A stretch of 64,000 nt of DNA from Octopus sinensis (Eukaryota), in NCBI RefSeq assembly GCF_006345805.1, contig NC_042999.1, positions 72,478,001-72,542,000 on the forward strand, in the 5' to 3' direction. The notes beneath the pieces were generated by a model. It was not told where the DNA came from. It did no database searches and saw only the letters and a list, made by a program, of their open reading frames with translations. Positions 1 to 64,000 of the stretch are shown piece after piece. Made by a program: the position numbers and the translations under genes. The stretch's first letter is position 1. Each line of letters starts with the position of its first letter.

Positions 1-61
1 GGACCTTGTTTAGTAGGGGATTTATGTACAGTGATGTAATATATAAAAATATAAAAGTTTG

Positions 62-1909
62 TTATGCGTGCATATTAAGACGCGTTTTGTATTTTTCAAT
101 GAAAAAAGTTTCTTTATTTAAGCGTTCTAGTTGAGAGATTGTGTCTTTGCACTGGTAGAAAGGGAATACTGTAAAATTTGGTTTGATGTTACCTGCACAT
201 TTTTCTATGTCTTCACTAAGAGGAATTTGTCTGTATTGCGAGAAACGGATTTGCTCCTTATGCAGAGTGATTCTCTTCCTCAAAGTTAAACTTGTTTGTC
301 CAATGTACTGATGACTGCAACCCGAGCAGGTTATTACATAAATTAGGTTCTCAGAGGCCCAGGTGAAACTAGTTTTAATTGTGAACCTCTGTCCTTGTTT
401 GAAAAGGAAATCCGAACCTTCAAGCAGGTTGGGGCAGGTTCCACAGTTCGGGCGTCCACATTTTTCAACCGTTGGTTTCGTGGTTGTTTTGTAAAGCTTC
501 GCATTTGTTAGTAGTCTCTTTAGCGATTTGTCTTGTTTCTTGCATTTGATGAGTTTGTGTGTTTTCAGGATGTCGTTCATTTTTGGATTTCTAGTTAGTA
601 AAGGGAGAGTTTGCACAATAGTGTTGAATGCCTCACTGTTTCTGGGGTTGTGTGTTGATATAAAAAGTAATGTTTTGGTTTGAGGTGTGGTGCTATGTTT
701 TTTTGTTCTTAGTGTTTTTGTGTCTAATTGTTTGGCACGTTTAATTCCCTTGTCGATAAGAGAGGGTGGATATTGTCTTTCAATAAGTGTTGTTTTGAGG
801 TCTTGAAGACGAAGGTCCCGAATTGTTCTATCAGACACTATTGTGCAGATCCTGTTTGCTAAGTTAAAAGGGATGGTTATTTTTATGTATTTCGGGTGGC
901 ATGAGTTAAAAAGAAGATATTGTTTTGAGTCAGTTGGTTTATAATAAATGTCAGTTATGATTTCATTGTTAACTTTTTTTATCATGATGTCTAAAAATGG
1001 AAGTTGTTCTTTATTATATTCCATTATGAATTGAATGTTACTATTTATGTCATTTAGTGTTGTTTTGAAATCCAAAAGTTTGTCGATGTTCTCCTTCCAG
1101 ATGATAAAACAGTCATCCAGGTATCGCTTCCAATTTTCTCTTATGTAGAGGTAAAATGGGTAACCATATTTCTGAAGTGATACTTCATATAAGGTGAATT
1201 CAAAATAACCCATTATTAGGTTCGCAAGAACAGGAGCTGCTTTCGTCCCCATCGCAATTCCGCATTTCTGACGATAGTATATGTCATCAAATAGGAAATA
1301 ATTGTTCTGAAGTATAAATTTTAAGGATTCAATAATAAAGATCTGGTTTATGCGTTCCGGGAGGACTTCGGAGTACTTTTCCAACCAGAATTTAATTGCT
1401 TTTATTCCATAGTCATGGGGGATGTTGGTGTAAAGATTGATAACATCGAGGGTGACCAATACTGCCGCTTCATTAATCGTTTTTGGTAGGTGTTCTAACA
1501 TGTCTAAATCATCCTTAATGAAGCTTTTGATGTATTTCAGCAAGGGTTTCAGTAGGATGTCTAGAAAATTGCTCAGTCGGTGGGTTTCACAGGCTGGCCC
1601 AGCTACAATGGGTCTTAAAGTCAAGTCTTCTGACGTTTGGATGTTTTTATATTTGCCTGGTGATTGTTTGCAGGCTTCATTGATTATCTTGCTCTTGTGT
1701 ATTTTAGGGAGGCCATAAAAAAGACTGGGTTTACATTTGAAGTTCGTGATGTAGTCTGTTTCTTTTTCTGTCAGGCCTTTTCCATGTAGAAGAATTAAGG
1801 ATGCAAGATTTTTCATGGTTTTTTGTTGTTTATAGTTTATAATTTTTTCGTAGAAGGCCTCGTTTTCTAATATGGAAAGTACTAGCTTTTTATAGTGTTC
1901 TGTGTCCAT
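62..1909 (-). CDS. Penelope-like element ORF: reverse transcriptase plus C-terminal GIY-YIG endonuclease, 5'-truncated
   Basis: 615-aa ORF with PLE RT motifs (LRPIV, LDVINLYTNI, GIAMG, RYLDDCF, LPFLD) and a GIY-YIG domain (CGRPNCGTC, NLIYVITCSGCSHQYIGQT). Upstream, homology continues in a decayed frame (LKNNTDLTIKEAYKGSAVVL) to the (AT)n tract at ~1991. Confidence 0.93.
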   Translation of the reverse strand: MDTEHYKKLVLSILENEAFYEKIINYKQQKTMKNLASLILLHGKGLTEKETDYITNFKCKPSLFYGLPKIHKSKIINEACKQSPGKYKNIQTSEDLTLRPIVAGPACETHRLSNFLDILLKPLLKYIKSFIKDDLDMLEHLPKTINEAAVLVTLDVINLYTNIPHDYGIKAIKFWLEKYSEVLPERINQIFIIESLKFILQNNYFLFDDIYYRQKCGIAMGTKAAPVLANLIMGYFEFTLYEVSLQKYGYPFYLYIRENWKRYLDDCFIIWKENIDKLLDFKTTLNDINSNIQFIMEYNKEQLPFLDIMIKKVNNEIITDIYYKPTDSKQYLLFNSCHPKYIKITIPFNLANRICTIVSDRTIRDLRLQDLKTTLIERQYPPSLIDKGIKRAKQLDTKTLRTKKHSTTPQTKTLLFISTHNPRNSEAFNTIVQTLPLLTRNPKMNDILKTHKLIKCKKQDKSLKRLLTNAKLYKTTTKPTVEKCGRPNCGTCPNLLEGSDFLFKQGQRFTIKTSFTWASENLIYVITCSGCSHQYIGQTSLTLRKRITLHKEQIRFSQYRQIPLSEDIEKCAGNIKPNFTVFPFYQCKDTISQLERLNKETFFIEKYKTRLNMHA

Positions 1910-1986
1910 CAGAACTACAGCACTTCCTTTGTAAGCTTCTTTAATTGTCAGGTCGGTGTTGTTTTTTAGTTAAGTCAGATTTTTCG

Positions 1987-2100
<114 letters not shown>

Positions 2101-2294
2101 AACCAAAACTACATGTGAATCGTTGGCAATTTTCTTCCTCCGTCTTCCCTTCTATTGGACTGTTCTCTGTTTCTGAAGAAGAGCGTCTGCTCGAATGTTA
2201 AACCATCTTTCCTTTTCTGAGCATCTGCTAATATATTACATGTGCCACGTCCTCGCGTTGTTGCTTTTTGTGTTTGTTCTTTGGGATTTACTAT

Positions 2295-2341
<47 letters not shown>

Positions 2342-2555
2342 TTGGGGAGAGACCATGAAATTTAGATAGACTTCGTAAAATCACGGGCACACAAACCATA
2401 ATGAGAAAGGTAAATGCCTCATATGATTTCATTTTTATTTCTAATTAAAACCATAATAATAACTGCAATAGTGAAAAATGACAGAAGGTGAATCGCTAGC
2501 GTTTTACAACTACAAAGAACATACAAATAATTAGCTATGATTTATTGAATACGGT

Positions 2556-2811
<256 letters not shown>

Positions 2812-3151
2812 TACACAGTTGAATAAATATAATGAGAAGTTGTTAATGTAGCATGATGATAGCACGCTACATTGAGAGAGACGTGAGGTGTATAGTAAAT
2901 GATTGACAACCAACAATTCTTGTTTGACTATATATTACAAAAATTATACAGATTGTATGATCTTTCTGAAGGTGAAACAACTTGGACCTTGGAAATCAAT
3001 CAATGCCTAAAATAAATTATGAGCTGCAGTAAAAGGCAAATATAAAATAGAATAAATGAGTGAATATGAATAACAAATAACTGATTTGATTATCGCAAAC
3101 TCGCAACAAAAGTTCCATTTCTTAGACCGTCGGTGTATAGGGCATTGTTAA

Positions 3152-5711
3152 TGTTGTGGCGAGAGTTAAGACCCTCCTAAGAGAATAGAATGACTGAAAG
3201 ACTATAAGTAGTAGCGGTTTGAGTGAGATAAAGAGACAGAGTAGGCGTTAATCGCAGGACGTTGTAAGGTGTTGCTTTGGCAGTCTGTCAGAATATCGTT
3301 TGTTGGTTCGTGTATAGTTCGTGGAGAGATTGTTGTATCGTTACGTTGTTGTTACCTGCTTCGTTATTTATTTTATTGTTACTACACGGTTATGGTGTAA
3401 AAAAAAGTATCGTTATGACAATTGGTGATACAACAATATTAGCGACGAGGATTCGAAGCTCACGCAGGTCAGTTAACAAATTTTTGTGATACAAAGTTGT
3501 TAATTATGGAAGACCTATTAGCTTCTACAATACAGTTACAAAAGCAACAGCAAGAAAAACAACAGGAGTTGCAGCCAGCAATAACTACAACAGCACAGCA
3601 ACAAGAGTCGAACATCAGTACTCACGAGTCGAACAACAATACTCAAGAGTGGAACAATAATACTTATGAGCCGAACAACAGTACTCAAGAGTCGAATAAC
3701 AGTATTCAAGAGTCGAACAACAGTTGCTGGAATTAATAAAGAAGTCCGGAAGCACTATAAGTTAATTTTCAACAGACGGCGTATAACAGAACTGTATAGC
3801 AGAATTCAGTTATAACCCAGAGGAGGGTATAATGGTTGCGGAATACTTAAGAAGGTACGGAAAAATCTTCAAGGAAAATTGCAAGTCGTGGACCGACGAG
3901 GAAAAAGTAAGACCATTATTACAGAAATTAGTGCCGGCTGAGCATGAAAAGTATTGTGATTTTTATACTACCCCCCCCCCCAAAAAAAAAAATTAGTGAA
4001 ATTTGTTTCCAGGAAACAGTCGAATTACTATCAAAAATGTTCAATGACAAGAATTCCCTATTTAACACTCGATGGGAGTGTTGGAATCTAGTTAAAAAAG
4101 AGGATGAAGACTTTATCACGTATGCCGGGACCGTAAACAGAACGCGTGAAAGGTTTAAACTGAAGGCTAATTCGAAAGAATGCAGAACCGCTGAAAGATG
4201 CGGTGATAGCCGCATTACAAGAAGAAAGGGAAATTAAAAGCACTATGTGTAATGGCATTCAGGAGAGTGACTATACAAGATATAAAAAGTCAATCAGCGG
4301 AAGACAAATATATCATAAAATTGAAGGCAACCTTGAAAAATAAACAAAAGAGAAACACGAATGCGAACCATTTTTCACTCTGCGACGATGTAGTAATGTA
4401 CGCACAAAGAGTGGTAGTACCAACTGCACTACAGAAACGTGTATTACATGAATTTCATAGTGGACACCCGAGGGTATCAAGAATGAAAGCCTTGATGAAG
4501 AGTTAATGTGTTTTGGCCGACAATGGACCAGAACATTGAAAACTTGGTAAAATCACGTAGAGGTTGTGCGCTAGCAGCCAAGGCACCACCGTTGAAATAC
4601 CAATCGTGGCCTGAGACTGATAGTCCATGTTCCAGGCTATATAGAGACTACGCTGGACCGGTGAAAGGCGCCTACTACTTGATCAGTGTTGATAGCTTTA
4701 CCAAGTGGCCGTAAGTATGTAGGTGCAGTCAACCAACCTCGAAAGCAACAATAAAGTTCCTGCTCGGGGATTTTGCTCAATACGGTGTTCTGGACACCAT
4801 AGTATCGAACAATGGAACACAATTTACAGGATACATGTTTACCCCGCCCTACCACCCGAGATCAAATGGGCAGGCAGAACGATTCGTAGACACTTTTAAG
4901 CGAACACTAAAAAGCAAGGAACGAGTTAGGAAATGACGAAGCGCTAACTCAAACCTTAAAGGTGTACAGAATAACGCCCAGTTCGACAAATAGTTGGCAA
5001 AGAAAAAGACGTATAGATAAAATACAAAACATTCAACAAAACATTTTGATGTGGGAGACAAAGTCCATTTCAAAATATACAAGAATGATAAAGAAGCTTG
5101 GGAGGACGGTATAGTGACTAAAAGAATTGGAAGCATGATGTATTTAATAAAAATCTAACGATGGGAGCATAAACGATACCTAAATCAATTAAAAACTAGA
5201 AACACAGAAGAAAGGCAGGACATTCCAATGGAAATGTTTTACGACATGTTCGATGTGCCAGCGCCAAAAGAGATTGAGCGGAGTAGTAATAAAAAAACAA
5301 ACAGACTGAACATTTAGAAATAATTCCTAAGTGGAAAAGGTATTGAACTCCCTAGGAAATCAAAACCTCAAAAAGGGCGAGGTGTTGGAAAGGAAAAAAA
5401 TAATAACAGTAAAATAAAATAAATTTCGTTTCCTGCGGAAGTTGAAATCTCAAAAGGGGAGATGTTGCGGCGAGAATCACGACACTACTTACGAGAATAG
5501 TCTGACTGAATGACTATAAATAGTAGCGGTTTGAGTGAGATAGGTGTCGTTTTGGTAGTTTGTCGGGATATCGTTTGTCTGTTCGTGTATACTTTGTGGA
5601 GAGTTTGTTGGATCGTTACGTTGTTGTTACCTGCTTCGTTACATATTTTATTGTTACAACACGGATACAGTTTTTAAAAAAAGTATCGTCATAATAATTG
5701 ACGATACAACA
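3152..5711 (+). mobile_element. Degenerate, internally deleted Ty3/Gypsy LTR retrotransposon
   Basis: Related LTRs at 3152-3435 and 5463-5711 (TGTTG...ACAACA). 5-bp TSD GTTAA at 3147-3151 and 5712-5716. PBS-like TTAGCGACGAGG after the 5' LTR and polypurine tract AAAAGGGGAGA before the 3' LTR. Gag remnants and integrase remnants (LHEFHSGHP, VDSFTKWP, SNGQAERFVDTFKR); no RT/RNase H seen. Confidence 0.9.
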
Positions 5712-7149
5712 GTTAAATTTCTAAAAACGAAGAAATTAGATGTTAGACCACTCATTTTGTCGATGGAAGCGTTGCTTAGCGCCAGGTCAGTTCACATTGA
5801 CCGGCCTATACCAGCCACAATCCTTCGTCATGTGTGGTAGAGAGTATTTTTGATTAATTTATCTATGTGTCGTTCACCTTTTTTTAAGACGGTGAAAATC
5901 GATTTGATGGAAAGTCCGTTGTTTTAAGTCTTAATATCCATGTTGAGGTGTCTTCCTTGACGAGTATCGCTCATGTTGTTGCTTCGGCTCATATCAGCGA
6001 GGTAATTGACATTCTTTCAGACTACATTATACCATGTAGCCTTAATTTTTTAAACCTGTAGGCTGTTATTTGCGTTACTATTTCGAGCAGGATGTTCAAC
6101 TAAATGGAGACTCTCTAACGACGCTAACACTCAATTTTTTTCCAAGAGCATTAGCAAATGAAATGATGCTGAAGGTTATGCTGTCAATTTTGATTTAATG
6201 GAAGCAATTTGGCTGCAACCATGCAGTCATTTCCTATACACAGTGCCTCCGTCCTCCCCGCCCCTAGGAACGTTATCCAATAGCTCATTATTTTTTAAGA
6301 TGGTGGAACATGATTTGAGAAAGATGTTGCTGATATTTCTAATAAATCAAGTGTCCCTATAGAAGATCCCTCATCAGAGGAAGTTAATAAGAAGTTGTGG
6401 CTTTAAGTCTTTCTCAAATGTATTACCAGTACTAACGAACTGGAATTACTTCAGCAAGGAGTCAAAACTGGATTGTCGATTTGGTTGGTTGAATGATAAC
6501 CACTCATCTTTTGCCGGTACAAAAAAAAACAAATGTAGGCAAAGAGCCTTATAGTAGGATATTAATTCCCAGCAAATCAGTTTGATTTCGGGTTGTTGAA
6601 ATTAATTCACTTTGTTATCGCTTAGTCAAAGTTGAATTGACAGTGCTCATATCTCTGTTCAATGTCTCTTAAACTAATGTAACGAAAGTAGTAAATTATC
6701 CTTAGACCAAAGACGTGTCCTGAATACTTAGAATAGGGTGGCATAGGACAAAGCCAACCAAGGGCCAGGCTGTGGTGTCTACCACCCAAGAATAAGAGTA
6801 ATCTCTCTGACGGGTTTCAATACAGTTTCTGGCTATCGAATTTCATTTGCAAGACATTGGTCAACCTAGTTTAAGGTACGAGTCACTAACCCAAAATCTA
6901 AGGTAACGAAATCGAAAACGAAACTACGCAATTGCGAAGTAAACATTTTAACCACACAGTCATCTTACACCCATAGTTTACAACTGCCCTGTGGAATTAC
7001 TGGTATTTAATTTTCATTAACACAGGATGGATGAAAGGCAAATTTTACCCAAGTATCCCTAATTATTTTGTAACCACGGAATGAGTGCCTATGGCTTCGA
7101 TGAATTTTCATCAAACGCACCAAACTTGAGCCATTTTGCCTAAGTCATC

Positions 7150-7333
7150 GCAACATTCTTCACCTATTTTACATCAAATCATTTTATCTCTTATTTCTGG
7201 CAGCCTCCCTCTCCTTTTATTATCTGCCATACAATAGGGTACATCCCGAACGAAGCTCTCGTTTCGTAGATGTATCACAACCATCTCCATCACAATAATC
7301 TTACAAAGTAATCAATTGGTGTTACATTAACCA

Positions 7334-7399
<66 letters not shown>

Positions 7400-8290
7400 G
7401 CATACAATGACTTTGCCACCTAATTCCAAATATTCGACGTGAGGTTTTTATGTTCAAAAGTTAAGAAATTAGTGTCAGGTGTAGTGATGCTCTGCCAAGA
7501 TCGATATCCAAATAATGATATTGATCTAGCCAAGGATATAAATATAGCCTATGGTTGTTCTGTTGCTTTAATTCTTTGTCCAAACTTTAAACTAAGCGAA
7601 CCATTACATGCCACCATAGTTTCCAAATACTTGAAGAGATTTCTGGTCTTTATTATTTCTCCTGCTCGATTGCAATTTGATGGATGACATAATTTATATT
7701 CATCATTTCAGTTTTTAAACCGTTAATAATCAAACCAATATACTTCTGTCTTTTATAAACTATCCAATATTTGTTGTATTTCTTTCGTTATTCATGCAAT
7801 CATCACCAGACCAGCAGTATAATTGAGATTGACTAGCATCATATTACCCCGTCTATATTATTGCACAAACTCCTGGCTGCAAAACTTTTTCCATCACATA
7901 ATGAGTCACCAAAATAAAACTAGTTTTGGCAATACTTGTCATGAAAATCTTCTGGAAATCAACAAAACATAGGGTTACTAGCATTCTCAGTTTTTCGTCA
8001 GTTGTATAGAGACTTATTACAAAACTTTGATAACCACATCATTTCCTCCTTCTGATACCTGCTTACTTGTCCTCAGAATCTTATCAACATTAGTTTCAAT
8101 TCTACTTAAAATATCTGCAGAATACCTTCGTGACCATAGGTGATAGAGTAATACCCCTTCAGTTCTCATACTCACACAATTCTCTCTTTTTATGAATCTT
8201 GATTTTAGTTCCTTTCCTCTGTCCTTACAAAATAAATTTGGACGTTTCTGGACAGGCAACATCGAAATCAGACTAATTATATCGCAAATG
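7150..8290 (-). mobile_element. Highly decayed non-LTR (RTE-like) RT remnant
   Basis: Minus strand translates to broken RT motifs resembling ENYRGITL..KVF..ILSRIETNVDKILR..QAGFR; many stops and frameshifts; boundaries approximate. Confidence 0.55.
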
Positions 8291-9944
8291 ATAAATGATA
8301 TAAACCATTCCTCGTTATAAAAGGAAGTACTTGAATAACATTGGCCAAGTAAATAGAGAAAGAGAGAGAAATATCAGATTGGTTTATCAGTCCATGAAAG
8401 AAATCACGAGCGCAAGAAAAACAAATAGCTCTCATTTAGAGATATACCGGGGACCTTTTGAGTAAAGATTTTAAAAATTGAATAGATGTAAAAGCATTTT
8501 GAAGCAGTATTAAACATTAAACATACCACTTCTACAAAATAAGAAAATATCCCTCTGGGAATATGGTCTGTATATTGAAACCGCTAAAACCACGGTGTCA
8601 CAAAAGTTATAAAGCAATTTTTAAGCAATCAACTAGCTTTCAGTTGTATATCAGATTTTATGTCCTACTCCAGTCGTACTAAGATATATAAGTTTGAAGC
8701 CAGCAATTATCGAGGTCAGATAACATCATAAACTCATGAAATGTTTAATTGATAGAAGCAAAAAAATTATTTGGGTTGAATAGATCTTCTGCATAAAACG
8801 ATTTAAATTTTAGTGCAATATTTTTGCTTCATTCAATCAATTTCTGTTTGAACAATCATTCAAGTTTAAAATTGTCAGATTATCAATACACCCAATGTAA
8901 CGGAGTAATGTAGTCACACAGAATGCGTATAACCTTCAATTACTTTGTAAGTTATATGCAATAATACTTGATAGACTTTCAATCGAATGTATTAATTTTT
9001 GAACAATATTGAACAACGTATGTAGAGATGCTTTTTCAGAAAGGGAAAGGAGTGAAAGCATTTAAAATATGTCAGCCAAAATTTTCAGATGAGGCCACAA
9101 ATGAACAATCAGCAAAGCACTAAGCTGTTGATTACTTATTTTTGTTTATTCTATGTAATAAATGGTTGAGGCGATTCATTTTGCAAATCTAAACAAAAAG
9201 AAAAGTCTGAAAACTGAACAACATCGCTATTAATATAATGGGACTTTTGCAAACTATATAGAATATGATGCCATATAGATGATATTGGTTAATAACTCAT
9301 TTTCTATGGAAACTTATAAACAAAAATTTTAATTTAAATTTCAAATTTTGCCCTTACCCGCTTGTTATTTGAGTCAAAAATTTCGTAACACATTCAACCA
9401 AGAACCTTTCAAGTTGTATTGATATATTGAGGTGTTGCATTTCAACAGATCAGTAAATAAAAAGTTTAGAGATTTTATGAAAACAGTTTCCATTCACGCT
9501 CATTTTAAAATTTAATTGAAAGCCATCGTGGGTTAGAAACATATTAACAAAGAAGTAATATACTTATTTCTTTTTCTCAGGTAAGGCCTGCCAAAATTGA
9601 TGCGCCTCTTTTAAACTTGTGCGCCTTAGAAACCGTCAAATATAGAATATCGTTCACACACACGTACATATGTATATATAAATATATAAATATAAATACA
9701 TATGAGTGTATGCATTCATATATGTATGTACGTATGTATGTGTCTATGTATATCTATGTGTGTATGTATGTGTATATATATATACTACTACTAATATAGG
9801 ATGAAATTTTTTTCAGAACAAAATTCATCAAAAAGTGGCAGCATATTAAAATACCTTTAAATGTTAAAATTATAAACAACTTATAAACAAGGGTAAAAGA
9901 AATTGGTAATGGAAATCATTTTTCTTTTGCCCTTGTTTATAAGT

Positions 9945-10010
<66 letters not shown>

Positions 10011-10729
10011 CACTCTGTGTGTTCTGTTATTATTGTTTGTGTGTATATTACAAATAACTAAGTATTAACTGTATAGGCGAAGTGAACGTGCACAGACACA
10101 CGCACACACGCAAAGCATATATACGTACATGCACATTCACAAATGCCTGTACACAAACGCGTACACTCAAACACGTACTCGTATATATGCGTGTATGTAT
10201 ATACATACACACATGCATACATACATGGCATACATACGTGCATAACTAACAGGCAACTATTTAAAACTTCAAAGCATTCTTTAAGCTATATATTTGGGCT
10301 TCTTCCCATTACCAATGGCTATATATATTCTTATATATGCTATTGATATTAAAAGAGTAAGCATAGACAAATTATGAAATCCTTTGACTGTGTTGCTTTC
10401 ATTTTTTTTTCTTGTTATCTTTATTTCTACACCTCTCTTAAAAGGATTACATACAAGTATTTAATTATTCGTTGGATTCAATTTGCAGGTGGTGTTTATG
10501 ATAATAACAATTACAAAACCCACATTTGCAAGTAACCATTGATGTACTAATAATAGTAATAGATAATTCTAAAGAACTTATATTGGTGACCTCCTGTGTG
10601 ATACAGTAAAAGACAGACTTCATTTACAGTGAAACATAGTTAAGCTCAAAGGGATTTAATGCAGATTAGTGTTGAGCAGCAGTAATTACAAAACAGTGTT
10701 CGTAAAATGTTGATAAAATTGATTTCAAT

Positions 10730-11640
10730 TTTTGGCATAAATCCAGCAAGTTCGGCAGAGAGGATAAGTCGATTACATCGACACCGGTGCTCAACTGATA
10801 CTCATTTTATCAACCCTGAAAGAATGAAAGGCAAAGTCTACTTCGGTGGAATTTGAACTCAGAACATAAAGTCAGGCCAAATATCACTGAGCTTGTCCAG
10901 CGTGCTCACGATTCTGCTAACTCGCCACTTTGTAACGTATTGATAATATTAATCTCTTTATTGCCCACAGAGGGTTATGCTGAGAGGGGACAAAGAAGGA
11001 CAGACAAAGGGATTGAGTCGATTACATCGACCCCAGTGCGTAACTGGTGCTTAATTTATCGCCTTCGAAAGGAAGAAAGGCAAAGTCAACCTCAGCGGAA
11101 TTTGAACTCGGAACGTAAAGACAGGCGAAATACCTATTTCTTTACTACCTACAAGGGGCTAAACACAGAGGGGAGGTACAAGGACAGACAAACGGATAAC
11201 GTCGATTATATCGACCCCAGTGTGTAACTGGTACTTATTTAATCGACCCCGAAAGGATGAAAGGCAAAGTCGACTTCGGCGGAATTTGAACTCAGAACGA
11301 AGCGGCAGACGAAATACCGCTAAGCATTTCGCCCGGCGTACTAACGATTCTGTCAGCTCACCACCTAAATTCCTCACTGCAATATTATCAATACTTTTGT
11401 AAAGTATTGATAATATTGCAGAGATGAATTTAGGTGGTGAGCTAGTAGAATCGTTAGCACTCCAAGCAAAATTCTAAACGGTATTTCGTCCGTCTTTACG
11501 TTCTGGCTTCAAATTCCGCCGAGGTCGACTTTCATCCCTTTTGAGGTCGATAAAATAGGTACTAGTTGAGCACTGAGGTCGATGTAATTGACTTTCCTCC
11601 AAAATTGCTGGCCTTGTGCCAAAACTTGCAGCTATTATTG
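10730..11640. mobile_element. Cluster of tRNA-headed SINE family A copies (three minus, one plus)
   Basis: Recurrent body TCGATTACATCGACCCCAGT...GAAAGGCAAAGTCGACCTCGGCGGAATTTGAACTC with a B-box-like GAGTTCAAATTCC on the sense strand. The same family recurs at ~22620-22840, ~54020-54190 and ~20275-20345. Confidence 0.8.
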
Positions 11641-11977
11641 CTGTGAGGAATGAACTGTCTCATGTTTCGTTTCTTTGCCTTTCAAAGAATTATCCTTACA
11701 GATAACAAAATTTTATTAATAATTTACGATTCATAAAAATGTATAAACCTTATAGGCTAACTAACAAGCGGAAATTGCCAGCAAACCTGATTCACCAGGA
11801 TCTTATCAGCTCTTGCCTTGCCTCATCGGTGTTGTTTAACCCTAAATCATTTCCGATCAAGCAGATTAATCATCACCAGCGCGTTACTAGATTTAAATCT
11901 TCTAAATTCACTTCAGCAATTTAAAAGTTACCATTCAGCTCGCTGTAATTACGTGACGAATAGACGAGTGAACTACT

Positions 11978-12335
11978 CTTTTACTCTTTTACTTGTTTCA
12001 GTCATTTGATTGTGGCCATGCTGGAGCACCGCCTTTAGTCGAGCAAATAATACTTATTCTATCGGTTTCTTTTGCCGAACTGCTAAGTTACGGTGATGTA
12101 AATACACCAGCATTGATTGTCAAGCGATGTTGGAGGAACAAACACAGACACACAAAGATATACACACATATGTATACATACATATATACAACGGGCTTCT
12201 TTCAGTTTCCGTCTACCAAATCCACTCACAAGGCTTTGGTCGACCCGAGGCCATAGTAGAAGACACTTGCCCAAGGTGCCATGCAGTGGGACTGAACCCG
12301 GAACCATGCGGTTGATAAACAAGCTACTTACCATG
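11978..12335 (-). mobile_element. SINE family B copy
   Basis: Near-identical ~350-bp sequence (TTTACTCTTTTACTTGTTTCAGTCATT...CCCAAGGTGCC.CGCAGTGGGACTGAACCCGGAACC) recurs at ~54575-54925 and ~57535-57910. Confidence 0.8.
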
Positions 12336-13459
12336 TTTCATTCGCACAAGAAGGACTTGGATAACCGTTTGGAAGACAAATAAGCTCCTCCAATTGGTCA
12401 GAAAAGGAGTGGAAGTTACCAGGCCGATAACGCCTTCCCCACCCCACACCCGATATTTTGTGTACCTTTACAAGAGTTCATACTGCTGAAGCTATTCGGA
12501 CCAGATCTCCGATTCACTCTCTAACCATACTCATTCCTGTAGAAACTGGTCTCCGGATGCCTGTTCAAGTTGGGCAATTTCACCAATCCGGAAAGACCTT
12601 AAAAAAGAATTGTCCAGTTGAGGAGGAAACTGCTGTGAGGAGTTGAAGATTGTGAAAGATCCGGTTTGTCTTTTTTGCTAATATATACCTCAAGCCTCTC
12701 AGACCCGTAAAAAGATGCTCAGTTTGACTTTTGAAAGTTTGATGACAGCAGGAAAATCTATGAATTGCTTCAGATTCACAATATGTAAACGAGGTTTTTA
12801 GGTCTTTAGAACCCATTGGGACTTTGGTTGAACTCTCTACGATTCATTTAGTCGAAAGCAACAAACTTGTAATGGAACTTCTACACGGTCGCTTTTAGAA
12901 ATAGCAGTCAAAGCTGTCTCAAATTTCACACATCTACCTTTAAAACAAGAAAGAGAGAGAATATATGGGTAATATAGTCCACTTGCGAAAGAAAATAAAG
13001 CAAATGATCGTGGATAGAATGCTTTTCATCAAAGCACTGCTTGACCAAGTCTAACCTTGTGCTAGATAGCAACAAAAGGCAGAAACTCTCAGCAGATTTG
13101 ACTCCCCAAGATTGTATCCCCTCTTGCTTTATGGCTGTTCTTTAGTCTCATGTCATATCTGATCAAGTAGATCTATTATCATAAGGCATTTCTGTCGTGA
13201 TTTTCCCGTCTTTTTCTTATCTTGTATTTCAGTTACAGTGTAATTACATTATCCAAAGTCTCCTTTGTTGAAAGGGCAGGGTGTGATTTGAAGAAAATTG
13301 TGATACTCTTTCTAACAAGTCGAGTCAGTACGTAGAAGTTATTCCGTCGGCTTGTCTTGCTCTATGGTGCTTACTACAGATATTAAATTAACTAGACCAA
13401 TGATGACGAGTCATTTTAGCCATGCATATCGGAATTTTAATTTCTTTAGTCTTATTAGG

Positions 13460-13680
13460 TGGAGACGCATAGCTTAGTGGTTAAGGTGTTGGACTCATGA
13501 TCGTAAGATTGTGGTTTCGATTATTGGACCGGGCAATGCGTTGTGTTCTTGAACAAAACATTTCATTTCACATTGCTCCAGTTCACTCAGCTAGCAAAAA
13601 TGAGTAACCCTGCAACGGGTCAGCATCCCGTCTAGGTGGGGTATATATACACACCATGGAAACCGAGACTATATGACTCA
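13460..13680 (+). mobile_element. tRNA-derived SINE family C copy
   Basis: A-box-like TAGCTTAGTGGT and B-box-like GGTTTCGATT head. Related fragments at ~52960-53065 (minus) and ~55880-55990. Confidence 0.65.
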
Positions 13681-14059
13681 GGAAGGACCTTTATTTTACT
13701 CAGTCTTGTTATTAGAGTGCCACATGTATGTATACATGTATACAGCTGATAAAAGGTATAGTCTTGATGTGAAATGTAAACCCATTTCATAAGGCAGAGA
13801 GAATGCAAATCTTTAGAACTTCGGAAACAATGGTTCACAGTATTTGTTCCAGCTCTCTGCACTCTGAATTCAAATCCATGCCTTTCATCCTTCCGGTGCC
13901 AAAATAAAAAGTTACAAATCTGGGACTGCTAATGTGTAGGGACCGGGTGATAATATTTTCTTGATAATTGCTGTAACTGTGTATTTGTGCTGTCAAGGAC
14001 ACGATTGATATGACTCCCATTGAAGGACGTTTCCGAGGTCTTTGTTCGTGAAATCAACA

Positions 14060-14950
14060 CAGATCTCAAATCAGTATAGATTACATGTAGATGATTCTTG
14101 GGCGCAGATTGTCAAGGAGTAATGAAATGAGATACCATCTGCGTAAGAGTGGGCGTTATTGGAGGTGATGGCAAGTGGATTATTGGTTTGTTTGATGAAG
14201 GGTATCGGGAAGAAAACCGAACTTTGGATCATACCAAAGTTTACTGAGTATAGGTCTCTGTGACCTCTATCAGTACACCGCAATGATGCCCTCTAACAGT
14301 AGGCCTCGAATCGACGAGATGAGAGATAGATGAAAGCCACAGACGGGCAATTTTGCCAGACATCAGTCGACTGTTTTGCTAATATCGTGTGCAACAAATT
14401 TTTTAAGGTTTCCAATGTCTGGCTTTAAAAAAAATGCCTTGGTGGTTGTTCAGAAGAGGAAAATATCAGACGTTCTGAGAAAAATTGTACCCATCTCTTT
14501 GGTGTGTTAGAAGTGTGATAGGATGATAGTTGCCCGGGCGAGAGAGATTAACCATTTAAGGGAATGGAACACACTGTAGAATATTTCAAAAGATGAAGTC
14601 ATATTCCAAGAACGAAAGAGGTGTGTAGATGCGTCGTCGGAGAACTCGATTGGTCCAAAGACGATGATTTAAGTCTGGAGGTGAGAAATATTTGAAGGAT
14701 GCTTAAGGTGCCGGCGTGCCAGTTAGTGGTGTACCTTGGGGAGGAAACTGCTGTGAGGAGTTGAAGGTTGTGAAAGACCCAGTTTCTGCCATTAACATCA
14801 GTAAGAGATGAGTGTGGGAGACAAAAGGAATGGTAAACATTGAAGTTCCCGTATATGGAAAGAAGATTACTTCGGAGCGGGCAATGAAGTAAATATGTTC
14901 TGGATGTAGAAAGCGATAAAGTCTAGAAGTTGGGTGGAGGAAAAGCAGAA
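14060..14950 (-). mobile_element. Decayed CR1/L2-like LINE fragment
   Basis: Minus-strand remnants of PQGS-like (GMIQSSV) and YADD-like (YADG) motifs. A related stretch (GGAAACTGCTGTGAGGAGTTGAAG) also occurs at ~12625. Confidence 0.5.
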
Positions 14951-16861
14951 ATATTAAGTATTTAGAGAAGTGAGAGGTGGGGTGGAATTTGAGTCAGAGT
15001 AAATAGAAGTCAATTTTCTATATATAAGGTATCCATATAAGAGAGGTGAGAGACAGAGAGCATGGAATCTGAATCTAGAGTGAAAACTCTAGATCTCAAC
15101 TTTATTGATGTTTAAATAATTTGAAGACACCATCCGCATTAAAATCAATTGTTAACTTTGTGTTAACATATTTAACGCATGGAGAATAAATATGTGATGT
15201 GTGTGTGTCCATGCATGTGAAAACAGTTCTTTATAAATTTTTATTTCTCAAGATGTCTATTTTTATATATTTTATGAAAATGTAAATATACAATCAGAAA
15301 ACTACAAAATATATGTATGAGGATGAAGACATGGATTTCAGAAAGCAGTGAAAGAAAGTAATTAAGTAAAGATAACAGGAGCGGTTTAAAGAACGGGCAA
15401 CATTATAATGAATTCTTTTGAATTATTCAATAATAAGAGATTAAGGAAAAAAATTCGAATGTGGTATAGAGTAGATTCTGAACAAGTAAAAGTAAATGAA
15501 CGATGAAGTAAAAAAAAACATTTTGGACTAACGAAATAAGTGATTAAATTTATGCCGTGGGGTATTTTATTGAGAAAAATCTTATCGATTCAGTCGATTT
15601 TCTGTTTTCTATTTTTTTCTAAACAAGAAATAGGCAGGGATATCTGCACAAAATAATGTGCGGATAACAATGTTTTATGAATCATAAATAATATACGGCA
15701 AATAAAACAGTCCGTCTTTTTTATATAACATTCTTATTGTTTATCATTCCATGGTTAGAGCTTTTCTCAACAGGTATATTACTGCGAGTAATGCAAATAT
15801 TTCGTTTTCCTAGTAAATAAAATGGTGAATATGTTACTTCGATGAATAGCGAGGAAGATACGCTTAAATAGTTATTCCACTGCTTGGGGTTCATCTCTAT
15901 GGGTGGCAATAATTATCATGATCTGAGTGAGTAGGGAGGTAATGCGAGGACCTAGAACACCAGACACTTCAACTGCTAAAGCTTGGAACAGAAACCGGTC
16001 GAAGAGCAACCAATATTAACGGTCCTCCGCCTACTAGACGACGAAACCGGCATCAGACACCAATTCCATCACGTTACCACTGGAAAAAGCATCGTTGCAG
16101 ATCGCATCCCAGATTAGAGACCTGGAAGGAAAATTTTCTTTTGTGATTTAGTTCTTTGTTGTCCACTACCAGCTCCAGTTTTGATGGTAAACCTACTGCC
16201 CTTAAACGACGATTGGCGATGTCATTGGGAGAAGCATGCTGACTGAAACAGTCGGTGATGAGGCAGCATCTCAATAGGTAGAAACTGAAAGTGACTACAC
16301 GAGACCTGCCAGAGCATTTGAGTCGCTCGCAGATCCAAAATCCAAATCTGAGTGAGACGCTACGTGATAGAATTCAATCATGCACAAATATGGGAATATG
16401 AGATGAAGCTGAAACACGCCACTCCATGCTGGTTTCATTTTCAGTACATTATGAAATATATTTAGTTTGTCTTGTATTTTCAGTTCCCGGCAAGAACAGG
16501 AGAAAACTCTCAGCATGTTTCTGTCTAATTCCAACTTCATTAGCGAATTATAAACTTTCTTCACTACATTTGCCGAATAAATCCTAAGTGTTAACAGAAA
16601 TCAGTAAGTAAAGATACAAGGCTGTATTTCTTAGTGAAGGAAAATAGATGCTTAGATGTGGAGATCAGAAAGTGTGCATAAATATGAAAACACTCTATTT
16701 TCAACATATTATATACGTATGTGTATATATGTATATACATACATACATACATGCATACATACACATGTATGTGTGTGTGTATTAAAGGACCTTTTTACCA
16801 TTAGCGTTACTTCAGTACATATCTTGTTATATGCTGTCTCATAACCGAAATGCCTCTGTGT

Positions 16862-16892
<31 letters not shown>

Positions 16893-17444
16893 ACACCAAC
16901 AACCTGTATCGCTTTCCATTATGTCTTGTCCATATTCTGTCACCGTTTAACGTTTGTTTATGTTTTTGTCAACGTCCGCTCACTTATATCAGCAGCTTTT
17001 TGCTATTGACACCCAGAAAATGAACAATCTTATCCAGTATGGCACGAAATTGTAATGATTTTTTACCAATAACTGATGAGGGATGAATATGTCCAGGTCT
17101 CTTGTTCCTTTGTTGTCCTGTGCAATTTTTTACTATATACATATATACAAAAATTCTATAATTATGAGCATAATTATAATTAGAGTTCAGCAAAATTTGC
17201 TTCACCACATACCGAAATTTAGAAATAGCAGTTAAAATACTATTCTACTACCATAAGATATCTCCCAGACAGCAATACTCTACAACTTGCTGGAAGGAAC
17301 ATTTTCTTTTGTGATTCAGTTCTTTATTGTCTGCTACCAGCTCCAGTTTTGATGGTAAACCTACTGCTCTTAAACGACGATTGACCAACAAGTTGTAGAG
17401 TATTGCTGTCTGGGAGATATCTTATGGTAGTAGAATAGTATTTA

Positions 17445-18736
17445 CGAGGGGCGTTCAATAAGTAATGCCCCTGACCCACTTGCAGTTGTTTGATCTAGCT
17501 GAAATTTTGCATGTGCAATTATTTATACCTCTATAGATTAAGTGGCAAATTACAGCTCTGAACTAATTGTGGTTTCTGATTTACAGGTGTTTGAACTGAG
17601 TCAAGTGTGAAATGGAGCCTGTTGAGTGTCGAGCAGTGATTCGGTTTTTGTATTTGAAAGGACGCACACCACAGGAGACTTTTGATGAGATGAAAGTAAC
17701 TTATGGTGATGATGCACCATCATATGACCTTGTAAAACGCTGGAATCGTGAATTCAAACATGGTCGGAACTCTGTGGAAACAGCTCCCAGATCTGGTCGC
17801 CCCCTTCTGCCATTGATGAGGCATCTGTCCGTCAAGTTGAGGCTGCCATTTTGGAAGATCGACGCATAACTATTCGCCAAATAGCCCATGAGGTCAAGAT
17901 TAGTACCGGGTCTGTGGAAACTATCATTCATGACCATTTGCATATGAAAAAGGTGTCTGCCAGATGGATTCCCAGGTTGCTCACACCTTTCCAGAAGCAA
18001 GAACGCGTCGATTGCTCGAGAATGAATTTGGTGATGTGCCAAGAAGATGAGTCAAAATTTTTCAAAAGACTGATTACACAGGATGAAACCTGGGTCCATC
18101 ACTATGATCCAGAGTCCAAAGCCCAGTCAATGCAGTGGAAGCACCGTGACTCACCTCCTCCAAAGAAGGCAAGGGTGCAGCCCTTCGCTGACAAGGTCAG
18201 GCTCACAGTCTTCTGGGACCAGGACGGAGTAGTGATGACAGATTTCCTGGCAAAGGGTGTCACAATTACAGGAGTCTATTATGCTTCACTTTTGAGGAAA
18301 TTAAGAGAAGCTATCAAAATCAAGAGGCGGGGCAAGATCAGCAAAGGCATCCTCCTCCTGCAGAACAACACTCCGATCCACAACTCGTGTGTCGCCAGAT
18401 CAGAAGCACAGGCGTGCGGCTATGAACTCATCCCCCATTCCCCCTACTCTCCTGACCTTGCACCCTGTGATGTTCACCTCTTCCCTGCCATGAAGTTGTT
18501 TTTGAAAGGAAAGCATTTCCCAGATGATGCAGCCTTGATTTCTGAAGTCACGTCGTGGTTGGAGGACCAAGATGGGGTCTTCTACAAAAATGGTCTTCAG
18601 AGCTGCATCAAACGGTGGGAGAAATGCGTAACTCTGGGTGGTTCCTATGTATAAAAAGACTAATAACTGTGCCAAGTTTCGTTGCTCTACTGCTATGGGA
18701 AGTGGGCCAGGGGCATTACTTATTGAACGCCCCTCG
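17445..18736 (+). mobile_element. Full-length mariner (DD34D) DNA transposon, probably inactive
   Basis: Perfect 29-bp TIRs CGAGGGGCGTTCAATAAGTAATGCCCCTG at 17445-17473 and 18708-18736, with TA on both flanks. Confidence 0.96.
17612..18654 (+). pseudogene. Mariner transposase, frameshifted
   Basis: ORFs 17612-17869 and 17851-18654 join by a frameshift near 17805. Motifs WIPRLL, QDETW and YSPDLAPCD are present; the second catalytic Asp (HDNA motif) reads QNN. Confidence 0.92.
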
Positions 18737-18908
18737 TAAACTGCTATTTCTAAATTTCGGTATGTGATGAAGCAAATTTTGCTGAACCCTAATTATAATT
18801 ATACTCATAATTATAGAATTTTTGTATAAGTTTACCGATAATGGTTCTTTTAACATACCGAACTACTTGGTAAAATTATGAATATTATATGATTAATTAA
18901 TTTTACCC

Positions 18909-19048
<140 letters not shown>

Positions 19049-19657
19049 TATACTGCTCCAGTAAGGTAATATCAGCAAAAAAAATATTCCATCCAGTGAG
19101 AGATAAATATCATTTAATGTACACTGTATTAAAGTAAAAGTAAAACTGATAGTTTCTCGCCATTAAGATTCTCAAGCAGGTTTTTATAACGTGCCTTGTA
19201 TCTCCAAGCAATCTCCAGGACCTGAGCATATGGTTTGTCTAAATTGTCTTTCTAAAGCAGCTGAACTCGATAGCTTATTTAATTAATAATATAAATACTT
19301 TCTTTTTGCATGATAAAGTTATCAAAGCATTTACTTACTTTATATACATATATTAATATATATATCTGTGGGGATGTATTAGTTAACAACATACAAAATA
19401 AACTATTATCTATTTTCACTTTATTTTATTTCGTTTTTTAACCTTTTTTCTACTTGTAAACTAACCAATGCCAGAAAACAGCAATTAAAAATTCCATAAG
19501 CCACTTAAAAATTTTCCATTGAGAGAATATTTTATAATAGACACAGAGGAATCAGTTATTAAATCAGTCCAACATCTCTTGGGAACATGTGGCGAACAAG
19601 AGCGAATGATAGTGAAGAGACGTTGTCAAGTAAAGTGTGTAGGCGCGTGTATTTGAA

Positions 19658-19742
<85 letters not shown>

Positions 19743-20363
19743 TTATAACAACAGACGTTCAAAACAAAATAAAATGAATTGCAAAGTCAAAGAATATCAT
19801 AAAATGAAAAGAAAGGAAATGAAAAAAGTGGAATGGAAAGTAAGAAAAATATAACGAAACGGACAAACGGCTGGTGAAATAAAGGGGAAGATGAACAAGA
19901 AGAGAGCTTTAGAGAGAAAGGAGAAACAAGTAGAAGGATATCTAAATTGTACAACTCAACTGGAAGAGAAAAGTAAATGGAAGTAAAAGTTTTTAGAAGT
20001 TAGACAAAGTGATTCCACAGAATATGTTATTAAATTCAGAAAAGTGCACTGGTTCCTGCGTCTATCAAAAACATGATTTACCTATGGATCCTCGGATGCT
20101 TAACTCTCACCAGTACTATTATACTTCAGTGAGAACCATTAATGCCTAAGTAGGAACAAATCAATAGTACTTTTGTTGTTGCGTTGTAGTTTAATCCCAG
20201 GTCAACCTTGATCAAAGATATCCAACCTGTCATTTATTCAATCATAATATATCTTCTAAGTCTACATGAAGGCGGTGAGCTGGCAAAATCGTTAACTAGC
20301 CGAACAAAGTGCTTAGCGGCACTTCGTCCGTCTTTACGTTCTGGGTTCAAAGAAAAAGATCTA

Positions 20364-21640
20364 CAGGGGTTGGATAAAATAATGGAAACACCTTAAAATT
20401 TCAAACAAATCTATTTTAATATGGAGTAGGACCGACTTTGGCAGTAATTACAGCTTAAATTCCAGGAGATATGGACTCGCACAAAGTTTGAATTGTTTCC
20501 AAAGGAATTTTTGTCCATTCTTCAGCTAAATCAATCTCCGGTTCTTGTAGTGATGATAGTGGAGGATATCGGCTCCTTACTTGTTTTTCTAAAGTGCACC
20601 ATAAATGTTCAATAATAGTGAGATCTGGGGATTGTGGTGGCCAGCAAAGATGTTCAACATCACTAGAATGTTCCGTGTGTCATTCAGTAACAACTTTAGC
20701 TGTGTGAATTGGTGCATTATCATCCTGAAAGATTGCGTTTCCTTCCAGAAACAGTTCCGCAAGCATAGGATAAATTTGTTCAGATAAAATGCTTAAATAG
20801 TCTTGACTATTAATTCTGCCATGAAGGGAAACCACTGGGCCGGCGGATTTCCAAGATATATCCCCCCAGGTCATCAGAGATCTGGTGGGGAAATATCTTT
20901 TAACAGTTGGAAGAAGGCAGTCTAGGTCAAATGCTTCTTTTGGCTGTCTCCATGCGTATACTCGGCCGGTGGTCGGAAATAAGGTAAAGGATGACTTGTC
21001 CGAGAAAATAAAATTGTTCCGCTGCTCTAGGGACCAATCATGTAGGTTTTTACTCTACTCTAAACGCTTTGCAACGTTTGATCTTGAAAGTAGTGGTTTT
21101 CTCATTGCAGACTTTCCGTGAAATCCGGCTTTGTGCAGCTCCAGGTGAACAGTTTTTGTGGAAACTAGGTTCTCGAGGTGGTCATTAAGCTCTGCAGTAA
21201 TTTTGGCAGCTGTACTTTTGTGATCCTTTCTAACAATTCGCGTAAGAGTCCGACGGTCCCTATCTGAAAGTTTTGGTTTTTTCCGGAGTTTTGTTTCGAT
21301 GAGGAGGTTTTTCCCTCTTTCTCAAAGGCTGTCAGTACTTTCGAGACAGTACTTCTTGATACACCAAAGATTTCGGTTGTTTCCGTTAAGCGAGCGCCTA
21401 CCATACGAGCACCAACAATTTGACCTCTTTGAAAGTCCGATAGATCTGTCATTTTAATGAATTTCAATTACCTTTTCCTGATGATATCCGAAAAGAAACA
21501 ACAATTTTAGCAAAACATATTAAGCAACACTAATAATAAAGCAAAAAACATGAAAATAAACAAGCTTTTGGCGGTTTTATAGATATTTCAAACTTACGAT
21601 GCTATGATGCTAAGTGTTTCCATTATTTTGTCCAGCCCCT
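20364..21640 (-). mobile_element. Decayed Tc1-family DNA transposon
   Basis: TIR CAGGGGTTGGATAAAATAATGGAAACAC after TA at 20364 matches GTGTTTCCATTATTTTGTCCAGCCCCT at 21614-21640. Transposase pieces MTDLSDFQRGQIVGAR (HTH) and FQDDNAPIH. Confidence 0.9.
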
Positions 21641-21722
21641 TCTTCTTCTTCTTCTTCTTCTTCTTCTTCTTCTTCTTCTTCTTCTTCTTCTTCTTCTTCT
21701 TCTTCTTCTTCTTCTTCTTCTT
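21641..21722. repeat. (TTC)n microsatellite
   Basis: Direct reading. Confidence 0.98.
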
Positions 21723-21982
21723 CCCTACCAAGAATTCACAACGACCTCGAACCGACAAGAGTAAACAAGAGAGAGAGAAACAAGCAGAAACAAGGAAAAG
21801 GCCACTTGTATTTGAACACTATGCAAATATTCTTTTTAAAAACTTTTCTTTTAATTTTTCCAATATTTGTTTTCCATACTTACAGTTGAAAAAGTTTCAA
21901 TGACTGAAACCGGTACTGAAAGATTTTTTTATAAAATTTTTTTAGCATTTTCAATCTTGACTTTGTTTTCCATATATATATA

Positions 21983-22122
21983 GAAAATAGTGGTACAACA
22001 AGGCTCCAATGAATTGCTGGAAATAGCAGTCGATAACCGTACGACGCTATGTAAAAAGCGTCGTACGGTTATCGATTGCTATTTCAAGCAAAACATTGTA
22101 GCTTTGTTGTACCACTATTTTC
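21983..22122. repeat. ~140-bp imperfect palindrome (MITE-like)
   Basis: Perfect 19-bp core arms TCGATAACCGTACGACGCT / AGCGTCGTACGGTTATCGA around an 8-nt loop; outer arms pair imperfectly. Confidence 0.85.
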
Positions 22123-22207
22123 CATTTATTATTCTACCTTTACGGTGCTTTATCTAGCTGGAAAATAATACTATTGTATAGCAATATTTATGATTTATAT
22201 TTATATT

Positions 22208-22310
<103 letters not shown>

Positions 22311-22861
22311 TTTGTCTACTTTCGGCATATTCGGCATTAGAATTTTTTTCTTTTGCCCTTGTTTATAAGTTGTTTATAAATTTAACCTTTAAAGGTATCT
22401 TTTAATATGCTGGCCTTTGATGGAGAAAATCACATCTTTAATTGGTGATTACACCATGCATTAACGACGATCGTATCTATTGTGCCAGTATAGTTAGATA
22501 CATTAAAAGATATAAAATACCAGTAAATTTAATATATCCGAAAATATATATACTAAGACAATGTTATCAAGGCAATCCAAAATAGGTTCAATTCAGTGTG
22601 AATTAAGAAAAGATCGCTAATGGATGAGCACATACAAATATATATTTCTTTATTACCCACAAGGGGCTAAACATAGAGGGGACAAACAAGGACAGACAAA
22701 GGTATTAAGTCGATTACATCGACCCCAGTGCATAACTGGTACTTAATTCATCGACCCCGAAGGAATGAAAGGCAAAGTAGACCTCGGCGGAATTTGAACT
22801 CAGAACGTAGCGACAGACGAAATACCGCAAAGCATTTCGCACACACAAATATAACGTAAAG

Positions 22862-22876
22862 AAGAAATATAATAAT
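22862..22876 (+). repeat. Left 15-bp target-site duplication of the 29-kb block
   Basis: AAGAAATATAATAAT, identical to 51896-51910. Confidence 0.85.
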
Positions 22877-23040
22877 AGTTATCGCCATACTAATATGGCA
22901 TTCTTATAAAAATAAGAAAAAAGCTGTCCGCTTATTAGCTCCATGAGGCCATCGCCTTAAGTTAGCTATTTGATACACAAACTGTATCCATATAACCTTC
23001 GAACAAGGGAGGTCAGTCGCTCCACACTACTTGACCGGCA

Positions 23041-23082
23041 GCTATAGACGCGTTTCGGAGTATTGCCCCTTTTCAATGCAGC
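23041..23082 (-). ncRNA. Type I hammerhead ribozyme, array copy 1 (stem I mismatch variant)
   Basis: Minus strand reads GCTGCA TTGAAAA GGGG CAATA CTCC GAAA CGCG TC TATAGC. Confidence 0.75.
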
Positions 23083-23108
23083 GTAGCCAGCCAGTAGGTG
23101 TCGCTTCC

Positions 23109-26100
23109 TAAATTTTTATTATGATTATAAAAATCTTACAGAGATAGTACATTACAATACAAAACATAATTACAAAAAGTTTACGTTGTTCGTTTGATAT
23201 TTACATATGTTGATTATTGATTATGATACTAGACTTTACTTTTCTCCTTTTTTTTTTAAATAAAAATGATTTTGGCCAGCTAGGTATATCACAGTCAGGA
23301 TTCTTACCCGACAGCCTAAGAGCCCAGAGACTATTTTCTCCCTTCATGATGACCAAGCAGGGTTACTCACACCCACCTTTTTTATCACATCCTTCCATCG
23401 ATTCACATACTTTTTCTGTGTCAGGTTCCTCTTCTCTAAATCCATCTTGCTCTTTAGATGGTATCTGAAGTATTTTAACATACCATATCCAGAGACAAAG
23501 GTTCCTGACACCAAACCTTCCAATCTAGTTCTCCACACACACTCTTTCAGTACTGCCACCGTACAGTGAAAACAAGCCTCACTTCCTTTGAGAGTCCAGC
23601 TGGCGGTATCATCTTATTATAGAACCAGCCGATAGCTGTACTCGTCCCAGATGCGACAACACGTGTTCTACGTAACTTATTAAGCCTGACAGCTCCTGAC
23701 AATGTACAAAAGCGTGCTGGACGGTTTCATCGTCCAACCCACATCTTGGACATGTCGGTGGCACTGACATTCCATGCCTATATAACTTATCGCGAACAGG
23801 TAGAGCATTCCTATAGCACTGCCAAGTCAGGGATTTTTGGTAATTGTCCAAATACCCCGGCTTGAAAGTCTTCTTAAACAGGTCGGATAGTTGATCCTCA
23901 TCGAACCCCAGAGCCCCTCTTAGGACGTCGTCATTTTTTGCCTCTACCATCCTTCTATAAAATGTCGAGGTGGTATTCCCGCAGCCGGCTTTGCCTATCT
24001 TGTGGATCAGCCAGAGTGCCTGTCGGCACTCTTTCTGCCATAAAGTCAGGTTCCGTCTTTTAATGAAACCGGGTTTAAATCTCTCCATAGAGTCCGGTTG
24101 CGGGAAGAAATTATCTGCCAGCGGACTCCACACCTTATCACCTTCCAGGTGAAACCAGAGATGTCTCAGTCTCAGCGCATGCCTGCGCATCATTAACCAA
24201 GGCATCCCCAGCCCACCCTTTAGTGGTTCCTGGCAACACACGGAGCGCCTTACAAGTGGCTTTCCTCCCTTCCACAAAAAGCGGAAAAGGAGTCGATCCA
24301 ACTTGCTTAGCCACAAATCGGGGCAAGGCACGACAGTCAGGCGATAGGTGATTACAGATGCTATAAACACCTGTACCACCTCCGCCCTCCCTTTCAAGGA
24401 AAGATGCCTTCCGGACCACTCCCGAACTATGGCTTCTACCTTGGTCACTACCTCGCTCCAATTTTTCTCCGTCTGGGAGTCTGAACCAAACCAAACTCCA
24501 AGCAATTTAACAGGACCATCTGTCCAGTGTCCAACAACACTGGACGATATCGGCTTGTTCCTCCAGGTGCCGAGGCGCAAACCAGTGGACTTGTCCTTGT
24601 TAACTTTTGCCCCAGCCACCGCTTCGTATCTTCGGAGAGCACCTTCTACACGAGTTAGTTGTGCTTCGTTGGACACGATGAAGGTGACGTCATCCGCATA
24701 CGCAGAAACAGACTTACCGCATCCGATTTCATTAGGATTGCATCTCACCGTCTCCAACTTCCGCAGCAATGGCTCAAGAGCCAAAACGTACAGGAGAGGG
24801 GACAAGGGACATCCTTGACGAACTGAACGCTTAATCGAAAACGGTCCGTTAAGTAACCGTTTATCTGGACTGTGGACTTGATACCGCTGTACATAGCTGA
24901 TATCCACCCGCGAAAGTCAGGACCTAGCCCAGCCGCTTCGAGAACCGTCGCCAGGTACTGATGATCTACCCTATCAAATGCTTTACTTTGGTCTAAATGG
25001 ACCAATGCCCCTCCTTTGCCGGCTAATTGCCCAACCCTGTCTATAGTGTAGCGTAGAAGGTGAAGATTATCTTCGATCGACCTGCCTGGGATTGCACATG
25101 TCTGTGCCTTTCCGACAAGTTTTTCCATGACGACCTTCAACCTTTCTGCTAACACCTTGGCCAAAATCTTTAACTCTACATTAAGTAGAGTTATGGGCCT
25201 ATAATTACTAATATTATCCCCCTTGCTCGGGTCTTTCTGGATCAGCGTCACAACTCCCCGGCTCACAGAACTGGGAATCCTCCCATTCTGTTGCCAGTTT
25301 GCGTAGACGCTTGCCAGTATGTCCCCGAACAAGTCCGGCATACAACAATAAAACTCATAGGGCAGACCATCCAGTCCCGGCGACTTTTCCCGGGCGCATT
25401 CAGCCAAAACCCCTCTTACCTCCGCGGGAGTAATCGGTCCTTCACAGCGTTCCGCTCTGCTTGGCGAGAGCCGAGGCCACCAGCTAGGAAGTTCTGTAAG
25501 TCCTCCCCTCGCTCGAGTGGATCGCCCTCCCCAAACAACCGAGCGAAATGCTTTTGAAAGACCTTCTGTATCTCCTCCTGTCCATAGATTTTGCGTCCCT
25601 GTTCGTCAGTTAAAGACTTAATAGAGGACTTTTTGCCCTTCTGACTCTCCACACGACGTGCCCATCCGGCAACATTAATACCTTCTCGTTTCACTGCACG
25701 TAGCTTAGCTCTGACTCTACATCCTTCATGCTTGGCATTGAGGTGACGGTACAAGATCGTTCTCTCTGCTAACACTCTAGATGCACAGCCAGATCCCATT
25801 GCCTCGTCTAAGTTCTTAACTAAATCGCCTCTATTCTAGTCCTATCTAAACTTAGCTGGTTGCTAAATCTAATGGACTCCAAACGGATGGCTCTTTTGAG
25901 GGCGATCCACCATCTATTATTAATGATGGTTCCACATAATGCCCTCTGGACTAATTCCATAATCCGGTTACGGAAAGCTTCACAAGCCAAAATAGACTTG
26001 TTCATTTTCCAGTATCCGGGTCCCTGTCTATGGCATTTATCTACATGTACCTCACACGTCACTAATTTGTGATCCGTGTAAGGCACAATACAAAATTGTG

Positions 26101-28431
26101 GACAGCTAATGCTATTCCTATCTCGTTCTTTAACAAATACCCTATCTATAACGATCTGCGTGAGCCGTCATTGTTACTCCACGTCCACTGTGGAATGCTC
26201 GGCTCATCCATTCGAAACCGATCTACTAGATTAAAGCTCGTCAGTAGACCCTTAAGGCAAGGATTCCCCCTTCTATCAGACGAGCCCACACTATCTATCC
26301 GCGCATCGATGATAGTGTTGAAATCCCCTACCAATACTACCGTTTTAGACGTCACTAGAAAGTGCTCCAAGTTCCGATAAAAACCAGTCTGCCTACCCTC
26401 ATTAGGAGCATAAACAGCTACCAACCTGAAGGACTGCTTACTTACGTGAGTTACATCGAGGACAACCAGCCTACCTTCTGGGTCCATAAAGACAGTACTT
26501 ACCTGTAAGTCCAAGTTCTTCCTGATAAGGACTGCCACGCCTGCACTTCCTCCTCGGCTAGGAGAAATAAATTTCTCGTAACCATTGAGAAGATGCGAGA
26601 ACGCTTGGGTTCCTCTCATCTTGGACTCGGTGACAATGGCTACATCTATTCTGTGTGTCCTGAGGTCGTCCAGCAAGCAAGCCTGTTTCCATTTCGACCC
26701 CATTCCACGCACATTTATACAGCCCAACTTAATCATCGATGAATGAAGAAAGTTTGTTACTTACGGTTGTGAGAGGGAGCATGGCAGCTTTTGTCTGCCT
26801 GCTTCCCCCACACTCTCCGTTGTTGCTGGGCATTTAACCGGCGTTGCCACCGGGCTCTGGGATGGAGTGGCTGCCGGGCTAATATTCAATTTTCCAGCTA
26901 TCACCTCTTGTGTGACATCTTTAATCAGGTTGTCCCTCACGTGTAGTTGGAAGAGTCTCTCCTTCCATTCCTCCTCTCCAACCTTCGCATACCTCCAATC
27001 CGGGTTTTTTTCCGATGATTTGAAACATTTTATGTTTGGTTTCGCCTTTATGTACCAAACTACTCTCTCGTGAATTGTTTTTTAAAGTTGGGGACTGGGT
27101 TTTTGAAATGCTGGCTAAAATGCTGCCTACAAAAGTAGTGCCAGCGGGGTGGGATTGGATAATTTTTTTGTGTTGTTCTGCGTTTGTTTTTCTTTTTGTT
27201 GGGGTGGGGAGTCGGGGTATTGGTTGGATTTCTTCCTTTTGTTGGTTACAGTCGTATATTCCATTACTTCCAGTTCTTTTCCATTTGATAAAATATTTTC
27301 CACCTCGTTTTCGTTTTCGCTTTGTTTTCCATTCATTTTCTTTTCCTCTTTTGACTTTCATTTTGCTTTTTCCGGGTATTCTCTTTTGTTGTTGCTGTGA
27401 TGTCTGCTTTGTTCTCCACAGCGGTTTGAATGGGGGCATTAACGGGTTTTTTCTTTTTGCACTCTGAGCGGACGTGACCCTTCTGCCCACATTTGAAACA
27501 TCTGGGCCTACGTCCCTCCACCGATACCCGCGCAGTGTGTCCATCCCCCACGAAGACCCTGTCTGGCAAACTCTCCAGCGTTGCATTGTCAGCTTGAACG
27601 ATCATTTCAAGCTGCTGACCTTTCCAAAATTTTGCCTCTTTCATCCTCATGTTTAAAATGTTTAATTTCTCTTCTACGTCGAATACGACCGCTGTTGCTG
27701 CCCACATTACATCGTAACCTGTTGGTATATCCTCTATTGTTATCTTAGCTGTTCTGCGCCCTAAGTACGTGGGCAGCAACAGGATGTCTGCACTCTTCAA
27801 CGTTTGAGTTGAAATTTCCTTCGCTATGCTAGCCGACTCGAAATGCGCTTCAATAGTAGCGCTTCTCACTCCTCGGCCAACATAGCGAACCTTGTTCCAA
27901 ATTGGTGCCATGCACCGTTCTACCAATTCATTTCTTACATCTGCAATCTTTTTTTCCTTAATATTATATACCTTATAAATTACCGTCTTCTCACGGATTG
28001 CTTGTAAGGTGTCAGGGGGCGGTATTATTCTCGTTTCTTCTCCATTCCTTTGTATGAACTTTCTGAACTTGAAGAGATCCTCCATTGTTACTTCCAGTTC
28101 TATAACATTGCCTCCAACGGCTTCCGAAAAACTTTGTTTCTCCTTTGTATCCTTTTGCTTTATAACTTCTCCCATCTCGGGAAAATCAGAATTTGACGTT
28201 AAGTCAAGATCCATAATAAAATGCAAGTGACTTGTCACAAGAGACAAGATAAAAATCAAATCCACACTGAATTAAAGTTCATATATAAAAAGAAATTTTC
28301 TACCCCGAAGGGCGAAAATTACTTTGTTTCACAAGTTAATACTCCAAAAATTGTACGTGTAAATCCAGAACAGAACGAACTAACATAACAGCTTACAGCG
28401 TAAAATAATCCGACGTAATCCAAGGAAAAAT
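23109..28431 (-). mobile_element. Tx1/L1-clade LINE copy 1 (ORF1 ~26761-28214, ORF2 ~23344-26736, both frameshifted)
   Basis: APE, RT and C-terminal zinc-finger fragments in the ORF track; bounded by 17-bp repeats at 23092-23108 and 28432-28448. Confidence 0.95.
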
Positions 28432-28808
28432 CAGTAGGTGTCGCTTCCGACAATCTCTGTTCGATGGTTTTATTTACCTAGTTCGGTGGAATACATCCAC
28501 TTGTTTTCAATAATAGAAATATTAAAAAACTAAGTCTCTCTAAAAGAGAACAGCGGCAGCGTTCCCGGAAAATAATAGTTATCGCCATACTAATATGGCA
28601 TTCTTATAAAAATAAGAAAAAAGCTGTCCGCTCATTAGCTCCATGAGGCCATCGCCTTAAGTAAGCTATTTGATACACAAACTGTATCCATATAACCTTC
28701 GAACAAGGGAGGTCAGTCGCTCCACACTACTTGACCGGCAGCTACAGACGCGTTTCGAAGTATTGCCCCTTTTCAATGCAGCGTAGCCAGCCAGTAGGTG
28801 TCGCTTCC
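28432..28808 (-). repeat. Complete hammerhead module between LINE copies 1 and 2 (360-bp period plus second 17-mer)
   Basis: CAGTAGGTGTCGCTTCC at 28432-28448 and 28792-28808. Confidence 0.9.
28741..28782 (-). ncRNA. Type I hammerhead ribozyme, array copy 2
   Basis: Same fold; stem II GGGG/CTTC with an extra G-U wobble. Confidence 0.8.
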
Positions 28809-31800
28809 TAAATCTTTATTATGATTATAAAAATCTTACAGAGATAGTACATTACAATACAAAACATAATTACAAAAAGTTTACGTTGTTCGTTTGATAT
28901 TTACATATGTTGATTATTGATTATGATACTAGACTTTACTTTTCTCCTTTTTTTTTTAAATTAAAAATGATTTTGGCCAGCTAGGTATATCACAGTCAGG
29001 ATTCTTACCCGACAGCCTAAGAGCCCAGAGACTATTTTCTCCCTTCATGATGACCAAGCAGGGTTACTCACACCCACCTTTTTTATCACATCCTTCCATC
29101 GATTCACATACTTTTTCTGTGTCAGGTTCCTCTTCTCTAAATCCATCTTGCTCTTTAGATGGTATCTGAAGTATTTTAACATACCATATCCAGAGACAAA
29201 GGACTGACACCAAACCTTCCAATCTAGTTCTCCACACACACTCTTTCAGTACTGCCACCGTACAGTGAAAACAAGCCTCACCTTCCTTTGAGAGTCCAGC
29301 TGGCGGTATCATCTTTTATAGAACCAGCCGATAGCTGTACTCGTCCCAGATGCGAACACGTGTTCTACGTAACTTATTAAGCCTGACAGCTCCTGACAAT
29401 GTACAAAAGCGTGCTGGACGGTTTCATCGTCCAACCCACATCTTGGACATGTCGGTGGCACTGACATTCCATGCCTATATAACTTATCGCGAACAGGTAG
29501 AGCATTCCTATAGCACTGCCAAGTCAGGGATTTTTGGTAATTGTCCAAATACCCCGGCTTGAAAGTCTTCTTAAACAGGTCGGATAGTTGATCCTCATCG
29601 AACCCCAGAGCCCCTCTTAGGACGTCGTCATTTTTTGCCTCTACCATCCTTCTATAAAATGTCGAGGTGGTATTCCCGCAGCCGGCTTTGCCTATCTTGT
29701 GGATCAGCCAGAGTGCCTGTCGGCACTCTTTCTGCCATAAAGTCAGGTTCCGTCTTTTAATGAAACCGGGTTTAAATCTCTCCATAGAGTCCGGTTGCGG
29801 GAAGAAATTATCTGCCAGCGGACTCCACACCTTATCACCTTCCAGGTGAAACCAGAGATGTCTCAGTCTCAGCGCATGCCTGCGCATCATTAACCAAGGC
29901 ATCCCCAGCCCACCCTTTAGTGGTTCCTGGCAACACACGGAGCGCCTTACAAGTGGCTTTCCTCCCTTCCACAAAAAGCGGAAAAGGAGTCGATCCAACT
30001 TGCTTAGCCACAAATCGGGGCAAGGCACGACAGTCAGGCGATAGGTGATTACAGATGCTATAACACCTGTACCACCTCCGCCCTCCCTTTCAAGGAAAGA
30101 TGCCTTCCGGACCACTCCCAAACTATGGCTTCTACCTTGGTCACTACCTCGCTCCAATTTTTCTCCGTCTGGGAGTCTGAACCAAACCAAACTCCAAGCA
30201 ATTTAACAGGACCATCTGTCCAGTGTCCAACAACACTGGACGATATCGGCTTGTTCCTCCAGGTGCCGAGGCGCAAACCAGTGGACTTGTCCTTGTTAAC
30301 TTTTGCCCCAGCCACCGCTTCGTATCTTCGGAGAGCACCTTCTACACGAGTTAGTTGTGCTTCGTTGGACACGATGAAGGTGACGTCATCCGCATACGCA
30401 GAAACAGACTTACCGCATCCGATTTCATTAGGATTGCATCTCACCGTCTCCAACTTCCGCAGCAATGGCTCAAGAGCCAAAACGTACAGGAGAGGGGACA
30501 AGGGACATCCTTGACGAACTGAACGCTTAATCGAAAACGGTTCCGTTAAGTAACCGTTTATCTGGACTGTGGACTTGATACCGCTGTACATAGCTGATAT
30601 CCACCCGCGAAAGTCAGGACCTAGCCCAGCCGCTTCGAGAACCGTCGCCAGGTACTGATGATCTACCCTATCAAATGCTTTACTTTGGTCTAAATGGACC
30701 AATGCCCCTCCTTTGCCGGCTAATTGCCCAACCCTGTCTATAGTGTAGCGTAGAAGGTGAAGATTATCTTCGATCGACCTGCCTGGGATTGCACATGTCT
30801 GTGCCTTTCCGACAAGTTTTTCCATGACGACCTTCAACCTTTCTGCTAACACCTTGGCCAAAATCTTTAACTCTACATTAAGTAGAGTTATGGGCCTATA
30901 ATTACTAATATTATCCCCCTTGCTCGGGTCTTTCTGGATCAGCGTCACAACTCCCCGGCTCACAGAACTGGGAATCCTCCCATTCTGTTGCCAGTTTGCG
31001 TAGACGCTTGCCAGTATGTCCCCGAACAAGTCCGGCATACAACAATAAAACTCATAGGGCAGACCATCCAGTCCCGGCGACTTTTCCCGGGCGCATTCAG
31101 CCAAAACCCCTCTTACCTCCGCGGGAGTAATCGGTCCTTCACAGCGTTCCGCTCTGCTTGGCGAGAGCCGAGGCCCACCAGCTAGGAAGTTCTGTAAGTC
31201 CTCCCCTCGCTCGAGTGGATCGCCCTCCCCAAACAACCGAGCGAAATGCTGTTGAAAGACCTTCTGTATCTCCTCCTGTCCATAGATTTTGCGTCCCTGT
31301 TCGTCAGTTAAAGACTTAATAGAGGACTTTTTGCCCTTCTGACTCTCCACACGACGTGCCCATCCGGCAACATTAATACCTTCTCGTTTCACTGCACGTA
31401 GCTTAGCTCTGACTCTACATCCTTCATGCTTGGCATTGAGGTGACGGTACAAGATCGTTCTCTCTGCTAACACTCTAGATGCACAGCCAGATCCCATTGC
31501 CTCGTCTAAGTTCTTAACTAAATCGCCCTCTATTCTAGTCCTATCTAAACTTAGCTGGTTGCTAAATCTAATGGACTCCAAACGGATGGCTCTTTTGAGG
31601 GCGATCCACCATCTATTATTAATGATGGTTCCACATAATGCCCTCTGGACTAATTCCATAATCCGGTTACGGAAAGCTTCACAAGCCAAAATAGACTTGT
31701 TCATTTTCCAGTATCCGGGTCCCTGTCTATGGCATTTATCTACATGTACCTCACACGTCACTAATTTGTGATCCGTGTAAGGCACAATACAAAATTGTGG

Positions 31801-34153
31801 ACAGCTAATGCTATTCCTATCTCGTTCTTTAACAAATACCCTATCTATATACGATCTGCGTGAGCCGTCATTGTTACTCCACGTCCACTGTGGAATGCTC
31901 GGCTCATCCATTCGAAACCGATCTACTAGATTAAAGCTCGTCAGTAGACCCTTAAGGCAAGGATTCCCCCTTCTATCAGACGAGCCCACACTATCTATCC
32001 GCGCATCGATGATAGTGTTGAAATCCCCTACCAATACTACCGTTTTAGACGTCACTAGAAAGTGCTCCAAGTTCCGATAAAAACCAGTCTGCCTACCCTC
32101 ATTAGGAGCATAAACAGCTACCAACCTGAAGGACTGCTTACTTACGTGAGTTACATCGAGGACAACCAGCCTACCTTCTGGGTCCATAAAGACAGTACTT
32201 ACCTGTAAGTCCAAGTTCTTCCTGATAAGGACTGCCACGCCTGCACTTCCTCCTCGGCTAGGAGAAATAAATTTCTCGTAACCATTGAGAAGATGCGAGA
32301 ACGCTTGGGTTCCTCTCATCTTGGACTCGGTGACAATGGCTACATCTATTCTGTGTGTCCTGAGGTCGTCCAGCAAGCAAGCCTGTTTCCATTTCGACCC
32401 CATTCCACGCACATTTATACAGCCAAATTAATCATCGATGAATGAAGAAAGTTTGTTACTTACGGTTGTGAGAGGGAGCATGGCAGCTTTTGTCTGCCTG
32501 CCTCCCCCACACTCTCCGTTGTTGCTGGGCATTTAACCGGCGTTGCCACCGGGCTCTGGGATGGAGTGGCTGCCGGGCTAATATTCAATTTTCCAGCTAT
32601 CACCTCTTGTGTGACATCTTTAATCAGGTTGTCCCTCACGTGTAGTTGGAAGAGTCTCTCCTTCCATTCCTCCTCTCCGACCTTCGCATACCTCCAATCC
32701 GGGTTTTTTTCCGATGATCTGAAACATTTTATGTTTGGTTTCGCCTTTATGTACCAAACTACTCTCTCGTTTTTTGTGTTATAAGCAATGCACCTATCGG
32801 TTTTTTTGAATCCTTTTAAAGTTGGGGGCTGGGGTTTAATGAAATGCTGGCCTACAAAAGTAGTGCCAGCGGGGTGGGATTGGATAATTTTTTTGTGTTG
32901 TTCTGCGTTTGTTTTTCTTTTTGTTTGGGGTGGGGAGTCCGGGGTATTGGATTTCTTCCTTTTGTTGGTTACAGTTGTATATTCCATTACTTCCAGTTCT
33001 TTTCCATTTGATAAAATATTTTCCACCTCGTTTTCGTTTTCGCTTTGTTTTCCATTCATTTTCTTTTCCTCCTTTTGACTTTCATTTTGCTTTTTCCGGG
33101 TATTCTCTTTTGTTGTTGCTGTGATGTCTGCTTTGTTCTCCACAGCGGTTTGAATGGGGGCATTAACGGGTTTTTTCTTTTTGCACTCTGAGCGGACGTG
33201 ACCCTTCTGCCCACATTTGAAACATCTGGGCCTACGTCCCTCCACCGATACCCGCGCAGTGTGTCCATCCCCCACGAAGACCCTGTCTGGCAAACTCTCC
33301 AGCGTTGCATTGTCAGCTTGAACGATCATTTCAAGCTGCTGACCTTTCCAAAATTTTGCCTCTTTCATCCTCATGTTTAAAATGTTAATTTCTCTTCTAC
33401 GTCGAATACGACCGCTGTTGCTGCCCACATTACATCGTAACCTGTTGGTATATCCTCTATTGTTATCTTAGCTGTTCTGCGCCCTAAGTACGTGGGCAGC
33501 AACAGGATGTCTGCACTCTTCAACGTTTGAGTTGAAATTTCCTTCGCTATGCTAGCCGACTCGAAATGCGCTTCAATAGTAGCGCTTCTCACTCCTCGGC
33601 CAACATAGCGAACCTTGTTCCAAATTGGTGCCATGCACCGTTCTACCAATTCATTTCTTACATCTGCAATCTTTTTTTCCTTAATATTATATACCTTATA
33701 AATTACCGTCTTCTCACGGATTGCTTGTAAGGTGTCAGGGGGCGGTATTATTCTCGTTTCTTCTCCATTCCTTTGTATGAACTTTCTGAACTTGAAGAGA
33801 TCCTCCATTGTTACTTCCAGTTCTATAACATTGCCTCCAACGGCTTCCGAAAAACTTTGTTTCTCCTTTGTATCCTTTTGCTTTATAACTTCTCCCATCT
33901 CGGGAAAATCAGAATTTGACGTTAAGTCAAGATCCATAATAAAATGCAAGTGACTTGTCACAAGAGACAAGATAAAAATTAAATCCACACTGAATTAAAG
34001 TTCATATATAAAAAGAATTTTCTACCCCGAAGGGCGAAAATTACTTTGTTTCACAAGTTAATACTCCAAAAATTGTACGTGTAAATCCAGAACAGAACGA
34101 ACTAACATAACAGCTTACAGCGTAAAATAATCCGACGTAATCCAAGGAAAAAT
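28809..34153 (-). mobile_element. Tx1/L1-clade LINE copy 2 (ORF1 ~32460-33937, ORF2 ~29045-32435)
   Basis: Contains the longest open ORF2 stretch (30058-32412, 784 aa, APE through RT YADD). Confidence 0.95.
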
Positions 34154-34464
34154 CAGTAGGTGTCGCTTCCGACAATCTCTGTTCGATGGTTTTATTTACC
34201 TAGTTTCGGTGGAATACATCCACTTGTTTTCAATAATAGAAATATTAAAATAACTAAGTCTCTCTAAAAGAGAACAGCGGCAGCGTTCCCGGAAAATAAT
34301 AGTTATCGCCATACTAATATGGCATTCTTATAAAAATAAGAAAAAAGCTGTCCGCTTATTAGCTCCATGAGGCCATCGCCTTAAGTTAGCTATTTGATAC
34401 ACAAACTGTATCCATATAACCTTCGAACAAGGGAGGTCAGTCGCTCCACACTACTTGACCGGCA

Positions 34465-34506
34465 GCTACAGACGCGTTTCGGAGTATTGCCCCTTTTCAA
34501 TGCAGC
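34465..34506 (-). ncRNA. Type I hammerhead ribozyme, array copy 3 (consensus)
   Basis: Minus strand reads GCTGCA TTGAAAA GGGG CAATA CTCC GAAA CGCG TC TGTAGC; it lies inside module 34154-34532. Confidence 0.82.
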
Positions 34507-34532
34507 GTAGCCAGCCAGTAGGTGTCGCTTCC

Positions 34533-37500
34533 TAAATCTTATTATGATTATAAAAATCTACAGAGATAGTACATTACAATACAAAACATAATTACAAAAA
34601 GTTTACGTTGTTCGTTTGATATTTACATATGTTGATATTGATTATGATACTAGACTTTACTTTTCTCCTTTTTAAATTAAAAATGATTTTGGCCAGCTAG
34701 GTATATCACAGTCAGGATTCTTACCGACAGCCTAAGAGCCCAGAGACTATTTTCTCCCTTCATGATGACCAAGCAGGGTTACTCACACCCACCTTTTTTA
34801 TCACATCCTTCCATCGATTCACATACTTTTTCTGTGTCAGGTTCCTCTTCTCTAAATCCATCTTGCTCTTTAGATGGTATCTGAAGTATTTTAACATACC
34901 ATATCCAGAGACAAAGGTTCCTGACACCAAACCTTCCAATCTAGTTCTCCACACACACTCTTTCAGTACTGCCACCGTACAGTGAAAACAAGCCTCACCT
35001 TCCTTGAGAGTCCAGCTGGCGGTATCATCTTTATTATAGAACCAGCCGATAGCTGTACTCGTCCCAGATGCGACAACACGTGTTCTACGTAACTTATTAA
35101 GCCTGACAGCTCCTGACAATGTACAAAAGCGTGCTGGACGGTTTCATCGTCCAACCCACATCTTGGACATGTCGGTGGCACTGACATTCCATGCCTATAT
35201 AACTTATCGCGAACAGGTAGAGCATTCCTATAGCACTGCCAAGTCAGGGATTTTTGGTAATTGTCCAAATACCCCGGCTTGAAAGTCTTCTTAAACAGGT
35301 CGGATAGTTGATCCTCATCGAACCCCAGAGCCCCTCTTAGGACGTCGTCATTTTTTGCCTCTACCATCCTTCTATAAAATGTCGAGGTGGTATTCCCGCA
35401 GCCGGCTTTGCCTATCTTGTGGATCAGCCAGAGTGCCTGTCGGCACTCTTTCTGCCATAAAGTCAGGTTCCGTCTTTTAATGAAACCGGGTTTAAATCTC
35501 TCCATAGAGTCCGGTTGCGGGAAGAAGAAATTATCTGCCAGCGGACTCCACACCTTATCACCTTCCAGGTGAAACCAGAGATGTCTCAGTCTCAGCGCAT
35601 GCCTGCGCATCATTAACCAAGGCATCCCCAGCCCACCCTTTAGTGGTTCCTGGCAACACACGGAGCGCCTTACAAGTGGCTTTCCTCCCTTCCACAAAAA
35701 GCGGAAAAGGAGTCGATCCAACTTGCTTAGCCACAAATCGGGGCAAGGCACGACAGTCAGGCGATAGGTGATTACAGATGCTATAAACACCTGTACCACC
35801 TCCGCCCTCCCTTTCAAGGAAAGATGCCTTCCGGACCACTCCCGAACTATGGCTTCTACCTTGGTCACTACCTCGCTCCAATTTTTCTCCGTCTGGGAGT
35901 CTGAACCAAACCAAACTCCAAGCAATTTAACAGGACCATCTGTCCAGTGTCCAACAACACTGGACGATATCGGCTTGTTCCTCCAGGTGCCGAGGCGCAA
36001 ACCAGTGGACTTGTCCTTGTTAACTTTTGCCCCAGCCACCGCTTCGTATCTTCGGAGAGCACTTCTACACGAGTTAGTTGTGCTTCGTTGGACACGATGA
36101 AGGTGACGTCATCCGCATACGCAGAAACAGACTTACCGCATCCGATTTCATTAGGATTGCATCTCACCGTCTCCAACTTCCGCAGCAATGGCTCAAGAGC
36201 CAAAACGTACAGGAGAGGGGACAAGGGACATCCTTGACGAACTGAACGCTTAATCGAAAACGGTTCCGTTAAGTAACCGTTTATCTGGACTGTGGACTTG
36301 ATACCGCTGTACATAGCTGATATCCACCCGCGAAAGTCAGGACCTAGCCCAGCCGCTTCGAGAACCGTCGCCAGGTACTGATGATCTACCCTATCAAATG
36401 CTTTACTTTGGTCTAAATGGACCAATGCCCCTCCTTTGCCGGCTAATTGCCCAACCTGTCTATAGTGTAGCGTAGAAGGTGAAGATTATCTTCGATCGAC
36501 CTGCCTGGGATTGCACATGTCTGTGCCTTTCCGACAAGTTTTTCCATGACGACCTTCAACCTTTCTGCTAACACCTTGGCCAAAATCTTTAACTCTACAT
36601 TAAGTAGAGTTATGGGCCTATAATTACTAATATTATCCCCCTTTCTCGGGTCTTTCTGGATCAGCGTCACAACTCCCCGGCTCACAGAACTGGGAATCCT
36701 CCATTCTGTTGCCAGTTTGCGTAGACGCTTGCCAGTATGTCCCCGAACAAGTCCGGCATACAACAATAAAACTCATAGGGCAGACCATCCAGTCCCGGCG
36801 ACTTTTCCCGGGCGCATTCAGCCAAAACCCCTCTTACCTCCGCGGGAGTAATCGGTCCTTCACAGCGTTCCGCTCTGCTTGGCGTGAGCCGAGGCCCACC
36901 AGCTAGGAAGTTCTGTAAGTCCTCCCCTCGCTCGAGTGGATCGCCCTCCCCAAACAACCGAGCGAAATGCTGTTGAAAGACCTTCTGTATCTCCTCCTGT
37001 CCATAGATTTTGCGTCCCTGTTCGTCAGTTAAAGACTTAATAGAGGACTTTTTGCCCTTCTGACTCTCCACACGACGTGCCCATCCGGCAACATTAATAC
37101 CTTCTCGTTTCACTGCACGTAGCTTAGCTCTGACTCTACATCCTTCATGCTTGGCATTGAGGTGACGGTACAAGATCGTTCTCTCTGCTAACACTCTAGA
37201 TGCACAGCCAGATCCCATTGCCTCGTCTAAGTTCTTAACTAATCGCCCTCTATTCTAGTCCTATCTAAACTTAGCTGGTTGCTAAATCTAATGGACTCCA
37301 AACGGATGGCTCTTTTGAGGGCGATCCACCATCTATTATTAATGATGGTTCCACATAATGCCCTCTGGACTAATTCCATAATCCGGTTACGGAAAGCTTC
37401 ACAAGCCAAAATAGACTTGTTCATTTTCCAGTATCCGGGTCCCTGTCTATGGCATTTATCTACATGTACCTCACACGTCACTAATTTGTGATCCGTGTAA

Positions 37501-39876
37501 GGCACAATACAAAATTGTGGACAGCTAATGCTATTCCTATCTCGTTCTTTAACAAATACCCTATCTATATACGATCTGCGTGAGCCGTCATTGTTACTCC
37601 ACGTCCACTGTGGAATGCTCGGCTCATCCATTCGAAACCGATCTACTAGATTAAAGCTCGTCAGTAGACCCTTAAGGCAAGGATTCCCCCTTCTATCAGA
37701 CGAGCCCACACTATCTATCCGCGCATCGATGATAGTGTTGAAATCCCCTACCAATACTACCGTTTTAGACGTCACTAGAAAGTGCTCCAAGTTCCGATAA
37801 AAACCAGTCTGCCTACCCTCATTAGGAGCATAAACAGCTACCAACCTGAAGGACTGCTTACTTACGTGAGTTACATCGAGGACAACCAGCCTACCTTCTG
37901 GGTCCATAAAGACAGTACTTACCTGTAAGTCCAAGTTCTTCCTGATAAGGACTGCCACGCCTGCACTTCCTCCTCGGCTAGGAGAAATAAATTTCTCGTA
38001 ACCATTGAGAAGATGCGAGAACGCTTGGGTTCCTCTCATCTTGGACTCGGTGACAATGGCTACATCTATTCTGTGTGTCCTGAGGTCGTCCAGCAAGCAA
38101 GCCTGTTTCCATTTCGACCCCATTCCACGCACATTTATACAGCCCAACTTAATCATCGATGAATGAAGAAAGTTTGTTACTTACGGTTGTGAGAGGGAGC
38201 ATGGCAGCTTTTGTCTGCCTGCCTCCCCCACACTCTCCGTTGTTGCTGGGCATTTAACCGGCGTTGCCACCGGGCTCTGGGATGGAGTGGCTGCCGGGCT
38301 AATATTCAATTTTCCAGCTATCACCTCTTGTGTGACATCTTTAATCAGGTTGTCCCTCACGTGTAGTTGGAAGAGTCTCTCCTTCCATTCCTCCTCTCCG
38401 ACCTTCGCATACCTCCAATCCGGGTTTTTTTCCGATGATCTGAAACATTTTATGTTTGGTTTCGCCTTTATGTACCAAACTACTCTCTCGTTTTTTGTGT
38501 TATAAGCAATGCACCTATCGGTTTTTTTGAATCCTTTTAAAGTTGGGGGCTGGGGTTTAATGAAATGCTGGCCTACAAAAGTAGTGCCAGCGGGGTGGGA
38601 TTGGATAATTTTTTTGTGTTGTTCTTCTGCGTTTGTTTTTCTTTTTGTTTGGGGTGGGGAGTCCGGGGTATTGGATTTCTTCCTTTTGTTGGTTACAGTC
38701 GTATATTCCATTACTTCCAGTTCTTTTCCATTTGATAAAATATTTTCCACCTCGTTTTCGTTTTCGCTTTGTTTTCCATTCATTTTCTTTTCCTCCTTTT
38801 GACTTTCATTTTGCTTTTTCCGGGTATTCTCTTTTGTTGTTGCTGTGATGTCTGCTTTGTTCTCCACAGCGGTTTGAATGGGGGCATTAACGGGTTTTTT
38901 CTTTTTGCACTCTGAGCGGACGTGACCCTTCTGCCCACATTTGAAACATCTGGGCCTACGTCCCTCCACCGATACCCGCGCAGTGTGTCCATCCCCCACG
39001 AAGACCCTGTCTGGCAAACTCTCCAGCGTTGCATTGTCAGCTTGAACGATCATTTCAAGCTGCTGACCTTTCCAAAATTTTGCCTCTTTCATCCTCATGT
39101 TAAAATGTTTAATTTCTCTTCTACGTCGAATACGACCGCTGTTGCTGCCCACATTACATCGTAACCTGTTGGTATATCCTCTATTGTTATCTTAGCTGTT
39201 CTGCGCCCTAAGTACGTGGGCAGCAACAGGATGTCTGCACTCTTCAACGTTTGAGTTGAAATTTCCTTCGCTATGCTAGCCGACTCGAAATGCGCTTCAA
39301 TAGTAGCGCTTCTCACTCCTCGGCCAACATAGCGAACCTTGTTCCAAATTGGTGCCATGCACCGTTCTACCAATTCATTTCTTACATCTGCAATCTTTTT
39401 TTCCTTAATATTATATACCTTATAAATTACCGTCTTCTCACGGATTGCTTGTAAGGTGTCAGGGGGCGGTATTATTCTCGTTTCTTCTCCATTCCTTTGT
39501 ATGAACTTTCTGAACTTGAAGAGATCCTCCATTGTTACTTCCAGTTCTATAACATTGCCTCCAACGGCTTCCGAAAAACTTTGTTTCTCCTTTGTATCCT
39601 TTTGCTTTATAACTTCTCCCATCTCGGGAAAATCAGAATTTGACGTTAAGTCAAGATCCATAATAAAATGCAAGTGACTTGTCACAAGAGACAAGATAAA
39701 AATTAAATCCACACTGAATTAAAGTTCATATATAAAGAAAATTTTCTACCCCGAAGGGCGAAAATTACTTGTTTCACAAGTTAATACTCCAAAAATTGTA
39801 CGTGTAAATCCAGAACAGAACGAACTAACATAACAGCTTACAGCGTAAAATAATCCGACGTAATCCAAGGAAAAAT
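34533..39876 (-). mobile_element. Tx1/L1-clade LINE copy 3 (ORF1 ~38181-39661, ORF2 ~34760-38156)
   Basis: Same domains, several single-base indels; 17-bp repeats at 34516-34532 and 39877-39893. Confidence 0.95.
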
Positions 39877-40187
39877 CAGTAGGTGTCGCTTCCGACAATC
39901 TCTGTTCGATGGTTTTATTTACCTAGTTTCGGTGGAATACATCCACTTGTTTTCAATAATAGAAATATTAAAATAACTAAGTCTCTCTAAAAGAGAACAG
40001 CGGCAGCGTTCCCGGAAAATAATAGTTATCGCCATACTAATATGGCATTCTTATAAAAATAAGAAAAAAGCTGTCCGCTTATTAGCTCCATGAGGCCATC
40101 GCCTTAAGTTAGCTATTTGATACACAAACTGTATCCATATAACCTTCGAACAAGGGAGGTCAGTCGCTCCACACTACTTGACCGGCA

Positions 40188-40229
40188 GCTACAGACGCGT
40201 TTCAAAGTATTGCCCCTTTTCAATGCAGC
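40188..40229 (-). ncRNA. Type I hammerhead ribozyme, array copy 4
   Basis: Same fold; stem II GGGG/CTTT, weakened by further G-U pairs; inside module 39877-40255. Confidence 0.7.
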
Positions 40230-40255
40230 GTAGCCAGCCAGTAGGTGTCGCTTCC

Positions 40256-43200
40256 TAAATCTTTATTATGATTATAAAAATCTTACAGAGATAGTACATT
40301 ACAATACAAAACATAATTACAAAATGTTTACGTTGTTCGTTTGATATTTACATATGTTGATTATTGATTATGATACTAGACTTTACTTTTCTCCTTTTTT
40401 TTTAAATTAAAAATGATTTTGGCCAGCTAGGTATATCACAGTCAGGATTCTTACCCGACAGCCTAAGAGCCCAGAGACTATTTTCTCCCTTCATGATGAC
40501 CAAGCAGGGTTACTCACAACCCACCTTTTTTATCACATCCTTCCATCGATTCACATACTTTTTCTGTGTCAGGTTCCTCTTCTCTAAATCCATCTTGCTC
40601 TTTAGATGGTATCTGAAGTATTTTAACATACCATATCCAGAGACAAAGGTTCCTGACACCAAACCTTCCAATCTAGTTCTCCACACACACTCTTTCAGTA
40701 CTGCCACCGTACAGTGAAAACAAGCCTCACCTTCCTTTGAGAGTCCAGCTGGCGGTATCATCTTTATTATAGAACCAGCCGATAGCTGTACTCGTCCCAG
40801 ATGCGACAACACGTGTTCTACGTAACTTATTAAGCCTGACAGCTCCTGACAATGTACAAAAGCGTGCTGGACGGTTTCATCGTCCAACCCACATCTTGGA
40901 CATGTCGGTGGCACTGACATTCCATGCCTATATAACTTATCGCGAACAGGTAGAGCATTCCTATAGCACTGCCAAGTCAGGGATTTTTGGTAATGTCCAA
41001 ATACCCCGGCTTGAAAGTCTTCTTAAACAGGTCGGATAGTTGATCCTCATCGAACCCCAGAGCCCCTCTTAGGACGTCGTCATTTTTTGCCTCTACCATC
41101 CTTCTATAAAATGTCGAGGTGGTATTCCCGCAGCCGGCTTTGCCTATCTTGTGGATCAGCCAGAGTGCCTGTCGGCACTCTTTCTGCCATAAAGTCAGGT
41201 TCCGTCTTTTAATGAAACCGGGTTTAAATCTCTCCATAGAGTCCGGTTGCGGGAAGAAATTATCTGCCAGCGGACTCCACACCTTATCACCTTCCAGGTG
41301 AAACCAGAGATGTCTCAGTCTCAGCGCATGCCTGCGCATCATTAACCAAGGCATCCCCAGCCCACCCTTTAGTGGTTCCTGGCAACACACGGAGCGCCTT
41401 ACAAGTGGCTTTCCTCCCTTCCACAAAAAGCGGAAAAGGAGTCGATCCAACTTGCTTAGCCACAAATCGGGGCAAGGCACGACAGTCAGGCGATAGGTGA
41501 TTACAGATGCTATAAACACCTGTACCACCTCCGCCCTCCCTTTCAAGGAAAGATGCCTTCCGGACCACTCCCGAACTATGGCTTCTACCTTGGTCACTAC
41601 CTCGCTCCAATTTTTCTCCGTCTGGGAGTCTGAACCAAACCAAACTCCAAGCAATTTAACAGGACCATCTGTCCAGTGTCCAACAACACTGGACGATATC
41701 GGCTTGTTCCTCCAGGTGCCGAGGCGCAAACCAGTGGACTTGTCCTTGTTAACTTTTGCCCCAGCCACCGCTTCGTATCTTCGGAGAGCACCTTCTACAC
41801 GAGTTAGTTGTGCTTCGTTGGACACGATGAAGGTGACGTCATCCGCATACGCAGAAACAGACTTACCGCATCCGATTTCATTAGGATTGCATCTCACCGT
41901 CTCCAACTTCCGCAGCAATGGCTCAAGAGCCAAAACGTACAGGAGAGGGGACAAGGGACATCCTTGACGAACTGAACGCTTAATCGAAAACGGTTCCGTT
42001 AAGTAACCGTTTATCTGGACTGTGGACTTGATACCGCTGTACATAGCTGATATCCACCCGCGAAAGTCAGGACCTAGCCCAGCCGCTTCGAGAACCGTCG
42101 CCAGGTACTGATGATCACCCTATCAAATGCTTTACTTTGGTCTAAATGGACCAATGCCCCTCCTTTGCCGGCTAATTGCCCAACCCTGTCTATAGTGTAG
42201 CGTAGAAGGTGAAGATTATCTTCGATCGACCTGCCTGGGATTGCACATGTCTGTGCCTTTCCGACAAGTTTTTCCATGACGACCTTCAACCTTTCTGCTA
42301 ACACCTTGGCCAAAATCTTTAACTCTACATTAAGTAGAGTTATGGGCCTATAATTACTAATATTATCCCCCTTGCTCGGGTCTTTCTGGATCAGCGTCAC
42401 AACTCCCCGGCTCACAGAACTGGGAATCCTCCCATTCTGTTGCCAGTTTGCGTAGACGCTTGCCAGTATGTCCCCGAACAAGTCCGGCATACAACAATAA
42501 AACTCATAGGGCAGACCATCCAGTCCCGGCGACTTTTCCCGGGCGCATTCAGCCAAAACCCCTCTTACCTCCGCGGGAGTAATCGGTCCTTCACAGCGTT
42601 CCGCTCTGCTTGGCGAGAGCCGAGGCCCACCAGCTAGGAAGTTCTGTAAGTCCTCCCCTCGCTCGAGTGGATCGCCCTCCCCAAACAACCGAGCGAAATG
42701 CTTTTGAAAGACCTTCTGTATCTCCTCCTGTCCATAGATTTTGCGTCCCTGTTCGTCAGTTAAAGACTTAATAGAGGACTTTTTGCCCTTCTGACTCTCC
42801 ACACGACGTGCCCATCCGGCAACATTAATACCTTCTCGTTTCACTGCACGTAGCTTAGCTCTGACTCTACATCCTTCATGCTTGGCATTGAGGTGACGGT
42901 ACAAGATCGTTCTCTCTGCTAACACTCTAGGTGCACAGCCAGATCCCATTGCCTCGTCTAAGTTCTTAACTAAATCGCCCTCTATTCTAGTCCTATCTAA
43001 ACTTAGCTGGTTGCTAAATCTAATGGACTCCAAACGGATGGCTCTTTTGAGGGCGATCCACCATCTATTATTAATGATGGTTCCACATAATGCCCTCTGG
43101 ACTAATTCCATAATCCGGTTACGGAAAGCTTCACAAGCCAAAATAGACTTGTTCATTTTCCAGTATCCGGGTCCCTGTCTATGGCATTTATCTACATGTA

Positions 43201-45602
43201 CCTCACACGTCACTAATTTGTGATCCGTGTAAGGCACAATACAAAATTGTGGACAGCTAATGCTATTCCTATCTCGTTCTTTAACAAATACCCTATCTAT
43301 ATACGATCTGCGTGAGCCGTCATTGTTACTCCACGTCCACTGTGGAATGCTCGGCTCATCCATTCGAAACCGATCTACTAGATTAAAGCTCGTCAGTAGA
43401 CCCTTAAGGCAAGGATTCCCCCTTCTATCAGACGAGCCCACACTATCTATCCGCGCATCGATGATAGTGTTGAAATCCCCTACCAATACTACCGTTTTAG
43501 ACGTCACTAGAAAGTGCTCCAAGTTCCGATAAAAACCAGTCTGCCTACCCTCATTAGGAGCATAAACAGCTACCAACCTGAAGGACTGCTTACTTACGTG
43601 AGTTACATCGAGGACAACCAGCCTACCTTCTGGGTCCATAAAGACAGTACTTACCTGTAAGTCCAAGTTCTTCCTGATAAGGACTGCCACGCCTGCACTT
43701 CCTCCTCGGCTAGGAGAAATAAATTTCTCGTAACCATTGAGAAGATGCGAGAACGCTTGGGTTCCTCTCATCTTGGACTCGGTGACAATGGCTACATCTA
43801 TTCTGTGTGTCCTGAGGTCGTCCAGCAAGCAAGCCTGTTTCCATTTCGACCCCATTCCACGCACATTTATACAGCCCAACTTAATCATCGATGAATGAAG
43901 AAAGTTTGTTACTTACGGTTGTGAGAGGGAGCATGGCAGCTTTTGTCTGCCTGCTTCCCCCACACTCTCCGTTGTTGCTGGGCATTTAACCGGCGTTGCC
44001 ACCGGGCTCTGGGATGGAGTGGCTGCCGGGCTAATATTCAATTTTCCAGCTATCACCTCTTGTGTGACATCTTTAATCAGGTTGTCCTCACGTGTAGTTG
44101 GGAGTCTCTCCTTCCATTCCTCCTCTCCAACCTTCGCATACCTCCAATCCGGGTTTTTTCCGATGATTTGAAACATTTTATGTTTGGGTTCGCCTTTATG
44201 TACCAAACTACTCTCTCGTTTTTTGTGTTATAAGCAATGCACCTATCGGTTTTTTTGAATCCTTTTAAAGTTGGGGACTGGGGTTTAATGAAATGCTGGC
44301 CTACAAAAGTAGTGCCAGCGGGGTGGGATTGGATAATTTTTTTGTGTTGTTCTGCGTTTGTTTTTCTTTTTGTTTGGGGTGGGGAGTCCGGGGTATTGGA
44401 TTTCTTCCTTTTGTTGGTTACAGTCGTATATTCCATTACTTCCAGTTCTTTTCCATTTGATAAAATATTTTCCACCTCGTTTTCGTTTTCGCTTTGTTTT
44501 CCATTCATTTTCTTTTCCTCCTTTTGACTTTCATTTTGCTTTTTCCGGGTATTCTCTTTTGTTGTTGCTGTGATGTCTGCTTTGTTCTCCACAGCGGTTT
44601 GAATGGGGGCATTAACGGGTTTTTTCTTTTTGCACTCTGAGCGGACGTGACCCTTCTGCCCACATTTGAAACATCTGGGCCTACGTCCCTCACCGATACC
44701 CGCGCAGTGTGTCCATCCCCCACGAAGACCCTGTCTGGCAAACTCTCCAGCGTTGCATTGTCAGCTTGAACGATCATTTCAAGCTGCTGACCTTTCCAAA
44801 ATTTTGCCTCTTTCATCCTCATGTTTAAAATGTTTAATTTCTCTTCTACGTCGAATACGACCGCTGTTGCTGCCCACATTACATCGTAACCTGTTGGTAT
44901 ATCCTCTATTGTTATCTTAGCTGTTCTGCGCCCTAAGTACGTGGGCAGCAACAGGATGTCTGCACTCTTCAACGTTTGAGTTGAAATTTCCTTCGCTATG
45001 CTAGCCGACTCGAAATGCGCTTCAATAGTAGCGCTTCTCACTCCTCGGCCAACATAGCGAACCTTGTTCCAAATTGGTGCCATGCACCGTTCTACCAATT
45101 CATTTCTTACATCTGCAATCTTTTTTTCCTTAATATATATACCTTATAAATTACCGTCTTCTCACGGATTGCTTGTAAGGTGTCAGGGGGCGGTATTATT
45201 CTCGTTTCTTCTCCATTCCTTTGTATGAACTTTCTGAACTTGAAGAGATCCTCCATTGTTACTTCCAGTTCTATAACATTGCCTCCAACGGCTTCCGAAA
45301 AACTTTGTTTCTCCTTTGTATCCTTTTGCTTTATAACTTCTCCCATCTCGGGAAAATCAGAATTTGACGTTAAGTCAAGATCCATAATAAAATGCAAGTG
45401 ACTTGTCACAAGAGACAAGATAAAAATCAAATCCACACTGAATTAAAGTTCATATATAAAAAGAAATTTTCTACCCCGAAGGGCGAAAATTACTTTGTTT
45501 CACAAGTTAATACTCCAAAAATTGTACGTGTAAATCCAGAACAGAACGAACTAACATAACAGCTTACAGCGTAAAATAATCCGACGTAATCCAAGGAAAA
45601 AT
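40256..45602 (-). mobile_element. Tx1/L1-clade LINE copy 4 (ORF1 ~43913-45385, ORF2 ~40491-43888)
   Basis: Same domains; 17-bp repeats at 40239-40255 and 45603-45619. Confidence 0.95.
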
Positions 45603-45891
45603 CAGTAGGTGTCGCTTCCGACAATCTCTGTTCGATGGTTTTATTTACCTAGTTTCGGTGGAATACATCCACTTGTTTTCAATAATAGAAATATTAAAAT
45701 AACTAAGTCTCTCTAAAAGAGAACAGCGGCAGCGTTCCCGGAAAATAATAGTTATCGCCATACTAATATGGCATTCTTATAAAAATAAGAAAAAAGCTGT
45801 CCGCTTATTAGCTCCATGAGGCCATCGCCTTAAGTTAGCTATTTGATACACAAACTGTATCTATATAACCTTCGACACCTACGGCTGGCAC

Positions 45892-45932
45892 GCTGCATGA
45901 AAAAGGGCAATACTCCGAAACGCGTCTGTAGC
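45892..45932 (+). ncRNA. Hammerhead ribozyme copy at the inversion junction, core apparently damaged
   Basis: GCTGCA TGAAAAA GGG CAATA CTCC GAAA CGCG TC TGTAGC; one base shorter than the consensus. Confidence 0.5.
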
Positions 45933-46457
45933 TGCCGGTCAAGTAGTGTGGAGCGACTGACCTCCTTGTTCGAAGGTTATATGGATACAGTTTGTGTATC
46001 AAATAGCTAACTTAAGGCGATGGCCTCATGGAGCTAATAAGCGGACAGCTTTTTTCTTATTTTTATAAGAATGCCATATTAGTATGGCGATAACTATTAT
46101 TTTCCGGGAACGCTGCCGCTGTTCTCTTTTAGAGAGACTTCGTTATTTTAATATTTCTATTATTGAAAACAAGTGGATGTATTCCACCGAAACTAGGTAA
46201 ATAAAACCATCGAACAGAGATTGTCGGAAGCGACACCTACTGATTTTCCTTGGATTACGTCGGATTATTTTACGCTGTAAGCTGTTATGTTAGTTCGTCT
46301 GTTCTGGATTTACACGTACAATTTTTGGAGTATTAACTTGTGAAACAAAGTAATTTTCGCCCTTCGGGGTAGAAAATTTCTTTTTATATATGAACTTTAA
46401 TTCAGTGTGGATTTGATTTTTATCTTGTCTCTTGTGACAAGTCACTTGCATTTTATT

Positions 46458-47936
46458 ATGGATCTTGACTTAACGTCAAATTCTGATTTTCCCGAGATGG
46501 GAGAAGTTATAAAGCAAAAGGATACAAAGGAGAAACAAAGTTTTTCGGAAGCCGTTGGAGGCAATGTTATAGAACTGGAAGTAACAATGGAGGATCTCTT
46601 CAAGTTCAGAAAGTTCATACAAAGGAATGGAGAAGAAACGAGAATAATACCGCCCCCTGACACCTTACAAGCAATCCGTGAGAAGACGGTAATTTATAAG
46701 GTATATAATATTAAGGAAAAAAAGATTGCAGATGTAAGAAATGAATTGGTAGAACGGTGCATGGCACCAATTTGGAACAAGGTTCGCTATGTTGGCCGAG
46801 GAGTGAGAAGCGCTACTATTGAAGCGCATTTCGAGTCGGCTAGCATAGCGAAGGAAATTTCAACTCAAACGTTGAAGAGTGCAGACATCCTGTTGCTGCC
46901 CACGTACTTAGGGCGCAGAACAGCTAAGATAACAATAGAGGATATACCAACAGGTTACGATGTAATGTGGGCAGCAACAGCGGTCGTATTCGACGTAGAA
47001 GAGAAATTAAACATTTTAAACATGAGGATGAAAGAGGCAAAATTTTGGAAAGGTCAGCAGCTTGAAATGATCGTTCAAGCTGACAATGCAACGCTGGAGA
47101 GTTTGCCAGACAGGGTCTTCGTGGGGGATGGACACACTGCGCGGGTATCGGTTGAGGGACGTAGGCCCAGATGTTTCAAATGTGGGCAGAAGGGTCACGT
47201 CCGCTCAGAGTGCAAAAAGAAAAAACCCGTTAATGCCCCCATTCAAACCGCTGTGGAGAACAAAGCAGACATCACAGCAACAACAAAAGAGAATACCCGG
47301 AAAAAGCAAAATGAAAGTCAAAAGGAGGAAAAGAAAATGAATGGAAAACAAAGCGAAAACGAAAACGAGGTGGAAAATATTTTATCAAATGGAAAAGAAC
47401 TGGAAGTAATGGAATATACGACTGTAACCAACAAAAGGAAGAAATCCAATACCCCGGACTCCCCACCCCAAACAAAAAGAAAAACAAACGCAGAACAACA
47501 CAAAAAAATTATCCAATCCCACCCCGCTGGCACTACTTTTGTAGGCCAGCATTTCATTAAACCCCAGTCCCCAACTTTAAAAGGATTCAAAAAAACCGAT
47601 AGGTGCATTGCTTATAACACAAAAAACGAGAGAGTAGTTTGGTACATAAAGGCGAAACCAAACATAAAATGTTTCAAATCATCGGAAAAAAACCCGGATT
47701 GGAGGTATGCGAAGGTTGGAGAGGAGGAATGGAAGGAGAGACTCTTCCAACTACACGTGAGGGACAACCTGATTAAAGATGTCACACAAGAGGTGATAGC
47801 TGGAAAATTGAATATTAGCCCGGCAGCCACTCCATCCCAGAGCCCGGTGGCAACGCCGGTTAAATGCCCAGCAACAACGGAGAGTGTGGGGGAAGCAGGC
47901 AGACAAAAGCTGCCATGCTCCCTCTCACAACCGTAA
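46458..47936 (+). CDS. LINE ORF1 nucleic-acid-binding protein with CCHC zinc knuckle
   Basis: Open 492-aa frame from the ATG at 46458 (the track starts at an upstream GTG, 46407). CFKCGQKGHVRSEC knuckle followed by a Lys/Glu-rich low-complexity tail, typical of Tx1-type ORF1. Confidence 0.9.
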   Translation: MDLDLTSNSDFPEMGEVIKQKDTKEKQSFSEAVGGNVIELEVTMEDLFKFRKFIQRNGEETRIIPPPDTLQAIREKTVIYKVYNIKEKKIADVRNELVERCMAPIWNKVRYVGRGVRSATIEAHFESASIAKEISTQTLKSADILLLPTYLGRRTAKITIEDIPTGYDVMWAATAVVFDVEEKLNILNMRMKEAKFWKGQQLEMIVQADNATLESLPDRVFVGDGHTARVSVEGRRPRCFKCGQKGHVRSECKKKKPVNAPIQTAVENKADITATTKENTRKKQNESQKEEKKMNGKQSENENEVENILSNGKELEVMEYTTVTNKRKKSNTPDSPPQTKRKTNAEQHKKIIQSHPAGTTFVGQHFIKPQSPTLKGFKKTDRCIAYNTKNERVVWYIKAKPNIKCFKSSEKNPDWRYAKVGEEEWKERLFQLHVRDNLIKDVTQEVIAGKLNISPAATPSQSPVATPVKCPATTESVGEAGRQKLPCSLSQP

Positions 47937-47960
47937 GTAACAAACTTTCTTCATTCATCG

Positions 47961-50900
47961 ATGATTAAGTTGGGCTGTATAAATGTGCGTGGAATGGGGT
48001 CGAAATGGAAACAGGCTTGCTTGCTGGACGACCTCAGGACACACAGAATAGATGTAGCCATTGTCACCGAGTCCAAGATGAGAGGAACCCAAGCGTTCTC
48101 GCATCTTCTCAATGGTTACGAGAAATTTATTTCTCCTAGCCGAGGAGGAAGTGCAGGCGTGGCAGTCCTTATCAGGAAGAACTTGGACTTACAGGTAAGT
48201 ACTGTCTTTATGGACCCAGAAGGTAGGCTGGTTGTCCTCGATGTAACTCACGTAAGTAAGCAGTCCTTCAGGTTGGTAGCTGTTTATGCTCCTAATGAGG
48301 GTAGGCAGACTGGTTTTTATCGGAACTTGGAGCACTTTCTAGTGACGTCTAAAACGGTAGTATTGGTAGGGGATTTCAACACTATCATCGATGCGCGGAT
48401 AGATAGTGTGGGCTCGTCTGATAGAAGGGGGAATCCTTGCCTTAAGGGTCTACTGACGAGCTTTAATCTAGTAGATCGGTTTCGAATGGATGAGCCGAGC
48501 ATTCCACAGTGGACGTGGAGTAACAATGACGGCTCACGCAGATCGTATATAGATAGGGTATTTGTTAAAGAACGAGATAGGAATAGCATTAGCTGTCCAC
48601 AATTTTGTATTGTGCCTTACACGGATCACAAATTAGTGACGTGTGAGGTACATGTAGATAAATGCCATAGACAGGGACCCGGATACTGGAAAATGAACAA
48701 GTCTATTTTGGCTTGTGAAGCTTTCCGTAACCGGATTATGGAATTAGTCCAGAGGGCATTATGTGGAACCATCATTAATAATAGATGGTGGATCGCCCTC
48801 AAAAGAGCCATCCGTTTGGAGTCCATTAGATTTAGCAACCAGCTAAGTTTAGATAGGACTAGAATAGAGGGCGATTTAGTTAAGAACTTAGACGAGGCAA
48901 TGGGATCTGGCTGTGCATCTAGAGTGTTAGCAGAGAGAACGATCTTGTACCGTCACCTCAATGCCAAGCATGAAGGATGTAGAGTCAGAGCTAAGCTACG
49001 TGCAGTGAAACGAGAAGGTATTAATGTTGCCGGATGGGCACGTCGTGTGGAGAGTCAGAAGGGCAAAAAGTCCTCTATTAAGTCTTTAACTGACGAACAG
49101 GGACGCAAAATCTATGGACAGGAGGAGATACAGAAGGTCTTTCAACAGCATTTCGCTCGGTTGTTTGGGGAGGGCGATCCACTCGAGCGAGGGGAGGACT
49201 TACAGAACTTCCTAGCTGGTGGGCCTCGGCTCTCGCCAAGCAGAGCGGAACGCTGTGAAGGACCGATTACTCCCGCGGAGGTAAGAGGGGTTTTGGCTGA
49301 ATGCGCCCGGGAAAAGTCGCCGGGACTGGATGGTCTGCCCTATGAGTTTTATTGTTGTATGCCGGACTTGTTCGGGGACATACTGGCAAGCGTCTACGCA
49401 AACTGGCAACAGAATGGGAGGATTCCCAGTTCTGTGAGCCGGGGAGTTGTGACGCTGATCCAGAAAGACCCGAGCAAGGGGGATAATATTAGTAATTATA
49501 GGCCCATAACTCTACTTAATGTAGAGTTAAAGATTTTGGCCAAGGTGTTAGCAGAAAGGTTGAAGGTCGTCATGGAAAAACTTGTCGGAAAGGCACAGAC
49601 ATGTGCAATCCCAGGCAGGTCGATCGAAGATAATCTTCACCTTCTACGCTACACTATAGACGGGGTTGGGCAATTAGCCGGCAAAGGAGGGGCATTGGTC
49701 CATTTAGACCAAAGTAAAGCATTTGATAGGGTAGATCATCAGTACCTGGCGACGGTTCTCGAAGCGGCTGGGCTAGGTCCTGACTTTCGCGGGTGGATAT
49801 CAGCTATGTACAGCGGTATCAAGTCCACAGTCCAGAAACGGTTACTTAACGGAACCGTTTTCGATTAAGCGTTCAGTTCGTCAAGGGTGTCCCTTGTCCC
49901 CTCTCCTGTACGTTTTGGCTCTTGAGCCATTGCTGCGGAAGTTGGAGACGGTGAGATGCAATCCTAATGAAATCGGATGCGGTAAGTCTGTTTCTGCGTA
50001 TGCGGATGACGTCACCTTCATCGTGTCCAACGAAGCACAACTAACTCGTGTAGAAGGTGCTCTCCGAAAATACGAAGCGGTGGCTGGGGCAAAAGTTAAC
50101 AAGGACAAGTCCACTGGTTTGCGCCTCGGCACCTGGAGGAACAAGCCGATATCGTCCAGTGTTGTTGGACACTGGACAGATGGTCCTGTTAAATTGCTTG
50201 GAGTTTGGTTTGGTTCAGACTCCCAGACGGAGAAAAATTGGAGCGAGGTAGTGACCAAGGTAGAAGCCATAGTTTGGGAGTGGTCCGGAAGGCATCTTTC
50301 CTTGAAAGGGAGGGCGGAGGTGGTACAGGTGTTTATAGCATCTGTAATCACCTATCGCCTGACTGTCGTGCCTTGCCCCGATTTGTGGCTAAGCAAGTTG
50401 GATCGACTCCTTTTCCGCTTTTTGTGGAAGGGAGGAAAGCCACTTGTAAGGCGCTCCGTGTGTTGCCAGGAACCACTAAAGGGTGGGCTGGGGATGCCTT
50501 GGTTAATGATGCGCAGGCATGCGCTGAGACTGAGACATCTCTGGTTTCACCTGGAAGGTGATAAGGTGTGGAGTCCGCTGGCAGATAATTTCTTCCCGCA
50601 ACCGGACTCTATGGAGAGATTTAAACCCGGTTTCATTAAAAGACGGAATCTGACTTTATGGCAGAAAGAGTGCCGACAGGCACTCTGGCTGATCCACAAG
50701 ATAGGCAAAGCCGGCTGCGGGAATACCACCTCGACATTTTATAGAAGGATGGTAGAGGCAAAAAATGACGACGTCCTAAGAGGGTCTCTGGGGTTCGATG
50801 AGGATCAACTATCCGACCTGTTTAAGAAGACTTTCAAGCCGGGGTATTTGGACAATTACCAAAAATCCCTGACTTGGCAGTGCTATAGGAATGCTCTACC

Positions 50901-51357
50901 TGTTCGCGATAAGTTATATAGGCATGGAATGTCAGTGCCACCGACATGTCCAAGATGTGGGTTGGACGATGAAACCGTCCAGCACGCTTTTGTACATTGT
51001 CAGGAGCTGTCAGGCTTAATAAGTTACGTAGAACACGTGTTGTCGCATCTGGGACGAGTACAGCTATCGGCTGGTTCTATAATAAAGATGATACCGCCAG
51101 CTGGACTCTCAAAGGAAGGTGAGGCTTGTTTTCACTGTACGGTGGCAGTACTGAAAGAGTGTGTGTGGAGAACTAGATTGGAAGGTTTGGTGTCAGGATC
51201 CTTTGTCTCTGGATACGGTATGTTAAAATACTTCAGATACCATCTAAAGAGCAAGATGGATTTAGAGAAGAGGAACCTGACACAGAAAAAGTATGTGAAT
51301 CGATGGAAGGATGTGATAAAAAAGGTGGGTGTGAGTAACCCTGCTTGGTCATCATGA
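47961..51357 (+). pseudogene. LINE ORF2 (APE endonuclease - reverse transcriptase - CCHC finger), one 2-bp deletion
   Basis: Motifs GCINVRG, TESK, YAPN, GDFN, SYIDR, TDH; KSPGLDG, YRPITLLN, DQSKAFDRV, QGCPLSP, YADD; CPRCGLDDETVQHAFVHC. The other copies read CAGATAAACGG where this one reads CAGAAACGG (~49836); restoring it gives ~1132 aa. Confidence 0.95.
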
Positions 51358-51607
51358 AGGGAGAAAATAGTCTCTGGGCTCTTAGGCTGTCGGGTAAGAA
51401 TCCTGACTGTGATATACCTAGCTGGCCAAAATCATTTTTAATTTAAAAAAAAAAAAAGGAGAAAAGTAAAGTCTAGTATCATAATCAATAATCAACATAT
51501 GTAAATATCAAACGAACAACGTAAACTTTTTGTAATTATGTTTTGTATTGTAATGTACTATCTCTGTAAGATTTTTATAATCATAATAAAGATTTAGGAA
51601 GCGACAC

Positions 51608-51678
51608 CTACTGGCTGGCTACGCTGCATTGAAAAGGGGCAATACTCCGAAACGCGTCTGTAGCTGCCGGTCAAGTAG
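51608..51678 (+). ncRNA. Type I hammerhead ribozyme with extended stem I, predicted cleavage after 51658 (GUC)
   Basis: Stem I GCTGCA(51623-28)/TGTAGC(51659-64); core TTGAAAA; stem II GGGG-CAATA-CTCC; GAAA; CGCG; TC. Beyond a TAC/T bulge, GGCTGGC/GCCGGTC and CTACT/AGTAG continue the helix. Confidence 0.85.
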
Positions 51679-51895
51679 TGTGGAGCGACTGACCTCCCTT
51701 GTTCGAAGGTTATATGGATACAGTTTGTGTATCAAATAGCTAACTTAAGGCGATGGCCTCATGGAGCTAATAAGCGGACAGCTTTTTTCTTATTTTTATA
51801 AGAATGCCATATTAGTATGGCGATAACTATTATTTTCCGGGAACGCTGCCGCTGTTCTCTTTTAGAGAGACTTAGTTATTTTAATATTTCTATTA

Positions 51896-51910
51896 AAGAA
51901 ATATAATAAT
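51896..51910 (+). repeat. Right 15-bp target-site duplication of the 29-kb block
   Basis: AAGAAATATAATAAT begins exactly where similarity to the module stops. Confidence 0.85.
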
Positions 51911-52703
51911 CTAAGAGAAACCAGTTTAGTATTTAACTTTTGATGACGCCAGTAGAAAACGAAAAAAATAAAAAGTAAAGAAATGATGTCTACGTCACGA
52001 CAATTAGAAACAGCAATTGTGCGTCATGACAATTAGTTAGCTATTTATTAAATATGTTAAAGAAAAACTTTTACAAAATTTATGCATATTATATTATAGG
52101 AAAAGTAATTATAATTTCCTAGCCGTTAGTATTATATCAGATTCACTTTCGTCATCGTGAAAATTTAAGCTTTATTAAGTGGTATAAAGTTGACAGATGA
52201 GTAATAATTTAGTACGCAATTTAGTATATTTTTTAAACCTTAATATTAATAAACCAATCAATTACTTCCAAGGAATTAAGCCATAGATTAATGATGTCCT
52301 TTAAAGATGTGTTCATAGATACTTTCTCCATTTCAAAGATAATAAACTATGCGTGTGTTTATTATCGGCATAATGGTCCTCCCGAGATACAACAAAACAT
52401 ACTTCTATTCTCCTGAATTATACTCAACATGCATAAACTTCTTTTAAAACGTGCGCTTTCTTGAATACTCACTACACATCACTGTATAACTGTATTAACC
52501 AATGTATTAGATGTTGTTGTACACCACTGGTCACAATGAGCTTCTTCGCATTGTTGTACCTTTTCAAATGGTGCCACCACCCACCACCCCACCCCCCGGC
52601 TAGGCAGGCAGGCCCATGACGTGTAAGTAACCGAGATTATGGCATCCCCCCTAAATGGGTCGCCTGTCTGTCGCAAGGAGTGAATTGGACCAACGTGAAA
52701 TGA

Positions 52704-52705
<2 letters not shown>

Positions 52706-52765
<60 letters not shown>
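52706..52765. repeat. (TAA)n microsatellite
   Basis: Direct reading. Confidence 0.97.
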
Positions 52766-52767
<2 letters not shown>

Positions 52768-52814
52768 TCGAAAAATACCTTAGAAATGAGAACCCAGGTT
52801 CGAAAGTTCCCCAA

Positions 52815-52861
52815 GACACCTGAAGAAGGCTTGTGGGGTATATCAGCCGAAACGTTGTGTT
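52815..52861 (+). ncRNA. Minimal Penelope-type hammerhead motif
   Basis: GACAC CTGAAGA A GGCT-(13 nt)-AGCC GAAA CG TT GTGTT; stem I GACAC/GTGTT and palindromic ACGT stem III. Confidence 0.65.
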
Positions 52862-54574
52862 AACAGCAAACAAGACGAGGACAAATATCTGTCGAATGTA
52901 AATAATGTAAATAATGTACATAATTCCTCATTTCTTAAATATAGAACTGTGAAATGAATTGTTTTACTCAAGAACGCAACGCACTACTCGTCTCAGGAAT
53001 TGAAGCCACGACCTTGCGATCGTGAGTGCAACACCCTAACCACTAAGCCACGAGCATCCACATTTATAATACATATACACACAAAAAAAATTGCAAATTA
53101 AATTGCACACCAAATACAATCGCACATACATTCACAACATGCACACTCATACACTCATATTAAGTCTTACACACTTTTCATTCTCGAGTCAAAATACCAT
53201 TATCTAAATTATCGCACCTCACGCACAAAAAGGCAATTTAAATTGCTCATGCATACACACAAAGCGACACAACCACATATTGCACTCCTGGCATATACGA
53301 ATACACACACGAATACATCTACATTAGTTTGAGACGCACGTTCGTATGCCGTTATTCATATACAAATAGACATCCACCACACATACAGATATATATACTA
53401 ACACATAGACCCAACCAAATTACGCACAAGCGCACCCCATTACATTTTCTATGCAAAGACACAGCAAAGACGGTAAACAACACACACATACGTGTGTTGT
53501 AGGTCGTCTTTAAATGTTATATACAGAAACTAGCATTCAATCTTATCGTTTATCGTCTGAGTTGATAGAGATAGTAAAAAGTTGTATTTTTAGATTTTTA
53601 TGTAAGTATTAGTTTTACAGTTGGAAAAAAAAAACATTAAAGTTTTCTCTGTTAGATTCATACAAATGTTTAACTTTGTCCGAAAGGATAGTTTTTGTTT
53701 CTTGTTTAATTTGTAGGTTTTCTTTTTAAATTCTTTAAATCTACTGAAATCTGTTGGTCGTTCTTTTGAACTTCATTGTTATCGAACTGGAAGTTCCCAA
53801 TCGAATAGCTAGAATAGTTTGTTTTGAGGCGGATATTTCTTGAAACAGAACTTGTGCTTAGGTAAATTCGGGTCATCGTTATCAAAGAACACTTTTTTAT
53901 GCATTCTTTTTATAAACTCTCAAGATTTTTTGGATTAACTATTTTATGTAGTGATTATTCAGCAAAATGATGTAGATTCGTTAATCTTTCTAATTTTAGC
54001 ACCAGACCAGCTACTTCGAGGGGAAGAGCAAATCGATTACATCGATCCCATTACTTGACCAATACTTTATTTTATCGACCCAAAAAGAATTATAGGTAAA
54101 ATTGACCTCGGCGGAATTTGAACTCGATACATAAAGAATCGGAAGAAATGCCTCTAAGCATTATGTTCAACGCACTAAGGATTCTGGCAATTCGCTACCT
54201 TAATATGTAAAATAATAATCCTTCCCACTACAGACACAACGGCTGAAATTTGATGGGCGAGGAGGGTTAATCGATTACAGAGGGAGACAGACAGACAACA
54301 AATTCTGACTTCAAACCTCTGCTGCTTTGCCGAACTATCCACCCACTGGAAAGATTTTGAGGGTAAGCCCTGAGAAAAATCCTTAAAGCTGACCGACATT
54401 GTTCTCGCAACTGCTTCCACGCTGGCGCTAAGTTATACTGGCCCTTAACCTTCTTTTGGACAACAGTGGTGTGGGAACGAGAGAGCTGCAACACAGGCAA
54501 CTGGTGGTCTCCCAAACTAATCCTGCCCAGGCCTGACTCTTTGCGCTCTGAAATACATTCGGATCGTTTTTATT

Positions 54575-54925
54575 ATATTTCATCTTTTACTTGTTTCGGT
54601 CATTCTACTGCGGAGCATCACCTTGAAGGGTTTTAGTTGAACAAATCGACCCCAGGACTTTTTTAAAGCCGAGTACTTATTCTATCGGTTTCTTTTTGCC
54701 AAATCACTAAGTTACGGGGACGTAAACATACCAGTACTAATCGTCAAAAGCATACAAAAACACGCGCACATAGACATATACATACATACGACGGACTTCT
54801 TTCAGTTTCCGTCCACCAAATCTTCTCACAAAGCTTTGGTGGACTCGAAGCTATAGTAGAAGACTCTTACCCAAGTTGCTACGCAGTGGACTGAACCAGG
54901 AACCATGTGGTTGAGAAGCAAGCTA
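54575..54925 (-). mobile_element. SINE family B copy
   Basis: Matches 11978-12335. Confidence 0.8.
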
Positions 54926-54938
54926 TATATATATATAT

Positions 54939-55000
<62 letters not shown>

Positions 55001-55417
55001 AGTATGGGGGTTTAGTTCACAGGTGATCTGGGAGTATCCCAGAAACTGCTGTAAGACTGAATTGTTTTCCAATAATGATATTTTATACCACTTGAGATGT
55101 TTGGCTTGCTTTAATGTTTGTTGTCCTCTTTAACAGTTATATATATATATATATAAAATAGTAAACAGTGAAAAAACTACAGAATATATTTGAGTCATTA
55201 TGTTGGAAGAATGTTATAAAATTTTTTCATACAGTAACATAGTTTTTGAAGAAATTACCGGTTTCGTGTTAACTTTTCAAATTTCTCAAGTGTCTTTACC
55301 TACATCGTGTTATGTCTTCGTTATGAAGTGCAAAGAAGAGTTCCAGGTAGGGGGAGGTAATAAGCGATTTCTTCCGGTATAAGGGAGATAATCGCTTTAT
55401 ATTTCTTTTCCCTTTAT

Positions 55418-55830
55418 TTAATGGGGTGAGTTTCTCTGTATAAGAATGTTAGAGTGGTTAAGTTTGGGTTTATATTTTTCAATGAAGAATGTTTCCTTGT
55501 TTAATCTAATTTGTGTTGGTGTTCCAATGGCACACTGATAGAATGGAAAGATTAAAAATTGTGGTAGTAGTTGCTTTGCGCATTTCTCAATATGCTCACT
55601 AAAGGGTATCATTCTGTATTCTGGGAATGCAATCTGTTGTCGATGCAGAGTGCATCTACGTCTGAGTGATAGTCCCGTGAACCCCACGTAGTTTTGGTGG
55701 CAGCCCGAGCACCTTATGACATAAATTATGTTTTCAGAAGCACAAGTAAAATTAGATTTGATCTTGAATTTTTGTCCCTCTTTGAAAAGGAATTCTGATC
55801 CTTCTAAAAAAGCTCCACGAGGCTTCGGCA
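55418..55830 (-). mobile_element. Penelope-like element 3' fragment (GIY-YIG domain only)
   Basis: LEGSEFLFKEGQKFKIKSNFTCASENIIYVIRCSGCHQNYVG...FFIEKYKPKLN is clearly homologous to the C-terminus of the 62-1909 ORF. Confidence 0.9.
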
Positions 55831-56989
55831 GATGGTGGTGGTAACCTCTGTTGTACTCTTTCGCCACAACTTTCTCTCACTGTCTCTTCCTGCTTCTTGA
55901 GTAACGTTGCGATGGACTGGCGTCCCGTCCAGCTGGGGGGAACAAATACGCCACGGAAACCGGGAAACCAGGTCACGAGCATGGCTAGACTTGAAAAGGG
56001 CGACGTTTATGAAATAAACCTAATTTTTGTACTCCTAGAAATTCATACTTAGCTTATATATAACAGTATCTTCACTTATAATAAATACCGGTATCTTCAC
56101 TTATAATAAACTGTTTAGATAATAATTTAGTTAATATTATAGTTAGCATGTTCTTTCGACTCATTACTCCTTTATTAAATACCAGTAAATGCCAAAAATC
56201 AATCTTCACATATACCATCTAATAAGTTAATATTTTAAGTATATAATATGAATAGATATTAAACTATTTCTATGAAATTTCTTTCCTCACTCTATTGTGG
56301 TAAATGTTGGTATATACTCAAAAGTATTTGAAAATGTTATCCTTTTGGTTATAATATTCTTCTTAATAATTAAGATAACCCTAAATTTTAACTTTATACA
56401 ATATAGCAACATTGTTTAAAGTATTCAACAATAGTACCCCATGATAAAATTTTCCCCTGTAATCTTGCCCCTTTAATTGATAACTAACATTTTGATTTAA
56501 GATTTTCCTTTACCAAATCTCATTATATAGCTTCAAATTAATCTTGATAGTTTTATGACTATATCCACTATGATTTCAGTCAACTCACTCAGCCCCTTTC
56601 CTAACTGACACTGCTCATTGTTCCTTTGCCTTAGATTTTGATATACAAAGGTTTGATAAACAAGACTATAAATTATAACTGACGCCAAAGAACAGAGACA
56701 ATCTAGATCTCTAAGAAGTCTTTTTTCCTGATATCTTAGTAGCTTCTAAGCTGAAGTGAAGACAACATGATCTTTGTATATCTCCTTACCTTCTTGGAGG
56801 TTTTAGGTAAAATTATACTAATGTGTCCATCTGTTTTAATTTAATTTAGTTCTATTCATTTATACAGCTGAGGATTGGTCTCTTTTTAAATTGATGTAAT
56901 GGTTCCATTGTTATATTAAATGGAGTCGCTTGAAACGATCGTATTGCATTACCTGTGAATATCCTGTTGCTCATTTTGATTTTAATCAC

Positions 56990-57460
56990 ATATACATATA
57001 CATACACACATACATATATACATACATACATATACATGCATATATACACATACATATATACATACACATATACTTATATACATACACATATACACATATA
57101 TATATATATGTATGTATATGTATATATACATATATATACATATACACATACATATATACATATACATATACTTATATACATACACATATACACATACATA
57201 TATACATATATATATATGTATGTATATATATATACACATACACATATACATATATATATATATGTATGTATATATATATACACATATATACATACACATA
57301 TATACATATATATGTATGTATATATATATACACATATATACATACACATATATACATATATATATATATGTATGTATATATATATACACATATATACATA
57401 CACATATATATATATATGTATGTATATATATATATAACACATATATACATACACACATAT

Positions 57461-57535
<75 letters not shown>
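56990..57535. repeat. AT/AC-rich compound microsatellite
   Basis: Direct reading; source of many (YI)n pseudo-ORFs. Confidence 0.95.
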
Positions 57536-57537
<2 letters not shown>

Positions 57538-57910
57538 CTCTTTTACTTGTTTCATTCAGTCATTTAACTGCGGCCATGCTGGATCACCGCCTTTAGTCGA
57601 GCAAATCAACCCCAAAGCTTATTCTTTGTAAGCCTAGTACTTATTCTATCGGCCTCTTTTGCCGAACTGCTAAGTTACGGGGACATAAACACACCAGCAT
57701 CGGTTATCAAGCGATGTTGGGGGAGAAAAAAAAACATATACACACACATACATATACAACGGGCTTCTTCCAGTTTCCGTCTACCAAATCCACTCACAAG
57801 GCTTTGGTCGGCCCGAGGTTATAGTAGAAGACACTTGCCCAAGGTGCCACGCAGTGGGATTGAATTCGGGACCATGTGGTTGGTAAGCAAGCTACTTACC
57901 ACACAGCCAC
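57535..57910 (-). mobile_element. SINE family B copy
   Basis: Matches 11978-12335. Confidence 0.8.
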
Positions 57911-58699
57911 TCCTACATATATATACATATATATACATACATCTTAATAATTACGATGCGCACATATATTCTATCTCTTTTCTGTCTATCTCCTCTTGTT
58001 CTTCCTTTCTGTTTTTCTCTCCCACTCTTTCCCTATTCTTCTCCTCTCCCCTTCACCGTTCCCTCTCTCTCTCTCTCTCTCTTCCTTCTTGACTCTTTCG
58101 TTGCTCACATGTGACCAACGACCAGTCTTTCTTCCACGTCCTTCCTAAAGCCAAGACATGCTGTTATCTGTCTCTTCTCAAAGCTCGTTTTTCCAGCGTT
58201 CACCACTTCACATTGTCTTGACTTAACAACCCTCACCGTTTGTTTTTACTGTTTTTTTCTCACTGTCTTGTTTTTGTTACCACTTTCACCCTCCGCAAAA
58301 AACCCAAATTTTATTTAATTTGCTTTGCGGGAAGGACTGTTTTAACGAAGTGGCATCTTGTCCTTACCTTCGAACGTGGAGTAGATAAAACAGGGGACAT
58401 CAGATGAAGGGAATGTTCTTTACGTTGTATGCCTCGTTTCTGTTTCTTTTTTTTTCGTTGTTCGAAAAAAAAGTTCGTTTTCTCTGTTTTTGTTTTTTAT
58501 GTTCTCGTTTCTCATTCTGTCTACGTTTTTTGCTGTCCTGTACCCCTATATGCATGTATACATACATATATATGTAGGTATGTACATATATAAATATATG
58601 CATGTATACGTACATATACTATTTATATTATATATATATACATAAATATATAAACATATATACACATATATATATATATATATATGAATTTCAATAGCT

Positions 58700-59055
58700 A
58701 CATCGTTGTTTATCATGGGTCGATTTCTATGAGAATTTTGATGGCTCACCAAGCCTGATTGACTCAAACACCTCCGCCCACAAACCACACACATCATAAG
58801 CAATACTCTTACTTTCCACAGGTTTCTCCCTTCAAGTCCCCCCCTAATTCTCTCATACTTCAGCCTCTCCCTCTCAAACCTTGAACAACCATCATGCACT
58901 ATCTTCCTCCATTACCAGCTGCAATTCCTGTCTGTATTAGAGCATTTTTAAGGCAATCCTTAAATCTTTTAGGCTTATGCGCTGGTCTCCTCATCCAGCT
59001 CACCATACAATAGCTGCTTGGGCAGTCGCTCATCACTCATCCTTACCAAATGTCC
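58700..59055 (-). mobile_element. RTE/BovB-like LINE 3' fragment
   Basis: [20 protein letters not shown] and terminal CVVCGRRCLSQSGLVSHQNSH finger. Confidence 0.8.
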
Positions 59056-59100
59056 CCCCACACATATAAATATACATATACACATACATACATATACATG

Positions 59101-59144
<44 letters not shown>

Positions 59145-59165
59145 AACATACATATACATGCATAC

Positions 59166-59199
<34 letters not shown>

Positions 59200-59208
59200 A
59201 TATACATG

Positions 59209-59259
<51 letters not shown>

Positions 59260-59268
59260 ATATACATG

Positions 59269-59310
<42 letters not shown>

Positions 59311-59317
<7 letters not shown>

Positions 59318-59996
59318 AGCGGGACCAGCCATCTGAATGTGGCTAGGGACAGGGCGGGGTGGTGGGGGTGTTACTGATGCATTTAGCCCCAGGCGACTAT
59401 AGACGTCACCAGGAGAGCCGACACCATCACGGTGTCCTTGCTAGCCTGCAAAGGGAGATCAGCCTCCCCGAAGATACGGGTGATGGTGTCGGCTCTCCTG
59501 GTGACGTCTATAGTCGCCTGGGGCTAAATGCATCAGTAACACCCCCACCACCCCGCCCTGTCCCTAGCCACATTCAGATGGCTGGTCCCGCTTATATTAC
59601 AGAGCAGTTACTGTTTATACCTCGCTTAGAGATTTATTATTGTTATCGAACAGATTTTCGACGCCAGTGACTGTGTTTACAGTGAAAATCTATATATTTC
59701 TAGCCTGTAGAGGAAGTCCCTCAACGAAGAACGGTGCTTGCCATGCGCTGACGAGAGGCAATACCTCGAAACCGGTCCGTGTGTAGCATCCGTATCTTCG
59801 GGGAGGCTGATCTCCCTTTGCAGGCTAGCAAGGACACCGTGATGGTGTCGGCTCTCCTGGTGACGTCTATAGTCGCCTGGGGCTAAATGCATCAGTAACA
59901 CCCCGCCCTGTCCCTAGCCACATTCAGATGGCTGGTCCCGCTTATATTACAGAGCAGTTATTGTTTATACCTCGCTTAGAGATTTATTATCGTTAT
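59311..59996. mobile_element. Non-coding retrozyme-like element: inverted partial copy (59311-59479) plus ~1.4 tandem ~350-359-bp monomers (59480-59996)
   Basis: GTGATGGTGTCGGCTCTCC at 59480 and 59839. 59311-59430 is the reverse complement of 59480-59599. Contains a canonical hammerhead. Confidence 0.85.
59742..59783 (+). ncRNA. Canonical type I hammerhead ribozyme, predicted cleavage after 59777 (GUC)
   Basis: CATGCG CTGACGA GAGG CAATA CCTC GAAA CCGG TC CGTGTG; all conserved core nucleotides present; stem I extends past a TGC/T bulge (GGTGCT/AGCATC). Confidence 0.9.
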
Positions 59997-60003
59997 ATAT
60001 ATA

Positions 60004-60052
<49 letters not shown>

Positions 60053-60084
60053 CATATACATGCATACATATATATATATATATA

Positions 60085-63000
60085 TCATCATCATCATCGT
60101 TTAACGTCCGCTTTCCATGCTAGCATGTGTTGGACGGTTCAACTGGGGTCTGGCAAGCCCGAAGGCTGCACCAGGCCAGTCAGATCTGGCAGTGTTTCTA
60201 CAGCTGGATGCCCTTCCTAACGCCAACCACTCCGAGAGTGTAGTGGGTGATTTTATGTGCCACCGACACAGGTGCCAGACGAGGCTGGCTGACGGCCACG
60301 CTCGGATGGTGTTTTCTTATGTGTCACCGACACATGTGCCAGACGGGGCTGGCGGACGGCCACGCTCGGATGGTGTTTGTTATGTGCCCTCAGCACGGAG
60401 GCCAGTCGTTGCGGTACTGGCTACGATCACGTTCGGATGGTTTTCTTATGTGTCACCGGCACTGGTACCACAAGGATACAAATTCCATTGATGTTCATCT
60501 ATTTTGATTTGGTTCGATTTGATTTGATTTGATTCGATTCGATTCTCACTTGCCCCAACAGGTCTTCACAAGTGTCACAAGAAGGAAGGTATGCACAGGT
60601 GGACTGACTACGTCCCAGGTAGGGGCCACGGATTATGGCTTCACTAGTCTTGCCGGGTCTTTTCACGCACAGCATACTTCCATAGGTCTCGGTCTCTAGT
60701 CATTTCCATGGTGAGACCTAACGTCCGAAGGTCGTGCTTCACCACTTCGTCCCAGGTTTTCCTGGGTCTACCTCTTCCACGGGTTCCCTCAACTGCTAGG
60801 GATTGGCACTTTCTCACACACCTATCTTCATCCATTCTCGCCACATGACCATACCAGCGCAATCGTCTCTCTTGCACACAACAACTGATGCTTCTTAGGT
60901 ACAACATTTCTCTCAGGTACTAACGCTCTGTCGAGCAAGTACACTGACATTACACATCCATCGGAGCATACTGGCTTCGTTCCTCACAAGCTTACGCATG
61001 TCCTCAGCAGTCACGGCCCATGTTTCACTGCCATGTAGCATAGCTGTTCGTACACATGCATCATACAGTCTGCCTTTTACTCTGAGCGAGAGGCCTTTAG
61101 TCACCAGCAGAGGTAAGAGCTCCCTAAACTTTGCCCAGGCTATTCTTATTCTAGCAGTTACACTTTCAGCGCACCCGCCCCCACTACTGACTTGGTCACC
61201 TAGATAGCGGAAGCTATCAACTACTTCTAGTTTTTCCCCTCGGAAAGTGACGGAAGTTGTTTTCTGCAGATTTTCGGAGGTCAATGCTCCAGAGCATCTG
61301 CCACATACAAAAACTATCTTCCCAGTTAGCCTACCTTTGACATTGCTGCACCTCTTATGTGTCCATAGCTTACACTGGGTACATCTTATAGAGTTTCTAC
61401 CTACACCTTTTCTACAGATCGAGCAGGGCCATCTTCCTGAGGATATTTGTGGATTTTCTAACTTTCTACTTATTAGTACTTTGGTTTTAGCTAGGTTGAC
61501 TCTAAGGCCCCTCGATTCTAAACCCTCCTTCCACACCTGGAACTTCTCCTCCAGTTCTGATAGTGACTCAGCGATTAGAGCGAGGTCGTCAGCATAGAGG
61601 AGCTCCCAGGGGCAACCTGTCTTGAATTCCTCCACAATTGCCTGGAGGACTATGATAAATAGGAGGGGGCTGAGTACTGAACCCTGGTGGACCCCAACCT
61701 CTACCTTGAATTCTTCTGTGTACATGCTGCCAACTCTAACCTTACTTACGGCATCTCTGTACATGGCTTGCACAGCCCTCACCAGCCATTCATCTATCCC
61801 TAGTTTCCTCATTAACCACCAGATGAGGGATCGGGGGACCCTATCAAAGGCTTTCTCCATGTCAACGAAAGCCAGGTACAGGGGCTTATCTTTGGCTAGG
61901 TATTTCTCCTGCAGCTGCCTTACCAGGAATATAGCATCAGTGGTGCTTTTCCCTGGGACAAACCCAAACTGCATCTCATCTAAACTAACTCTCTCTCTAA
62001 TTAGTTGGGCTATGACCCTCTCCGTAACCTTCATTACCTGATCCAACAGCTTGATACCTCTGTAATTATTTGTATCCAGGGCATCACCTTTACCTTTGTA
62101 GCAGTTGACTAGTATGCTGCTACACCAGTCATTGGGTATGACTCCTTCGTGTATCACCTGGTTGACTATACGGGTGACTAGGTTATAGCCGACACTGCCA
62201 GATATTTTGAGCATCTCTGCAGTAATTCCTGATGGGCCTGGGGCTTTCCCTGTCTTCATGCTTCTAATTGCCTTAGCTACCACGGAACTATCAACTCGGA
62301 TAGCTGGTCCCTCTGTTGGGTCAACATTCGGCAGACTCTCTTTATCCCATTCATTTTCTTTATTCAGCAACCTTTCATAGTGGCATCTCCAAACCTCTCT
62401 CTTTGCATCCTCATTTAGCGCAAGTGAACCATCATCCATGCGAACACACTTCTCTCCTACCACATCACGATTCTCTCTCACACACTGTCTTGCAACACGA
62501 AATACCTCAAGTCTTTCATCCTCACGGCTCAGAACATTGGCAAATTTTTTCTTATCCGCTTCCCCTCTGGCTAAATAAACCTGTCTCCTAGCTTCCCTTT
62601 TGGCTGTCTGATACAATTCCCTGCTACCACCGTTCTTCCAGTCCTTCCAAGCCTGTCTCTTTTGTCTAATAGCCCTGTCAACCACAGTGTTCCACCACCA
62701 TGTTACTCTGGGTCGAGATGGTACTTTGCTCCATCCACAGATCTGGTCAGTGGCTGTCAGCAGATTGTCCCGTAGGAATCTCCAGTTGTCTTCCACACTA
62801 AGTGAAGCTATATCCCCTTCTATTTCGTCAGAGGCTTCGAGTAGTATGTCTCTAAATCTGTCCATTTGCAGGATCTTTAAGCTTCCAGACCCTTCTCCTC
62901 CAAGCTGGTCTTCTTCTGGGCAACCATTTAGCTCTGATCCTGAAGTCGCTAACTACTAATCTATGTTGGGGAGTACATTCTTCGCCTGGGAAGGTTTTGG

Positions 63001-63960
63001 CATTTATAATCAGCCCTCTTTCCCTCTTTCTGGCAAGGATGTAGTCAATCTGGCTGGTGTGTCTGCCAGAACAGTGACTAGGTGAGAGGTGGGTTTCCTG
63101 AAGTGGGTATTGCAGACCATAAGGTCATTTGCATCGCAGAACTCCAGCAGCCTGGTTCCTTCCTCATTTCGAGAGCCAAAACCGTAGCCTCCATGGACGC
63201 CATGGAAGCCCCCGACATGTCGTCCAACATGTCCATTGAAATCACCTGCCACGAAGAGAAGGTCACTGTCATTTGTCAATGAGGTAGTCCGCAATAGGGT
63301 GTCATAGAATTGGTCTTTTTGTCCTTCCGGTAGCCCTGGTTGAGGGGCATATGCCGAGATGATGGTAGCTGTCCTATGGTGAAGAACTAATCTAATTTTT
63401 ATTACTCTGTCACTTACTCTGACTACCTCGATTACCTTACCTACCCATTTCTCCGCAAGAAGTATACCCACGCCCCCGACTCCGTCAGTGTTCCCTGCCC
63501 AGAAAATCTTGTACCTGTGTTCCTTGCCTGTGAGGAGCCTAGCAGAACCTCCTCTCCACCTTACTTCCTGGATACAGCATACATCCACACGTCTCCGTTC
63601 AAGCAGCTCTACAATCTCTCCAGACCTACCTTTCAATGTGCCAACATTGAGCGTGCCAACTCTGAGGGTTTGGGATGTGTGGGCATCAGAGACCCTGGGA
63701 CGAGGGACAGCCGTGTCATGTACCTGAAAAGAAAGCTTGCATTTGGCAGATTTCATATGGAAACTCTCGACTACAACCTGCATACTTTTCACAATTTTTT
63801 GCGCTATATGTTCAGATAAACCCTTCATAGGTGCTAGTGGGGGTGGGACAGTTTCCGGTATTTGGGTAGAAACTTCCGGTATTGGTGGTGGGGGTGGGAG
63901 GGTGGGCGACAAAATCGAAGCAACTAGTTTGAATACTATATTTGAGGGGGAGAAATAATT
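60085..63960 (-). mobile_element. RTE-clade LINE (APE-RT with PHD-like finger), frameshifted; may extend past the window
   Basis: APE in 63010-63912 (GTLNVG, IQEVRW, AYAPQ, GDFNGHVG). RT in 60913-62865 (YRGIKLL, DMEKAFDRV, HQGSVLSP, YADD). C-terminus in 60644-60907. Ends in a (GAT)n tail near 60085-60098. Confidence 0.93.
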
Positions 63961-64000
63961 AATTAGATAAAAACTGAATGAAAGCCAGAGAGAGAATGAG

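What the first reader, a model, noticed from the sequence alone, without database searches (positions are those of the whole stretch)
22862..51910. Candidate new system: an L1/Tx1 LINE fused to a hammerhead-ribozyme module and amplified as a 29-kb concatemer
Seen: five ~5.72-kb units, each a complete two-ORF LINE without poly(A) plus a 362-bp module folding as a hammerhead. The units are head-to-tail with no host DNA between them, and the block is bracketed by one 15-bp duplication. Established: hammerheads are typical of Penelope-like elements and retrozymes, which yield unit-length and circular RNAs. Ribozymes known from LINEs such as R2 are mostly HDV-like 5' ribozymes. I know of no hammerhead-processed L1/Tx1 element, but could not search. 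Inference: read-through transcription and self-cleavage at successive GUC sites would release a ~5.73-kb RNA (e.g. 45927-51658) carrying both ORFs. Its 5'-OH and 2',3'-cyclic phosphate ends could be ligated into a circle, and rolling-circle or multimer reverse transcription would explain the tandem array.
Basis: partly seen in the sequence, partly recalled or inferred. Interest (0 to 1): 0.95.

Follow-up and report, generated by a model that had tools for sequence, protein, structure and literature searches.

The report
LINE nested in amplified hammerhead retrozyme
A complete L1-type jumping gene sits inside a small hammerhead-ribozyme repeat (a "retrozyme"), and the 5.7-kb composite was copied into this site as four tandem units plus one inverted unit, apparently by the mechanism that spreads the small retrozymes rather than by the jumping gene's own ribozyme-driven cycle.

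Summary
The block is real (22,877-51,895) and is flanked by an exact 15-bp target-site duplication. It is not five head-to-tail units. Four units lie on the minus strand and a fifth is inverted, meeting them head-to-head at 45,873-45,875.

No assembled copy has both ORFs open, but the majority-rule unit does: ORF1 with a CCHC knuckle, and ORF2 with APE, RT and zf-RVT, L1-like. Rfam finds no hammerhead. The 362-nt module nevertheless carries a canonical metazoan type-I hammerhead architecture with a U3-A8 core covariant, and it is homologous to a small retrozyme 8 kb away.

The LINE (5,354 nt, no poly(A)) is inserted into that retrozyme monomer with a 17-bp duplication. Both outer edges of the block fall inside the module, at +170/176 and +237 nt from the cleavage site. 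The small retrozyme insertion has the same two start positions and the same head-to-head layout. This is the published Penelope-like element (PLE)/retrozyme insertion signature, and a PLE ORF lies in the window.

The cDNAs crossed five intact ribozyme sites, so cleavage was not needed. Hammerhead-less relatives of the LINE also form tandem arrays.

Best reading: a LINE carried as cargo in a retrozyme. This is a new variant of a known kind.

The parts
22862..22876 (.). Left copy of the 15-bp target-site duplication AAGAAATATAATAAT. Its last 6 nt (AATAAT) are also complementary to module RNA AUUAUU at +171..+176, giving microhomology for second-strand priming.
   Evidence: 2 matches, 0.02 expected; sequence
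22877..45875 (-). Minus-strand arm: a 3' partial module, three full 5.7-kb composite units (Ua, Ub, Uc) and one unit (Ud) that is 5'-truncated at +44..50 of its hammerhead.
45873..45875 (.). Head-to-head inversion junction with 3-nt microhomology (CGA). The adjoining 97 nt (45,873-45,969) carry 6 small differences from the consensus.
45873..51895 (+). Plus-strand arm of 1.05 composite unit: it starts 53 nt upstream of a hammerhead site and ends at +237 of the next one.
51896..51910 (.). Right copy of the 15-bp target-site duplication.
46243..51596 (+). L1/Tx1-type LINE proper (5,354 nt). The 5' UTR runs to 46,457, ORF1 is 46,458-47,936 (CCHC knuckle), and ORF2 is 47,961-51,357 (APE + RT + zf-RVT, with one frameshift near 49,870-49,893). 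The 3' end is ...CATAATAAAGATTTA with no poly(A).
23109..28431 (-). LINE copy of unit Ua (frameshifts; ~35-nt deletion and 11-nt insertion in ORF1).
28809..34153 (-). LINE copy of unit Ub (frameshifts; shares five ORF1 variants with Uc).
34533..39876 (-). LINE copy of unit Uc.
40256..45602 (-). LINE copy of unit Ud.
51597..51895 (+). Retrozyme-like module, 3' copy on the plus arm. It contains the 17-mer GGAAGCGACACCTACTG (51,597-51,613) and the hammerhead motif (51,623-51,664, C17 = 51,658), and ends at the reverse-transcription start site (+237).
45873..46242 (+). Retrozyme-like module, 5' copy on the plus arm. It is 5'-truncated, its hammerhead is damaged by indels (C17 = 45,926), and it ends with the second 17-mer at 46,226-46,242.
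28432..28808 (-). Full retrozyme-like module between Ua and Ub (17-mers at both ends; hammerhead C17 at 28,747, helix II variant CUUC).
34154..34532 (-). Full retrozyme-like module between Ub and Uc (hammerhead C17 at 34,471).
39877..40255 (-). Full retrozyme-like module between Uc and Ud (hammerhead C17 at 40,194, helix II variant CUUU).
22877..23108 (-). Terminal module of the minus arm (hammerhead C17 at 23,047). It ends at +170..176, the second reverse-transcription start site.
45603..45875 (-). Innermost module fragment of the minus arm (from the 17-mer down to +44..50); it lacks its hammerhead.
59318..59996 (.). Comparator, not part of the block: a small ~360-nt-period retrozyme insertion in a (TA)n tract. 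A minus partial copy (59,318-59,482) meets a plus ~1.4-mer (59,480-59,996) head-to-head. It has a canonical CUGACGA hammerhead (C17 = 59,777). Its edges lie at +175..182 and about +229.
62..1909 (-). Context: a Penelope-like element ORF (RVT_1 plus C-terminal GIY-YIG), a candidate trans-acting machinery.

Best explanation
A full-length L1/Tx1-type LINE inserted by ordinary target-primed reverse transcription into one monomer of a ~362-nt hammerhead retrozyme, duplicating 17 bp of it. This created a 5.73-kb composite: retrozyme 5' part, LINE, retrozyme 3' part.

The composite then behaved as a giant retrozyme. An RNA longer than one unit, either an uncut read-through multimer or a religated circle, was reverse-transcribed at a staggered 15-bp break in AT-rich DNA. 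Both 3' ends of the break served as primers.

The bottom strand primed at module position +237 and produced the 1.05-unit plus arm. The top strand annealed through AATAAT/AUUAUU at +170..176 and produced the 4-unit minus arm. The two cDNAs were joined head-to-head at a CGA microhomology.

The cis-acting signals are in the retrozyme module, not in the LINE. The enzyme is most likely whichever one mobilises the small retrozymes of this genome. Published work points to Penelope-like elements, and one lies in this window; the LINE's own ORF2p is not excluded. The hammerhead is a passenger feature of the module. It is probably dimer-dependent and was not cut in the template.

Shown: the anatomy, the homology and the coincident edges. 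Inferred: the order of events, the RNA template, the enzyme, and whether some units were added later by unequal exchange.
For: (1) One insertion: an exact 15-bp TSD abuts both edges.

(2) Head-to-head 4+1 layout with both outer edges being 3'-side ends.

(3) Both edges fall inside the 362-nt module, which is 6% of the unit, at +170/176 and +237. The independent small retrozyme insertion at 59,318-59,996 has edges at +175..182 and about +229 and the same head-to-head layout.

(4) The module is homologous to that retrozyme over about 250 nt: local score 63 against shuffles of 30 +/- 5, and 203 of 322 aligned positions identical.

(5) The LINE is bracketed by the 17-mer in all five units. The upstream 17-mer is native retrozyme sequence, pairing in the helix I rod. 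The LINE ends in the clade-typical ...AATAAA(G) terminus seen in family R. The LINE 3' UTR shows no similarity to the module (z from -1.6 to 2.1).

[quoted passage not shown] The PLE protein cleaves and extends both strands, and hammerhead cleavage is not required (PMC11167929). [quoted passage not shown] Retrozymes are proposed to be PLE-dependent.

(7) A PLE ORF (RT + GIY-YIG) lies at 62-1,909, and a PLE-type GIY-YIG remnant at 55.4 kb.

(8) Hammerhead architecture: helix I 6 bp, helix II 4 bp with G10.1-C11.1, and a 6-nt palindrome across helix III, as described for metazoan type-I motifs. U3-A8 is a documented natural covariant. 97% of cells are paired, with 10 of 13 pairs changed on both sides. 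The predicted dimer forms the intermolecular ACGCGU helix.
Against: - No read-level or RNA data. The unit count and the junction rest on one assembly, and the 97 nt beside the junction are unusually error-rich.
- The enzyme is not identified. The window's PLE cannot be linked by sequence to the module, because its pLTR lies outside the window.
- L1-type twin priming gives the same topology, so the LINE's own ORF2p could be responsible.
- Relatives of this LINE form tandem arrays without any retrozyme, so a LINE-intrinsic tendency to form arrays may contribute.
- The 17-bp bracket is formally symmetric; only the nativeness argument orients it.
- Independent site-specific filling of each monomer would give the same sequence.
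- The covariation test is partly circular, because two rows were selected by a descriptor that requires pairing.
- Only one genomic locus of the composite is available.
Confidence: 0.5

Rival explanations
1. The composite is an autonomous hammerhead-processed LINE: read-through RNA self-cleaves at successive GUC sites, the 5.73-kb monomer is ligated into a circle, and the LINE's own RT copies the circle by rolling-circle reverse transcription to give the concatemer.
For: - The consensus unit has intact ORF1 and ORF2.
- There is one hammerhead-type motif per unit.
- No RNase H domain is detected in ORF2, so a template could survive repeated passes.
- The cDNAs are longer than one unit.
- Small metazoan retrozymes do form circles (PMC7229834).
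- The edges lie at arbitrary phase relative to the LINE ends.
Against: - Reverse transcription did not start or stop at the cleavage site and passed five intact sites. That is compatible with a circle but is not evidence for cleavage.
- The ribozyme has a 1-2-bp helix III that needs a partner copy, which here lies 5.7 kb away instead of 360 nt. Rfam does not recognise it.
- Five variants shared by Ub and Uc are not expected from one circle without later events.
- The start sites are those of the small retrozyme, and the LINE 3' UTR is unrelated to the module.
- Hammerhead-less relatives also form arrays.
Confidence: 0.13
2. Retrozyme first, LINE later. An ordinary ~2.2-kb retrozyme insertion (4.4 monomers on the minus strand plus 1.8 inverted, with a 15-bp TSD) was subsequently filled by a sequence-specific Tx1-type LINE, which inserted independently into the same 17-bp site of every intact monomer.
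For: - Tx1-group LINEs are classically target-specific for tandem multicopy sequences (established knowledge; the named Ciona hit is).
- Identical 17-bp duplications flank every LINE, and LINE orientation follows monomer orientation in both arms.
- Family R junctions could also reflect repeated insertion into a regenerated TSD.
Against: - All 5 of 5 intact target sites are occupied.
- All copies are full length with identical junctions and are >99% identical.
- This needs five independent events, against one for a pre-formed composite.
- The neighbouring small retrozyme is empty, although it belongs to a different subfamily.
Confidence: 0.17
3. Local DNA-level amplification. A small initial insertion, with one composite unit per arm, expanded to four units on one side by unequal sister-chromatid exchange or replication slippage between the modules flanking the LINE, as described for TE tandem dimers that seed satellites.
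For: - The modules act like direct repeats flanking the LINE.
- The adjacent units Ub and Uc share five private variants, as expected if one mutated unit was duplicated.
- The concept is documented for other TEs (PMC5932611, listed but not read in detail).
Against: It still needs the composite and the inverted arm to pre-exist, so it modifies the main explanation rather than replacing it. Unit divergence is very low and mosaic, which does not discriminate.
Confidence: 0.12
4. Assembly artefact. The unit number and/or the inversion were created by the assembler from a high-copy family or from fold-back chimeric long reads.
For: - Differences between copies are dominated by homopolymer indels.
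- Errors are about 20-fold enriched beside the inversion junction.
- PLE-like tandem/inverted structures are known to trouble assemblies (PMC8557442).
Against: - The matching 15-bp TSD at the two outer edges ties both arms to one insertion.
- The junction has a 94-nt asymmetric spacer and a 3-nt microhomology rather than a perfect fold-back.
- The units carry genuine shared substitutions.
- The same topology occurs in the small retrozyme 8 kb away.
Confidence: 0.08

Closest known systems
Metazoan non-LTR retrozymes (Cervera & de la Pena 2020, PMC7229834)
   Same: Both have a ~360-nt monomer, a type-I hammerhead with a 6-bp helix I, a 4-bp helix II and a short palindromic helix III, low GC, tandem copies and a TSD longer than 4 bp. 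The module is demonstrably homologous to a small retrozyme in the same window.
   Different: Known units are 170-400 nt and non-coding. Here the repeating unit is 5.73 kb and carries a complete two-ORF LINE, the core is the U3-A8 covariant, and circular RNA has not been shown.
Penelope-like elements, and PLE-mediated trans-mobilisation of foreign genes framed by pLTRs (PMC8557442, PMC3846280, PMC11167929)
   Same: Hammerhead-bearing repeats flank a coding region. There are partial tandems plus a head-to-head inverted 5'-truncated copy, a variable TSD of roughly 8-15 bp, and AT/(TA)n targets. Cleavage of the hammerhead is not needed, and cargo unrelated to the PLE can be moved.
   Different: The coding region here is an APE-type L1-like LINE, not a PLE RT with GIY-YIG. 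The cargo is itself an autonomous retrotransposon. There are four or more full tandem units rather than a partial tandem. No 30-40-bp 'tail' was identified.
L1/Tx1-group LINEs
   Same: ORF1 has a CCHC knuckle and ORF2 has APE, RT and a C-terminal zinc-binding domain. ORF2 aligns with human L1 ORF2p over 860 aa. The LINE is flanked by a 17-bp duplication, and insertion into a repetitive target is typical of Tx1-type elements.
   Different: There is no poly(A) tail. It is embedded in, and co-amplified with, a ribozyme-bearing repeat. Its sub-clade was not resolved by phylogeny.
L1 twin priming (Ostertag & Kazazian 2001; from memory, not retrieved here)
   Same: An inversion arises when both 3' ends of a staggered break prime on the same RNA. 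The junction is resolved by microhomology, and a TSD flanks the whole insertion.
   Different: In classical twin priming the two parts are non-overlapping pieces of one unit-length polyadenylated RNA. Here each arm exceeds one unit and priming occurs at two specific non-poly(A) sites.
LINEs with 5' HDV-like ribozymes (R2 and others; PMC3774820)
   Same: A self-cleaving motif is associated with a non-LTR element in tandem-repeat contexts, with co-transcript processing proposed.
   Different: That is a different ribozyme class belonging to the LINE itself and cutting at its exact 5' end. Here the hammerhead belongs to the host retrozyme and lies 62 nt downstream of the LINE's 3' end.
Family R: a hammerhead-less L1/Tx1-like LINE in ENA assembly ERZ21867824 (loci L002-L009)
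   Same: ORF2 is about 41% identical. It has no poly(A), a conserved AAATAAA(G) 3' terminus, and occurs in long head-to-tail arrays.
   Different: Its array junction is LINE 3' end directly to LINE 5' end, with no retrozyme, no hammerhead and no inverted arm in the loci seen. Solo copies with a 14-bp TSD exist.

Membership tests
Hammerhead ribozyme (type I) | Conserved core boxes CUGANGA ... GAAA ... UH at a three-way junction | tested here: inconclusive
   The core reads UUGAAAA ... GAAA ... UC. U4, G5, A6, A9, G12-A14 and U16.1/C17 are present. C3 and G8 are both replaced, by U3 and A8, which preserves their pairing. This is a natural covariant reported in PLE hammerheads.
Hammerhead ribozyme (type I) | Helices I, II and III with the metazoan architecture (I = 6 bp, II = 4 bp with G10.1-C11.1, III = 1-2 bp plus a small palindromic loop) | tested here: met
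   97% of cells are paired and 10 of 13 pairs changed on both sides, though the rows were partly selected by the descriptor. The predicted dimer forms the ACGCGU helix III.
Hammerhead ribozyme (type I) | Match to curated Rfam hammerhead covariance models | tested here: not met
   No hit at gathering score or at E<=10. The canonical-core motif at 59,777 is also missed, so the models are insensitive to this short-helix-III class.
Hammerhead ribozyme (type I) | Site-specific self-cleavage | not testable with these tools
   This needs in vitro transcription of monomer and dimer constructs. The genomic copies only show that the template was intact at five sites.
Metazoan non-LTR retrozyme | Tandem DNA repeats each carrying a type-I hammerhead | tested here: met
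   There is one motif per unit in all units, and the module is homologous to a small retrozyme.
Metazoan non-LTR retrozyme | Small (about 170-400 nt) non-coding unit | tested here: not met
   The module alone is 362 nt, but the repeating unit is 5,733 nt and encodes ORF1 and ORF2.
Metazoan non-LTR retrozyme | [quoted passage not shown] | not testable with these tools
   No transcriptome data are available for this genome.
Penelope-like element | PLE-type RT with a GIY-YIG endonuclease | tested here: not met
   ORF2 has Exo_endo_phos (APE), RVT_1 and zf-RVT and matches L1 ORF2p best. The PLE ORFs in the window lie elsewhere, at 62-1,909 and 55.4 kb.
Penelope-like element | Insertion architecture: pLTR-like direct repeats with a hammerhead, an inverted 5'-truncated copy head-to-head, a TSD, and AT/(TA)n targets | tested here: met
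   compared with PMC8557442 and PMC3846280.
L1/Tx1-group LINE | ORF2 with an N-terminal APE endonuclease, RT and a C-terminal Cys-rich domain; ORF1 nucleic-acid-binding protein | tested here: met
   The named remote hits are the Ciona pol-like protein and Chlorella Zepp.
L1/Tx1-group LINE | Placement within the Tx1 sub-clade by RT phylogeny | not tested
   No phylogeny was built. 'L1 superfamily' is supported; 'Tx1' is a lead from the Ciona hit only.
L1/Tx1-group LINE | Insertion flanked by a TSD; 3' poly(A) or a defined tail | tested here: met
   A 17-bp duplication flanks each LINE. There is no poly(A), but a defined ...AATAAA(G) terminus is shared with family R.

The most novel reading that the evidence does not exclude
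The composite is a functional 'autonomous retrozyme'. In this reading, a 5.7-kb hammerhead-processed, possibly circular, RNA is translated into LINE ORF1p and ORF2p and is reverse-transcribed by them from signals in the retrozyme module. An L1/Tx1-type LINE, rather than (or as well as) Penelope-like elements, would then be the long-sought mobiliser of metazoan retrozymes. Circular or multimeric templates would explain LINE tandem arrays more generally, including those of the hammerhead-less relatives.
Probability: 0.12. Interest if true: 0.9.

Novelty: new variant of a known kind. Interest (0 to 1): 0.62.

Why it matters
Metazoan retrozymes are regarded as tiny non-coding parasites whose mobilising enzyme is still inferred rather than shown. 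PLE-type insertions are poorly understood mechanistically.

This locus shows that a retrozyme module can carry more than 5 kb of cargo, here a whole autonomous LINE, through what looks like the same insertion pathway. The two reverse-transcription start sites are preserved to within about a dozen bases. That maps the cis-acting region of a retrozyme to the ~240 nt downstream of the hammerhead. It also shows that templates uncut at the ribozyme are used, and it gives a natural construct for testing which RT (PLE or LINE) does the work.

It shows one retrotransposon hitch-hiking inside another class of retroelement. It also explains how multi-kilobase LINE arrays without poly(A) can arise and confuse annotation and assembly.

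If the LINE's own proteins drive the composite, it would be the first protein-coding retrozyme.

Tried and rejected
- Rfam at gathering score and at E<=10 found no ribozyme in the window, and a scan at E<=1 found none in L001/L002. The weak K_chan_RES and miRNA-model hits are chance or AT-hairpin matches.
- My first hammerhead descriptor had a regex bug and returned nothing. It was rewritten.
- PLE, DIRS or another RT class for the coding part is rejected by Pfam and PDB matches.
- The module is not a 5S, snRNA or tRNA target gene of a Tx1-type element: no Rfam or ARAGORN hit.
- The 15-bp TSD is not regenerated at every unit junction, as may happen in family R. The internal junctions do not contain it.
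- There is no LINE/SINE-style shared 3' tail between the LINE and the retrozyme.
- No closer relatives of the LINE carry a module. The best hit is 58% identical on a 3-kb contig with only 113 nt of 3' flank, and the source genome is not in the protein collection.
- I could not link the window's PLE to the module by sequence. Its pLTR lies outside the window.
- I looked for a 5' edge of a family R array, to see whether inverted arms are a LINE-clade trait, but none was captured in six loci.
- The search with the GIY-YIG remnant returned a single unnamed relative.
- One paper look-up failed on a term that was too short and was not repeated.

Full report
**1. What is in the sequence**

The region 22,877-51,895 is made of ~5.7-kb repeats with start-to-start spacings of 5,700-5,732 nt. 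That is not what the sequence shows.

GC skew changes sign near 46 kb. All long matches between 46,298-51,901 and the rest of the block are inverted repeats. A BLAST of the last unit against the window gives the geometry:
- A minus-strand arm runs 22,877-45,875. It holds a 3' partial, three complete units and one unit truncated at its 5' side.
- A plus-strand arm runs 45,873-51,895 and holds 1.05 unit.
- The two arms meet head-to-head at 45,873-45,875, where CGA is shared by both.
- Both outer edges of the block are therefore 3'-side ends of the repeat.

The 15-mer AAGAAATATAATAAT abuts both edges (22,862-22,876 and 51,896-51,910). These are its only two occurrences in the window, against 0.02 expected by chance. 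The two arms therefore belong to one insertion with a target-site duplication (TSD).

**2. State of the copies**

As assembled, no unit has both ORFs intact. The plus copy is the best: ORF1 is open and ORF2 has one frameshift.

An alignment of the five units shows mostly private indels. 81 of 116 indel columns are in homopolymers, which points to long-read consensus noise. Unit Ua also has a real ~35-nt deletion and an 11-nt insertion.

The majority-rule unit (5,733 nt) has an open ORF1 (492 aa from the first ATG) and an open ORF2 (1,132 aa), separated by one stop codon.

The units are genuinely different copies. Ub and Uc share five ORF1 substitutions (three synonymous, two not) that Ua, Ud and Ue lack, and four further sites show other groupings.

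The 97 nt next to the inversion junction carry six small differences from the consensus, roughly 20 times the array average. I cannot tell whether this reflects weak read support or error-prone joining.

**3. What the unit encodes**

ORF1 has a CCHC zinc knuckle. ORF2 has an APE-type endonuclease, RVT_1 and zf-RVT. ORF2 aligns with human LINE-1 ORF2p over 860 residues at E=4e-66, against about 1e-23 for R2 proteins. Its named remote relatives are a Ciona pol-like protein and Chlorella Zepp. 'L1 superfamily' is therefore supported. 'Tx1' remains a lead, because I built no phylogeny. The LINE has no poly(A) tail.

**4. The hammerhead**

Rfam finds no hammerhead at the gathering score or at E<=10. 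By eye, and with a descriptor of my own, every unit contains:

GCUGCA-UUGAAAA-GGGG-CAAUA-CUCC-GAAA-CGCG-UC|UGUAGC

This has a 6-bp helix I that continues into a long rod, a 4-bp helix II closed by G10.1-C11.1, and a 1-2-bp helix III whose sequence ACGCGU is a perfect palindrome. Cervera & de la Pena describe exactly this architecture for canonical metazoan type-I hammerheads, which are thought to act as dimers (PMC4209133).

The core differs at two positions. C3 and G8, which pair with each other, are both replaced, by U3 and A8. The same paper reports U3-A8 as a natural covariant in Schistosoma PLE hammerheads.

The descriptor is expected to hit 0.045 times per 64 kb by chance. It finds the array motif and two further loci: a canonical CUGACGA motif with C17 at 59,777, and another U3-A8 motif with C17 at 21,915. 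Rfam misses these too.

Across the distinct versions, 97% of cells pair and 10 of 13 pairs show changes on both sides, while slid controls collapse. Two of the six rows were selected by a descriptor that demands pairing, so part of that result is by construction.

A two-copy fold predicts the intermolecular ACGCGU helix III: -82.3 kcal/mol against -76.2 for two monomers.

So the motif is a credible hammerhead of the dimer-dependent kind. Whether it cleaves is untested.

**5. The module is a retrozyme monomer and the LINE is nested in it**

At 59,318-59,996 there is a small ~360-nt-period repeat carrying the canonical hammerhead, that is, a non-LTR retrozyme in the sense of PMC7229834. The module aligns with it over about 250 nt. 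The local score is 63 against shuffles of 30 +/- 5, and 203 of 322 aligned positions are identical.

Three observations orient the nesting:
- The upstream 17-mer is native retrozyme sequence, because it forms the 5' strand of the helix I rod.
- The LINE's end at the 17-mer...CATAATAAAG(ATTTA), matches the conserved terminus of its relatives, which is a stem-loop with compensatory changes followed by AAATAAA(G).
- The LINE's 3' UTR has no significant similarity to the module (z from -1.6 to 2.1).

The simplest reading is that a 5,354-nt LINE (46,243-51,596 in the plus copy) inserted into a retrozyme monomer and duplicated 17 bp, or 17-25 bp if imperfect matches are counted.

**6. How the block was made**

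Both outer edges lie inside the module, which is only 6% of the unit. The right edge is at +237 nt from the cleavage site. The left edge is at +170 to +176, where the last six bases of the TSD (AATAAT) are complementary to the RNA's AUUAUU.

The small retrozyme insertion has the same design. A minus-oriented partial copy meets a plus-oriented 1.4-mer head-to-head, and its outer edges lie at +175..182 and about +229. It sits in a (TA)n-type microsatellite. Two independent insertions, 0.7 kb and 29 kb long, thus share topology and both start positions to within about a dozen bases.

This is the published signature of PLE-type insertion:
- A purified PLE protein cleaves and extends both DNA strands, initiates internally on the RNA, and does not need hammerhead cleavage (PMC11167929).
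- Retrozymes are proposed to depend on PLEs (PMC7229834; bioRxiv 10.64898/2026.07.22.740005).

[quoted passage not shown] It also holds a GIY-YIG remnant with two cysteines inside the core at 55.4 kb.

I therefore read the block as a retrozyme-type insertion of a composite RNA whose cargo is a LINE.

The two cDNAs together passed five intact hammerhead sites. The template was therefore an uncut multimer or a religated circle, and the locus offers no evidence that cleavage occurred.

Classical L1 twin priming would give the same topology, so the LINE's own ORF2p is not excluded as the enzyme.

**7. Relatives**

The closest ORF2 relative (58% identity) lies on a 3-kb contig that is too short to be informative.

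A family about 41% identical in another assembly (family R) is informative:
- It forms long, pure head-to-tail arrays (L002, L005, L008).
- It also has solo copies with a 14-bp TSD (L004).
- Array junctions join the LINE 3' end directly to the next 5' end. At one array edge, 14 nt of the next unit's 5' start are present.
- No hammerhead is found by Rfam in L001/L002 or by my descriptor in L001-L006.
- No inverted arm appears in the loci seen.

Tandem arrays in this LINE clade therefore do not require a ribozyme. The window's array differs from the family R type in two ways: its period includes the retrozyme, and its edges lie in the retrozyme.

I did not capture a 5' edge of a family R array, so I cannot say whether inverted arms occur there.

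**8. Rivals**

Nothing in the locus requires cleavage, the variants shared by Ub and Uc do not fit one circle without later events, and the start sites are retrozyme-specific.
- A sequence-specific LINE may have independently filled all five intact sites of a pre-existing retrozyme insertion (0.17). This gives the same sequence but needs five full-length, identical-junction events and 5/5 occupancy.
- Later unequal exchange may have added units (0.12). This modifies the main model rather than replacing it.
- An assembly artefact (0.08) is opposed by the matching TSD, the asymmetric microhomology junction, the genuine inter-unit variants and the same topology in the small retrozyme.

**9. Novelty and verdict**

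Searches of the held literature found no description of a hammerhead-associated L1/Tx1 element or of a protein-coding retrozyme. The closest precedent is PLE-mediated trans-mobilisation of genes framed by pLTRs.

I file this as a new variant of a known kind: a retrozyme/PLE-type insertion whose cargo is an entire autonomous LINE, amplified to five units.

The finding remains interesting for three reasons. It locates the cis-acting region of a metazoan retrozyme. It shows that uncut templates and more than 5 kb of cargo are tolerated. It offers a natural test of which reverse transcriptase moves retrozymes. Interest 0.62. The more radical reading, an autonomous coding retrozyme driven by LINE proteins, has a probability of about 0.12.

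Noticed in passing
window 62-1909 (-): [quoted passage not shown] It abuts a (TA)n tract at 1,991-2,101, and its 3' repeat lies beyond the window start.
   Followed up: partly
window 55418-55867 (-): [quoted passage not shown] It has no RT beside it and only one unnamed relative in the protein collection (P0047, 74% identity).
   Followed up: partly
window 59318-59996: A small hammerhead retrozyme (~360-nt period, canonical CUGACGA core, missed by Rfam) inserted head-to-head in a (TA)n/(ACATAT)n microsatellite. It served as the comparator for the block.
   Followed up: yes
window 21880-21921: A third hammerhead-like motif (U3-A8 core, ACCGGU palindrome, helix I 5/6) in AT-rich DNA about 950 nt left of the block. 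A 73-nt inverted repeat lies next to it at 21,976-22,129.
   Followed up: no
window 46163-46208 (and the same phase in each unit): A 46-nt segment of the module that is absent from the small retrozyme. It resembles a second, degenerate hammerhead box (UUGAAAA..GUGGA/UCCAC..GAAACUAGGUA) and begins exactly at the right-edge/RT-start position.
   Followed up: no
window 22700-22850: A tRNA-derived-SINE-like sequence directly left of the TSD. From memory only, it resembles the abundant octopus SINE, which would make the host a cephalopod. This is not verified.
   Followed up: no
window 60913-63912 (-): Another APE-type LINE (RVT_1 with a PHD/C1-like finger, with Exo_endo_phos upstream), unrelated to the array LINE.
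   Followed up: partly
window 17851-18654 (+): A mariner/Tc1-type Transposase_1 fragment.
   Followed up: no
window 60246-60470: A 64-nt tandem repeat of about 3.5 copies, just right of the small retrozyme.
   Followed up: no
L002, L005, L008 (ENA ERZ21867824): A hammerhead-less L1/Tx1-like LINE family forms long pure head-to-tail arrays (periods 6,821 and about 6,440 nt). It has a conserved 3' stem-loop showing compensatory changes, followed by AAATAAA(G). At L005:14,170-14,183 the array edge carries 14 nt of the next unit's 5' start. The mechanism is unresolved.
   Followed up: partly
window 51887-51910: The target's bottom strand at the right edge (ATATTTCT) is complementary to the first cDNA bases (AGAAATAT), which could form a snap-back hairpin. 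This may be chance in AT-rich DNA.
   Followed up: no
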